NCBI RefSeq assembly: GCF_021028975.2 | Contig: NC_059426.1 | Span: 70,308,001-70,372,000 of the forward strand | DNA from: Sphaerodactylus townsendi | Lineage: Eukaryota | Length of the DNA stretch: 64,000 bases | Reading direction: 5' to 3' | Part shown: positions 1-64,000 of the stretch, in pieces | Layout: every line of letters begins with the position of its first letter | How positions within the stretch are numbered: position 1 is the stretch's first letter | The notes under the pieces: model-generated | What the model was told of the DNA's origin: nothing | The model's database searches: none | What the model saw: only the letters and a program-made list of their open reading frames with translations | Made by a program: the position numbers and the translations under genes

Positions 1-561
1 TTGTTTGGCATCTGAATCTCCAACCCTCAAAAGTAATGCTGTTTTAGGGTGGGGAGAATCCACCCTAAAACAGCATCGAACACTTTTGTTTTATTAGGGG
101 AGACCCCAGATTCTCCCTTTAAGGTAGATTTTAAAAGAAGAATCTGAGCTCCCTAGTTTAAAACACCATTGAAAGTGATGCTGTTTGGGGGTGGGGATTC
201 CACTGGGAGAAGTGTTTTTGAGGAGATGATGCTGACATGTTTGTTTTGGTAAATGTTTTTGCTGGGGGGTGATTTGTTGAGGAGATTTACATGCTTAATA
301 CCCACTTGCACTGGCTTGGAGCTGTTTCTCAGGGCTAACAACTCTACCTCTATAGGGTTGTTGTGATTAGGAAATTAGGGAAAAGAGTTGGTGGGGAGAG
401 AGCCATGTATGTTTTACTGGGGAGTGGAGAGGCATTTTGTGAGCTGGTACATAAAAATCATTGTTTGGTCATGGTGGGGGAGGGTGGTCACTGATACGCC
501 GGGCCGGAAGGCCAAACTCAGGTTTTGTCCCCGGGCGCCAGTTTGCCTAGGTACGCCCCTG
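1..561 (+). mobile_element. Right end of a non-autonomous hAT-type DNA transposon (same family as 10245-11316)
   Basis: Ends in CCAGTTTGCCTAGGTACGCCCCTG (561), matching the end CCAGTTTGCCTAGATACACCACTG at 11316. Shares the subrepeat CCCAGATTCTCCCTTTAA..AGAATCTG..CTCCCTAGTTTAAA..CCATTGAAAGTGATGCTGTTTG with 10700-11040. Confidence 0.7.
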
Positions 562-569
562 GCAGTGGG

Positions 570-3500
570 TGCATAAGTCTGATCATAACTGTCAAACTTT
601 GTTTGAGAGAAGCCTTGTCAGCGACTAATCTTGCTTTTATATTTACCAAAGTCCCATCGAGACCCTTAGGTTTACGCTACTGTATACTCCATCTTGCACC
701 TATGATCGGCTTTATCAGTAGGTTTATCAACAATGTTAAACACTTTTAAGTTCACCAAGTGATTCAAACCTTCATTGTCCATAGCCTGATTCCATTTTTT
801 TTTCCCTGTTCCTCAGGTGGACATTTCAACATATCATGGGAAACCTTCGTGGTTTCTGTCCCTAATTGGCACACTCTCACTTCCTTTGTACCATAAACCT
901 TTTGGTTGGTGGTATGCCTTTATTTTGCTCCTTTTCTGATCCTGCGTTGGTATAGCCTATTTCTCCAGTTTGCTCAGCCCCTCTCCCTCTCCCTGGCTTC
1001 CTTCCTGATCACTATCACTGTTCTGTTGTTGCTTAAAGGACTCGGAGACAGATGTGTGACCTTTGCAGACAGGGAGTGGGGTTGTGTGCTGTCACTAGGT
1101 ACTGTGTCATGGCTTACTGAGTGAGTAAGAACACTTCATGAGTTTTTGATGCACATGTTCCCCAACCTGTATGCTTTTTCAAAGTTGGCACTATGCGTTG
1201 AGATAGCAATTCTTCCATGACCCAATGAAAATCTATAGCCTTTGGTATGGCTCTGCGCATATCCTACAAAAAACGTAGTCTCTGCCATGTTTCTTTTGTC
1301 CTTTTTTCCGTTAAGCTGTCTGGGAATGAGGGACGTTAGCAAAACTTTCCCAAATATTCTAAGGTTGTTTCAGGGAAGGCCTTTTTGCCAAACATTCTGA
1401 AATATGTTATGACATTGATACTTGAAAGACACAAACTGTTTATTACATGGGTGGCAGCTAAGACAGCCTCTCCCAAGAAATGAAATGGAACCTTGGAATC
1501 ATTTATCATGCAATCCCGCATTGTTTGAAGAAGAATGCCTAGTCTCCTCTCAGCCACGCCATTTTCAGCGCCCGGGCTGAACGGATTTGTTCTACTGTGG
1601 CTAATACCTTTCTGTGTCAGCCATGTTTGGAATTTGTTCCCCCATGAACTCACACCGCCTCTGTCAGATTGCAGGTACGAAGCCACCTTGTGAGGAACCT
1701 CCGTTCAATCATTGAGACTCCATTCCTTAAACCTTGTAAAGGCTTCATCCTTAGATTTCCAACAGCAAGCAGTAAAGAATATCTGCTATAATCATCAATC
1801 AGCAGAAATATATATACGTGGCACCCCCCCTTCCGGCTTGATTGGAAAGGGACCAGCTAAGTCTGCATGGACTAGTTCAAATGGATGCTTTCCATTTGTC
1901 TGTAGCTCTTTTTTTGGGGATTGGATAGGATTTTTCACCTTAACCCCACTACAGACTGAACAGTCTAGGAATGCTTTGCAAGGCTTCTTTTTACACTCAA
2001 ATCACATACTTTTGCCAACTGCTTGATGGTGGCAAAACTTCTGCATGTCCTGTAGGACTCTGTGAAGATAGTGCACACAATCATCATGCATAGGCTTATT
2101 AGCTAGACTTGAAACATTCATTACATTTTTTCATTTTGCCCTTTAATCAGTCATAACATACATTTTGTCGCAGGAGTGTACTCTTTTGCACACTCTATGT
2201 CATTCTCGCCATACTGTAGCAACCCCTGTCTATCAAATATAGTTTCTTGTACCCTTGTTCAGCTAGAGAAGCTTGGGACGCTCAACAAACAGTAAAAAAA
2301 TCCAGTCCAGGAACACACAACACATTTTTGCAACTTTTTACACCTAGGCATGGTACATGCTTAGTGGCAGTTCCTTGTGGCTAGTAACAGCAGCTGGTGA
2401 TCCATCGGCCAAGCTGAGCATGCTTAACACTTGCCTTGGACTCCTCAGTCAATAGGTGATGAGCATTTACACGACATGCTCTGAGGCAGCAGGCCAGAGT
2501 CCAAGAGCCAGATGGGTTAGTTTCTCTGGACATCCGGTTCCTCAGTAATGCCGTCTAAGTAGTGCTCCTTCTTTCCTCTTCCCCGTTGTCCCTTTTTTTA
2601 GCTGGCTCCCTTCTTCTCCCCTTCTGTGGGCATTCTCGGAGAAGATGATTGAGTAAGAGCCTACCAAGCGGAAACAACGGCCGAACTGCATATGACCTTG
2701 GACAGTTCAGGGAAAGCTGGGTTCTTCTACTTTCTTGCCCTCTGGAAACAGCAGGCTTCTCTCTCTGGCACTGTGGCTTCAAGGCAAAACTCTCTGCTTT
2801 TGTTTCCTGGAGCTCCAAGAAGCCGTGCAGTCCACATAGTCTAGAAGTCAAATCATCTTCCTTTATGCTCTGCATACTATAGACAAAATTGTCCCAGCTG
2901 TCATCTAGGGGAAGATAGGTACAATATAGGCCCTATGCTGTTCAGGGTGAAAGTCATGCCTCTGTCTCTCCAGCTCGACGAATAGTGTAATGCAGCTGTT
3001 GGACATGGTTGGCCATTTTATTTTCACCTCCTTTCAGCTTCAAATTGTATAAACGTCTGGTCAAGATTACACCTTTGGAACCAGCAGGTCTGCGTCTGGT
3101 ACAGGTCCTTCCAACACCTTCCAGGCAGTCAGAAGCCTTCTCAGCAGCCAACCAATGGAGAATAGAATGAGCTGGGAGTTTTCCACAGCCAACATTATGG
3201 ACTTGCTGGCTCTGGCATCTGCCCTGCTGCTGCTGCTGCTGTGCCTGGGTTCCGGTGGGGGTCTCGACTTACAGCCCATAAATCTTCTCATCGTATGTAA
3301 GAGAAGCTCTGCATTTTCACACTCCATGCTGAGTAGTTCCCTGCAGTCAGCCGTTCAAAAGGCAAACTGCGCACATGGTGGATGTCATCGTGTCACACTG
3401 CCTTTCACCGACACTACCGCTAGCTTCAGTGAAGGTTAGGATACTGGGCTCGCCATAACCAAATTGTTGGCCCTGAGTGCACAATGAGGAAGGACTAGGT

Positions 3501-3915
3501 GCCAACTCACCCTTGCTAGAACAGGAGGTAACTGCTTGCAGTATAAGAGAAAAGAAACACTCAGACAGTAAGATTTAGTTCCAACAGGAATACTTTATCT
3601 CTTGTTTCTCAAAGGAACAAAAAATAACAATAACTATCCACTCTCTACTCTGACAACAATCTGAGCCCGAACCTGAAGGTGAAGGAGAGGTACTGAATTG
3701 GGTATGCAGTCTTCTTATATAGTTTTGTCCAGCAAATCATTAGCTAGATGATCTAATCATCCTGGCCTGTGACCTTTACAATTCTGCTGACTGTTACATG
3801 CCAATCACTGCAGACCCAGACAGAGAGGCTCCGACCTTTACAATTCTGCTGACTGTTACATTCCAGTCATTCTAGACCAGCATATGACCACCTTGCAATT
3901 TTCAATATCCTGACA
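570..3915 (-). mobile_element. Ty1/Copia LTR retrotransposon, degraded and truncated within RT
   Basis: Minus-strand order: gag-like ORF pieces (2555-3440), protease-like WLLDSG (~2500), integrase (HPFELVHADLAGP; LQSDRGG; ENGVAERR; EAVLAATHVINS; FFVGY..KGYRF), then RT start (GARW...KARLVA, ~600-720). Integrase before RT is diagnostic of Copia. Confidence 0.85.
3465..3915 (-). repeat. Probable 5' LTR of the Copia element with adjacent primer-binding site
   Basis: The minus strand reads ..CAACA ATTT GGTTATGGCGAGCCCAGT, resembling the copia-type GGTTATGGGCCCAG PBS (internal tRNAiMet). Minus-strand TATATAAG at ~3715 and an internal 29-bp direct repeat (3770/3833). The outer boundary is approximate. 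Confidence 0.6.
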
Positions 3916-3934
3916 ATCACTGCTTACCTTCTTT

Positions 3935-4165
3935 CCTCTTTGCTTCCTGCTATTTAACAAATATTTAATCCATAAGAGAACCCATCCTCTTATCTCATTA
4001 CTGCTAAGCTTACTCAGAAGTCTTTTGCAAGGTACCTTGTCAAAAGCCTTTTGAAAGTCCAAGTATGTAAAATCTACTGGGTCACCATAATCTACATGTT
4101 TGTTCACTTTCTCAAAATACTCCAAAAGGTTGTGAAGCATGACTTTCCTTTGCAGAAGCCATGCA
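3935..4165 (-). mobile_element. CR1 LINE reverse-transcriptase fragment
   Basis: ORF 3856-4140 contains NLLEYFEKVNKHVDYGDPVDFTYLDFQKAFDKVP..RLLSKL..IRG..LLWIK..L.SRKQR, a typical CR1 ORF2 segment. Confidence 0.85.
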
Positions 4166-4169
4166 AAGC

Positions 4170-6640
4170 AGCCATGTTGGTCTGGTTGGAGGTCAGCTAC
4201 ATCATAGAGGGGCCAGGGACCACCAGTAAATTGGCCTCTGCAGAACGCAGAGGCCGTGTGGGGACATAGGGGGAAAGACGGACCTTGAGGTATGAGGGCC
4301 CCAGGCCACAGAGAGCCTTAAAGGTAAATACCTTGAAGGTGACCTGGTATTCAATTGGGAGCCAGTGCAAGCCGTGAAGAACGGGGCAGATATGGTCCCG
4401 CATAGAACCCCCCACAAGTTGCCGCACCACTGCATGCTGGACCAATTTCAGTTTCTGGATCAGCCGCAAGGCCAACTTAGAGCAAGTTACAATAGTCTAG
4501 CCTAGAGGTGACCATGGCATGGATCACTGGGGTTAGGTCAGTCTGGGAGAGATAGTTAGCCAGCCGCCATGCTTGGCACAGATGGTAAAATGCCACCCAA
4601 ACTGTGTGAGCCACCTGGGTCTCCATAGACAGAGACAAATCCATGTGGACCCCCAGGCTTCAGGCAGAGGAAGTCACTGCAAGGGGGGATGCCCTCCAGC
4701 AATGGTGCCTGAAATCCCTCAGCTCCCCCTTCATGACCCACCCAAAGGACCTCCGTCTTTGATGGATTTATTTTTAACCTGCTTAGCATCAACCAACTAG
4801 CTACTGCTTCTAAACAGTGCTGGAGAGCCTCAGGGGCAGAAGCCAGCCTGCCCTCCATCAACAGAATGAGCCCAAAACTCCACACCAGCTGACAGGGGCG
4901 TAACAAGACAGCCCTGGGCAAACTGTAGCCCTAGGCAAAACCTGAGTTGGATGCCCCCCCCCCATGGGCGGCCACTCAATCACGACCAATTTTTTTTGCA
5001 CCAGGACATTGATGCCTGCAGGGGGGGCACTTTTAGACATATCAGCACCAAAATTTCAGCATATCATCAGGAGACTGTCCTTATGCTACTCCCCATGTTT
5101 GGTGAGGTTTGGTTCAAGGGGTCCAAAGTTATGGACTCCCAAAGGGGGTGCCCCATCCCCCATTGTTTCCAATGGGAGCTAATAGGAGATGGGGGCTACA
5201 GTTTTGAGGGTCCATAGCCCCCCTGAACCAAACTGCACGCTTAAACCATCAGGGAAGTATCCTGATGAGACCCTGAAAGTTTTGAGACTGTGCCTTCAGA
5301 AATGTGCCCCCCCAGCCTGCAACCCCCATTGACAGCAATACAGAAAACTCAATGGCTACAGAACAAAGATTATTGGGCAAAATTTCTGGGATGTTTCCTG
5401 AAGGGGGTGCATTTTTTTGGATGTATCAGCACCAAAATGTCAGGGTCATCATCCTGGAAGAACTTGTCACTGATAAGGACCCCCCCCCCCCCCAGGATTT
5501 GAAATTTGCAGTTTGGTTTTAGGGGTCCAAAGTTTATGGACCCTCAAATGGGGTACTCCATCCCACATTCTTTGCACTTCAAGGAGGCGAGGGCTACCGC
5601 TTTTGAAGGTCCATAACTTTTGGACCCCCTGAACCAAACTTCACTAAACAGAGGGGTGCCATCATAGACGGTCTCAGATGATACCCTGAACGATTTTGCC
5701 CCAGTGCTGATCACGTCAAGAATACAGCTTCCCTGCAAGAACATCCTGAGAATTTGCCCAAGAATCTTTGTTCTGCATTGAGTTTACTGCATTGATATCA
5801 ATGGGAGATTACAGGCTGGGGGGGGGCACGATTTACTGAAGGCATGAGTCTCAAAACTGTCAGAAGTCTCATCCAGGGGAACTGCCCTAATGATACCCAG
5901 GTTTTGAGATTGCGAAGTTTAGTTCAGGGGGGCCAAAGTTATGGACCCTCAAACTGTAGCCCCCATCTCCTATTAGCTCCCATTGGAAACAATGGGGGAT
6001 AGGGGCACCCCCTTTGGGAGTCCATAACTTTGGAATCCTTGAACCAAACCTCACCAAACTTGGGGGGTAGCATAAGGACAGTCTCCTGATGATACACTGA
6101 AATTTTGGTGCTGATATGTCTAAAAACTGCGCCCCCTGCAGGCCAAAAATGGAAAACCACTAAAATACCCAAAAACGAACCCAGCATTTTGATGCCCCCC
6201 ACAAGTTGATGCCCTGGGCAGCTGCCCACCTTGCCCAATGGGCATTATGCCAGTGCCAGCTGAGCAAGGGGGCGCATGTAGAGACAGGAGACAGGAGCAC
6301 CTCCTGTGGCACCCTGCATTGAAGCAGGCAGCGCTGGGAGACCCTGTCCCCACACCTCACTTGCTGACTCTGGCCCCTAAGGAATGAGGCGAACCATTGT
6401 AAGGCCATGCCCAGCACCCCTGAGGCGGTGGGTCAAAAGGTCATGTGGTGGGTCAAAAGGTCATGATTGACCATATCAAATGCTGTGGTAAGATCTAAAA
6501 GTCAGATGGTGGGTCAAAAGGTCATGATCGACCATATCAAATGCTCCGGTAAGATCTAATAGTACCAGCAGCACCAATCTGCCTCGGTCAAGCAGGGCAC
6601 GGAGTGTATTTGTGATGGCAGTAAGGAAGCTGGACTGGAA
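4170..6640 (-). mobile_element. L2-clade LINE ORF2 fragment split by a hAT insertion at 4893-6255
   Basis: LVLLDLTGAFDMVDHDLL (~6530), ALQWFASFLRGQSQQV..CRVPQ (~6330), LKINPSKTEVL (~4760) and VLHGLHWLPIEYQVTFK (~4360) are collinear across the insertion. Confidence 0.85.
4893..6255 (+). mobile_element. Non-autonomous hAT DNA transposon with internal inverted (foldback) architecture, full length
   Basis: TIRs CAGGGGCGTAA / TTATGCCAGTG and a perfect 8-bp TSD CCAGCTGA (4885-4892, 6256-6263). A second copy lies at 49010-50307 in the opposite orientation. Confidence 0.9.
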
Positions 6641-6747
6641 GGCTGGAAGACTTATGTGTGTGATAGACATCAAAAGCATAAACATTTACCATAAAAGAGA
6701 GCGAGTGATTAAATCCTTAATTAAAATCCTAAAAACATGTGTTTTTT

Positions 6748-6914
6748 CTCACTTAGACACAGTGTGAAACAGACTTTTCTCTGTGATACACCTCTGAAGA
6801 TGCCAGCCACAGATGCAGGCGAAACATTAGGAACAAAATCCACCAGACCATGGCCACATAGCTCAGAAAACCCACCAGAACTAGTTGAATCCAGCCGTGA
6901 AAGCCTTCGACAAT
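6748..6914 (+). mobile_element. Penelope-like element terminal (pLTR) fragment containing a decayed minimal hammerhead ribozyme
   Basis: 13-bp TSD ACATGTGTTTTTT (6735-6747, 6915-6927), and the insert is absent at the paralogous site (~11890). Core cctCTGAAGAt-gcc..ggc-GAAAcattagg at 6791-6831; ends GTGAAAGCCTTCGACAAT. Confidence 0.75.
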
Positions 6915-6929
6915 ACATGTGTTTTTTTG

Positions 6930-7200
6930 TTTTGCACTTAAGTGAAAGCAAAGTAGGTCCCAGGCAAGCGTCAAAGGGAAAGGCATTCCAAAGGTGACGC
7001 ACCACCACAGATAATGCCCTGTCTCTAGTCACCATTGGCCTAACCTCTGAAGACAGGGACACAGAAAAAAGTAACTGAGGGGTAGATTTTAATTGACAGG
7101 CTGGAAAGTATGGAAGATGTTCCCTCAGTTACCCCAAGCCACTAAGGACCTTAAAGGTAAAAAATAAAGTGCTTTGAATTATGTCCCAAAATAGATGGGT
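6930..7200 (-). mobile_element. Old L2 3' fragment (duplicated at ~11900-12190)
   Basis: Minus-strand DRALSVVVRHLWNAFP resembles the L2 C-terminal motif RAFSVAAPxLWNxLP. Confidence 0.6.
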
Positions 7201-8189
7201 AGTCAGAGCAGACCTTTTCAGCTAACTGTGTTCTCTCTCTCAGAGGAGCAGAATTATTCTAGATTCCTTTGGGGGAAGGAGTGATCCTAATGAATATATG
7301 TCTGTGAGGGGCAATTGTTCAAACGAACTTGGAGACAAAGGAAGTTAATATACAGGTAAACTAGACAACTGACAACTTTTTCAAAGGTGAGTTCAAACGA
7401 GATTTTTTATTCTTCCCTGTCTATATTTTTTTCAACATGATTTTCCCACATGCATAGAGAGAGGATGTAGAAAATCTATAAACTAACATATATCACATAT
7501 GAGGAACACAGCCATGAAACTTGCCACAAAGATATGGTTGGAAGACAAGTTATGTCTCAGTATGGGTACTTATTGTAGAATGTATGGGGACACAACCACA
7601 GATTCTTCATCCATAGAAATTACTTCTTTATAGATAAAGGGTATCTTTCAGGATATCCTTCAGAACTAAATTACCACATTTCTTTGGGCAACCTGAACAT
7701 AAGTGTGTTTGTCTGAAATATATCCAAATATCCAACATAGTGTGAGTTACACCTGATGCATGGTCTGCTCTGTCCACCAGTATTTAGAAAACGTTATCTG
7801 GGCTCCAAATGAATCCAGTTCTGCTTCTTCATTTATCCTAGCATGACCAGGATAGTATGCCAAGAAACATTAAATGTCATCCCAGGAGAAGACTTGGAAG
7901 TGAAAACAGATCTAAAATAAGCTGAGCTGAATGACACCTAAACCATTAAGTGTCTGGGGGCATTTTGCCCTGACTGAATTGCTGAAGCTTGACTTTGCTT
8001 GCTTCTAGCCACCACCAGGCCACTGCAATGGTCCACCCGGAAATTGTTCTGTAAGTTAAATCACCAGACAGACCCTTTCTCCTCTCTTGTCTTATGTGAC
8101 ACATTCATAACTAAGGATTTGGCTGTGTTGCTCAGCACCAAGAGAATCCCCTCTCAGACAGCCGCCAGTTTGTACTCAGAATAATTTTG

Positions 8190-8735
8190 TGGAGCATAAT
8201 GCAGTTGGCCCCAGTAAGGGAGAAAGAAAACACAGAGGTGTAGAAAAGGGAAAAGAAGCACTTTTTAAGACCTCCAGCTTGAACTGTTCTGAGTGTATCA
8301 ATCCACCTGGCTTCTATTTGTAAAAGATGCTTCCTGGTATCTATGACTAAAACCATATATTTGTACAAATCATAGAAATGCATATCGTTCTACAGTGTGC
8401 CCTTTTTCAATGAAGTGCTGTACTAGTAGAGCATCCAGATATCTGATTTTGAGTGATATTCAATAATACTTGTGCATATGCACCTGCTAGACATTTCTAT
8501 ATACAATGATGAACATGGGTATTGAATCACAAAAAGGCAGTTCTTGGACTGGCATGTGGTAAATTCCTTACAAACCCATGTAAAATTAATGGGTGGGTAT
8601 GCAAATTCCATAATATTCATTTAAGGGTCACACAGTGTGCAGTGCCCACAACTGAAATGCCCACTAGTCACTTCCATCATTGCAGGTCTATATGAAAAGT
8701 CCAATTTTACTAATTTTTGTGTAAGGTTACTAGTA
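8190..8735 (-). mobile_element. Penelope-like element (Neptune-type) zinc finger plus GIY-YIG endonuclease remnant
   Basis: GHFSCGHCTLC; CKEFTTCQSKNCLFVIQYPCSSLYIEMSSR..IIEY (GIY-YIG with CPC); LLQIEARWIDTLRTVQAGGL (PLE endonuclease C-terminus). Broken by stops. Confidence 0.75.
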
Positions 8736-8739
8736 TGCC

Positions 8740-9510
8740 TAAATGACACACAGCTAGTCCTTACAATGGTTGGCTGGCCGGACTCAGTCCCTGAGGCTCT
8801 CCAGCGGTGTTTGGAGGCTGTGGCTGGGTGGTTTAGAGCTAGCAGGTTGAAATTGAATCCAGCAAAGATGGAGGTCCTGTGGGTAGGCAACGGTGAGATG
8901 CCAGCTGATTTTGTTTTGTCTGTGCTGGATGGTGAGGCCCTACACCTGACCTTGTTGGTTACCAGTCTGGAGGTGATTCTGGACTCCAGGGTTTCTTTGG
9001 AGACCCAGGTCACCAGAACGGCCCAGACTGCATTCTACCTCTCTGCCAGGCAAGACAGTTGGCACCATATCTCTGCTGTGTTGGATCTAGTCAGTGATCC
9101 ATACAATGGTCACTTCTAGGTTAGATTATTGTAGCTCGCTTTATACTGGCCTGCCCTTGAACCTAATCCTGAAATTAAAACTTGTGCAGCATGCGACTGC
9201 AAGGTTCCTGGTAGGAGCCTCAGGCAGGGACCATATTACATTGGTCCTTTTCTATCTACATTGGTTGCCCATCGAGTACCAGGTTATCTTCAAGGTTTTG
9301 GTCCTAACCTTTAAAGTCTTGAGCAGTCCTGGACCTGTGTACCTTGGGGACCGCCTCTCCCCATATTGCCCAAGCAGGCCCCTCTGCTCCTCGGATGGGA
9401 ATCTTCTGGTAGTCCCTGGCCCAAAAACCATCCAGCTGGCCTTGACCCTGAGCCCTTCGGGGATAGGGCGGGGTATAAATCTAAGTAATAAATAGATAAA
9501 TAAATAAAGC
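8740..9510 (+). mobile_element. L2-clade LINE 3' fragment with tail
   Basis: LKLNPAKMEVL; VTSRLDYCSSLYTGLP; LHWLPIEYQVIFKVLVLTFK. Ends with CCCTGAGCCCTTCGGGGATAGGGCGG..(TAAA)n. Absent from duplication copy B. Confidence 0.85.
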
Positions 9511-10196
9511 CTATGTGAGAGCATGAAGCACAACCAGAAATATCCTCAATAATGTGCCAGTTTTTTAAGATCAATTTTTTTTATTTTGCTAGCCATGGAA
9601 GTGAAATTAAAAGCACAAGTAATTTCTAGGCCCGATTCTTAGATTTAGGTGTTAAGAAATCTTGTGAATCCTTTTCTTGAACTCTGTCTCATGCTTTATC
9701 TACAGTATATTCAGGTGCATAAGCTGGTGAATAAGCATTTTCCTTTCCCTTTCAAAATGTTGAGGTTCTGAGGAGTTTTTCCTAATTCTTAAAATTAAGA
9801 GAAAGGACTTGCAATGAAGTGCAGTATTTTTATCTGTTATTGCTCACCTAATCTATCTTATAATGTTCTTTAGTTTTTAAAAAGGATATCTCTCTCTCAC
9901 TCAAAAGTATAGTTATTGATCCCAAGAATTCTTTAGTTTTGCAGGAATTCATGAAAAGATTGAATGAAGATTATTCTCTCATGAAAATCAAGAAGATGAC
10001 TATTTTATTTCATTTACAAGGCATAAACAAGATTCTTGAATGGTGCCCAGCAGAATTTATCACCCCAAAATATGACCACATCATACCTAATTATCAAGAA
10101 GAGCATATGCCCACTTTTTGTATTTTCAGGGTCTTAAGTAAATTGCCTTGCTAATAAAATCATGCCTTCATCAACTAGATAATTGAAATTGAATAA

Positions 10197-10250
10197 ATGG
10201 CAGATGCCAATCACACCAAGACCACCGTCAAGGACTTCATTCTCTCCTGA
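10197..10250 (+). pseudogene. 5' stub of a duplicated olfactory receptor ([17 protein letters not shown])
   Basis: Nearly identical to the first 49 nt of the CDS at 14528, then fused directly to internal hAT-element sequence that supplies a TGA. Confidence 0.9.
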
Positions 10251-11426
10251 TGCTATCACCCACATTTGGTTCAGGGAGTCCAAAGTTATGGAGTCCCAAA
10301 CGGGGTGCCCCATCCCCCATTGTTTCCAATGGGAGCTAATAGGAGATGGTCGATAACTTTGGACCCCCTGAACCAAACTTCACCAAACCTGGGAGGTATC
10401 ACCAGGAGAGTCTCTTACTGACACCACCAAGGTTTTATGAAGTTTTGTCCAGGGGGACCAAAGCTATGGACTCCCAAAGGGGGTGCCCCCATCGCACATT
10501 GTTTCCAATGGAAGCTAATAGAAGATGGGGGCTACACCTTTCAGGGTCCATAACTTTGGACCCCCTGAACCAAACTTCACCAAACCTGGGTGGTATCATT
10601 AGGAGAGTCTCCTAAATATACCCTGAAAGTTTGGTGCTGCTAGCTTAACAATTGCACCCCTGACAGCAGGCACCCCCCCAAATTTCCCCAGATTTTCCTT
10701 TTAAATCCCCCCTTTTGGCATGGGTTTAAAGGGAGAATCTGAGGTCCCCAGTTTAAACATTGAAAGGGATGCTGTTTCGTGGTGGGGGAGAATCAACCCC
10801 CAAATAGCATCACTTTCAATGTTGTTTAAACTGGGAACCCCAGATTCTCCCTTTAATGTGGATTTAAAAGGAGAATCTGGGCTCCCTAGTTTAAACACCA
10901 TTGAAAACGATGCTGTTTGGGGGTGGATTCCATCATCACTTGGTTAAGCTAGGGAGGCCAGATTCTCCTTTTAAATCCACCTCAAAGGGAGAACCTGGTG
11001 ATTCCCAGTTTAAATAACATTGAAAGTGATGCTGTTTCCCCCAGTTGGGGGGGGGGGGACTGGATACAACACCATAAAATGTTTTCATAGCAGTAATAAA
11101 ACATTTTGAAAGCATTTTGAAAATGTTTTCCCAAAAAATTATTTCTGCTGTGTGGCATGGCCTATTGCTGTGCTCAGATTTGTGAGTTGGGGGATGTTCT
11201 ATAATGTGATGGTGACTTTGAAATGACCTAGTATAAAAAAATCATTGCTTGGTCATGGTTGGGAAGGGCACCAATGAGGGGTGGCGCCAAACTCCAGTTT
11301 GCCTAGATACACCACTGAGCGTAGCTACAAGGGGGACGGGGTGTGTGCATTGCATCGGGCATGCGCCTGGGGGGGCATCAAACCCAGTTTTTGCCCAGGG
11401 CTCCAGTTTGCCTAGTTACACCACTG
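10245..11426 (+). mobile_element. hAT-type non-autonomous element lacking its left end (10245-11316), followed by a ~110-bp related MITE (11317-11426)
   Basis: Has the same subrepeats as 4893-6255 (CCCCATTGTTTCCAATGGGAGCTAATAGGAGATGG; TTTGGTTCAGGG..CCAAAGTTATGGA). Two successive right ends TACACCACTG at 11316 and 11426. Confidence 0.75.
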
Positions 11427-12184
11427 CTCCCCACCAATCCAGACATGCCCCAAAGGAGAAGAACACAATGCCAACTATGAGTGCAACCAATCACCTCCCT
11501 GCCTTATATCAGCCAAACCCCTCCTTAAGCACCCAGTTGAGTTCACCCCAGCCCTACACAAAATCTATCCAAAACATCCCAGAATTCAGTAGGTAGGCTG
11601 GGCAGCATGGGACTCTTTCTTAGAGAGAGCCATATGGTACTTTCGTGGCAGGAAAAGCCCTTAACACTAATACCCAAGGGGGAGAGCAAAGACCATATGT
11701 ATTTCCATACTTGTTCACATTCAGTGTTGCCTCTGGCATCTTGCCTTGCTACTTCCTCCACCTGCCATCCTTGTCATCCTGTTTCCCAATTTAGGGGCCC
11801 TCTGACAACTCCCTTGGCAGACATTCCTGGATGGCCATCTTGTTGAGTGTTAAAGCCTAAAATAAACCCTTAATTAAAATCTTGGTAAAAATATGTGTTT
11901 TAGCTTGGCACCTAAATGAAAGCAAAGTAGGTGCTAAGGAAGTGTGAAGGTTAAAGGCATTCCAACTACAGATTGATACCTTGTTTCTAGTCAACACTCA
12001 CCTTATCTTTGAAGACAGGGGCAGAGAAAACAGAGATTGAGAGGTATGTTTTAAATGGCAGACTGAACCATATGAGAGGAGATGTTCCTTCAGATACCCT
12101 GATCCCAAGCCTCTAAGGGCCTTAAAGACTAAAACAAAACTTTGAATTATGTCCCAAAACAGATGAGTAATCAGAGCAGATCCT

Positions 12185-12366
12185 GTCAGCTAATTGCGCG
12201 CTCTCTCTCTCAGAGGAGAAGAATTGTTATAGAGTTCTTTGGGGGAAGGGGTGATCCTAATGTATATATAAATATCTGTCTATCTGGAAAAGTTGTTCAG
12301 AAGAACTGGGAGATGGAGAAGAATCTACAAGTAATCTAGACTGCTGAGGTCTTTTTCAAGGTTAGC
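12185..12366 (+). promoter_or_regulatory. Candidate promoter and first non-coding exon of the OR at 14528 (paralogue at 7215-7392)
   Basis: Homeodomain-like CTAATTG/CCTAATG, O/E(EBF)-like TCTCAGAGGA and TCTTTGGGGGA, TATATAAAT, then donor-like CAAG|GTTAGC (AAAG|GTGAGT in the paralogue). Motif matches only. Confidence 0.35.
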
Positions 12367-14527
12367 TCAAATAAGATTTTTATTCTTCCCTGTGTGTATT
12401 TTTCAAAATGATTGTCCCATGTATATAGAGAGATGGTAGTACAAAAAACCCCCTATAAATATCATGTATGAGGAATATAGCCATGAAACTTGCCATGAAG
12501 ACATGGTTGGAAGTCAATTTATGGCTCAGTATGGGTATTTACTGTAAATGTATGGGAACACAACCATAGTGTACTTGATTCTTCATCCATAGAAAAGACT
12601 TTTTATAAAGAGTCAAGGATATGGTATCTCTCAGAAGACTTGAGGACCTTTCCCTTCTATAACTAAAAATTATGTCTGTTGTGAGTTCTACAACTGATTC
12701 CTACAACTAATATCCCATGGAAATGAGGAATGTTTTACATCTCTTGAATGTGTTCATCTGAATACATATTAGCAATTTGTTTCTCTTAAGACAGAATGGA
12801 TTGCCTGCACATATTGGAATGAAGACTGGAATAGAAGTGTTCATGATTAAATTCCGAAGCTGAAGATATACATAGAAGTTGCTGATTCAGAGTGATGCAC
12901 TGATTTCCTACAATGGGAATACAAATGGAAGATTCTGGGAAATTTCTCCCACCCCCCCTTCAAAAAAAATCATTTTTTCCATGTTTGGATGCTTCTGATT
13001 TCCTGGGCCATGACATTTTTTGGTTTCAAGTAGATCCATGCAAGGAAGAAGTGCAGCATGTTTCCAGATCATCATGTTTGGAGGCAAGCCACAGAGAGCT
13101 GCAATTCTCCTTCTCTCCTTCCTTTGTGAGGAGTGGAGCTCTTTTTTTTCTTTGCAAGAACAATTGCTGGAAACACCTTGTTCAGAGTTGGTGTGTGCAG
13201 TTCAAATATTTTCATAATACATTTGCATCTGGATTTTTGGGTACAGCACTCTTGATTATCTCTATTTTTTTTGAAAGTATTGTCATGGGTGTAGAAGTGG
13301 GACTTTAGTCTTGAAAATTTGTTGGCATTATTTTTGTCATTTCCCCTGAGGCAGCAGAAGTGGGAAGGGAGAGATGGAAAGAGTAGAAACCGGTCCCAGA
13401 GTTATCATGCTGCCATTGTTCCTGATGGAGGTTTTCCCCAGCTGCTAGCATCAGAGATGGCAGAGTTCACCCCACAGCTATAAAATGATGAGTGGACTTC
13501 TAGACCACCACCAATTCTTTTTTTAAAAAGTATTTAGCTTCTTTCATTATGAAGTTATGACTTTCATTTAGATATCTGCAAAGGAAGATCTAAAAACATT
13601 CTTTTTTGTGAAAGATGGGAATTTAGAGAACCTGATCCTCATATTGTTACATAAATAAAGCACTATTTAAATTATTATTTTTTTAATGCTACAATGAGAC
13701 ATTTGTGGAGAGGAGCCTTCAGTGAGGATAATTCTGTTATGGTAAGTCTAGGCTATGCTCAGCGCTTTCCCTTTTTAAACATAATGGTCCATGGTTGAAG
13801 GCAAGATCTACCTGACCATCAACTGTTAGCTGGCATCTCTTGTCTCAAGGGGAAAGAGATGCTAACAGCTCTTTCCCGAGCCAGCTTTTTCTCTTTCCCT
13901 CCCCACTCCTGCACCTCCTGCTGACCCCAAAACACTGCTGAAATTCCCAGAGATACATTTTCATTACCCCTAGGGTTTTAGGACTATTGAAGACATTTCA
14001 GGTGCTCATGCAAAATGACTGATTTAAGGCATAATTTTGGCTTGGGTATACACAAATGCACACCTCTAATGTGAGCTACACTTAATGCACAGTCTGCTGT
14101 GTCTACTAGTACCTTGACACCTTCATCCTGCCTAAAGTGTTACTTGGTTCCTAATGCCTCAAGTTTGGCCTCTTCCACAGATGCAGAATAATACACATTC
14201 AATCCACTTTATCTCTCACAAAAGCATAGTTCTTGATCCTTTGCATGAATGGTAAATAGTATTTCCTAATTTATATTTGCAGGAATTCATGCAAGGATTG
14301 AATGAAGATTATTATCTCATAGACATCAAGAAGATGACTACTGTATTTCATTTACAAGGCCTAAACAAGATTCTTGAAATGGTGCCCAGGAGAATTTATC
14401 TCCCCAAAATGTGACTGTATCATACCTAACCATCAAGAAGAGCATATGTTCACTTTTCTTATCTTCAGGATCTTAAGCAAATGCCCTCACTAATAAAATC
14501 ATCAACTAGATAATTGAAATGGAATAA

Positions 14528-15475
14528 ATGGCAGATGCCAATCACACCAAGACCACCGTCAAGGAGTTCATTCTCTTGGGGATCACTGATCGTCCAGACC
14601 TACAGAACCCTCTCTTTGTTGTGTTCCTTCTGAACTATATTATCACTGTGATGGGAAATTTGGGGATAATTCTCTTAATCAGGATGGATCCTCATCTCCA
14701 CACTCCCATGTACTTCTTCCTCTGCCACCTGGCTTTTGTTGACCTTTGCTATTCCTCTGTCATTGCTCCTAAAATGCTGACAAACTTTTTAGCAGCTAAA
14801 AAAACAATTTCATACAATGCATGTGCAGCACAGCTGGGCTGCTTCCTAACATTTATGATCACAGAATGTTTCCTCCTGGCAGTGATGGCATACGACCGCT
14901 ATGTAGCCATCTGTAACCCACTGCTTTATCAAACCATCATGTCTCAGAGAGTGTGTATCCAATTGGTAGCTGTCCCTTATATATACAGCTTTGGCGTGGC
15001 TCTGTTCCACACCATAGTGACATTCCGTTTGTCCTTCTGCTCTGCAAACGTGATCAATCATTTCTACTGTGATGACCTCCCACTGTTAGCCCTTTCTTGC
15101 TCTGACACCAGCACCAAACAGATCCTGATCTATGTGTTTGCTGGGTTTGACATGATATGCTCACTTCTCATTGTATTAATCTCTTATTCTTTTATTCTTT
15201 CTAATATCCTCAGAATACGTTCTGCTCAAAGTCGACAAAAAGCTTTTTCTACCTGTTCCTCCCATCTGACAGCTGTTACCATCTTCTATGGAACACTGAT
15301 GTTTATGTATTTGCAACCTAGTACTAACCATTCTCTAGCAACAGATAAAATTGCTTCTGTTTTCTACACTCTGGTGATTCCCATGTTGAATCCTTTGATC
15401 TACAGTCTGAGAAATAAGGAAGTTAAGGCTGCTCTGAAGAGATCAATCGAAAGATTTGTGCTTGTTCTCAGATGA
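14528..15475 (+). CDS. OR8U3: Olfactory receptor, class II, OR8U3 (formerly OR5R1)-like, 315 aa
   Basis: Intact 7TM ORF with [35 protein letters not shown] and [12 protein letters not shown]. Tracts [39 protein letters not shown] and FAGFDMI match my recollection of mammalian OR5R1/OR8U3; the symbol is tentative. Confidence 0.95.
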
Positions 15476-15949
15476 AGATATAGAAGCTCATTGTTTCCAA
15501 TGAATATTATGCAGAGCAATTAAAAGTAATATGGAGGGCTCAGTCTCCAGCATCTCCAGTTAGATGATACTACGGGGTACAAAATACATTTACACAAAAT
15601 CGTGGATAGCCATTACCAACCTTAGGAGATTACTCACTTTGCTGGACCAATGGTAAAATCAACATTTATTAACTCTTTATTACAAACTGATGGTATGTAC
15701 ATACATATATGATGTGTTCAATGCAATATTTGAACAGGGCAAGTATAAGGAATAAATTCTCTTTAGTGTGTTCCCACTGAATTCCTTTGATATCTTCACC
15801 ATCAGTTCACACCCTATATTACTGATTTCTAACCCCTAATATTCTTAATATTCTTTATTACAGGTTGGTAATTTCTTACAACTTCATGACTGTGACTCCA
15901 CACTACCTGGAATAAGAATAAGAATGAAATGGGTCCATATCACACAGCC

Positions 15950-16535
15950 TAAATAAGATGTCCTGGGGACACTTAAAAAAGGCATCCTGGGGAGGCACTC
16001 CACACTGCTCTTTTCCCAAGACATCCTTAGGATGCCTTATTTCAGGTCAATGTGTCTTTTTTGAGGAACACTTCAACGTGCCTCTTTTCTCCCTAAGTCA
16101 CCTGCAAGATATCTCCTGCCCGACTGTATGGAATGCAGAGCTCAGGAGGCATCTTATTTTTCCTGCCCGACCATTTTGCTCTCTGGTCAGTTTCATTCTC
16201 AGCTTGTGCCCAGCATTTTGTGTGCTGGTGAAGGGATTCTCCCTGTCACCATTTGCTGAAGGTTCCCCCCAGGACTTTTGCTCTGCAGGCACCAATCCTG
16301 GACACCTTTTCAATCCAAAAAGTACATAGTTGTACTCACCTGGTCCTGTCGGTTCTGACAATATATATAGTTTTTCCCTCTTTTTATTTTGGAGGAGTAT
16401 CAATGCTTCTCAATGGGCAGTAGACCACTGTCCCAATACTTTTCAATGGGAGTCCTCCAAGTGGCTAAGATTCTCTTATGTGTGTCTGTGTATCTTTGAA
16501 GATAACTCCTCCAAAATAAAAAAAATAGGAAAACT
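15950..16535 (+). repeat. Old interspersed repeat, second copy at 52285-52735
   Basis: Shared in order: AAATAAGATGTCCTGGGGA..CTTAAAAAA, CCCCAGGA..TTGCTCTGCAGGCA and TCTTTGAAGATA.CTC.TC.AAA. Confidence 0.65.
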
Positions 16536-18038
16536 ATATATGGTCAGAATTGGCAGGACCATGTTGAGTTGGACACAAAACTGGAAGTGTCAAAGAATGT
16601 GGAAGCAGTTTAGAAACAAAGGCCCCTTCCACACATGCAGAATAATGCACTTTCAATCCACTTTCAATGGTGAGTGGGATTTGAATGACTGAAACATTGC
16701 AGCATTATCATAAATAGTGGGAAGAACCAGCCCTTTCCTGAGAAGGTAGCCATGTAAGAACGCATCTCCCAGTTCCAAACAAGAGGCCATTTCATCTCTA
16801 AATACACAGCTCATCTCTGCTGCTTTCTAACAGCCTTAGAAGAATCATCTTGATCAACTGCATTCATCTAAATCTTTAGAATGGACCTTCTTGCCCTTCA
16901 CAACAGACATCATTCAAGCCTCCACCCTTCTAAATGCAGATTTTTTTCTCCAAGGGGGAGTGTCTCCAAAGGGGAAGTTATTTGATAAAATTACAGCTGT
17001 AAAACAGTGACAATGTAAATGAGGTGGTCATTAAAGGTATTAGAGGAAGAAACATTTGGTTAGTACAACATTGGTCAGGCAAGCACATTAACAAATCTAT
17101 TGTCTTCACCAGAGTGTACGGTCCAGGGCTGGAAATGGGAACTCTCTCCATGTCAAGGTTGGGTGGAGGACCATTTACATTTGTTCAATGAAATAAAAAA
17201 TCACTCCAGAGAACAAGGAGCTGCTAGGGGATTGCACTGCTTCATCTCAGAAGGGGCACCCAAGCAAGAAAAAAGAATAACCAGGATGTGGTCATGGGCT
17301 TGAGAATAAGCAGATCCAAGGAGCTTTGTTCTTTCTTTCCTTCCAGGAGAACTCAGTTTTAGCTATGCGACTGAAGTTTAGTGCTGTGACTGAAGATTTA
17401 AAAAGCATCATTGTCTCTGTTGCTGGCAAGACAACCATGGCTGGGTAACTTGAAGGATACCTGAAAAGATCAACTTAGCCCCAGCTTTATATAAATGCCA
17501 CTCAACTCTTTGTTCTTGCATTGCCAGACCAATCTCATTCCTCTTCTCATTTCAATTCTTTTCTCCTCTACACCCCTTTCTTTGTGTGTCTTTTTTCACT
17601 CAGCAAGGTTTATGGCAGGGCCTACATATTGTTTTATCTACAGCACCTGCCAGTGTGTGTAGCACAAAACGTTGTAATAGGTGTGAGCCTGGACAAAACA
17701 CAATTTTGATCTGGGAAGCAGGAGGAAAAAAAGTATATTTGTATCTAACCCTTCTGCCGCCCCCCGCCCCCCCTGGCCACTTTTCTTTACATCATGTTGG
17801 CTATCTGCCAGCATTTCTACCTTTACATTATGCAAAATCACAGTAACATGGAAAATTCAAACACAATAATATTTTTGACATATAGCAGTCTCATGAGGCT
17901 GACCCACACACAAAAAATGGCAAGATATTGGTTTCAGGCCCTAACCCGCATTTACAGGCAAAGTGTGTGTGGTACTGAGACTCAACAGAAAAGAAAGGCA
18001 ATCCTTTCTAATGAAGATGAGGTAGCAATTAACTATAC

Positions 18039-18239
18039 TCTGACTAAAAGAAAAACCCAAAATTGTACCTTCATTCGCCAAACACTGGACTGTCTTTGTT
18101 TTAGAATGCTGTGTTTGGGTCCTAGTCCCAACCTGGTTCTGTTAGGTAGGCACTAGGACCAAAATGGAGCATTCTAAAACAAAGAAAGTCCAGCATGTGG
18201 CGAATGAAGTTACAAATTTGGGTTTTTCTTTTGGTCAGA
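18039..18239. repeat. Long imperfect inverted repeat, ~95-bp arms with a very short loop
   Basis: The arms give similar translations on opposite strands (LTKRKTQNCTFIRQTLDCLCFRML vs LTKRKTQICNFIRHMLDFLCFRML). Confidence 0.9.
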
Positions 18240-18963
18240 AAGAGTTTGTGCATAGTATAATTATATTCTGCTTTGAGCAAAAGTCCTTTTCTATACTGAT
18301 TTAGACCTCCAAGAGCTCCAAGCACAAGCAAGATATGAGCTCCTAGCACAAGCAGTACTGTGTATTGTGACAATAATCAGGATATTGAAATCTACAAATA
18401 CAGCAAACTGACTGACTATATTTGTGACCATTGTTAAGAACAACCCCCGCCCCCAATCTGCAGGCCATTTTTAGGAACTGTGATCAAGAAACAGTTCCAA
18501 TTCTAATTAGCAACTTCTTCAATGGCCTAGTGAGATTTTATTAAAATAAGTGTGTGACTGCATCTACATAGTACCCAAGAGAAGGGAAACAAATGAGTAA
18601 TTGTGTACAGAGGACATTGTTAGCATTATTTTGGGACTCTCTGTTTACAAAGTCCTATTATTTTTAATTGCAACAAATGTAACTCTGCAACATACTTTAT
18701 AATTGTTCCCCAAGCAGTCTGTTTACTACTGTTTAACTAGTTAATCCCAAAAGTGTTTTTCTCCCCAAATGGAATGATGATGTAAAATGCACTTTAATCG
18801 TATATATGTATGTGAAGTTTGGATCAGTGCCAGATTTTAACTCATGTCAGGAATTGTTTGTAGGAACCATGTGTATACAGAGGTAAAACAATTCTTAGTA
18901 TCAGCATTTTGATCAATTGCCAGCCTCAGCCATTTGCTTGCTATCTTTTAATGTTGCCATTTA

Positions 18964-19064
18964 ACACATACTCATGTCATGGAGTCAAGGATAATGTTAT
19001 ATATAATATTAGAAGGAATATATATGTATAACATTATCCTTGACTCCATGCCATGAGTATGTGT
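18964..19064. repeat. Inverted repeat, 38-bp arms with one mismatch, followed by (TG)n
   Basis: ACACATACTCATGTCATGGAGTCAAGGATAATGTTATA ... TATAACATTATCCTTGACTCCATGCCATGAGTATGTGT. Confidence 0.92.
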
Positions 19065-19152
19065 GTGTGTGTGTGTGTTTGTGCGTGTGCACACATACAT
19101 ATATATACAAACAAATTATATATGGGCATCTTCCTACAAACAAATATATATG

Positions 19153-19284
19153 TGGGCATCTGTGCTTTTCTTAGTGGTAACAAATTCATTTTGGTTCATG
19201 GCAGCAGTTGCTGTCCAGTCAGCACCCACCCATAACCATGAACCAAAATGAATTTGTTACCACTATGAAAAGCACAGATGCCCA
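19153..19284. repeat. Inverted repeat, 49-bp arms with one mismatch and a 34-nt loop
   Basis: TGGGCATCTGTGCTTTTCTTAGTGGTAACAAATTCATTTTGGTTCATGG ... CCATGAACCAAAATGAATTTGTTACCACTATGAAAAGCACAGATGCCCA. Confidence 0.92.
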
Positions 19285-21214
19285 TGAGATGCTCTGGCAT
19301 CATCTGAGATGGCAAACAGGACCCTGAAAGTGTGCATGTACTGGCCTGGCTGCTTCAAGGTCCTGACCGTCATGATAAGAATAACACCCGCCCCCAACCC
19401 AGCAACTAAGCATCAATGCATCAATAGGTTCAGCGCAGTGTGCCAAAGGAATGGACAGCACACTAGAAGTGGCTTAGTAAACAAGTTGTGCAAGCCTCGA
19501 AAAGTTTCCCACATTTGCTTTGAAAAGTCCATTTTTGTGGTTTTCTGTCTGTTTTATTCTCCAAGCCATCTTCTTTACAGATCTTTTCTTTTAGCAAGCA
19601 AGGAGTAGCAGAAGGGGCCTCGTGTCTCTTTCTCTTGGAATTAGAAATATTAAAAAGTTACGTCAAGACCAAAGAAGTGAAGTCTGGTGCTTATTCCTTC
19701 TCTCCAGCTTGTCTGCAAAGGGGAATGACTGGGGGTGCTAGACCCTTGCCAGGATCTGATTAGAAGGAATGATGCCATTGTTTTCCACGGGAAAAAATGC
19801 AATCCAAGGAACAACAACATGGGCGTGCTCCAGCTAGGTAATAGTGAGTACCTAAAGTCAAAACAGCATGGATCTTCAGGGAGGCTGATTTCATTCCAGT
19901 AAAAACAGCTGACTCCTTTAGGAATCAGAATACATCTACCATTCATGCTTTACATGGTGTTAACACTGGTGAACCCATAGCAAACTCAAGTCTGTCACAT
20001 AATGTGTGGAGCCTCTTTTAATTAGAGGGAAACCCTAGTATGTGAGTGGTCAACAGCAAGAAAAAGCAGGAACTCCAAAAATTACTAAGATGAGTCAGCT
20101 GAAGGCTCTGCAAGGAAAGATACCAAATATTTACTTTTAAAAATACTCTGACTTCAGAGAAGGTGACAGTAGAACATTAGAATGTAAGCTGGCATTGCAT
20201 AACCCAATAGCAATTACTGATTTTTTTTTAACAAAATTCAAAACTCCCTCTGGTGGTTCAGTTAGGGAAACACTGGCCACAGCTGCATGAAAAGTCAATT
20301 GCAATGCATTAATGTTAGCAAGTAATTTATTGAAACAAACTGCTAATTAGCCACAGACATTAAATGGTCAGAACACTATCTGTCAAAATAAAAATGTCAC
20401 CCTATTACTCTTGCCAAACAGCATGTGTGTCAAACTGGCTGGTGTTCATGCATCCCTAATTTTGACAGATTTGATAGGTATTTTTCACATAATATCACTT
20501 GCATCTCACCTGACTTTGACTATGCCTTAGTTATAATTATGATGAACAAATAGAGAGCAACAATCCTATTCCCTCCATCTTTGATTGGTCCCCTCTCCCC
20601 CTACTTCTTTCAGTCTCTCACTTTTTCCCCTTCCTGCCACCCTTTTCTAACTCTCTCTCCTCCATGCCTGTCACTCTGGCCCACTCCGCACTGGTCAATA
20701 AAGCCAGATTGGGGGCGGTATAAACACCATTTTGGGCAAGAACTTTGCATGGTTCCCGCCCTGAACATGACTCTAAACTGCCCCCAACCTGCAACATCGG
20801 CCTCAGAACGTCTTATACGAGAATGGCTCAATGAGTGAGTCTTTTGTTTTATTGGGGAGCACAGCTGGACCAAGTGAATGGCTGCAGCTGTCAGCCACTT
20901 TAAACAGACAAATTGCGCATGGAGTGAATCTCGTATTACCCCCTCCCCAGCTCCCATTCACAGAGCCACTGGGGAAAAAGGGGCCGTCCCACAGCCCAGT
21001 TCGCAGGCAAGCAAGGACAAGGCGGGAGGCAGTGGGGAAGGGAACCATGAATGCGCCTCCATGCAAAGGCATGTCCGTGGTCCCTGGCAGCTGTGAGGCC
21101 ACTCGCACGAGCGTGTGTGAATGGTCCCGGGACTCCACTGGAGTCAAGTACCCTGGTGTGACCCTGCCTCCCCAGCCTGTGTGGAAGAGGCCTCTCTCTT
21201 TTGCTGCTTGTACT

Positions 21215-21315
21215 TTCCAAAGCAGCCATTTTCTCTAGGGAAACTGATTCCTATTATATGGATATAATTTGTAATTTGCAGTTATCTCCTGCCCCAACTT
21301 GGAGGTTGGCAACCC
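21215..21315 (+). mobile_element. End of a common MITE-like repeat (related pieces at ~27195-27292 and, inverted, ~27960-28150)
   Basis: CATTTTCTC.AGG.AACTGATT.CT...TTGTAATT...CC.AC.TGGAGGTTGGCAACCCT recurs within the window. Confidence 0.55.
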
Positions 21316-21522
21316 TGGTTTCCCTGGCACAAATGGCTGCTTATGCAAGAGAACTCTATGGCATTATAAACTTCCTAAACTGGAGTTGGCAACTCTATCT
21401 TCTTACCACCCTACAAACTACCTTTATCTGACTTTCTGTCTCCACAATAGTAGCCCAGTTGTGTGGTGCCAGTCACAGGGCCAAGCCTATTTGCAAGTTG
21501 GGAACCCTTCAGGGATTATACC

Positions 21523-21658
21523 CAGTGGTGGGATTCAGCAGGTTCGCACCACTTCGGCAGAACCGGTTGTTAAAATGTGTCTTGTAAACAACTGCTTGTT
21601 ACATTAATTAAAACCCACCACCAGAACCAGTTGTTATATTATTTGAATCCCACCACTG
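21523..21658. mobile_element. 136-bp hAT MITE
   Basis: 15-bp TIRs CAGTGGTGGGATTCA / TGAATCCCACCACTG with an imperfect 8-bp TSD ATTATACC / CTTGTACC. Confidence 0.85.
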
Positions 21659-22329
21659 CTTGTACCTCATGTTTCTCTTAATCCCCCTCTCTGGACTATT
21701 TCCTATTTCCTTTCCTCCTGGCAACCTCCATATCTCTCCCTTTTCCATGCTTAATTCTCTCCTTCTCAGCCATTCACAAACCTTTTATCCCACTTCCAAC
21801 ATCAGCTATATTCATTATTTATGTGTTTCATTTATATCCACCCCCATTCTTTACAGTGGATCTCTGAAGTTTGCTTGTTAAAAGGTGAAAACATCTTTCT
21901 GTGTGGCATGGTAAATGTTCTCCAGGTTACCAGAAAGGGGTGTCTGGGTGTTTGGAGAAGCGTTTCTGTACCCCAATGAATGATATAGACTATGGTTTAA
22001 AATGCAACCCAAATGTCAAAATTAGGCTATTTCTGAGGTTGTTTCAACCCCCAGGTATTTATTTTCTCTACAGAAAGAAAACTATACATGGCTGTTTGCT
22101 ATTGTACATGTGACAGTGTCCTAAGAGGGGGAAAATCCCTGTAGAGCCAGTTCTGGATGTATTCTGCACAAAACAGTGCAACCAGGAAATTCACCATTCG
22201 GGCTATCTCAGTAACTGATGACATTGTTTAAGATTACATTGCACAAAATATAGCATTTTAAAAGTACTTATGTTTCCATCTGATTCTCAAAACATTCTGA
22301 GGGATGCAACAGTTTACTCTAGCTGGCCT

Positions 22330-23080
22330 GAGTTTATTGGAAACTAAGGCCTGGTTAATAACCTTTAAATTTTGGCTGAGACCCTGCTTTAACATGTAAG
22401 AGAACAGTTTAATTCAATCTGCGATGTCTGATCTGATGATCTCTAAATGGTGTTCCAATATTATCAAGAAGATTAAATCTGTAGGTTTTTCATTGGAAGC
22501 ATCTCATAAGCTTCATTTGAATGAGATCTTCAATATACTTAAAAGAAGATTACTGGATCAGGAACAACAGCTACTTTTAACATCAGCAAACAAGTGCTCT
22601 CCTCTATATTACAATATAGTACCAACGTATTGGCATTTCTTTGATCTAGTATTTTTTTGATCTAGTATTGGACTCTAGGCAAAGATGGGTTCTAACTCGA
22701 GCTAGGTGCAACGTGTTTCCATCAGCAGTAGAGGAGGGACAACTACTTTCTATACCATTCAGTGAAAGATTCTGTTCATACTGTTTAAATCAAGAAGAGA
22801 CTCTTACTCATATGATCTTCTGCACTAAATATGCAAGCATCAGATATTTGTTACCACAGGCTACATTTAATAAAGCATTAATTTGCTCAGCCAATTCAGG
22901 AATTGCCCTACTTCTAAACAGTAAAAAACCCAGAGATACTGGAAAAGACTGCAAAATTTCTTCTGCAAGTGATTGATACATGTACTGAAGAACAACAGAA
23001 GAGAACTTGATCTTGTTTTTAATATCCATTTATCTCTATATTCATCTTTATTTTTATGCCTAATAAAGATTGTTTGTATT
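22330..23080 (+). mobile_element. Non-LTR retrotransposon 3' end (ORF2 C-terminal Cys/His knuckle; possibly RTE-X-like)
   Basis: LTRARCNVFPSAV.EG...IPFSERFCSYC..QEETLTHMIFC..Y..IR, followed by AATAAA and a short (TTG/TA) tail. Confidence 0.6.
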
Positions 23081-24356
23081 ATTGTGTAGTTTACTCTAGC
23101 ATATAAAAATGGCTACAAAATTGTTTCGTTACTTGTTTGAACATCTTCTAATTGTCTTTGTGTAGCCCTGAATGGAGGGAGGGAGAAAAGGGTAGAAACT
23201 CTTTGGAGAAGATGTTTTACTTGTTATTAGTCCTCTGTGAATCAGGCAATCCTTGTATCTCTCAGTTGGGAATTTAAGCCCAGTAAATAAATATTACTTC
23301 ATCTGACATTCCAAGCAACCATTTAAGATTCATCACAGAATGGACTAAACATCTGACAAATCCAGGGCAGAAAATGAAGATTCCTGCTATATCATGTTGC
23401 TATAGATTAATCATACTTGCTGCTACAGGGAGAAAAGGTATTTGCAGGACTTTGTACGCTGTCAGGTGCTCATAGAATCTGCCCCCAATATAGTTGGTGA
23501 CCTGCACAGAATGGTGTGTGGATTCTCCCTGACAGTGGATGGCATAGAACCTAAAGTAAATGGGTGGAAGGGAGGAAAATAAAGCATCTCCTCCCTGTTG
23601 TGTTCATGTGAGAGTACCTCCAACCCTGGATTGTGAAAAAGGATCAACCCGAAAATCCCAGGTTGAGGGGAATAAAACGGGCCAAACTCATTTTGGGAAC
23701 AGAACCTGTGCAAAGTCTCCCTCCACATGATTTATATAACATTCTACGCTGATTATATTTGGTCTGTACGGAATCCATCTCTGATTCTAAATAAGTTCCA
23801 TTTCATAAAATGAAGCATGATCCAAAAAACCCCAATGAAACTGGGAAATAAGCATAAAATATTTTATGGCAATTAGAAATTTAGGTGGCTTGGTTACTTT
23901 TGCAAATCTTAAATAATTAGTCACAAATTCCTATAACAGGCTCTAAGTTGGTAAATGCAATTTAGTAATATATAATCAAGAAAGATCAGGACTTGCAGGA
24001 GGCATCTCCTTTCCCCCTTCCCTATTACTGCCTCTTTCCCTTTCCTGAAAGCTTTCCCTCTTTTCCTACCTCCTCCTCCTCTTCCTACCCAACAGGCAGC
24101 CTACATTTTCCTTCTTCTCTGTCTTCTGACAGAATAAATTGCAATCGATTGTGCTTCTTTCTGAGTATGTATCAATTGATAGTATTTTGATAATAGACAC
24201 ATCTATAGAACGAATGCCTAATTTGTGTCTGTCACTGCTAATTATTTTTCCTTTTTTCTGTTCAAGATTGCAGGATATTTACTCCTAAGTGAAGCTTTCC
24301 CAACCAGATTCGTCCCATCCTTCCTTCTACTCTTTATCATCCCCATAACCTCTGAG

Positions 24357-25295
24357 ATGGCTGAGGGTAATCACAGTACAGTTACCAAGTTCATTTTTGT
24401 AGGCTTCACAGATGATCCACAACTAGAGCTTGCCCTCTTTGTGGTGTTCTTGTTCATCTACCTAGCAAATGTAGTAGGGAACATGGGTATGATCCTCCTG
24501 ATAATCTTGGATGGACAGCTCCACACTCCCATGTACATCTTTATCTGCCACCTCTCTATAATGGACCTGGGTTACTCCACTGCCATAGCTCCTCGTATGT
24601 TGGCTGATTTCCTACACCATCCCAAGATCATCTCTTTCTCCAGCTGTGTTCTTCAATTTGTGTTTTTTGTGGCCTTTGTGGATGCTGAATGTTACACATT
24701 AGCTGCCATGGCATATGATCGTTATGCGGCGATATGCCGTCCTCTCCATTATACCACAGTCATGTCAAAGAAAGTATGTGTGGTACTGGGGATTTTTTGT
24801 TACTTCGCAGGTCTGATGAGTATGGTAGCCCATACTAGCCTCACCTTCACTTTAGAATTCTGTGGCCCCAATATCATCAACCATTTCTTCTGTGAAATCC
24901 CTCCACTTATAGCATTATCTTGCTCTGACACTTCTATCAGTGAAATTCTCCTCTTTTTCTTCTGTGGAGTCAATGAGATCAGCACCATCACTGTCATTCT
25001 GATCTCCTACTTCTTCATCTTTGCTGCCATTTTGAGGATCCATTCTGCTGAGGGTCGACGCAAAGCCTTCTCCACCTGTGCTTCCCATCTGACTGGAGTC
25101 ATACTTTTTTATGGGACAGTCATGTTTATGTATCTGAGACCACCTTCCAGCTATTCATTAGACCAGGACAAATGGGCCTCTGTGTTCTACACACTAGTGA
25201 ATCCTGCACTGAACCCCCTAATCTACAGTCTGAGAAACAAAGACGTGAAGGAGGCTTTTCGAAGAGTCATCAGCAAAACTGTGTTTTCAAAATAA
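24357..25295 (+). CDS. Olfactory receptor, OR5AR1-like paralogue, 312 aa
   Basis: True start taken as MAEGNHST at 24357; the ORF-track start is an upstream GTG. All OR motifs are intact ([38 protein letters not shown]). Closely similar to the gene at 30351. Confidence 0.95.
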
Positions 25296-26900
25296 TATGG
25301 GAGGGAAGGGGTCCCATCATCTGGTCACGACCCACACACCCTGGTAGGATGGATAGGGAGGGGGAAAGGGGAAGGGGGGGCATAATCTGGTTTTAACTAT
25401 GTTAGTGGATATAGGTGTGCAAAAACGAACTCTTGTCTACAATGGCTCACAGATCATTGCTTCTGTTAAAACTTGTTTTTCTTTCTACATTCTAAGATAG
25501 TAATGGACAAAGGTCAAAGGTGACACACCACACCATTTTCAGTGACATATCAGCATTCACCAAAATCCAGAAACTATTCTCCCTGTTTGAGTCATTTTTG
25601 TAATTATTTGAAGTTTCTTTGTATAATATACAGCACCACACATGATTGGACTGTATTTTAAAAAAATAAATGAATAGGGATTCCTGAAAAATATTGTTTC
25701 TCTTTTGTTTGTTTTTTGGTTTTTTTGGGGTGGGGGGAGGAATTGACACACAAGCAGTGTCAAGTTAGTCATTTTCTGAATTTTTGACACTGAGACCAAA
25801 AGGTTTGCCATCACTTCTCTAAGGACAATAAATCTTTTAAATGGGAAAATGTATTGTGTATGATGTAATAATATAAGATGGCTAATGAAGAACCATTATT
25901 ATGTGTTCAGCATGGAAAAATATGGTTTAAGTATGGAAAAATATGATTAGTATTAGCCATCATAATTAAATGAAACTACTAGCTGCAGGGGGAAAGTACT
26001 TCTGGAGAAAAACAGCATAGGAAACTTGTTTTCACAGTTTTGCCATTGTTCCATTAAGACTACAAGGAGCTTTGATTGTACTTAACAGGTCTCTGCTTAC
26101 ATTTTAAGATTTAAGCATATATCAGATATTTATCTTATGTGAGGTGAATTTCCCTCAAAATACATTAAACACCCCCCATATATATATTAAACACACACAC
26201 CCATATATTTGGCTCTGTTACAACTATATATATATGGCTCTGTTACAACTATGGGAAAATGTCTCCCGCAATGATTCCATGTGCTTTGAAGGGATAATAT
26301 ACTACAATAGCTTCAGATATGGGAATAGACATGATTTGTTTGTTTTTTGGCTATCCTTTCATGGATGGGCTCGGTGTACAATGAAACAATTTCAATAATA
26401 AAATCAATAAAACCAATACATACATTCTCACAACATCATGGTGCCATTTATAATACCCTAAGGATAAACACAACAATTCCACCCTCTACAAAACCCAATA
26501 CATTCATAAATCAATTCCAGGGGGGAGGATAACATATAATACCACCATTAAAGGTGCGCACTTCAAAATATTTCATATTTGTTTTGTTTCAGGATTTTGG
26601 AGAAAGCATATAAAGGGGAAACAGAGGGGGGCAGATAACTCAGACACCACTTTCAAGGGTCAGGTGGGGGTACATTAGACTGATCCCTCCTGCCCTCCCC
26701 CCAAGGTGTAAGCAGAACTTGGTGGGGCAGCAGTGACAGTTAGCACCTTCCCATGGTCCTGCCTTTGGGCTATCTTTTAAGTTATGGCGAGCATTTGTAA
26801 AATTTTGATTTTTAACTGTAATGTAGGTTTAACATGCTGTTACTGCCCTGAGCCCTTCTGGGATAGGCAGGATATAAAACTAAAACTAAAAATAAATTTT

Positions 26901-26988
26901 AATTTTTTAACAGCATACCCATGAGCCTTTGCTAAACATGCAAATTAATAATATGCAAAGGCTCATGGATATGCTGTTTAAAAAAATT
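26901..26988. repeat. Inverted repeat, ~32-bp arms, directly after an L2-type 3' tail
   Basis: AATTTTTTAACAGCATACCCATGAGCCTTTGC ... GCAAAGGCTCATGGATATGCTGTTTAAAAAAATT. Confidence 0.85.
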
Positions 26989-27414
26989 AATTCATTACCT
27001 TTTTTTTAAACGCACAGAGCTAGTGGGGCTGTGTGCAGCCTGGGCATCTGAAGCACTCGTGTCTGGCCTGGCAGGGGAGCGTGGCTATGTGGGGGGCCAT
27101 CTTGTGCCCCCCATGTGACCTACAATGTTAGCACCCAGGACAAATGTACCCAGACGTTCCCATTATAGCTACACCACTGGTGCCGACCCTCCAGAGCATT
27201 CATTTTCTCCAGGAGAACTGATTTCTATAGTCTGAAGATGAGTTGTAATTCTGAGGTATTCACAGTTCCCACCTAGAGGCTGGCATTCCTACACTGCACC
27301 TGTGCTTCCTACCCAGGCCTACAAAAAGAAACATGAGCACAGCAGCACCCAGCTTTGTCCTATGCAGCACCTTAATTGTCCTCCATTGTGCCCAGGCCAG
27401 CAATAAAGAGCACA

Positions 27415-27700
27415 GGCACAGTGTGGCTTAGTGGCTAAGAGTGGTGGAAAACCGAGTTTGATTCTCCACTCTTCCACATGAGCAGTGAACTCTAATCTGG
27501 TGAACCAGATTTGTTTCCTCACTCCTACACATGAAGTCTGCTAGGGGACCTTGGGTTAGTCACAGTTCTTTCAGAACTCTCTCAGCCCCACCAACCTCAC
27601 AAAGTGCCTATTGTGAGGAGAGGACAGGAAGGAGTTTGGAAGCTGCTTTGAGACTCCTTTTGGTTAAGAAAAGCAGTGTATAAATTCAAACTCTTCTTTT
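27415..27700 (+). mobile_element. tRNA-derived SINE
   Basis: A-box-like TGGCTTAGTGG and B-box-like GAGTTTGATTCT, body GACCTTGGGTTAGTCAC..CTCTCAGCCCCACC.ACCTCACA, and a LINE-like 3' end ..AAAGCAGTGTATAAAT. Confidence 0.7.
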
Positions 27701-30350
27701 TGCACAGTGGCACTTCATTCCCATCCCTACAACTGTGAGGCCAGTTAAGAGGAGCATGGGCACAGCAGTGCCCAGCTTCATCCTCTGGCAGAAGTGTCAG
27801 TGTTTCCTCTTACCATTCCCACCTTTCCCAGGAAAAAGCAGGAGTGCTGGCACAATACGACTGATGCGGAGAATAGGGACAGCAGTACCTGGCCTTGACT
27901 GCCAGTATGGGATTGATGTAACCCGTAAGGAAGAGCATGGCATAAGATTGTCAATCTCAAAATAGGAATCCCAGAATTATAGCTAATCTCCATACTACGG
28001 ACATCAATTCCCCTGCAGAAAATGGCAGCTTCACAAAGTAGACTGTATAGCATTGCATCCTGGCTGAGCTTCCTCCCCTCTCCAAACTCTAGCCTCCCTA
28101 GTCTCTACCACTAAAATTCCAGAAATGTCTAATTCAGATTTGGCCACTCTATTTCCTGTATTCCTCTCCACTGACCCCACCTACCATTCCCAAGATGGTG
28201 AGGAGGAGCAAAAGACCAACAGCATGTGACTTCACCTGGGTCATCTGTGGCATAGTGTGTCTGGAGAGGAGAAAAATGGCAGTGCCTGTCTTTGCCATTC
28301 TGGATCATGCAAAGTGCAGCCAGCAAGGAATAATGCAGTGGTACCTCCTTTATCTCCAGCTGTTTTACCTGCCATAAGATGAGGGGGGCATGGCGCCAGT
28401 TGAGGCTAAGGCTGTGGGAAGGTGTGTGGCTTTTTTCTAGGGTTGGCAACTCCACATCAGGAAATTCCTGGATATTGGGGGGTGGGACCTGGTTGTGGAA
28501 AATAGAAATTATCAGCCAAAGCTTCTAGTACTAAAAGTGTGGGATAATGACCTAGAGGATCTGGGTTCAAATTGTCACTCTGCCATGAAGTTCACTGGAT
28601 GACATTGGACCAATCATATCCTCTCTGTCCAATCTGACAGTGGAAAAAATGTACTAGACAGATAGTACCATGCAGTGGCCCTAATCCCATCTAACACCAC
28701 AGTCACCAAAATAGCTGCAAAGCATTGTTGAAGGGAGTAAGGTTGTATAAAACTGATTTGTTTGTAATACAGATATGCCAAGACAACACATAGAAAGTGG
28801 TATCAGTTTTACACCAAATGAAATCTGGTGTAAATGGCTTTGAATGGAGTGCTTTTGAATCACAAGTAGAAACACAGAACATTTTCTAAGGAAGGACTGT
28901 ATATTTGGCAAGGATAATCACTGGGCATTCTTTTGAGGATTGAGCCAGTGCCATGGATGACTTTCTGGTAGTAGTACGCAATGTTCTCGAATGGGAGGAG
29001 GGAGTTTCAGGAGAAACAGGACTTCAGAGAAACCTTTAATTAAGTCTGTAAGGATAAACAGGGCAGAACACTAGAACTGGAAATCCTTTGGGAAAGATTT
29101 CTTCTGTGAGTAGTGCAAACCTTGTCTCAGTCCACTGGGGCTCTGAACTGGATGAATAAATATCACCTCACAGATATGCCAAACAGGTCAAGTGAGTTCT
29201 CCAAACAACAGGATAAGCATCTGACAGACCCAGAGTAGGGAGTTAAGATTTCAGCCACAATTTTCAGGTAAGAATAGTTCCAAAGAAGCTAGACTTTAGA
29301 AAGTCACGATCACTGAGATTGTTCTGCAGAAATCTAGAAGAATGCAAGGCATTAAAGTATATTCTTAACAAGAAGTGAACTATGAAAAAAAGTTAAAACA
29401 AGACATCCTACTTTCCTAAGAATACCTGCCTAGTTCCCCCTTGAACATCAAGCAAGCATTTCTTTTCATTTTGACAAGCTATAGAGCAGTGTTCTTCCAA
29501 GGGCACTCTTGGAACTATGACCATCGAATGTTTAATATATTCTAAAGCAGGGAAGTCCTATATTAGTATATTTATTATCTCTTTATCAACTGGTAGAGTA
29601 AATAACACAGGGAGTCATCACAGAGTTTCTATGCCCTTATTTGTTGGCTTTTCAGGGCAAGTGTTTGGCTGCTGAGTGATACAGTATGCAGGATTAGATG
29701 GATCAGCAGAGCTAACACTGCTATCTGAATCAAATTGGTCCATGTTGCACCTGAAAAGTGTATAGCATGTAGGAAGTTGTTTACACAGGGCTCCAAATGC
29801 ATATTAGTCTCTTTGCCTGCACATCCAACCCCAATTGTTTCCAGAATGCAGTGTGACAATCTATTCAGACAAAATATATGGGGAAGGAATTATTATCTTC
29901 AAGTTTTGGTGAGAAATGAAACAGTATTGCAGAGCGAGGAAAGTAGTAGACACTGAAAGCAGGACTCACCTTTGTGTATTTTTTAATGAACCATTCTTTG
30001 TTGACATGTAAGAATAATGCATAAAATGCTTACAAGGTATATTTACTTTAAATAAGTTTAATAATTGTTAACTTTCTATAGAGTCATCACATTTAGTATA
30101 AGAATTGCTTTCTTTTCTTTAGGAACAAGCACAGAATACAATGGTTTATGCTTCAATCTAATTATAAATCAGTGGACTGGAGATTTCTGGTGAAAAGAGG
30201 ACACATTAAAAGAATAAATACTGTTGTGTCTGTCAAGCAGAGCAGCCTATCCTTGTCCTCTTCTGCATTACAAAGCATTACCTCTTGAGTGGTGATTTTT
30301 GTTTCTCGTCACACCTCAGTACTTTCACCTTTTAATCTTTTTCTCTAAGG

Positions 30351-31289
30351 ATGGATAAGGCCAATCATACCACAGTAACAGAATTCATTTTCTTGGGCTT
30401 CACAGACAATCCACAATTGGAAGTTGCCCTCTTTGTGGTGTTTTTCTTCATCTACCTGGCAGATGTGTTGGGAAATGTGGGCATGATTCTCCTGATCATC
30501 ATTGATGAGCAACTCCACACACCCATGTATTTTTTCCTTTGCCACCTCTCATTAGTGGATCTGGGGTACTCTACCGCCATTGCCCCACGTATGCTGGCAG
30601 ACTTCCTGAATCAACACAAAGTCATATCCTTCTCCAGCTGTGCCACACAATTTGCATTTTTTGTGGGCTTTGTGGATGCTGAATGCTATGTCTTAGCTGC
30701 CATGGCATATGATCGCTATGTGGCCATCTGTCGTCCTCTCCATTATACCACAGTCATGTCAAAGCAAATCTGTCTGGTACTGGTGATTGGGTCCTATGTA
30801 ATGGGTCTTATAAGCTTGGTATCCCATACCAGCTTGACTTTCAGCTTAAATTTCTGTGACTCCAACATCATCAACCACTTCTTCTGTGAGATCCCTCCAC
30901 TCCTAGCATTGTCTTGCTCTGACACCTATGTGAGTGAGATCCTCCTCTTCAGCCTCTGTGGCTTCATTGAGTTCAGCACCATCCTCATTATCCTGATCTC
31001 TTACCTCTTCATTTTTGTTGCCATCTTGAGGATTCGTTCTGCTGAGGGTAGACACAAAGCCTTCTCCACCTGTGCTTCCCATCTCACAGGAGTCACTTTG
31101 TTTTATGGGACAGTTATGTTTATGTACTTGAGGCCAACATCCAGCTACTCATTAGACCAGGACAAATGGGCCTCTGTGTTCTACACCGTTGTGATCCCAA
31201 TGCTGAATCCCCTAATCTACAGCCTGAGGAACAAAGATGTGAAGGAAGCTTTCAAAAGAGTTATCAGCAAGAAAGTTTTTTCTCAGTAA
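30351..31289 (+). CDS. OR5AR1: Olfactory receptor OR5AR1 orthologue candidate (mouse Olfr1019/Or5ar1-like), 312 aa
   Basis: Intact ORF. Long tracts [82 protein letters not shown] and [23 protein letters not shown] match mammalian OR5AR1 as I recall it. Confidence 0.95.
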
Positions 31290-32162
31290 CATTCCCTCTA
31301 CATTATGAAAGATTTAAAGCACTGTGCAAAGAAATACAGTATATGTCTTTTGTTATATTATGGTACAAAAATGTTCTCATCTGTTGAAATCTATGTAAAA
31401 TGTAATATATTAAAAATGATGCAGCTATTTCCTGGTAATATAAAACACAAAAAAGAGAGGGAAAAGTTTCATTCCCATGAAGGATAGTGTTCTGTGTTCC
31501 GATATATGAAGATTTTTAATTCATCCCAAATTTTAAAGCAAGTCAAATATTTACTGTTAAATACTTTTTCTTTAACATTACAAAGGTTCCGGGTTTTTTT
31601 AATTAAAAAAAATTAATGATTGATTAGAAGTGGCACATTGGTTGTGTTGGATGTGTGGGGAATATCCCTGAAGTTATCTGAAGCTTAACAGTGAGTCAGA
31701 AGCAACAGACAAGGAGGAAGAATGGGATAAGTAGGCATTTAACTGGGAGGAATGGGGTAAGCAGGTACCTAACAAAGAGATTTCTTCTGCTGGAAGAAGC
31801 AGTAACTAGACATTGTGGCCAGAGCTCCAGGTCTGCCTGCAAACCATCATGCTAGATTTCCCCCCACCCACCTCTTGGCATTGCATAAAAAATTGAAAAG
31901 AATATTAACCAAGGTTCTGAGGACTAAGCTAAATAAAACTAAGTATCCAGGGAGAGGCTGGACTAATCAATCCTCCAGTCCATATAATAAAATATAATGT
32001 ATCAGAAAAGGTATACCAGGTTAGAAAAAGGTAGAAAAAATTCTATGCTGAGAACTACAGAGTGGACAGATTGGAAGGGGGACAATTGTAGCTTTATGGT
32101 TAGAGGGATCAGACGAAAATGGGAGATTCCTTCTCAGCCATGAAGCTAACTTGGTAGGTGAC

Positions 32163-34440
32163 TGTCACATAAGAGGGAGAGGATTAGCTAAAAGCCCTCT
32201 TTTCTGGGCAGCAGTCAGATCTATCCCCTCACCCCCACCCCCACTACCTTTTGTCCATCTTAAGTCCTGGAGAGATGAAGTGTTTCCTTAAATGGTGGGA
32301 GTCTACCTTTTAGAGTGAGGAATTAGCAAGAGCAGACTCTTGACTTAGCAAAAGGTCAGGCAAGCTCGGGGACTTTGTTGCATATGTATATCAAGATCAA
32401 CTTGTGCAAGAAATTCCTCAGGAGAGCAAAATAAACTTTAACAAATTTATTTAGTGATAATAGGGGTACACAAGCATACAATAGTCAAAGCAGCAGAACA
32501 CACTGGGACCCAGAATATAAGCAGTGTTGAGCGGATAGGTCGGAAATAGTAGAGGAATTGGGGGGATTCTTGGAGATAATACTGTACCAGATCCTGAAGT
32601 GACTTTGAGTTCATGAATGAGAGGGTAGCAATCTGAACTGGGTTCCAAAGAATAGAAAGCAGGTGGCATGCAGCAGCAACTGAACACCAAAGGCAAGCTC
32701 AGAAGTACTGGACACTGGGTGCTGGGAGAGGGAGCTTCTTATAGGGAAAAGGAGACTCTCAGGGTTATGCAGAGTGGCCCTTAATCTCCCAGAACAAAGA
32801 GGAGACAAAGAAAGGAGGCAGACTTCAGTCTTAAATGTTGGGTCACTAATCTAATGAGTTGAGGCATTAGCCTGATGGGCCAAGATAGGGAGTGTCTGAA
32901 ATGGGGGAATTAAAACAATAGTGTACTCCTTGGGAGTATGCTAGCCAATGGAGAGAATGGGCTCCCCCATTTTGGCACTGCACTGCTAGGCACCCCAGGG
33001 GTTGGTAGGATGAGTAGAGACACTGCTGTCTTAAAACCAGGATTCCCCCAATGCACCATGGGTTAGTCCGGTAACAGATGTATAGCAATCCACAGAAAAA
33101 GAAAAAGGTGCAAACAGTTGCTGATAACTTGTATTCTATAAAGGCAAGATCTGGAAAGAATGCATAGCATTTAAGTCAAGGCAATGTGACTAGAGTCAGT
33201 TTTCCCACCTCGGTGTGGGCCAAGAGGAGTTTCATGTTTTGCCATAAAAAGTACAACTCCTGCTGCATCTTATCCTGCTTCCATTGCCAGGCATCCGCCC
33301 CTCATTGGGGGCCCATGTTCCCACCCGAACCTGGGCTCTCCACCATTCTTGTGCTGCCAGGTCCCATTCCGGGTAGATGTACTGATCCATGGGGTGTGTG
33401 AGCCAGGTGGACTCATGCTGCCCTTTTGGCTTGGCCCCCCTGTAATCATGCAAAAGGGGGGATAGGTGGTATGGTGATTCCATACCCACATCCTCTCAGA
33501 TGCCACACCCAAAACCCCGGTATGGATTGTGCAGGTGAGGAGCAAGAGTGTCCAACTCCTTGTCCTCCTAGTCTGGACCTCTCGTAGCCTCCTAGTCTGG
33601 ATCTCTGGCCGCCCCTTCTCCTCTCTGGGAACCCTCTTCTTCCAAGGGTTACTCCGTTCCCTGGTTGGGATCGCCTGCAGTTTGATCAGGTTGCCCATTG
33701 CCATGGGTGTAGCTCCATCCATGTTGGACATGAAGCCTAGCACAGGCCATTGCTGCGAGATTCGTCTTATTGTCAAATCTTGGGTCCGGAAATAATAGAA
33801 ACTGTAGATTTGTCCTAAAGTCTTTATATGAAAGGACAATATGAAGCAAAGACTAATTTGAGGTTCCCACTCAAATCTACTGCTTATATCCCTGCTGAGC
33901 TCCTCCCCCCCCCCCCACATAGCCAAACGGCTCCTACAATTCCCACTACAAAGCACTACAAGCCTGGGAACAGTTCACACTTCCCACATGATAAGATCAG
34001 TTCTTCCAGGGCTGTCAAGGCCACCTGCCAAAGGAGAAAGAGAGCGCTAATCACCCTCAGAGTACAAAGCAATACAGAGCAATACAATTCCCCCTTGCAA
34101 TGCCCACCACCCATCAACTGACAGGCACAGGCCTGACACCCTGTCAGTCCCGAGGACAGCCCCCACGCTTGACAGGGAGGTTGAGGAGAGGAGGAGGCCT
34201 GCAGTTGTGGCAGGTGGCTCAGCTGGCGAGTCACGCCCTGGCATGCAGGAAGCTGCCGGGCGCCAGCCAGGTCCTTGAGCTTGGCCTCTCCTGCAACGCG
34301 GCACCCATACCAGAACCACGCTCACAGACTTCAGGCCCACCCGGCCCCACACTGCAGGAGAGGCCGGGCACAAGGACCTGACTGGCACCCACTGCCCCCC
34401 CCCACACGACTGGATGGTGTACACCCGGGGACATGTGACA
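32163..34440 (-). mobile_element. Degraded LTR-retroelement/ERV-like region (LTR-like segments ~32163-33076 and ~33900-34440)
   Basis: TG..CA-type termini (TGTCAC at 32163, GGTAACA at 33076, GTGACA at 34440), minus-strand TATAAG (~32740) and AATAAA (~32450). No clear TSD or pol motif. Confidence 0.35.
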
Positions 34441-34449
34441 CCATCCAAT

Positions 34450-34625
34450 TGCTGTCAAGTTTTGATGGCTACTCCTGGGGTTGTAAAGGCAAGAGATGAG
34501 CAGATGTGGCTTGCCATTGCTTACCTCTGCATAGCAGTCCATCAAAGTAGTAACCATGGCTGACCTTGATTAGCTTCCAAGATCTGATGAGATTGGACTA
34601 GCCTGGGTTATCCATGTCAGGGCAA
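34450..34625 (-). mobile_element. 5S rRNA-derived SINE
   Basis: Same family as 36990-37200: TGTCAAGT..AAGGCAAGAGA..TTGCCATTGC..AGTAGTAACCATGGCTGACCTTGATTAGCTTCCAAGATCTGATGAGAT. Confidence 0.65.
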
Positions 34626-36989
34626 CAACCCAACAGCAGAAATCTGCAGTTTATTCACTGCAGTTTTTACTCAAATTTGCATGCCTGGTGCAGCTGTTTC
34701 CCTTGGGCAAGCAACCACACCAAAAGATTATTTTCCATATTCCTCAGCATACATTATATGCAGTGTAGTGAGTTGTAGACACAGCTTGAGCAATGGCTTG
34801 TATATAGATATTGATCTGATACAATTAGGTTTGGAAATAAATATCTCCATGCTTGCACTTGAGCCCAGAGTATTTCAATGCCCAAGAAACTTCAAAGTCT
34901 TGACAAGAGAGTAGATCTTAAAAGCAGAGGAATCAGAATCCACTTTGACCTCTTTACATGTCAAATTAAGTCTGATCCTTTGGAGACACCAAATTCCCAG
35001 GTGCTTCTCCAGCTTTTCTAAACTCTATTTTTCCTCCTCCTTGTTCTTGTGGATATAGGAGTAAGGAATTATTTGTGGCAGCAATGTTTCAGCTCCAGCA
35101 GCCAGATCTGATTTCATTTGTCTTTTGAATTATCAGATATTTGCAGAACTCCAGGTAAAAATAATGCCTCTTTTCCGCTGAATTAAGGCAATTGGGGGTG
35201 GGTGGGACTTTTTTTCAGCTCATTTTTTCTGAGAAAAAGGAGAAAGTTAAAATTGTAAAGTATTTCTCAGTTTGTATAATTCAAATACCAGTAAACAAAT
35301 ACTTTGCAGATCCAAAGCAGCACAAGAGGAACATCAGTGCAGTGGATTCATGCACAGAACTTTTCAGAATGTATTACAGTGTGTACTAGTGAGAAATGAA
35401 TCCCTATTTGTTGTGCTGTGTTTACTGTGTCATTGCTCAGTTTATGCATCATTTAGCACACAAATGAATTTCTAGTAGAAGAGTTGATACAGGGTGTTCA
35501 TGTTGGAAAACAGCTGACTGTACCAAATGCTCCTGCAAATGCCAAAGCAGTGATAGCAGAGAATGGCTGTTCATGCTGCCACTGCAATCTCTAAGAATCA
35601 GCTACAATGAACAATGTCATCGTGCCACTTTGCCACATCCCACATCAGACTAAGCATATTGATTGCTCCATCATTTTAAAGGCCTTTGCACATATACCTT
35701 TCATTTAGTCCTGCTCAGCAATCTCCATCTGTTATGGTTTCGTTGGCTTCTTTCCTCCAAAATGCAATCTTAGGTGGTCACGCAGCAAGTATCACCATTA
35801 GTTGGGACACACAGACATACCAGACAGAATTAACAGGAGTCTACAATACATTGGGGTGGGGGGACTTCTGCTTGTTTTTTTAGTAATATCAATGGAGTAT
35901 GATTTAGAAAAGGGGAGCTAAGAACTCTTTCTGCAACTAAAGGAAATATCTAAATGAATGGTTTTTGTATAGAACTGGCCATCCCATTATATACAGTTGT
36001 CCAGAAACACAACTATATGGGGGTCCTCCCCAAGCAGCCTTTATCTCTGGGTCTGATCATGGGTAGTGTTCACATGTAGATGACTTCAGTATGTTAAAGT
36101 AAAGGAGTTATATCAATCTTACTGCACAAGTAAGGAATTACTCCGCAGAAGAGACTACACAATTTATTCAAACAATTGGGGCTTAATGCAGTCTCCCTAA
36201 TTATAAAAATTGAATTAAAAACAATAACATTATAACCCACATCAATCTCTTCTTAGCAGAGATTCAGATGCTGTAAATGATGTTCTGTGACAATGCTGAA
36301 CATCATACAATCATCTACCACTTGAATACTATCACAACTATGTATTACAGGGAGATGCATGGGTACCACCATTCCCTGTCTCTCCAGCAAGAAAAAAAAT
36401 GAAGTGGAAGGTCAGTTTCTGCAGTTTCTGTGTCCTCTTCTCCTCTTGAGACATTGCTGCTCATGGAAAATACAGAAATGTCAAAGCATTTATAGTACAA
36501 TGCATATTTTTTTCCAACATATTTCTTCAGAGAGATTTATCATGGTGGTGTTCATAAGATATTTGAAGAGAAGCTAAAATGCGAAATGATATTGAGAGCA
36601 ATTCATTCCACATACAGTGGTATGTTCCATAGTGCTGTTACAGTTGCTATAGTACTCATAGATTACAACGTGATTGATCATTTTTGACAGCTTTCGTATT
36701 CAGAACAGAGCTAACTTAAATATATTCATTTATTTCTCTTTTTTTCCTAAACATCCACAAAATCAAAGGGGGAAAGAGTGAGAAAAACATCTTAGCCAGC
36801 TGTAGCATCTTTTTGAGTATCATCCAGATACCAGAGCTTTGTGTGGCCAGAGGTATGACCCTTTGGCTCTCAATCCCATGGATTGCAGCCAATGTCCTTG
36901 GTGAGTCAGCTACTGAATCCCAGACAAGTCTAAAGCATAGTTTATGTTGCTTAGTTGGGCTCTTTTAGGAAAAAAAGTGGGATGTGGTA

Positions 36990-37200
36990 GTGAAAAGTTC
37001 TATCAAGTCACTGCTAACTTATGGCAACACTGTGGGATTTTCAAAACAAGACACAGAGATGTTTTGCCATTGCCTTCCTCTGTGTAGCAACCCTGGACTT
37101 CCTTGGTTGTCTCTCATTCAAGTACTAACCAGGGCTGACCCTGCTCAGCTTCTGTGACTAGAGGAGAGATGAGGCTAACCTGGCCATTCAGGTCAGGGCA
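36990..37200 (-). mobile_element. 5S rRNA-derived SINE (5S head plus RTE/Sauria-like tail)
   Basis: TCTCTCATTCAAGTACTAACCAGGGCTGACCCTGCTCAGCTTCTG is the decayed reverse complement of the 5S internal control region. Three copies occur in the window. Confidence 0.75.
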
Positions 37201-38094
37201 AAAAGGGATGCAATTATTTAAGTAAACACAAATTTTAAAATGGCAAAAAAATAGTCCATTACCTACAAGATTATTATGGTAGATAGGAGATCACACCAGC
37301 TGTGGCAGAAGCCTTTTGCCTGTATCCAACTTTGAGTATTAAATTCACCATTCCCTTTTGTGTTTTTATGTAAAGTGAGGCTTGTAAATCCTCCAGCTTT
37401 GATAAAGCCACAGTCTTTGCAATTAGAGTTGCTCCATTGGCTCTGAATGCCGTATTAGGTATTAATCTGTGCCCTTGAAATTTGTGTTCTGACAGGCATG
37501 GCATCCTCTTGGAGAGAGATTCCATTGCACTTGTAGCATTTAAAGACTGCAAAATGCAAGTCAAGATTTGTTACTAGTAAATCAGGTCAAGCTGAGTTTT
37601 TGTGCAAACTCCTCTCTGTAAAGCAGTACAAATTAAAGCTGAAAAGAGAGGGTCTTACAGTTCCAAGGACAGAAATACCCTCTGTGCTATTTAACAAGTG
37701 TGGTAGGAGACAAATAGACACTGTAGCTCTTCCTAATGGCTAAATCTTACCTTTGAATAAAATATGTCCCTGAACATGCAAGGATAAAAGAGTACACTGT
37801 TCATGAGGTGGTGCTAGCAAACAGTATCTACTTCCTTTAAAAACTGCCTTGCTTAATGACATTTTTAAAATTCTAGTAAGCCATTTTTGAGGGAAGCCTT
37901 GTGGGTCCTCACAGTCTTTGGCATGAAGCAGCCAGGCAGTCTCCCTTCTTGCCTTCATCCTGTTCGTCCTCTGATCATGAAGATTGCTTTTAGTCAACTT
38001 TTCTTACAACCAGTGAGATACCTTCATGAATTTTATTGATATCTATTTTATTTTAGAAATTTACCAGTAGCTGAAATTTACCAATACCTAAACT

Positions 38095-38187
38095 TAAACT
38101 TGAGTCAATAAGTTTCCCTGTTTTTTGTGGTAAAATTAGGTGCCTCGACTTATATTCGGGTCAACTTATACTCGAGTATATACAGTA
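38095..38187. mobile_element. Tc1/mariner-pogo-type MITE end
   Basis: Ends CGACTTATATTCGGGTCAACTTATACTCGAGTATATACAG-TA, with a duplicated subterminal motif and a TA target. Confidence 0.5.
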
Positions 38188-38269
38188 TGTTCTCTAGAGA
38201 GGAATAATAATCAAGTACAAGATTGTTAAAGATTGGAATGAAATTGGTCTTCCAACACCAATTAACTTA

Positions 38270-38410
38270 GGCTCATTCCGCACTTGCAGAATAATGCACT
38301 TTCAAACTGCTTTCAGTGCTCTTTAAAGCTGTGCTGAATAGCAAAATCCACTTGCAAACAGTTGTGAAAGTGGTTTGAAAACGCATTATTTTGCGTGTGC
38401 GGAAGGGGCC
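38270..38410. mobile_element. PIF/Harbinger-like MITE (partial copies at ~14167 and ~16621)
   Basis: TIRs GGCTCATTCCGCACTTGCAGAATAATGC / GCATTATTTTGCGTGTGCGGAAGGGGCC. Confidence 0.75.
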
Positions 38411-38499
38411 ATAGATAATTCAAATATAGTAGATCATTAGTTACAGATTCTGTAGTTAAGTTAACCAGGCTTGTTTCCATTATCTTCACAGACTGAATA

Positions 38500-39477
38500 A
38501 TGCAAATGGAAATGGTTCACAGAAATGAAACATTTGTGACTGAGTTCATATTTCTAGGCCTCTCCAGTCAACCGAGGATCCAGACAATTCTTTTTTTGGT
38601 ATTTCTGGCTTTTTATTTGTTCACAGTGTTTGGAAATGTCATCATCATCTCTGTGGTTGGAGTTGACTCTCGACTTCATATACCCATGTACTTTTTCCTA
38701 ATCAATTTGTCAATCTTAGACATTTCTTACATCTCAACCAATGTCCCACAGATGCTCACGAACCTTCTAACCAGAAGAAAAATGATCTCATTTTGGGGCT
38801 GTGCAACCCAGATGTATTTTTCTCTGGCTTTTGGAATGACAGAGTGCTTTCTGCTTGGAGTCATGGCTTATGACCGATATGTGGCTATCTGTAAGCCTTT
38901 GCATTACATAGTCATCATGAACTGGAAGATATGCATGCAGTTGGCTGCTTTCTGCTGGAGCAGCAGTTTAGTGAGCTCAATGATAATAAACATTTTCACA
39001 TTACGTTTACCTTTCTGTGGTCCAAACATCTTGAACCATTACTTCTGTGAGGTGCCAGCTGTGCTGACCCTGGTTTGCACTGACACTTCATTTACTGAGA
39101 TGGTTGTCTTTGTTTTCAGCATAATCATAGTCTTCTTCCCCTTCCTGCTAATCATTGTCTCTTATGCCTACATTTTCAGAGCTGTCCTTCAGGTACAAAC
39201 TGCAAAAGGAAGGACTAAAACATTCTCTACCTGTGCATCCCATCTTACTGTAGTAGTCATATTTTATGGGACGTCAATTTTTACATATATGCGACCAACC
39301 TTAAAATCCTCACAAGACAGGGACAAAGTGATTGCAGTATTTTATACTATTATAATGCCCATGCTCAACCCCCTGATATATAGTCTGAGAAACAAGGATG
39401 TGAAGGATGGCCTAAGAAGATCATTCACATTATTAAGAGGTTCTGCTGTAAGCAAAGGAGTTCATGTGAGTTTGTGA
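38500..39477 (+). CDS. Olfactory receptor, family 2/13-type (positional candidate for OR2AH1), 325 aa
   Basis: Intact ORF with [50 protein letters not shown] and [12 protein letters not shown]. Splice-acceptor-like TTCACAG at 38492. Three alternative N-terminal Met codons. Confidence 0.95.
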   Translation: MQMEMVHRNETFVTEFIFLGLSSQPRIQTILFLVFLAFYLFTVFGNVIIISVVGVDSRLHIPMYFFLINLSILDISYISTNVPQMLTNLLTRRKMISFWGCATQMYFSLAFGMTECFLLGVMAYDRYVAICKPLHYIVIMNWKICMQLAAFCWSSSLVSSMIINIFTLRLPFCGPNILNHYFCEVPAVLTLVCTDTSFTEMVVFVFSIIIVFFPFLLIIVSYAYIFRAVLQVQTAKGRTKTFSTCASHLTVVVIFYGTSIFTYMRPTLKSSQDRDKVIAVFYTIIMPMLNPLIYSLRNKDVKDGLRRSFTLLRGSAVSKGVHVSL

Positions 39478-40647
39478 CCACATTCTTGTGAATAGATTTG
39501 CTCCATTGGGATTACACAAATCTGGTAGAGGAAGCACTTATTCCAAACTCATACATAGTAAGACTAACTGCAAAAGGTGCTGAAAATCCTATTTCTTGTG
39601 GCACCCTGAGAGATTCTTTATGACTGACCTTCACCGAGAAATATTTTATGCAGGTGACATGAAATGACCACAGACTCTGATGTTACTTCATTAATTTCAT
39701 TAATTGTATTAAAACATTTATATCTCACCTTTCCTTGTGGTTCAAGGCGGCTTACAACAATAGTTAAAAACATCCCCAGCTAAATGCAAAAATAAGATGG
39801 CAAACTCTATATTCCTCCTACATCCTGTCCCCCAAAAGATGTCTGCCTTTTCAAACCTCTGCAAGAGCTCAGAGAAACAGGCAGAACTTGCAGCACCTCC
39901 TGAAGATGTCCAACGTTTCTCTTATAAAGCATATTTCATTAAAAATATATTACATTAGAAAAAACATGAGGTGCAATGAAATACTGTGAGTTCTTTGGTG
40001 AACTTGTTTGTTTCTGAAGTTCACTTTTCAGCAGATCTAGTCCTATGTCAGTATACAGTATGCAGTATACAGAACGTATGCTTCACTGTTGCTTCTCATG
40101 TGTCCCAGGACAATCAAATAAAACGAACACAGATTAAAATTAGTTTTAAAACAATGTTTCTGATATGGTTTTGAAGTTTATTAAATGTAAAATGGTTTTG
40201 TCTCAAGTTGTCTTTTGGATGTTTAGCAGGATGTTCTGCTAGTTGTTCTCTTTTTTCTTGTTCTCTCAACTCACCCCTGTCTGCTAAAAATTGATCAGTG
40301 TACCAAAGGAGCATTAAATGTTCATGAATCAGGCAGCCCATCTAAGAACCAGATTCACAATCCATAGTCTATTTATAGCGCAGTATGTTTTAAATAGGTA
40401 AAAAACCCATAGGTAAAAAACCCATTAAATGGTGTTCCCTTCCCATATGTATCTATTATATATATTGTGACTCTTACAGATTTCAATCCACCAGGTAACT
40501 TTTTAACATATAGGGAGGCAGAATAAAAGCGAATGGTGTTCCTATAGATATCTATGGTTTATATCATGAATCTCAAAAGTTTCTATTCACCAGGTCACCA
40601 GTTCACAGAACATCACTTGGCAGACCTGCCCTGGACTGTACTGAAAT

Positions 40648-40715
40648 CAGCTATGTTGGTCAAGAATATATCAAAGGGGCAGCTCCTTTGATATATTCTT
40701 GACCACACATAGCTG
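40648..40715. repeat. 68-bp near-perfect palindrome
   Basis: CAGCTATGT-TGGTCAAGAATATATCAAAGG-GGCAGCT-CCTTTGATATATTCTTGACCA-C-ACATAGCTG. Confidence 0.92.
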
Positions 40716-41290
40716 TAAGCGTGGGTTGTTTTAATAACCTCTAAAAAAGATCCAATTAGATTGAAACGTGTCATGTCTTTTTAGGTCTGTTATGTGTTAC
40801 ATCCTGAAATACTGTGCATTTGATTATTAAAATTGAGGCTTTGTGGTTGTTTGTAACATATTTTACATTTTTGTATTGTATGTGTTTTCAGATATGAATG
40901 CATATTTTCTGTTGAGATCTTTATGTACAGTGTTTTATTATTTAGAATGTAGCAAAGTGCAGTAAAATATATATTTTATACATGTTAAGGACTAGTTTTG
41001 AGACTTCCCAACCTTTTTGGTTCTTAGCTTATAATGTTCTACTCACAAATAAAAAGATAAATGTAAACCTTTTATTAAGTGAGCAAGTCAACTGTCCAAA
41101 ATAGTAGACATTTGTTGTAAGAATTTAACCAGCATTCTTTGTGGTATATTAAGAGGAAGTACTTAAAATAATGTATGTTTATATCTGTAGTTTCTGTTTA
41201 ATCTTTAATATAATACTACTCTGAGACATTAAACTGCTAGCAGTCAGTGTGAACTTTGAGGAAATGTGCTAGCTTTACATGCCATGCACA

Positions 41291-41643
41291 CAGTTGCATA
41301 GCTGCAACAGGATGAGGGGGGCGCCATGCTCCAGGTGCGTGCCATTGGGGTCATGTGGGGGTGGAAAATCACCTCCCACACCCCTCCTCCCCCACCCACT
41401 TACCTTAGTTCAGCTGACTGCAAAGAGCAGCCAGCTGAAAATGTATCCTAGTGAGAACGACACTTCCCAGGAGCCTTCTGCAGAAGTTGAGGCTCGCAAA
41501 TGTCTCCTGGGAAGTGTAGTTCCCACCAGGCTTCTCTTTGCAGCTGGCTGAACTATGCTAACTGGGGAGGGCATTGGGGGGCAGGGCACCATTTTGCCCT
41601 GGGCACTATTCCCCACCACCACCATTGCATGCACACACCATTG
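41291..41643. mobile_element. Old hAT MITE with a central palindrome
   Basis: Ends CAGTTGCATAGC / ACACCATTG; the 8-mer CATGCACA flanks both sides; internal inverted repeat at ~41405-41555. Confidence 0.6.
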
Positions 41644-41759
41644 CATGCACACACAAAAATTTTACTTTGTTGTTTAGTTGGACTTAGTAGACTAAAAATT
41701 ATTCATGCTTAAGTTTCAAAGCACAACATTTTGGTGTCATGATCAGTATTATTCATTGC

Positions 41760-43330
41760 GCCCAGATGTGCAGAGGTTTTATCTGGTGAATAACAACAGG
41801 ACACATCTGGGAATTAAAATGGACTTCAGCTCCTGCCACAGCTTCGCAAGCCTTCCAACCAGTCCAAGAGTGCCTGCCATTCAGCATGCAGCCAAATGTC
41901 CAGCCCCCATTCAGATAGGCGCACACCGTCTGAACAAAACAGCACATGCTCCAGGGTTGTTATCACAGGGGGCAGGATAATGCTACCACCGAGCTCCCAG
42001 ACCTCCCGTGCTGCTGCCTTTCACATTTTGCGGCGTGCCACGTTCACTTTTTGCGACTCCCAGGCATCCTTCCACCGTAGCCTTGGGACAAGGCGGGACC
42101 AAAGCAGAGTAACATCCGGAATCAACTCCAGGACTTCATGGAGGCCCCTCAAAGCTGGGAGGTCATTCTCACCCAGGTGAATTACTAGCCCAAGAGGTAC
42201 ACCAAACCTCTGAAGCACCTCCCAAATAGCTGGCAACAAGGCTTCCCAGCGCATACCCCGCTGGCCAAGCCAAACAATGTCCAAACCCTTGCCAAGGTCC
42301 AGGTCTGTGCCCCAAGGAGTTGAGTGTGCGTAAGCACTGGCCCAGTGGACGTTACTATGGGTGGTGTGGACCAACAAAGGCTACTCCTCCGAGCCAAGAC
42401 AGGTAAATCCGAATATAACTGAAATCCTCCAGGTACCCGACTGTGCAAAAAATGCGGACCACAGCTGTGCTTGCCCAAACCGTTCTTATAGTGGAAATAG
42501 CAGGAGACGGCAGGGAATGTGAAAAGACCCACCCCCTGCCAACTCTCCCGCTTGCCTGGGAGCTGGCATCCCCACATTGGGTGTGGCCCCAGGGAGGCCG
42601 GCAGCCAAATCAATCCCACCTAGCTGTGCTGACTCCAATAAGGGACTCGCCAGGCCGGGGAGTATGGATTCGGCGGGCGTTGCCATCCCAGAGCCTGAAG
42701 CCCCAGTCCAGGGGATAAAATAGGGGCAGAGGCCACCCAAGCAAGTGGGTTGGCCCCCAAAGGCTGGGCCCAGGCTGCTTGAATACTGCACCACATCCAC
42801 GGGCATACCATAGTCCAGCCACGTCACTGCCAGAGGCGGGGCTATAAATCAAGGGGGCAACAGCACTGAGACCAGTGAGGGAGATGTAGAGGCCAAAGAG
42901 GGGGTCTCTTCTCTCAGTTCCTGGTCCTCCGCATCCTGATCTACTTCCCTGTGAACAGTGGAGGGGTCCAGCACAAGCAGTATTCCACGCTCTGAAACCT
43001 GCCCCCTAATCCTGGACTGGGATAACCCCCCAGCCTGCATGCCCAGGACTCCTCTCTCTGCTCCCACCCTGGCTAACTCACTAGCAACCTGGTGAGCCAA
43101 ACAGCCCCCATTGTGTTTCCTCGCTACCATAGCTGAGCAAACTGCTCCCTGAATATAAAAAGAGGAGGGGAGGCGGATGCCATACTAATACTCCCAATGC
43201 CTTCCAAAACAACAAGATGGGAGGGGGGAGGTAAACCCATACCCCAGGGAAGCAACCGCTACCCAACTCTGTAAGCTCGCCCCTTTCCCGGCCTAAATTC
43301 TTGACTAGCAAACCAGGGCCGTTATTTTGA
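41760..43330 (-). mobile_element. Internally deleted Ngaro/DIRS-like tyrosine-recombinase retrotransposon retaining an SGNH-hydrolase ORF remnant
   Basis: HSNVHWA..WLGQRGMRW..LVIHLGENDL..LLWSRLVPRLRW and a downstream DGV.LSEWGLDIWL match the SGNH ORF of vertebrate Ngaro elements. No RT/RNase H seen. The terminus is similar to 57980-58060. Confidence 0.7.
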
Positions 43331-44646
43331 ATGGTGCATCTCTACAGAGACTGAAAGACAAATGTTCATCAGTTCCACCTTCCAACCATTTGCCCTTCCA
43401 ACACTTGAGCATACTAATCACTGTTTCCATGAACTTCATTGGTATTCCTGGGTTCTTCTATGGATCCCAACTGGAATCTAAATAAGGGAGTAGTAGGTCC
43501 TACATTCCCCCTGAAAAATGACTGAATGTCCTTGAATTAAAATGCTAATAAGGCGAGGGTGAAATGCTTTACACACCAACATTCATATCTAAGTATTGAT
43601 AAGTGTATCTGTGTACTATATATGCCTAGTGCACGCCAGAATGGCTTTTACTGGCTTCTACTATCTAACACAGGGAAAGTAATTGAGGTTTTGGTCATCT
43701 TAGAGACACAGAGAAATCTGATGTCATACAAATGACAATGTTGCAAGCTGGGTAGATCAAAGAGATACTAGTATTTACCTCAGCTACAGAATCATAACTA
43801 GTAATAAAGAGTTTAAATGTTGAAAATGTATAGCGTATTCCATCTCTTTGAGCAGGAAGAGAAGTATAGCCCACATAGCAGTGGGCAAAGTGAGATATAT
43901 TTTCCCACACCACTATGAAGAAGCAATGAGTTGCTCTTAGTCATTTTGTCTCAAACCATGAAGAATTCTGTCTTGACCACATGTTGAGAAACAATGGTTC
44001 ATTATGCATGGAATGGTTACCTTGGGGCTCTTTGCTGCGCAGTGGGGTTCCAGTGAAGCCTCCTCACATTTCTTTGTTTAACCACAAGGAGACACTCCAC
44101 TGCTACTGTGCAGCTTGCTTTCTGAAGTCTCCAGGCCTCCATTTTTCCTGGTTTTCTTAACTCCATCCATCAACTGACTCTTAAAGGCACACAGTCGAAA
44201 GATTGCTGGTTTTGTTTATGCCCTTTGAATTGCTGTGACATAAATATTGCTGTTATTGCAACTAAATTGGTGTTATAGCCCCTTTCCAAAAATACCCCCC
44301 CAACTGAGCAGAAGAGCAGCTCCACCAACCAGCTGCACATAGGGACATCAACACAACGTAATATAATTTCAGAGGGTTGCCATGTTGCTCTACAGTAGAA
44401 CAGTTAGATTCCAGTCAAGTAGTACCTTAGAGACCAATAATATAGCTATCAGTATCCATGGGTATGCATTTTCATGCTTATGTATATTCTGTCTTACTTA
44501 ATCACTAGTCAAATGAGTATTGCAAGTGTTCTCATCTCTACAAAAATGCATAAAAAATTTCAGCATGCACTAGAAATAGGGAATAGTATAAAAACAGCTA
44601 AATGTTTACTAGTTCAGTGGAAATCCATGCCTCAGATAGAGATGAG

Positions 44647-45582
44647 TCAAAAAACTATTTTTGTCTTCATAATCTTTTTGAAAGCATCTTTTACTTCCTT
44701 GTTCCTTACACTGTAGATCAAAGGATTCATCATTGGTATTATCAGTGTGTAGAAGATAGAGGCCCATTTGTCTTTATCCAGGGCATATGCAGATGAAGGA
44801 CGCAAGTACATGAATATAATTGTCCCATAGAAGAAAGTGATTACAGTCAAGTGGGAGGCACATGTAGAGAAGGCTTTGCACCTGCCCTCAGCAGAGTTTA
44901 TCTTTAGGATGGTGGAGATGATGGAGATGTATGACATTAGGACAACAGTGAGAGAACCGAACTCAATGAAACTGGTACAAGCAAATAGCAACATCTCATT
45001 GATATGGATGTCTGAACAGGAGAGGGCAAAGAGAGGGGGCACATCACAGAAGAAATGATTGATAACATTGGAACTACAGTAATCTAAAGTAAAGAGAGAT
45101 ATAAACTGTACTACTGTATCACCAACACTAGCTGTGTATGAACCTATAATGAGATAGATATAAACTTTTCTGGACATAATAATGGAATATTGTAGTGGAC
45201 GACAGATGGCTACATAACGGTCATAAGCCATAGCTGCCAACAGAAAACATTCGGTGTCCCCAAAGATACAAAAAACAACTAACTGTGCAAAGCAGCCAGC
45301 AAAGGAAATTACTTTTCTTTCCGTCAGCAAGTCAACAAGCATCTTGGGACCAATGGCCGAAGAGTAACACAGGTCTAGGAATGACAACTGACTGAGAAAA
45401 ATGTACATGGGACTCTGCAGATGAGGACAGAGTACAATCAGGAAAATCATGCCCATGTTGCCTGCTAGGTTGATCAGATAGATGATGAGGAAAACTACAA
45501 AGAGAACAACTTGGATCTGTGGATCTTCAACAATTCCCAGGAGAACAAATTCTGTAACTTCAGTGTGGTTCTCTGCAGGCAT
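44647..45582 (-). CDS. Olfactory receptor, family 5, divergent OR5AR-related, 311 aa
   Basis: Intact ORF with [45 protein letters not shown] and [12 protein letters not shown]. Shares FIEF and DKWAS with the OR5AR genes. Confidence 0.95.
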
Positions 45583-47745
45583 TTGTTTTATTTTTGTGAT
45601 TTGCAGATGACCACAGAGGTACTTACAGCTGAGAAGTTATGAAACACTGGACTATCTTCCGTGTTTCTGCTTGCTGTAATGCCTACAGCAGAAAGAATGA
45701 GAGAGTCAATACGATGCATAGTTCACTTAACCTTCAAGCACTGCTCCTTTAGTGCAGTCATCACTCTAAGTACATCTAAGTACAGTATCTGCCAAAAAAG
45801 AAATTCAACTTGATTACGTAAAGTAACCATAGTCTGAAATATTACACGATGTCATGTTTAACACAGACCGAAGTTCATTTTTTTCAGGTGGCAATTTAGA
45901 GCAGAGTGCGTGCATGAACATCTTCCACTTTTCCATTCCAAATAATCCACTCTGAGCATGTTTCCATTCTCCTCACACTGTTCCAAATTTTTCTGAGACT
46001 TTGTGGGTGAAATTGAATTATCACCAGGTATTAAAAGCAAATCCTTCTGTAATACACACTGTATTTTTCTGTTGTTTAAATTGAAAAGAGTCTTACTGTG
46101 ATGGGCTGTTTCATTGCAACAGGGAGACATGGTATAGGTAGGGTGAGTCTCAGAGCCCGCTGGTCTTGGGGTGGGGTTCCAACATAACAAAGAAGTATGT
46201 TCCCAAACTTTTGTTAGCAAGTCCAGTTATACAGCACTGGTTCCCCAGGATGCAGGCAGAGTTTGTATTACTAGATAGGAATGGAATGAGCCAGGAAGGA
46301 GTGGAGCCTCTAGAGGCAGAGGGGTGCAGAATGTGTGGAAAGCAGAAAAGGGAAGCCAGGCTGCTTGGCTGAGAGCTTGAAATTTGATTGAAGATTCTTA
46401 ACACTTTGTTGTGATAGGGAACTTGTAAGGGAGGGAGACTTTTGTTCTGAATTGTGAATTTTAGAATTGATTGTTTCAGGGCTGTGAGACCCTCAACTTT
46501 GAAGCCAGTGCACAGAGTGTTCAGCTGGAGACTTACTGGGTCACCAAAAAGTGGAAATGGATTTTAGGGATGGCAAGCTGTGATAGAGGGAAAAGTTAAC
46601 TGCTAAACTTTAAAAGATTATGGTTCTCTTGTGTTACTAAGTTCTGTGTTGCTACATAATACATTAAGAGATAAGTAACAAGAAAAAAGTTTTATTGCAA
46701 GATGCACTCTAAGTTCTGTCTCAGAAAACCCGCAAACTGAAGTTACATTTGCAGATGTTTAAAATAGAAACCTTTTCTAGCTGCTACTCTTAGCAAGCAG
46801 AGGACTATTTCTTCCCCGTGTACTTTCTTATCATGGGTCAATTCTGCACAGCAAATGTATAACGGGTTGCAATCATTATAAAGAAACCTGTTTTCGTTTT
46901 TCCTGTTCACATGCATGCCATGCAGGTTGCAATTGGAGCCCATAAAAACAATCTGGATTACTTTCTTGCCTTTGCATAGAGAAGCTACTCTTTTAAAAAA
47001 AAATTCCAGGAACACATGCATAGCTACACAGGCACGTAGAAATAAACCCCCACAGCCGTGCCAATTGTCCCATGATATGGCTGCACCTGCACAGCTGCAC
47101 ACATGCAACACACACAATTTTTTTTAAAAAAGGGACCTCCCTATAATGGCAGGGCAATGGCAGGCGGATTTTCCCTGACCATGGATGGGAGGGAAATAAA
47201 GCACCTCCTGTCTGGCCATTTGCTCACGAGCGCCTCTAAGCCAGGATTTTGCAAAAGGATAGCTGGTTTAGGGATTTTTGAAAATAACAGGTTGAGGGAA
47301 GTAAAACGAGATAGACTAATTTTGGGGATGGGACCTGTTCGAAGTCCCCCCCCCCAACAGTTTATACAGTGTCCTGCACTTGTTGTATTTGCCATGGTTA
47401 CATATAAGATTCAGCATACAGGATTGCACAGTCTCAGCCTTACCTGCTGTCAGTTTCATTCATGTTGTGCACTGATCCGAGAGGCTGAAAGCATTTGTAT
47501 TCTTCTTTAGAGAAACTGGGTGGTGTCTACTGAGCAGCAAAATGTCTTCCCTTGGTGGCACCTCCCATGACACTTAGCCTAGACAAATTGCACAGTGATT
47601 ATTATTGCTATCAAAATAGTTGTATAGAAGAGTTATGATGTTGTGGGAACCTCTGGGACATTATCCATTTTCCATTGCCCCTCCATGGCTTCCGTGATAG
47701 TTTCAGCACCCCCCATGGATTGCACTGTTAATAATCTGAATTAAT

Positions 47746-48200
47746 ATGGTCAATAGCAACCATGTCACTGTGACTGAATTCATATTCCTGAGACTCATCA
47801 ACCAATCAAAACACTTCTTTGTGGTATTCCTGTTTTTTTGTATGTATTCACAATATTTTAAACCTTATTATCATGGTTATAACTTATTATTGGCTCCATA
47901 CATCCTTGTGCTTTTTCCTCATCAATTTTTCTTTTCTAGACATCTTTTTATGCTAGCCCTGATGTATGTCAGATATTGATGAACCTTGTGATCAGAAAAG
48001 CAACTATAGTCTTTTCTGGGCTGTGTAACCCAGATGTATTTTTACTTGATGTCTGGCATGACGTGTGTGTATATATATATCTATATATCCATATGTAATA
48101 GCTTATGATTGATACATAGAAATCTGTCATCTACTGAATTATTGGTCATCATGACCTAGAACTTACAGGTCTAGCTGGTGGCCTTTACCTGGAAAGTTGC
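47746..48200 (+). pseudogene. Decayed, 3'-truncated OR pseudogene paralogous to the gene at 38500
   Basis: Begins [15 protein letters not shown]. Frameshifted DNA matches follow: CTTTTTCCT.ATCAATTT, GGGCTGTG(T)AACCCAGATGTATTTT, GCTTATGA..GATA and GTCATCATGA, collinear with 38512-38960. Confidence 0.8.
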
Positions 48201-48579
48201 TTTTCTGTGGTTGTAATAGCTTGGGCCATTGTCTCTGTAAAATGTCTGCAGTGGGACAATTCACTGAAAATCTTGTGGAGACAAAGTATGAATTGCTTTG
48301 TACTGTCAACTCTATTGCATAGTGGAGCAACAATAAATATTCAGTTTCCTTTAATTTAATGTTTTATTATTTAACACTGAAACTTCAGACCAGATACTTT
48401 GACTTGAAAAGAATACAACACTAACTGCAATAATAACAATACAAATAAGTAGTTTCTTGTCTATTAAATCCAGCAATCCTGTAGTTTATCAGCAGGAAAA
48501 TGAAACTGTGTTCATGAGCCACCTTGAGCCACCATGTTTGGTGGGAAAGGTGGACTATTTCAATAAATGGAGAGACTGA

Positions 48580-48630
48580 AGAATATTTCTGTTCAGTTAG
48601 GAAGTCAGTGAGCATCTTGGGATGGCATCT
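48580..48630 (-). pseudogene. Tiny family-5 OR remnant (PKMLTDFLTEQK)
   Basis: Resembles [12 protein letters not shown] of the 44647-45582 gene on the same strand. Only ~45 nt long. Confidence 0.4.
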
Positions 48631-49009
48631 CTTAGCCTTTGTCAAATATGCCTTGACCAGTCTGGCTCAAGAATAGCCCTCAGCCCATCTCCTGGCCATT
48701 GTCAGGAGGTATGTGTCATGCCTCCCACCTGTCTCAAATCAATCACCTGCAACCAGGCCCAACTCCATTCCCCATTATATTACCCTGGGTGCTTCTTAAT
48801 CTAATGTTTCAAGGCAGAAAAGGAAAGTCATTTCTGTTGGATAATCTCCTCACAGAGATTATACCTTTGCATTACAAGCAGAGTGCACGGAGGCTGGAGC
48901 ACAGCAGAAGCATCTCCCAAACATGTGTGAGCTTTGGCACAAAGAAAAGGTCAGAGTCATTTGTAGTTTCTAATCTAATAAAAAGAGTATTTATTAGTGG
49001 ACTCCCTTC

Positions 49010-50307
49010 CACTGGCGTAATGCCCATTGGGCAAGGTGAGCAGCTGCCCAGGGCATCACCTTGTGGGGGGCATCAAAATGCTGGGTTCGTTTTTGGGTAT
49101 TTTTAGTGGTTTTCCATTTTTGGCCAGCAGGGGGTGCAGTTTTTAGGCTAGCAGCACCAAAATTTCAGCGTATCATCAGGAGACTGTCCTTATGCTACCC
49201 CCCAAGATTGGTGAGGTTTGGTTCAGGGAATCCAAAGTTATGGACTCCCAAAGGGGGTGCCCCTATCCCCCATTGTTTCCAATGGGAGCTAATAGGAGAT
49301 GGGGGCTACAGTTTTGAAGGTCCATAACTTTGGGCCCCCTGAACCAAACTGCACCAAACTTGTGGGGAATCATTAGGGCAGTCTCCTGATGAGACCCTGA
49401 AAGTTTTGAGACTGTGCCTTCAAAAATGTGCCCCCCAGCCTGCAACCCCCATTGATAGCAATGCAGAACAAAGATTCTTGGGCAAATTTCTGGGATGTTC
49501 CTGCAGGGGGCGCATTTTTGGATGTATTGGCACCAAAATTTCAGGGTATCATCTGGAGACTGTCATGATGGCACCCCCAAGGTTTGGTGCAGTTTGGTTT
49601 AGGGGGTCCAAAGTTATGGACCCTCAAAGGGGGTACCCCATCTCCTTAGCAAAGAATGTGGGATGGGGTATCCCTTTTGAGGGTCCATAACTGGACTAAA
49701 CCAAACTGCACCAAACCTTGGGGAACATAAGGACAGTTTCCAGATTATACCCTGAAATTTTGGTGCCGATACATCAAAATGCGCCCCCTGCAGATCCCAG
49801 AAATTTGCCCAATAATCTTTGTTCTGCATTGAGTTTTCTGTGTTGCTGTCCATGGGGGTTGCAGGCTGGGGGGGGGAACATTTCTGAAGGCATAGTCTCA
49901 AAACTTTCAGGGTCTCATCAGGAGACTGCCCTGATAATACTCCCCAGGTTTGGTGCAGTTTGGTTCAGGGGGCCCAAAGTTATGGACCCTCAAAACTGTA
50001 GCCCCCATCTCCTATTAGCTCCCATTGGAAACAATGGGGGATGGGGCACCCCCTTTGGGAGTCCATAACTTTGGACTCCTTGAACCAAATCTCACCAGAC
50101 TTGGGGAGTAGCATAAGGACAGTCTCCTGATGATATGCTGAAATTTTGGTGCTGATATGTCTAAAAACTTCACCCCCTGTAGGCACCAATGTCCTGGTGC
50201 AAAAAAATATTTGGTCGTGGTGGAGTGGCCGCCCATGGGGGGGGGGCATACAACTCAGGTTTTGCCCAGGGCTACAGTTTGCCCAGGGCTGCCTTGTTAC
50301 GCCCCTG
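49010..50307 (-). mobile_element. Non-autonomous hAT foldback element, full length (cleaner copy of 4893-6255)
   Basis: TIRs CACTGGCGTAA / TTACGCCCCTG and a perfect TSD CTCCCTTC (49002-49009, 50308-50315). Confidence 0.92.
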
Positions 50308-50420
50308 CTCCCTTCTGGATAGAAAGGTAGACAGACAGGTTCACTAATCTAATCTAATCCAGCTGGATGGGGATGGATGCACTCAGCATCCATTCTCTTT
50401 ACTCACATGGTGCTGTAGAA

Positions 50421-50606
50421 CAGTGGTTCTCGACCTGTGGGTCGGGACTCCTTTGGAGGTCGAACAACCCTTTTACAGGAGTCACCTAAGACTCTCTGCA
50501 TCAGTGTTCTCCATCTGTAAAATGAATAAATGTTAGGGTTGGGGGTCACCACAACATGATGAACTGTATTAAAGGGTCGCGGCATTAGGAAGGTTGAGAA
50601 CCACTA
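50421..50606. mobile_element. SPIN (Space Invader; URR1-related) hAT MITE
   Basis: CAGTGGTTCTCGACCTGTGGGTCGGGACTCCTTTGGAGGTCGAAC.. and ..GGTTGGGGGTCACCACAACATGATGAACTGTATTAAAGGGTCGCGGCATTAGGAAGGTTGAGAACCACT match SPIN termini. Perfect TSD CTGTAGAA. Confidence 0.9.
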
Positions 50607-51124
50607 CTGTAGAAGGTTAGAGAGCAAGAAGGAGAGCGAGAGAGTGAGAGTGAGAGGGAAGGAAGGAAGTCCCTGAGAGTATCAGTCTAACATCAAAGGG
50701 ATAGTGCCAGCATGATAGACTAAAGGTGTCAATCCCTAGGTCCCTATCTAGCATCTGGCTTACTAGTAAACCCCCCTCTGTGATTGAGGCAGGAAATAGT
50801 GTAAAGTCCTTCTCTTCCAACAATTTCCACTAGAGATGTTATGTCTGTGAACAAAATGGCTGAAAACAACGGAATATTATTGCTATGGGAGACAAATGGT
50901 GTCAAGTGAGAGTGAAGTAAAAATGATTTTTGCTAAAAAAATTGACAAAAATGGGCAATGCACATTTCAATGTAACATTTTAAAAGCCCAACTAGCCAAT
51001 GCATTTTTAGATTATAAAAACATTTAATATATAAGCTGACCTTTAAACACACTCAGCTGAGAGTGATACAGATAATGGTAGCAGAAGTGTGTTCTAAGCA
51101 TGTAGTAAGGGAAAGAGCAGAAGG

Positions 51125-51830
51125 GAATTGGTTCCCAAGAGATGCTCCCTATGAAAGTCAAGTAGTAAACAAATCTTTGCACAGGAACAGACACCTGGTG
51201 TAGTTTTAATTGCAGTACAGATCTGAAGTGCAACCACAGTAAAAATGCTACAGGGATTAAGCCCTTCAGATGCCCTATAACGTTTTATATAAATAGACAA
51301 CATCGGAACTTTCTCATCAGACTTCTTTGAAGAAATGGAAGAAGGAATGGATTCTTCCCATATTTACTGAAAATAGATTCTTATGAGAATAAAGAAAGCT
51401 AATGCTGCCATCTTATCTTATAATTCCAAATTCTTAGAATCCTTCAAAAAGACATTGTATATCTTAGATTACAAAGTCACAAAGGGGTCACACACCCTGT
51501 AATGTTGTCACAGTCTTAAAATGCCCTCCCTAACTCCTGTAGCTTTAAATAGTCTAGGAATAATAAGACTCTGTATACTTCTTACTCCAAGAATAATGAC
51601 ACGCTTTATATCTGTTAAGAACCGCATTGGATATTTGAGGTTTTAAAATTTAGTATTGTAATTTATCTTGACCATTTATTCCAAGCAACAGAACACATAA
51701 AGTACATCTTGAGGCAGCATCCAGTTTTCTTGAAATTTCATCTAACTGCTATTTCTTTTGTCTCTCAAAGATATGCAATATCTAGAATGAACAACTTCTG
51801 TTCTCTTTGACTGGGTTTGGCAAGGTAAGG
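51125..51830 (+). promoter_or_regulatory. Candidate promoter and 5' UTR exon for the OR at 52975
   Basis: AATTGG adjacent to O/E-like TTCCCAAGAGA (~51125-51141), TATATAAA (~51286), exon-like TTTGTCTCTCAAAG|...GGCAAG|GTAAGG (51771-51824), and acceptor TTTTCCAG at 52944. Confidence 0.35.
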
Positions 51831-52974
51831 CTTCTGAGGCTGACACGCTGAAAGTGAGTACAGAAGATAATGTCAGAGTAAAACTGAAGTCATGACTTCA
51901 TTTTTTTCCCCAAAGACCTATAGCTACATGTGTATATGTTTTAGATTCCATATAATTGAATGATGATTACAGGATGTGGCAAAAAATAAATTAGAATCAC
52001 AAAGGCATGAAGTTTCTGTTCTTTTCCTTATACGACTGTGCTGATTGACATGGTTGAAGTTTAACTGTTATATGTCATCATTTTTGTGCCATTTCTTCTT
52101 TTTATGCCAGATTTATCCTGTAATAATTAACATGTTTTAGTGTTGCCTTAATACATGTTATAGGTATATATATAAAAAGTGGGTTTAAATTATACAAATA
52201 GCAAGTACATTACATAAAAGAAAAACAAGATAAGCAGGAAAAGCAACAGAAACTATGTGAAACACATGAGTCTTTTCTGCACAACCAAAATAAGATGTCC
52301 TGGGGATGTCTTAAAAAAAAAACCAGTCTCCTTCTTTTTGGCCCAGACAGCACAAACACACAAAAAAGCATCCGGAAACAGCAGGTTTTTTCCTCTGCCC
52401 ACTTCCAGTTTCTCTCTTTCTCACACCCACCATTTTCTGCCACTTGACTCCTCTGTTCTGCCCGCCATTCGCTAAAGTTGCCCCAGGATGCTTGCTCTGC
52501 AGGCATTGCTGCTGGCCTCCTTTTTAGCTTATAAAATACATAATTCAACTCAGTGTTTCCTGCCAATTCTGGCAATATGCCATTTTCCAAGGGGGGGAGG
52601 TTCTGTGTGTAATTTTCAATGAGGTGTCTTCAAAGGCACAAACACACAATATGAGAATCGAATGAAATTCTCATATCATTTGTTCATGTCTTTGAAGATA
52701 CCTCATCAAAAAAAATTTAAACTGGAAATTTATTCTATAGAAACTGAAAGCCCAGGCAACTTTTGAAGGGCAGCTGCATATGCAACCAGAATGATAGATA
52801 TTAATGAGAAACCTGTTAAAAACCAAGCCCAGTTAACTTCCAATTCATCTTTTTTTCTTTCCCTGTTTATTTTGCTTGTAAAATATGTGGATCAGAAAAC
52901 ATGTAGTGAAACATGGTGCTAACATCTGTTGTACATTTTTCCAGGTATTTCAGCACATGAGTACTAAGAGATTC

Positions 52975-53907
52975 ATGGAAGGAAGCAATCATACTACAGT
53001 GACTGAGTTCATTCTTCTAGGATTCACAGCTAATCCAAAACTGCAGCTGAGCCTGTTTGTGGCATTTCTAATAATATATGTGGTTACCTTAGTTGGAAAT
53101 GTTTCACTAATAGTTCTAATCTTCAGCAGTTCTCCCCTCCATACACCCATGTATTTCTTCATTGGGAATCTGTCTTTTTTGGATATTTGGTACTCCTCTG
53201 TCTATACTCCAAAGATCCTGGTGAACTGTATTTCAGAGGACAAAAGCATTTCCTTTGGAGGTTGTGCTGCCCAGTTCTTCTTCTCTGCTGGTCTTGCATA
53301 TAGTGAGTGCTACCTCCTGGCAGCCATGGCTTATGATCGTTACATAGCAATAGCTACCCCACTGCTGTATGCTACTGCCATGTCCAGAAAGCTATGCTTA
53401 GGACTTGTGGCCCTCTCATATTTAGGTGGATTCATCAATGCCACAATTCTCACCAGTGAAACCTTCACACTGACCTTCTGTGATGGCAACATCATTGATG
53501 ACTTCTTCTGTGATGTGCCACCTCTGGTAAAGCTCTCCTGTGATGTGACTGAGAGTTACCAATCTGTGCTATACTTCCTTCTCACTTATAACATCATTGC
53601 CCCCTCAGTTTTCATTCTTGCCACTTATTCTTTCATCCTAGCAGCCATTTTGCGGATCCGTTCCACTGAAGGCAGGCGCAAAGCCTTTTCAACGTGTGCT
53701 TCCCACCTGACAGCTGTCACTTTGTACTATGGTTCCATTCTCTTCATCTACTCACGCCCCAGCTCCAACTATACTTTGGAAAGGGACAAATGGACTTCCA
53801 TGTTCTACACAGTGGTTTTCCCCATGCTGAATCCCATGATTTACAGTTTAAGGAACAAGGATGTCAAAAATGCTTTGAAGAAGATGATCAGAAGGACAGG
53901 TTTCTAA
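52975..53907 (+). CDS. OR9G1: Olfactory receptor, OR9G1-like, 310 aa (alternative in-frame ATG at 52957)
   Basis: [40 protein letters not shown] and NIIDDFFCD match OR9G1 as I recall it; standard OR motifs are intact. The symbol denotes a probable co-orthologue. Confidence 0.93.
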
Positions 53908-54739
53908 ACTGAAGGCATAATAGAGTTGATAACGATGAAACCTTATTTTATGCTAAATATTTGTGTACTGTTGCTGTCACATCCACTAAAATATAAAATA
54001 TCCAATATGATAAATTGCATAAAGAAATGCTACCTTTACAAGTTTATATGACGAAGCAGCCTTGAACTTTCTGTGTATCAGTTCTAGATAGTTGCATGTG
54101 TCCCAGAATAAATGTGAGCAATAAGATCAGAAATGGTGTGGCAGTTAAGACTCAGTTTTCACTTTCAGTCCTCCCAGTTTCTTCAGAGTTAAGTGTGCCA
54201 AACCATCTCTTGACTAAGCTATTCTCTTGACTAAGCTATTCTCTAAAATGAACACACACTTGCTCAGACAGCTGAATTAAGCAGTTCCAGCTCTTTACTG
54301 GACCTTACACTTCAGACTGTGAGTAGAAAGGCATACTTGAATGTTCTCCATTAGGGTTTTTTTTTAATACTCCTGTGTAGAAAAGGACAACATGATAGTG
54401 AGATTACTTGACTGATTTCCATGGGAGACTTTAAAAACTTGATCAAGCTAAAAGCTGATTGGGTAACTGTATTCAACATACAAGCACCAGCTGAAGTCTT
54501 TTTTCTAAAATAAGGTTTTCTGAGAATAATTTGTCAGGGGCTTTACCCAGGAAACAAGGAAGACTTCATTCCTCTTGTCTTTCCATAAGGGTTGTGGCAC
54601 CAAATTTTTAAAGAGGACTGGGGAGATGCTACTTGGTGAGCAATATTCTGGTCCCAGCTCCCATCCCTGTTGGCAGTTCCTCTCTCCAATGGAAGCAAAA
54701 GAAATGAGGGGTGCGAAGAGACATTGCACAACATCACAA

Positions 54740-55435
54740 TGTGACCTGAATTCACCTGCCAACCCTCCTCAGATGAGGAAGAGACAGAGGAAGCTGGACC
54801 CAGACCTTGGAGGCAGCAGAAGACCCACCAGACAAGGTAAAGACTCCATCTAGAGCAGAAGGGGAATTTCTGGCTGAAGGCAGCACGCCATACCCTCAGT
54901 CTCACAGATGGTTCTGAGGCTGAAACAAAAGCACTGCATCTCCAGAGTCACCAGAGCCTTTGGAACACCGCAGAAGGAGGTCTTGGATGGAGGCGCAGGA
55001 GTGGTGCCATAACATTGCCATCCTCTGTGAGCTTGAGTCACCACAGGATCAGGGTGGACACAAAGGCTGCTCAACCAGTGATGGGTGGTGCCTGTCCATT
55101 GCAGACTCAACAGGTTGAGGGATTTGCTCCTGATCAGGGTTCCCCTGATAAAAACAGTGATAGAAGGGTGAACCAGCATAGAAGCAACTTGATCACAACC
55201 CAGGTGTACCCACTGGTGCTGTGCATCTTAGACCTCAGTGTGTTTTGTTCTAGTCCTGGATTTGGACTATGTTTCTTGAATTTACTGCTGACATTTCTCT
55301 GTGTCTTGACTTGTGCTTTCCAGATTTGCTCTTCTGTTTTGGTGCTTGGTCTTCTAGTTGTGTTTTGACCCTGAACTGTGCCTTAGCCTATTCTTGCAGG
55401 CTTTTGCCCCAGGCACCTGCCTAAACCTGGATACA
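54740..55435. mobile_element. Possible solo LTR (Gypsy-like)
   Basis: TGTGA..ATACA termini interrupting another repeat, with LTR-like composition. No clean TSD found. Confidence 0.3.
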
Positions 55436-55934
55436 ATGTCACCTCTGGTTGAACCCACAAGTGGTGTCACAATACTCTAGGAATTCCCCTGATTGTTATA
55501 AGTTTTGCCATAGACATTGAGGGAGTCTGAGGATATCACAATGTCACATGACCTCCTGCTCCAACATGTTTGCCCCCATTGGAGTGAAGAGACCATCTTA
55601 CAACCCTACTCTTAAATATCTTCTAAAACCAGGAGTCTAGAATTTTCCATGATGTAGAAGGGGTAGTACCTGATAGGAATGAAGGACAGATTAGTTATTT
55701 GGGATCCCCCCCCCTTTTTTTTTGTAATCAGAATCACAAGTCTGGTTAATTTTTTTATTTTTACAAAGTTGGTATCTTACTGTCAATCCTATGCATAGTT
55801 TGGATCTGGAACCCAAGGGAAGTAACAAACCACTTCAAAATCTCAAAACTTAAAATAATCAGACAATTAAAAGCAGCCAACAAATGTATAAATAGAGCCC
55901 ATTTACAGATACCTGCCCCCATAGTCTTGTGTGT

Positions 55935-56180
55935 ATGTAAAGTGCTGTCAAGTCACAGTTTAAGAACATAAGAACATAAGAACATAAGTTTGGCATAAGA
56001 ACATAAGAACATAAGTTTGACTTATCATGATCCCAGCAAGGGACTTTCAAGGCAAGCGATTAAGCAGAAGTAGGTTGTCAAGTGCATTCCTCTACAAAGA
56101 CTTGCTTGGTGATCTCCCATTCAAGTTCCAACACTGCTCAACTTCTAAGATCTGCTGAAATCAGGTTATACTTTAGCGTT
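55935..56180 (-). mobile_element. 5S-derived SINE interrupted by a (TAAGAACA)n insert
   Basis: Same family as 36990-37200. The octamer repeats at 55961-56015 are the reverse complement of a CR1-type (TTCTTATG)n tail. Confidence 0.6.
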
Positions 56181-56883
56181 CAACTCCCTCCTCCAAGTCT
56201 TAACAGACTGTAAAATGTACAACAGAATTGTTCAAGGTTGCATTTTTATAAAGGGGATGTAGTTTTAATATCTACGAATGTTTCAGGCAGTTTTCATTGT
56301 TTTGTGAATTGAATATATTACACTGTTTTTATTCCATAGTACTTGAATTTTGTATTCTATCTTTATTGTGCTGTTCATTTATTGTGTTGTTCATATATAT
56401 TTTACTATTTTCTGCATCATGCTCCAATTTAGTAATCTTGTATTGTATGTATTTTACCATTTTAGCATGTTGTTCTTTAACTTTGTAAAACAGTTTAAAT
56501 GCATTGTTTGCTGCATGCATAACATCGTTCCTACTTCATTGATTTTAATCTTGTAATCAGCCTTGAATTCCTTCCAGAAAAAACAGACTATAAATGGGGT
56601 AAATAAATAAATAATGTGTATGGTTTTACACTGTAGTGTACTTTGCCCATTGATCAACCTGACCCTGCCTGGAAGGTAATAAACAGTTACAATATGGAAG
56701 CATTCCAAACATACTGCAATGAGAGAATTGGTATTCAGCTAGAAAAAATATTTCCTGGAGTATGAGTAAATTTCAGATTAGATTGATTTAGCATAAAGTG
56801 ATGTTGATCTTTTTTGGATATAATGTTAACAAAAACAACAAAGGTTGTTATTTGATTAATAATGGCTCTACAATCATCTAGGC

Positions 56884-57420
56884 CAGGGGTCGGGAACCTT
56901 TTCCCCGCAAAGAGCCATTTGGCTCACCCACCCCCCACTCGCTGGCACGCCCCCCCCTCCGCTCCCCCGCCCACTTGCTCGCTCGCGCCCCCCCTCCGCC
57001 CGCTCACACACACACACCCGCCTGCAGGGCAGGCGTAGATAGGCCCGGCGGCTCGGCCTTGCCGGCTGCCGGGCGAGTGATGCGCCCGCCCTGCTCCTTA
57101 CAGGGCGGGTGAAGAGGTGCCCGGCGGCTCGGCCGGGCCGGCCACCGGGGGAACGATGCTCCCGCCCTGCTCCTCGCAGGGCAGGAGAAGAGGTGCCCGG
57201 CGGCTCGGCCGGGCCGGCCGCCGGGGGAACAATGCTCCCGCCCTGCGAGGGGAGAAGAGGTGCCCGGCGGCTCGGCCGGGCCGGCCGCCGGGGAAACGAT
57301 GCTCCCGCCCTGCTCCTCGCAGGGCGGGAGAAGAGGGGCCCCGCGGCTCGGCTGATGGAGCCGCAGAACAGCGGCGGAAGAGCCGCATGCGGCTCGCGAG
57401 CCGCGGGTTCCCGACCCCTG
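56884..57420. mobile_element. Young GC-rich hAT (Charlie-like) MITE with an internal ~60-73-bp tandem repeat
   Basis: TIRs CAGGGGTCGGGAACC / GGTTCCCGACCCCTG, perfect TSD ATCTAGGC, about 4 internal repeat units, and CpGs intact. Confidence 0.92.
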
Positions 57421-57439
57421 ATCTAGGCCGTAATTGCGA

Positions 57440-58062
57440 CAGGGGGCAAGGCACATTGTGAGCTCTGGTGGGTGAGCATGCATGCCCTGGGCCGGCTGGG
57501 CAGCTGAGCCAGCCCCAGCCCTGATTGCATTATATGCACATGCTGGAAGGGTGGAGGACGCTCCCTATGTATTAGGCAGCATGCGATTGCTCCAGCCTCT
57601 TTGACACCTGGAGCAAAGTTGACCCACCCACCCTCCCTATTTTAGGGTTGGGTTGGGCTGCTCTGTTCGTCAGTTTAGGCAGAGCAGCACATCCTTGTGG
57701 GGAGACCGGGCTCGTGCCTGGACCTCCTCGCGTTTGGGGGCCTCCTTAAGAGGTTTGGGGTGGGGCAGGCTCATGGGCATGCCACAGAGGCTTCTGCAAA
57801 TTTGAGCCTGACACCCCAGCAGTTAGGGGACCACAAAGGGCGGACGCACCAGTGGCCCTGACCTTTCTGTCCTCCCCAAGATGGATTGGGTGGTCCCGGG
57901 ATCAGCCAGGGGTGCTGACCAGCCGGTGAACGGATGTGCTCCTCTTGCATGCCCAGCTTCCACCTTAAATGATGTAAATATAATAAAAGGGCTGTGGCCC
58001 AATTTCATTCCAAGAACTTGTCCTGTGGTTATTCACCAGACAGTATCTGCACATCTGGACGC
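57440..58062 (+). mobile_element. Terminal-repeat segment of a Ngaro/DIRS-like element
   Basis: The end AATAAAAGGGCTGTGGCCCAATTTCATTCC..TGTCCTGTGGTTATTCACCAGA..CTGCACATCTGG is similar to the reverse complement of 41760-41830. Confidence 0.5.
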
Positions 58063-59094
58063 AATATTTTCATTGATGTTCTGTGAGGAGACACCTGCAT
58101 GCAAAAAAAGAAAACTTATGCCAAAACAATGAATCTACATCTCTACATTTCAAAACTCTACTCCATTGAGAGAACAGGTGTTCCTCTGAGAGATGGAGTA
58201 GCTTGACTACAATGTATCTCGGGGAGTTGACAATGACCTTATCAAAAGTACTGGAAAAATCCAAATGCTTTAATATTGTATATTAGCTTAATGTGGCATT
58301 TTCTTTCCATGCAAGTAGCCAACACAAGCAGATGTAGAGTGGGAAAAGTGGTAGTTTAAGAATCAGATCTAGTTGAGCAATTCTGATACTCCAGCTAGTT
58401 TGTTTATACTTTCCTTGTGGTTGCCTATTTCTATTCCAGCGCTACTAAATAATACTTAAATTATGAACACAGAGAAATCTCCACTACAGAGCTGTGGGAA
58501 ATATGTTAAAAAAATCTATTCCCTCAATGAGAAAGCTTATGCATGAATCTAGTTTTAAACCTGTTTACCTGTAGAGCAGCTTTTGATAGCTGTACTAAGA
58601 AAACGGAACCGTGAAAGACACTACTGGGACGAAATCCTTAAGAGACCTCAGAATGAATGATCTGCATAAATACCCACCAGCATTTTCTCAACAACTGCTG
58701 ATACGATGTGATATCATGTGAGTAAATAGCTATTTCTTGCATGTAGTTAAAAAAGAGATACAATGAGATAGGGTTTTTTTGCTGTTGTTGTTCTGAAGTT
58801 GTATAATTTTAACGTGAAGAGATTTCATTAATATAATATGGTATAATGACTACTGGTGACAACCCATTCTTAAAACTAGTAATTTTTCCAAGCAGTATCC
58901 CAGAAAAGATCCTGCAGGTACTTTTCTTTAAGATAGCCAGCAAGAAACCTCCTTCCAGTTCTCCTTTCACAGACACTAGCATATTCACTGTTATTCAAAG
59001 CGAGCAGAATCAGTCAACAGACTAAAGCGCTATCTCTCAGGGGGATGCTATCTATGTCAGGGGGATGTTATCTAGTTGATAACATCCCCCTTGG

Positions 59095-60180
59095 TGGACA
59101 TTATCAATCTGTTCCTGAACTCAGCAATTTTCCCAGGAAGGTTGAAGGTGGCAGTGCTATGACTGATCTTGAAAAAAAAACCATCCCTGGATCCTTGTAA
59201 TCTGTCTAATTAATACCCAGTATTGAATCTTTCATTCCTGGGCAAGGTAGTTGTCACTGCCCATTCCTGGGCAAGGTAGCTATCACTGAAGCAGAGCAGC
59301 TCTATGTTTTTTTAGAGGATACCTTAGCCATAGATCCATCCAAGCTTGCTTCCTCTGAAGCCATGGGATGGAGACCATGTTGTTTGCCCTCACAGACAAT
59401 CTCTGTAGGCAACTAGATTGGGACAGGTTGACAGTGCTATTATTACTCAGTATTGCAGCAGTGTTTGATACAGTTGGCCATTTGACCCACCCACCTTCGG
59501 GGATGGGGCGGTATAAAAATCTAATAAAATAAATAAAAATAAATAAATTCTGGGTTGCAAGGGACAGTTTTACAGTGGCTGCTCTCCTTTCTCCAGGATC
59601 AGGGACAGAGAGTCGTAACAGGGGAGAAAGTATCATGATGACACCCTCAGGGGGCAATCCTCTCCCCAATGCTATTTAATATCTATATGTGACCCCCCCT
59701 CACCATCAGTATACAGATGACAGCCAGCTGTACCTGTTGATGGAAAGCTTGCCAGGTGTCATCCCAGTTACACTGGCCAGGTGTTTGGAGGCAGTAGTGG
59801 GATGGTTGAAGCAGAGTTAGTTGAAACTTAATCCATCAAACATGGAGGTTCTGTGGCTGAGCCGTGGAGATTCAGAACTGGGGAACCAGCAGCTGAAACT
59901 GGATGGGGGGGGGGGGGAATTAACACCTACACCTACTGTCAAAAGTCCAGGGGTGACTCTGGATGCCTCCCTTTCTATGGAGACTCAGGTTACCAGTACA
60001 ACCAGAATGATATTTTTTCATCTTCAACAAAGTAAGCAGTTGACCACCAGGAGATACTGTTTTAATGTAATTTTTACTGAATAATAATTTTTGACTGAAT
60101 TAATCATTTTAAGTGTGAGCTGCCCTGAGCAACTCTTTGATGGGGATGTGGGGGTGGGTAATAAAAAATAAACAAAAACG
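59095..60180 (+). mobile_element. Degraded L2 LINE with a nested short L2-type tail at ~59487-59548
   Basis: KKPSLDP..LSN, VLLLLSIAAVFDTVGH, PQGAILSPMLFNIYM, QYTDDSQLY and LKLNPSNMEVL. Confidence 0.8.
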
Positions 60181-60514
60181 TAATTGCTGAAAATGGTAGG
60201 GATTCCAGGTGAAGAGAAACCTCCAGGATATATAAAAATTTACAGGCTGAGAAAAAATGCAACTAGAGGCTGGGAAAGGGAAGTGATCAACAAGACTGAA
60301 CAGTAGAAATCATACTTTATCGCTCCCCATAGTGTTAAAGTAGATCAAACACATGTGATATTCGCACAAATTAAACTGCTGACATGCTTTTTTCTTCTTA
60401 TAAAGTATTGACTAACAATTATCAGAATACAATCCCCATTATTCTGTATACAAAGAAAAACTTTTCTCTATGTTGCTCTGTTATTAAGATGAAAGAACTA
60501 GTATTTTATGTATA

Positions 60515-60517
<3 letters not shown>

Positions 60518-60592
<75 letters not shown>
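60518..60592 (+). repeat. (GAT)25 microsatellite forming the RTE element tail
   Basis: Perfect 75-nt trinucleotide run. Confidence 0.97.
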
Positions 60593-60593
<1 letters not shown>

Positions 60594-61114
60594 TTATCCA
60601 TTCAGTCATTCTCGACCCTTGGCAACCCAATATGCAAGCTCTTTCCACGTTTTTCGATTAAGTACTGCTTCCTTCAGCTGGTTGATGCTCATGCCTGTAT
60701 CAGCTTTTATGGTATCCAGCCATCGTATTCTTTGGCGTCCAGGTCTTTTCCTGCCATTGACAAGATTGAGCATCATAGATTTTTCTAGCAAATTTGATCG
60801 CATCACATGACCCAAGTATGTAAGTCTGAGCCTGGTTATTTTCCCTTCTAGTGAAGTATCTGGTTTTATGCGGCTCAAGACTTCTGCATTTGTCATCCTA
60901 GCTGTCCATGGTATGTGCAGTAGTTTTCGCCAACACCACAACTCAAAAGCGTCTATTCTTCTTCTGTTGGCTTTCTTTATAGTCCAGCTTTCACACCCAT
61001 AAATGGTTATGGGGAAGATGATGGCTTGGACTAGCCTGTGCTTGGTTTTGATGCTGATGTCTCTGCTTCTCCACATTTTATCCATGCTCAGCATTGCGCT
61101 ACGTCCTAATGCTA
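60518..61114 (-). mobile_element. 5'-truncated RTE-clade (BovB-like) LINE with a (CAT)25 tail
   Basis: Uninterrupted 162-aa ORF (TKHRLVQAIIFPITIYGCESWTIKKANRRRIDAFELWCWRKLL.IPWTAR..YLGHVMR..GRQRIRWLD). 13-bp TSD TTTATGTATATTT (60505-60517, 61115-61127). Confidence 0.92.
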
Positions 61115-61225
61115 TTTATGTATATTTAGGACACCTCAAAAAAACAGAATATCAAAAAATAATGAAACAACCATGCTTATCTCCTTTTTTTCCTCTAGTG
61201 ATCGATCGTATCCAGGCTAAGGCTG

Positions 61226-62161
61226 ATGGAAGAAACAAACCAAACCACACTGACAAAGTTTATCCTTCTAGGCTTTACAACAGACCCCAAATTGCAGTTG
61301 ATCCTCTTTGTGGCATTTCTAGTAATATATATTGTTAGCCTGGCTGGAAACCTCACACTCATTGCTCTAATCTGCAGTACCTCCCGTCTTCATACACCCA
61401 TGTATTTCTTCATTGGGAACCTATCTTTCTTGGACCTCTGGTATTCCTCTGTTTACACTCCAAAGATCCTGGTGAACTGTGTCTCAGATGACAAAAGCAT
61501 TTCCTTCAGAGGTTGTGCTGCCCAGTTCTTCTTCTCTGCAGGCCTTGCGTACAGTGAGTGCTACCTCCTGGCAGCAATGGCTTATGATCGATATGTGGCC
61601 ATTGCTACTCCCCTACGATATGCCACTGCCATGTCCAGAAAGCTATGTACAGGACTGGTGACCTTCTCATATCTAAGTGGTTTTATCAATGCCACAGTCA
61701 TCACCAGTGAAACTTTCACACTGAATTTTTGTGACAACAACATCATTGATGACTTCTTCTGTGATCTACCCCCACTGATAAAGCTCTCCTGTGCTGTCCC
61801 CAAAAGCTACCAGTCTGTGCTGTACTTTATTCTGGCCTCTAATGTTATTACACCTTCAGCACTCATCCTTGCCTCATATACCTTTATTCTGGCAGCCATT
61901 TTGAGGATCCGCTCCACTGAAGGGAAGCTGAAAGCCTTCTCTACATGTGCCTCCCATCTGACAGCTGTCACTTTGTACTACGGTTCAATCCTCTTCATCT
62001 ACTCACGCCCTAGCTCCAGTTATGCCTTGGAGAGGGATAAAGTAGTATCTGTTTTCTACACAGTAGTGATCCCTATGCTGAATCCCTTAATCTACAGCTT
62101 GAGGAACAAAGAAGTGAAGAATGCTCTGAAGAAACTAATAATGAAATGGATGGCAATCTAA
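61226..62161 (+). CDS. OR9G1: Olfactory receptor, OR9G1-like, 311 aa
   Basis: Intact ORF and paralogue of 52975, with [35 protein letters not shown] and LASNVI. Acceptor TTTTCCTCTAG at ~61198. The symbol denotes a probable co-orthologue. Confidence 0.93.
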
Positions 62162-62494
62162 ATGAATATTTCAGGGAAGATTTATTCTAGATTTTTTTAA
62201 TTGTTTAAAATTATTAGAAGGATTTTTTCGCAACATTTCTGTATAGATTCCTTACAGTGTTAGCCTAAGCATTTCCATTGTATGTTGTTGTACTATTTGT
62301 GTCATTGTGTTAATATCTGGAATTTTCATTTCAATTATGAATTGGAGGTATTAATTCCAGATTATTTTATTTAATCTTTCTGTCTATGTCACACATTATG
62401 TATGCCAGTAGTAAAAAAACAGTATACAAATTTGAGCAGCAGCTGCATTTTTGGAACCTCATTGACCTTCAGATATACAAATAAACTTATCAAT

Positions 62495-63803
62495 GGTCGA
62501 TTCCCCACTCACAATTAGATGAGTGCTCATCACTCCAAATATCCAGGTTTCCAGCAGAACTCCCCACTGCACCAGCGCCAAACACNNNNNNNNNNNNNNN
62601 NNNNNNNNNNNNNNNNNNNNNNNNNNNNNNNNNNNNNNNNNNNNNNNNNNNNNNNNNNNNNNNNNNNNNNNNNNNNNNNNNNNNNNNNNNNNNNNNNNNN
62701 NNNNNNNNNNNNNNNNNNNACCTGGAAGAAAGTAGACCTTTTCAAAAAACGTGCGGGCAATCTGGAGCGGTGAGGAAGTGGGGGGGGGGGTGAAATCAGA
62801 TTCGAACTACCCGCCCTTGTGAGTGACGTGGAGCCTCCCATCCAATCAGGATGCAATGGGCTGTGTGCGTTGCGCGCGTGGCCCCTTTTTTTAAAAAATT
62901 GCGGACCAGAGATCCACGTGGATCTGAGGCTATGTGGGGCTGGTTTTCTGACTAAAGAAATACTCCAAATATCCCATCCAATCAGGATGCAATGGGCTGT
63001 GTGCGTTGCGCGCGTGGCCCCTTTTTTAAAAAAATTGCGGATCAGAGATCCACGTGGATCTGAGGCTATGTGGGGCTGGTTTTCTGACTAAAGAAATACG
63101 TAGCAGCACAAGGCAGCAGTAAACCTTGCATTCACTTAAAGACGAATACATGAGGGCACATTTCCCTGTTTCTACTTGTGCAGGGAGACTTAAGTTGCAT
63201 TTCCCCCAACATTAAGCCAGCAGTGTCTCTATGGTACAGTTGATTAAGTGTTGGGCTGCTGGACAAGAGGTTGCTAGTTTGAGCCCACCCAGGGACAAGT
63301 TGTTTTCATTTTATTTTAGCCCCTTAAAATGCTGGAGCAAGTCCAGTCCCTACTGTGCCACATTCATGATTTCAGGCATAAATCCCCACCTCTGGACACT
63401 TTAACCTTTTTGTAGTTGTGGAGAGGGGGGTGAGAGAGTGTATTTGTGTCTACCTTGCATTCGCTTGAAAACTACTACACGAAGATATGTGGAAACGGGG
63501 CTTTGTTTTAATCGCCCGTTTCCCCGTTCCCACATAGGGTCATTCTGCGCATGCTCGCAGACATGTGGATCTGTCAGTTTCAAAAAAAATTCCCACCCCA
63601 GCACAACGCAGCAGCCAATCAGGATAGCCCCTGAGCGGATCATGTGTTTGATCCGCCAACAGTGGGGACTCCTGCGTGGCTGCTGCATTTTCGGGAACAA
63701 GAGGGCAGAAGCTGCAATGGGGACCATAAAACAGTGCTCAAAAGGTCTCGAATTTTACCAAACCGGTTTGTATTACTTTCATTTTTGCAGTGGGGAATCG
63801 ACC
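62495..63803. mobile_element. ~1.3-kb non-autonomous DNA transposon (Harbinger-like TIRs) spanning the assembly gap
   Basis: Perfect 15-bp TIRs GGTCGATTCCCCACT / AGTGGGGAATCGACC, CpG-rich interior, and an internal ~136-bp tandem duplication (62836-63099). Confidence 0.7.
62586..62719. other. Assembly gap (134 N)
   Basis: Run of N characters. Confidence 1.
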
Positions 63804-64000
63804 TGCAACAAGCTGTTATCCATTTTTAGTTTCAGGGGGAAGGAATAGGCAAGATTTTGACTACAGGCCGACAAGCCTCATTCTAAAGCAGACATATAGT
63901 CTTCAATATTGATTCTTCAAGTTGAATATTTTGAAGACTGGCAACTTTCAATAAAATTTGAATACATTTAATTCTGCCCCCCTTAGATTAGCTGTCATAG

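What the first reader, a model, noticed from the sequence alone, without database searches (positions are those of the whole stretch)
14528..62161. OR gene order appears to mirror the mammalian OR8U3-OR5AR1-OR2AH1-OR9G block
Seen: an OR8U3/5R1-like gene, OR5AR-like genes, a lone family 2/13-type gene and OR9G1-like genes, in that order. Recalled knowledge: human 11q12.1 has OR8U3(OR5R1)...OR5AR1, OR2AH1P, OR9G1, and mouse has Olfr1019, Olfr1018 and the Or9g genes. Inference: this is an amniote-ancestral OR micro-synteny block retained in a squamate. That is unexpected in a family dominated by lineage-specific birth and death. The mammalian OR5M expansion and OR5AP2 are not seen between the first two genes here.
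Basis: partly seen in the sequence, partly recalled or inferred. Interest (0 to 1): 0.7.

Follow-up and report, generated by a model that had tools for sequence, protein, structure and literature searches.

The report
Ancient smell-gene order kept in gecko
A gecko carries relatives of four mammalian smell-receptor lineages in the same order as mouse and dog do, likely a passive leftover of the gene layout of the common ancestor of reptiles and mammals rather than a new kind of system.

Summary
The order is real; several details need correcting. The window (gecko, G000:C2) holds seven intact olfactory receptor (OR) genes and two relics.

Trees and reciprocal genome searches place 24357 and 30351 with mammalian OR5AR1 (74% and 82%), 38500 with OR2AH1 (68%; next gecko gene 56%), and 52975 and 61226 with the OR9G1/9G19 lineage. 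Mouse and dog tables show the same order. An apelin receptor and a TNKS1BP1-type gene follow the cluster, as recalled for human 11q12.1. A post hoc shuffle gives P about 1e-4.

Corrections:
- 14528 is not a 1:1 OR8U3 orthologue; it is sister to all sampled mammalian OR8U/8J/8K genes (AU p 0.002; 0.046 against 8U9 alone).
- Strands differ from mammals for 8U3 and 2AH1.
- An unmatched minus-strand gene and a 2AH1-like pseudogene interrupt the block.
- The likely 9G4 orthologue lies 2 Mb away.
- No 5M or 5AP2 orthologue was found, likely a loss.

Most likely cause: local birth-and-death that left old, slowly evolving genes in place. Conserved OR order is published for mammals; I found no reptile class II case in nine searches. 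Modest interest.

The parts
9932..10245 (+). Truncated duplicate of the 5' flank and first 16 codons of the 14528 gene, cut off by a repeat (relic)
   Evidence: 87% identical to 14270-14576 over 315 columns; tblastn 10197-10244, 15 of 16 residues
14528..15475 (+). Intact OR, 315 aa (P0001); sauropsid pro-orthologue of the mammalian OR8U/8J/8K group, most similar to OR8U3
   Evidence: 72-77% to mammalian 8U3/1038; best gecko hit of a rodent 8U3, 74% against 56-58% for the next hits; mammalian 8U3+8U9+8J+8K form their own clade 96/99 and 1:1 orthology is rejected, AU p 0.002, p 0.046 without 8J/8K
24357..25295 (+). Intact OR, 312 aa (P0002); faster-evolving squamate duplicate of OR5AR1
   Evidence: 74% to bat 5AR1; nested in the squamate 5AR1 clade (99/95), sister to a Hemicordylus gene (100/100)
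30351..31289 (+). Intact OR, 312 aa (P0003); orthologue of mammalian OR5AR1 (mouse Olfr1019)
   Evidence: 79-82% to top mammalian hits; reciprocal best hit 82%; amniote 5AR1 clade 100/99
38500..39477 (+). Intact OR, 325 aa (P0004); orthologue of OR2AH1 (mouse Olfr1018), the lone family-2-type gene among family 5/8/9 genes
   Evidence: 67% to bovine OR2AH1; reciprocal best hit 68% against 56%; closest other gecko OR 50-52%; clade with mammal, turtle, alligator and kiwi genes 99/96
44647..45582 (-). Intact OR, 311 aa (P0005); divergent relative of the 5AR group with no mammalian orthologue among the references held
   Evidence: best hits about 60-61% among 549 stored proteins; sister to the two 5AR clades 97/93 on a long branch
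47730..48253 (+). Decayed OR2AH1-like pseudogene (5' half, with stops and frameshifts)
   Evidence: 63% DNA identity to the 38500 gene, E 5e-36, against E 1e-13 for the next gecko OR; tblastn 30% with stops; a contig from a related organism also covers it, with 29 differences and 17 gaps
52975..53907 (+). Intact OR, 310 aa (P0006); OR9G1/9G19-lineage gene
   Evidence: cluster-mates named 9G19-like and 1013-like; 73.5% to a partial colugo 1013-like protein and 61.7% to 9G4; clade 100/99
61226..62161 (+). Intact OR, 311 aa (P0007); tandem paralogue of 52975, same lineage
   Evidence: 81% to P0006; 73.8% to the colugo 1013-like fragment; clade 100/99

Best explanation
This is a stretch of a class II olfactory-receptor cluster whose gene order likely dates from the amniote ancestor and was likely kept passively, because ORs in a cluster are gained and lost by local tandem duplication and inversion and rarely move. 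SHOWN: the order 8U-type, 5AR1, 5AR1, 2AH1, unmatched gene, 2AH1-like relic, 9G1-type, 9G1-type; orthology of the 5AR1, 2AH1 and 9G1-type genes by trees, and of 5AR1 and 2AH1 also by reciprocal hits; the same lineage order in mouse, dog, cow and chimpanzee; non-OR flanking genes. INFERRED: the ancestor carried one gene per lineage in this order. Mammals then expanded the 8U gene into the 8U/8J/8K array and kept and expanded 5M and 5AP. Squamates duplicated 5AR1, and the gecko line duplicated 9G1 and 2AH1 (one copy died), lost 5M and 5AP2, and had 9G4 separated by about 2 Mb. Single-gene inversions in one lineage or the other account for the strand differences. 5AR1 and 2AH1 likely survive through purifying selection on the receptors themselves (82% and 68% identity to mammals), not on their order.
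For: Clades with ultrafast bootstrap/SH-aLRT support: 5AR1 100/99, 2AH1 99/96, 9G1-type 100/99, amniote 8U clade 100/98. Reciprocal best hits in the gecko genome with clear gaps. Mammalian order. Flanks: apelin receptor at C2:70.49 Mb (E 4e-152 against 4e-51 for the next family), tankyrase-binding-domain gene at 70.515 Mb, LRR protein resembling LRRC26 at 70.457 Mb. Across the 664-kb stretch, 7 anchors have 1 discordant pair of 21 against dog, p 0.003. Alligator sinensis relatives of 8U3, 5AR1, 2AH1, the second 5AR clade and 5AS1 all list a longest contig of 1,074,985 bases (P0232, P0270, P0019, P0313, P0329, P0337), which points to one scaffold. Signs of local turnover with relaxed arrangement: two relics, two tandem pairs, changed strands, interruptions.
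Against: Strands are not conserved: 5AR1 and its adjacent 2AH1 face each other in 6 of 6 mammals seen, and 8U3 opposes 5AR1 in 5 of 5, while all are co-directional in the gecko. 8U3 and 5AR1 are 18 genes apart in mouse and 14 in dog, so that link is order only, not adjacency. The 9G1-type assignment rests on one partial mammalian sequence (190 aa). No complete human or mouse OR set was available; 5G, 5AL, 8U8, 8U10, 9G3, 5AP1 and 9C1 were not sampled. Genome searches scored only 82-127 of 628-727 candidates. Gene order in turtle, crocodilian and bird was not read. The human order and human flanking genes are recalled, not seen in a call.
Confidence: 0.82

Rival explanations
1. The order is actively maintained: a shared cluster enhancer or expression-zone control lies among 5AR1, 2AH1 and 9G, so rearrangements are selected against.
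For: 5AR1 and 2AH1 are neighbours in 6 of 6 mammals seen and in the gecko. A family-2 gene has stayed among family 5/8/9 genes for the whole amniote span. That OR clusters carry intergenic enhancers is recalled knowledge.
Against: Strands flipped, genes were inserted and lost inside the block, and 9G4 left it, which fits relaxed arrangement. Conserved non-coding sequence was not tested because no mammalian DNA was available.
Confidence: 0.1
2. The match is a naming artefact: slowly evolving mammalian ORs such as 5AR1 and 8U3 attract best hits from many reptile ORs, so a generic family 5/8/9 cluster only looks collinear.
For: The effect exists. NCBI labels several unrelated gecko and reptile genes '5AR1-like', '1019-like' or '1020-like', and it explains the 8U3 label: 14528 is about equally close to opossum 8U9 (72%) and rodent 8U3 (74%).
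Against: For 5AR1, 2AH1 and 9G1-type the identity gaps are large (82 vs 56-57, 68 vs 43-50, 74 vs 45-54) and the gene trees broadly follow the species tree with strong support. An order this good is unlikely under shuffling.
Confidence: 0.05
3. The order is a misassembly or a coincidence in this one genome.
For: The cluster has two stretches of about 30 and 40 kb that read as perfect G15T repeats, likely unfilled gaps. Only one reptile's order was read.
Against: Neither stretch lies in the window, which has a single 134-base N run at 62586-62719. Orthologues in Alligator sinensis share one scaffold length. A misassembly would not be expected to reproduce the mammalian order.
Confidence: 0.03

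Closest known systems
Mammalian 'clusters in conservation' (CLICs) of OR genes, Aloni et al. 2006 (PMC1794568; abstract, search passages and section 10 read)
   Same: Syntenic orthologous ORs in conserved order, with lineage-specific tandem duplication, inversion, insertion and deletion.
   Different: That study joined only two chicken clusters (13 genes: a class I cluster beside beta-globin, and one OR10AC gene) to mammalian CLICs. Here a class II, family 5/8/9/2 block is traced gene by gene to a squamate.
Mouse chr2 85.6-87.5 Mb and dog chr18 39.0-40.2 Mb OR cluster (Olender et al. 2020, PMC7160942; supplement 1, parts 5 and 26 and search rows read), counterpart of human 11q12.1 (recalled)
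   Same: Order 8U3, 5AR1, 2AH1, 9G; 5AR1 beside 2AH1; 5AS1/5J and OR4 genes further out on the 8U side.
   Different: Mammals have 14 (dog) to 18 (mouse) 5AP/5M/8U genes between 8U3 and 5AR1, a large 8U/8J/8K array, opposite strands for 8U3 and 2AH1, and 9G4 inside the block. The gecko has one 8U-type gene, two 5AR1 copies, an unmatched gene and a 2AH1-like relic.
One-to-one OR orthologues between mammals and reptiles (bioRxiv 10.1101/2025.11.03.686341; passages and section 38 read)
   Same: A minority of ORs (29-49 genes between amphibious marine mammals and reptiles) persist as orthologues.
   Different: The word 'synteny' does not occur in its main text, nor do the names OR5AR, OR9G or OR8U; its supplements could not be seen.
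Mouse Olfr1019/Or5ar1, receptor for the fox odour TMT (PMC5504302; abstract and passages read)
   Same: The 30351 gene is its orthologue by tree and reciprocal hit, at 79-82% identity to the top mammalian OR5AR1/1019 hits.
   Different: The gecko ligand is untested, and human OR5AR1 was not a TMT hit in one screen (PMC12315966; passages read), so tuning need not be conserved.

Membership tests
Class II olfactory receptor genes | Single-exon ORF of about 310 aa with OR motifs and 7tm_4 relatives | tested here: met
   listed relatives carry PF13853. Motif patterns are recalled.
OR5AR1 orthologue (30351; 24357 as co-orthologue) | Reciprocal best hit and supported clade with mammalian OR5AR1 | tested here: met
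   (100/99)
OR2AH1 orthologue (38500) | Reciprocal best hit and supported clade with mammalian OR2AH1, excluding other gecko family 2/13-type genes | tested here: met
   (99/96); only one reference (bovine) is named 2AH1, the others are its clade-mates
OR9G subfamily (52975, 61226) | Clade with mammalian OR9G genes | tested here: met
   100/99 for all 9G, and 100/99 with the colugo 1013-like fragment
OR9G1 orthologue in the strict sense | Groups with OR9G1 rather than 9G3, 9G4, 9G8, 9G10 | tested here: inconclusive
   9G4 excluded: another gecko gene at C2:72.35 Mb is its best hit and sister, 94/89; no full-length 9G1, 9G3, 9G8 or 9G10 was held
OR8U3 one-to-one orthologue (14528) | Clade of sauropsid genes plus mammalian 8U3, excluding 8U9, 8J, 8K | tested here: not met
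   AU p 0.002; p 0.046 with only opossum 8U9 excluded; mammalian 8U3+8U9 clade 100/98
Conserved OR cluster (CLIC-type synteny) | Orthologues in the same order | tested here: met
Conserved OR cluster (CLIC-type synteny) | Same relative strand (a stricter criterion that I added) | tested here: not met
   8U3 and the 2AH1 next to 5AR1 oppose 5AR1 in mammals; all are + in the gecko
Conserved OR cluster (CLIC-type synteny) | Shared non-OR flanking genes | tested here: inconclusive
   Gecko flank identified as apelin receptor, tankyrase-binding-domain gene and LRRC26-like gene; their position beside the human cluster is recalled, and a paper search gave no source
Conserved OR cluster (CLIC-type synteny) | Whole-genome alignment chain to a mammal | not testable with these tools
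   No mammalian genome is held
Amniote-ancestral block | Same order in turtle, crocodilian, bird or tuatara | tested here: inconclusive
   Orthologues exist in these groups and share a scaffold length in Alligator sinensis; their order was not read
TMT/thiazoline receptor (Olfr1019 function) | Responds to TMT in a cell assay | not testable with these tools
   Needs heterologous expression

The most novel reading that the evidence does not exclude
The whole class II cluster that became human 11q11-q12.1 was already laid out gene by gene in the amniote ancestor, from OR4 through 5AS1/5J, one 8U founder, 5AR1, 2AH1 and 9G to the LRRC55-APLNR flank. The gecko keeps a compact version of about 41 genes that reads as a map of the founders; the mammalian OR8U/8J/8K array grew from a single founder; and the 82%-conserved OR5AR1 still detects thiazoline-type danger odours in lizards.
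Probability: 0.3. Interest if true: 0.62.

Novelty: new member of a known kind. Interest (0 to 1): 0.4.

Why it matters
It extends gene-level order of a class II OR cluster from mammals back to the amniote ancestor; the 2006 CLIC study could not link such clusters to chicken. It gives position-checked orthologues, which automatic names hide (OR2AH1 orthologues are filed as 2G3-, 2B8-, 10A7- or 2D2-like). It suggests that the mammalian OR8U/8J/8K array came from one ancestral gene. It also supplies a lizard orthologue of the mouse TMT receptor for a simple test of ligand conservation. It reveals no new mechanism.

Tried and rejected
ESM Atlas: generic OR clusters only, no use for subfamily. Representative search: gave a 9G4 and a 1013-like reference but no close relative of the 44647 gene. 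Chimeric NCBI models as adjacency evidence in other species: none joined 2AH1 to a neighbour outside this genome; one bat model joins a 5AS1-type to a 5J-type piece. The 75-row careful tree did not finish (quick tree used); smaller careful trees did. The AU test is invalid, because I had put an opossum 8U9 copy into the 8U3 group; one search is the corrected test and is only borderline (p 0.046). The half-protein 9G4 comparison at the end failed and is not used. One search was a wrong-frame translation. Expression: no RNA holder listed; three RNA runs of a related organism, tissue not given, had no reads in the bins lying wholly inside the 38500 and 44647 coding regions and only traces at 52975, which says nothing about olfactory expression. 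Literature: nine searches returned no title or abstract start describing this block in reptiles; most subscription papers and bioRxiv supplements are not covered. PMC4825420, PMC3342882, PMC4985648 and PMC11579656 were seen as search passages only; the first three contain no 'synteny' in the main text. Earlier scan findings: none. Considered and rejected: counting the 44647 gene as a 5AR1 orthologue (59% identity, outside that clade), and calling 52975/61226 9G4 orthologues.
Full report
WHAT IS THERE. The window is G000:C2:70308001-70372000. Its proteins cluster with gecko proteins. It holds seven intact single-exon OR genes: six on + (14528, 24357, 30351, 38500, 52975, 61226) and one on - (44647-45582). 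A search of the masked window with 105 reference ORs found two relics: a truncated copy of the start of the first gene at 9932-10245 (87% identical), and a decayed OR2AH1-like pseudogene at 47730-48253 (63% DNA identity to the 38500 gene, E 5e-36; next gecko OR 1e-13). The window sits in a cluster of 41 long OR ORFs in the 664 kb fetched, from 69.93 to 70.44 Mb; the left end of the cluster was not reached with certainty. To the right come an LRR gene with a single-stretch match to LRRC26 (LRRC55 by recall), an apelin receptor and a tankyrase-binding-domain gene. That these three flank the human 11q12.1 cluster is recalled; one paper search gave no source.

MAMMALIAN ORDER. Supplement 1 of PMC7160942 gives, for mouse chr2 and dog chr18: 5G, 9G, 2AH1, 5AR1, 5AP2, 5M genes, 8U10, 8U3, 5AL, 8U9, 8U8, 8J, 8K, and further out 5J1, 5AQ, 5AS1, 10AG, then 5D and OR4 in dog. 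Rows for rat, cow, chimpanzee and horse agree where seen. I saw no human table; chimpanzee is the proxy. Between 8U3 and 5AR1 lie 18 genes in mouse and 14 in dog.

ORTHOLOGY OF 5AR1 AND 2AH1. The 30351 protein is 79-82% identical to its top mammalian OR5AR1/1019 hits and is the best gecko hit of a bat 5AR1 (82%). It falls in an amniote clade at 100/99, with 24357 as a squamate duplicate. The 38500 protein has no gecko paralogue above about 52%. It is the best gecko hit of bovine OR2AH1 (68% against 56%) and groups with mammal, turtle, alligator and kiwi genes at 99/96. Most mammalian members are auto-named 2G3-, 2B8-, 10A7- or 2D3-like; several share a scaffold length with 5AR1, 5M or 9G4 proteins of the same species (Echinops, Chinchilla, Octodon, Dipodomys ordii, Pteropus medius).

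ORTHOLOGY OF 9G. 52975 and 61226 are in the OR9G clade (100/99) and group with a partial colugo 1013-like protein (74% over about 190 aa; 100/99), not with 9G4 (62%). The best gecko hit of mammalian 9G4 is a gene at C2:72.353 Mb, its sister at 94/89, with no other OR in the 110 kb fetched around it. In mouse and dog, 9G4 lies inside the block, so this lineage has been separated from it in one line or the other. This assignment rests on a single partial mammalian sequence for the 9G1 side.

THE 8U3 CORRECTION. 14528 is 72-77% identical to mammalian 8U3 and is its best gecko hit (74% against 56-58%). But it is 72% identical to opossum 8U9 as well. In a careful tree of 23 proteins, mammalian 8U3, 8U9, 8J and 8K form one clade (96/99) beside the sauropsid genes, and forcing sauropsid genes with 8U3 alone is rejected (AU p 0.002). 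Without the long 8J/8K branches the mammalian 8U3+8U9 clade is 100/98 and the corrected test is borderline (p 0.046). The gene is therefore best read as the pro-orthologue of the mammalian 8U/8J/8K array, with 8U3 its least-changed descendant. Position still fits, since 8U3 borders that array. Six Carettochelys and four Tiliqua 8U3-like proteins suggest separate expansions of the same founder.

WHAT DOES NOT MATCH. The 44647 gene lies between 2AH1 and 9G on the other strand. It is a long-branch relative of the 5AR group (97/93), at most 61% identical to any other of 549 stored proteins. The next gene after the window (70.379 Mb) belongs to a second 5AR clade found in lizards, turtle and alligator but in no mammal sampled. 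Strands differ: 5AR1 faces its adjacent 2AH1 in 6 of 6 mammals seen, and opposes 8U3 in 5 of 5; in the gecko all three are +. Dog has a second 2AH1 that runs in tandem with 9G1B, as in the gecko. Genome searches with a 5M-clade protein and a 5AP2 model found nothing above 61% and 60%, with no gap to the background (125 of 696 and 82 of 628 candidates scored). The 5M clade, which includes an echidna gene, branches outside the amniote-wide 8U clade, so the lineage likely predates the reptile-mammal split and was lost here. A gene at 70.098 Mb may be its sister, but support is weak (81/64), and two probable assembly gaps elsewhere in the cluster could hide genes.

CHANCE. With the two tandem pairs collapsed (39 units), four named lineages fall within five units and in order with P = 1.4e-4; the three firmest within four units, 0.004. 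Seven anchors across the cluster (OR4, 5J-type, 5AS1-type, 8U, 5AR1, 2AH1, 9G1-type) have 1 discordant pair of 21 against dog, p 0.003. These tests are post hoc, and the outer anchors rest on automatic names and a quick tree. Most of the other cluster genes had no mammalian reference to compare with.

OTHER REPTILES. Alligator sinensis relatives of 8U3, 5AR1, 2AH1, the second 5AR clade and 5AS1 all list a longest contig of 1,074,985 bases. I infer one shared scaffold. Their order was not read.

HOW IT MOST LIKELY WORKS. Birth-and-death in OR clusters acts by tandem duplication, loss and local inversion; PMC1794568 and PMC4825420 (passages) describe this. Such events change copy number and strand but leave surviving old genes in sequence. 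The window shows these events: two tandem pairs, two relics, flipped strands. Long survival of 5AR1 and 2AH1 is likely due to selection on the receptors. Order then persists without selection on order (confidence 0.82). Active maintenance by a shared enhancer (0.10) was not testable; a naming artefact (0.05) explains only the 8U3 label; misassembly (0.03) is unlikely.

COMPARISON AND NOVELTY. Conserved OR order is established in mammals; the 2006 study linked only a class I cluster and one OR10AC gene to chicken (PMC1794568, section 10). A 2025 preprint counts 29-49 one-to-one ORs between marine mammals and reptiles without addressing synteny in its main text. Nine searches returned no description of this block in reptiles; coverage omits most subscription papers and bioRxiv supplements. 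It is a new member of a known kind. The mouse orthologue of 30351 is the TMT receptor Olfr1019 (PMC5504302), though human OR5AR1 was not a TMT hit in one screen (PMC12315966).

VERDICT. Observation confirmed; interpretation partly supported. The order is real and likely ancestral, but it is not a mirror image and is what local birth-and-death predicts. Interest 0.4.

Noticed in passing
window 38500-39102 joined to about 52980-53907 (P0137): An NCBI model for this genome joins about the first 200 residues of the 2AH1 gene to the 9G gene at 52975. Dozens of 500-525-aa models in mammals, reptiles, birds and caecilians show the same join near residue 198: either a gene-prediction artefact or a shared cryptic splice site. 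The junction was looked at but not resolved; one search listed no such joint.
   Followed up: partly
G000:C2:69929900-69960000 and 70128300-70168300 (L043-L046, L003-L007): About 30 and 40 kb of perfect G15T repeat (625 T per 10,000 bases), likely unfilled assembly gaps rendered as letters; they could hide ORs of the cluster.
   Followed up: partly
G000:C2:72353331-72354281 (L066) and C6:41984390-41985304 (L078): A solitary intact OR9G4-like gene 2 Mb from the cluster, and a similar copy with a stop on another contig.
   Followed up: partly
G000:C2:70379456-70380400 (L021): Member of a second 5AR clade conserved in lizards, turtle and alligator, with no mammalian member among the hits.
   Followed up: partly
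G000:C2:70113251-70119162 (L001, L002): Two family-10-like ORs (one named 10R2-like) at about the position where mammals have OR10AG genes; no 10AG reference was held.
   Followed up: no
G000:C2:70069554-70086998 (L057, L058): Two genes forming a supported clade (99) with rodent '5V1-like' proteins; their mammalian position is unknown.
   Followed up: no
window 4893-6255, 10264-11037, 49010-50307: A repeat family with internal inverted copies (84% between the two long copies); one copy cuts off the 8U-type relic and another lies just behind the 2AH1-like relic.
   Followed up: no
window 60606-61094 (-): 162-aa ORF that resembles the C-terminal part of a LINE-type reverse transcriptase (recalled resemblance), just upstream of the last OR.
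   Followed up: no
window 62836-63099 and 57025-57352: Short tandem duplications (128 bases at 98%; a GC-rich array of about 76-base units).
   Followed up: no
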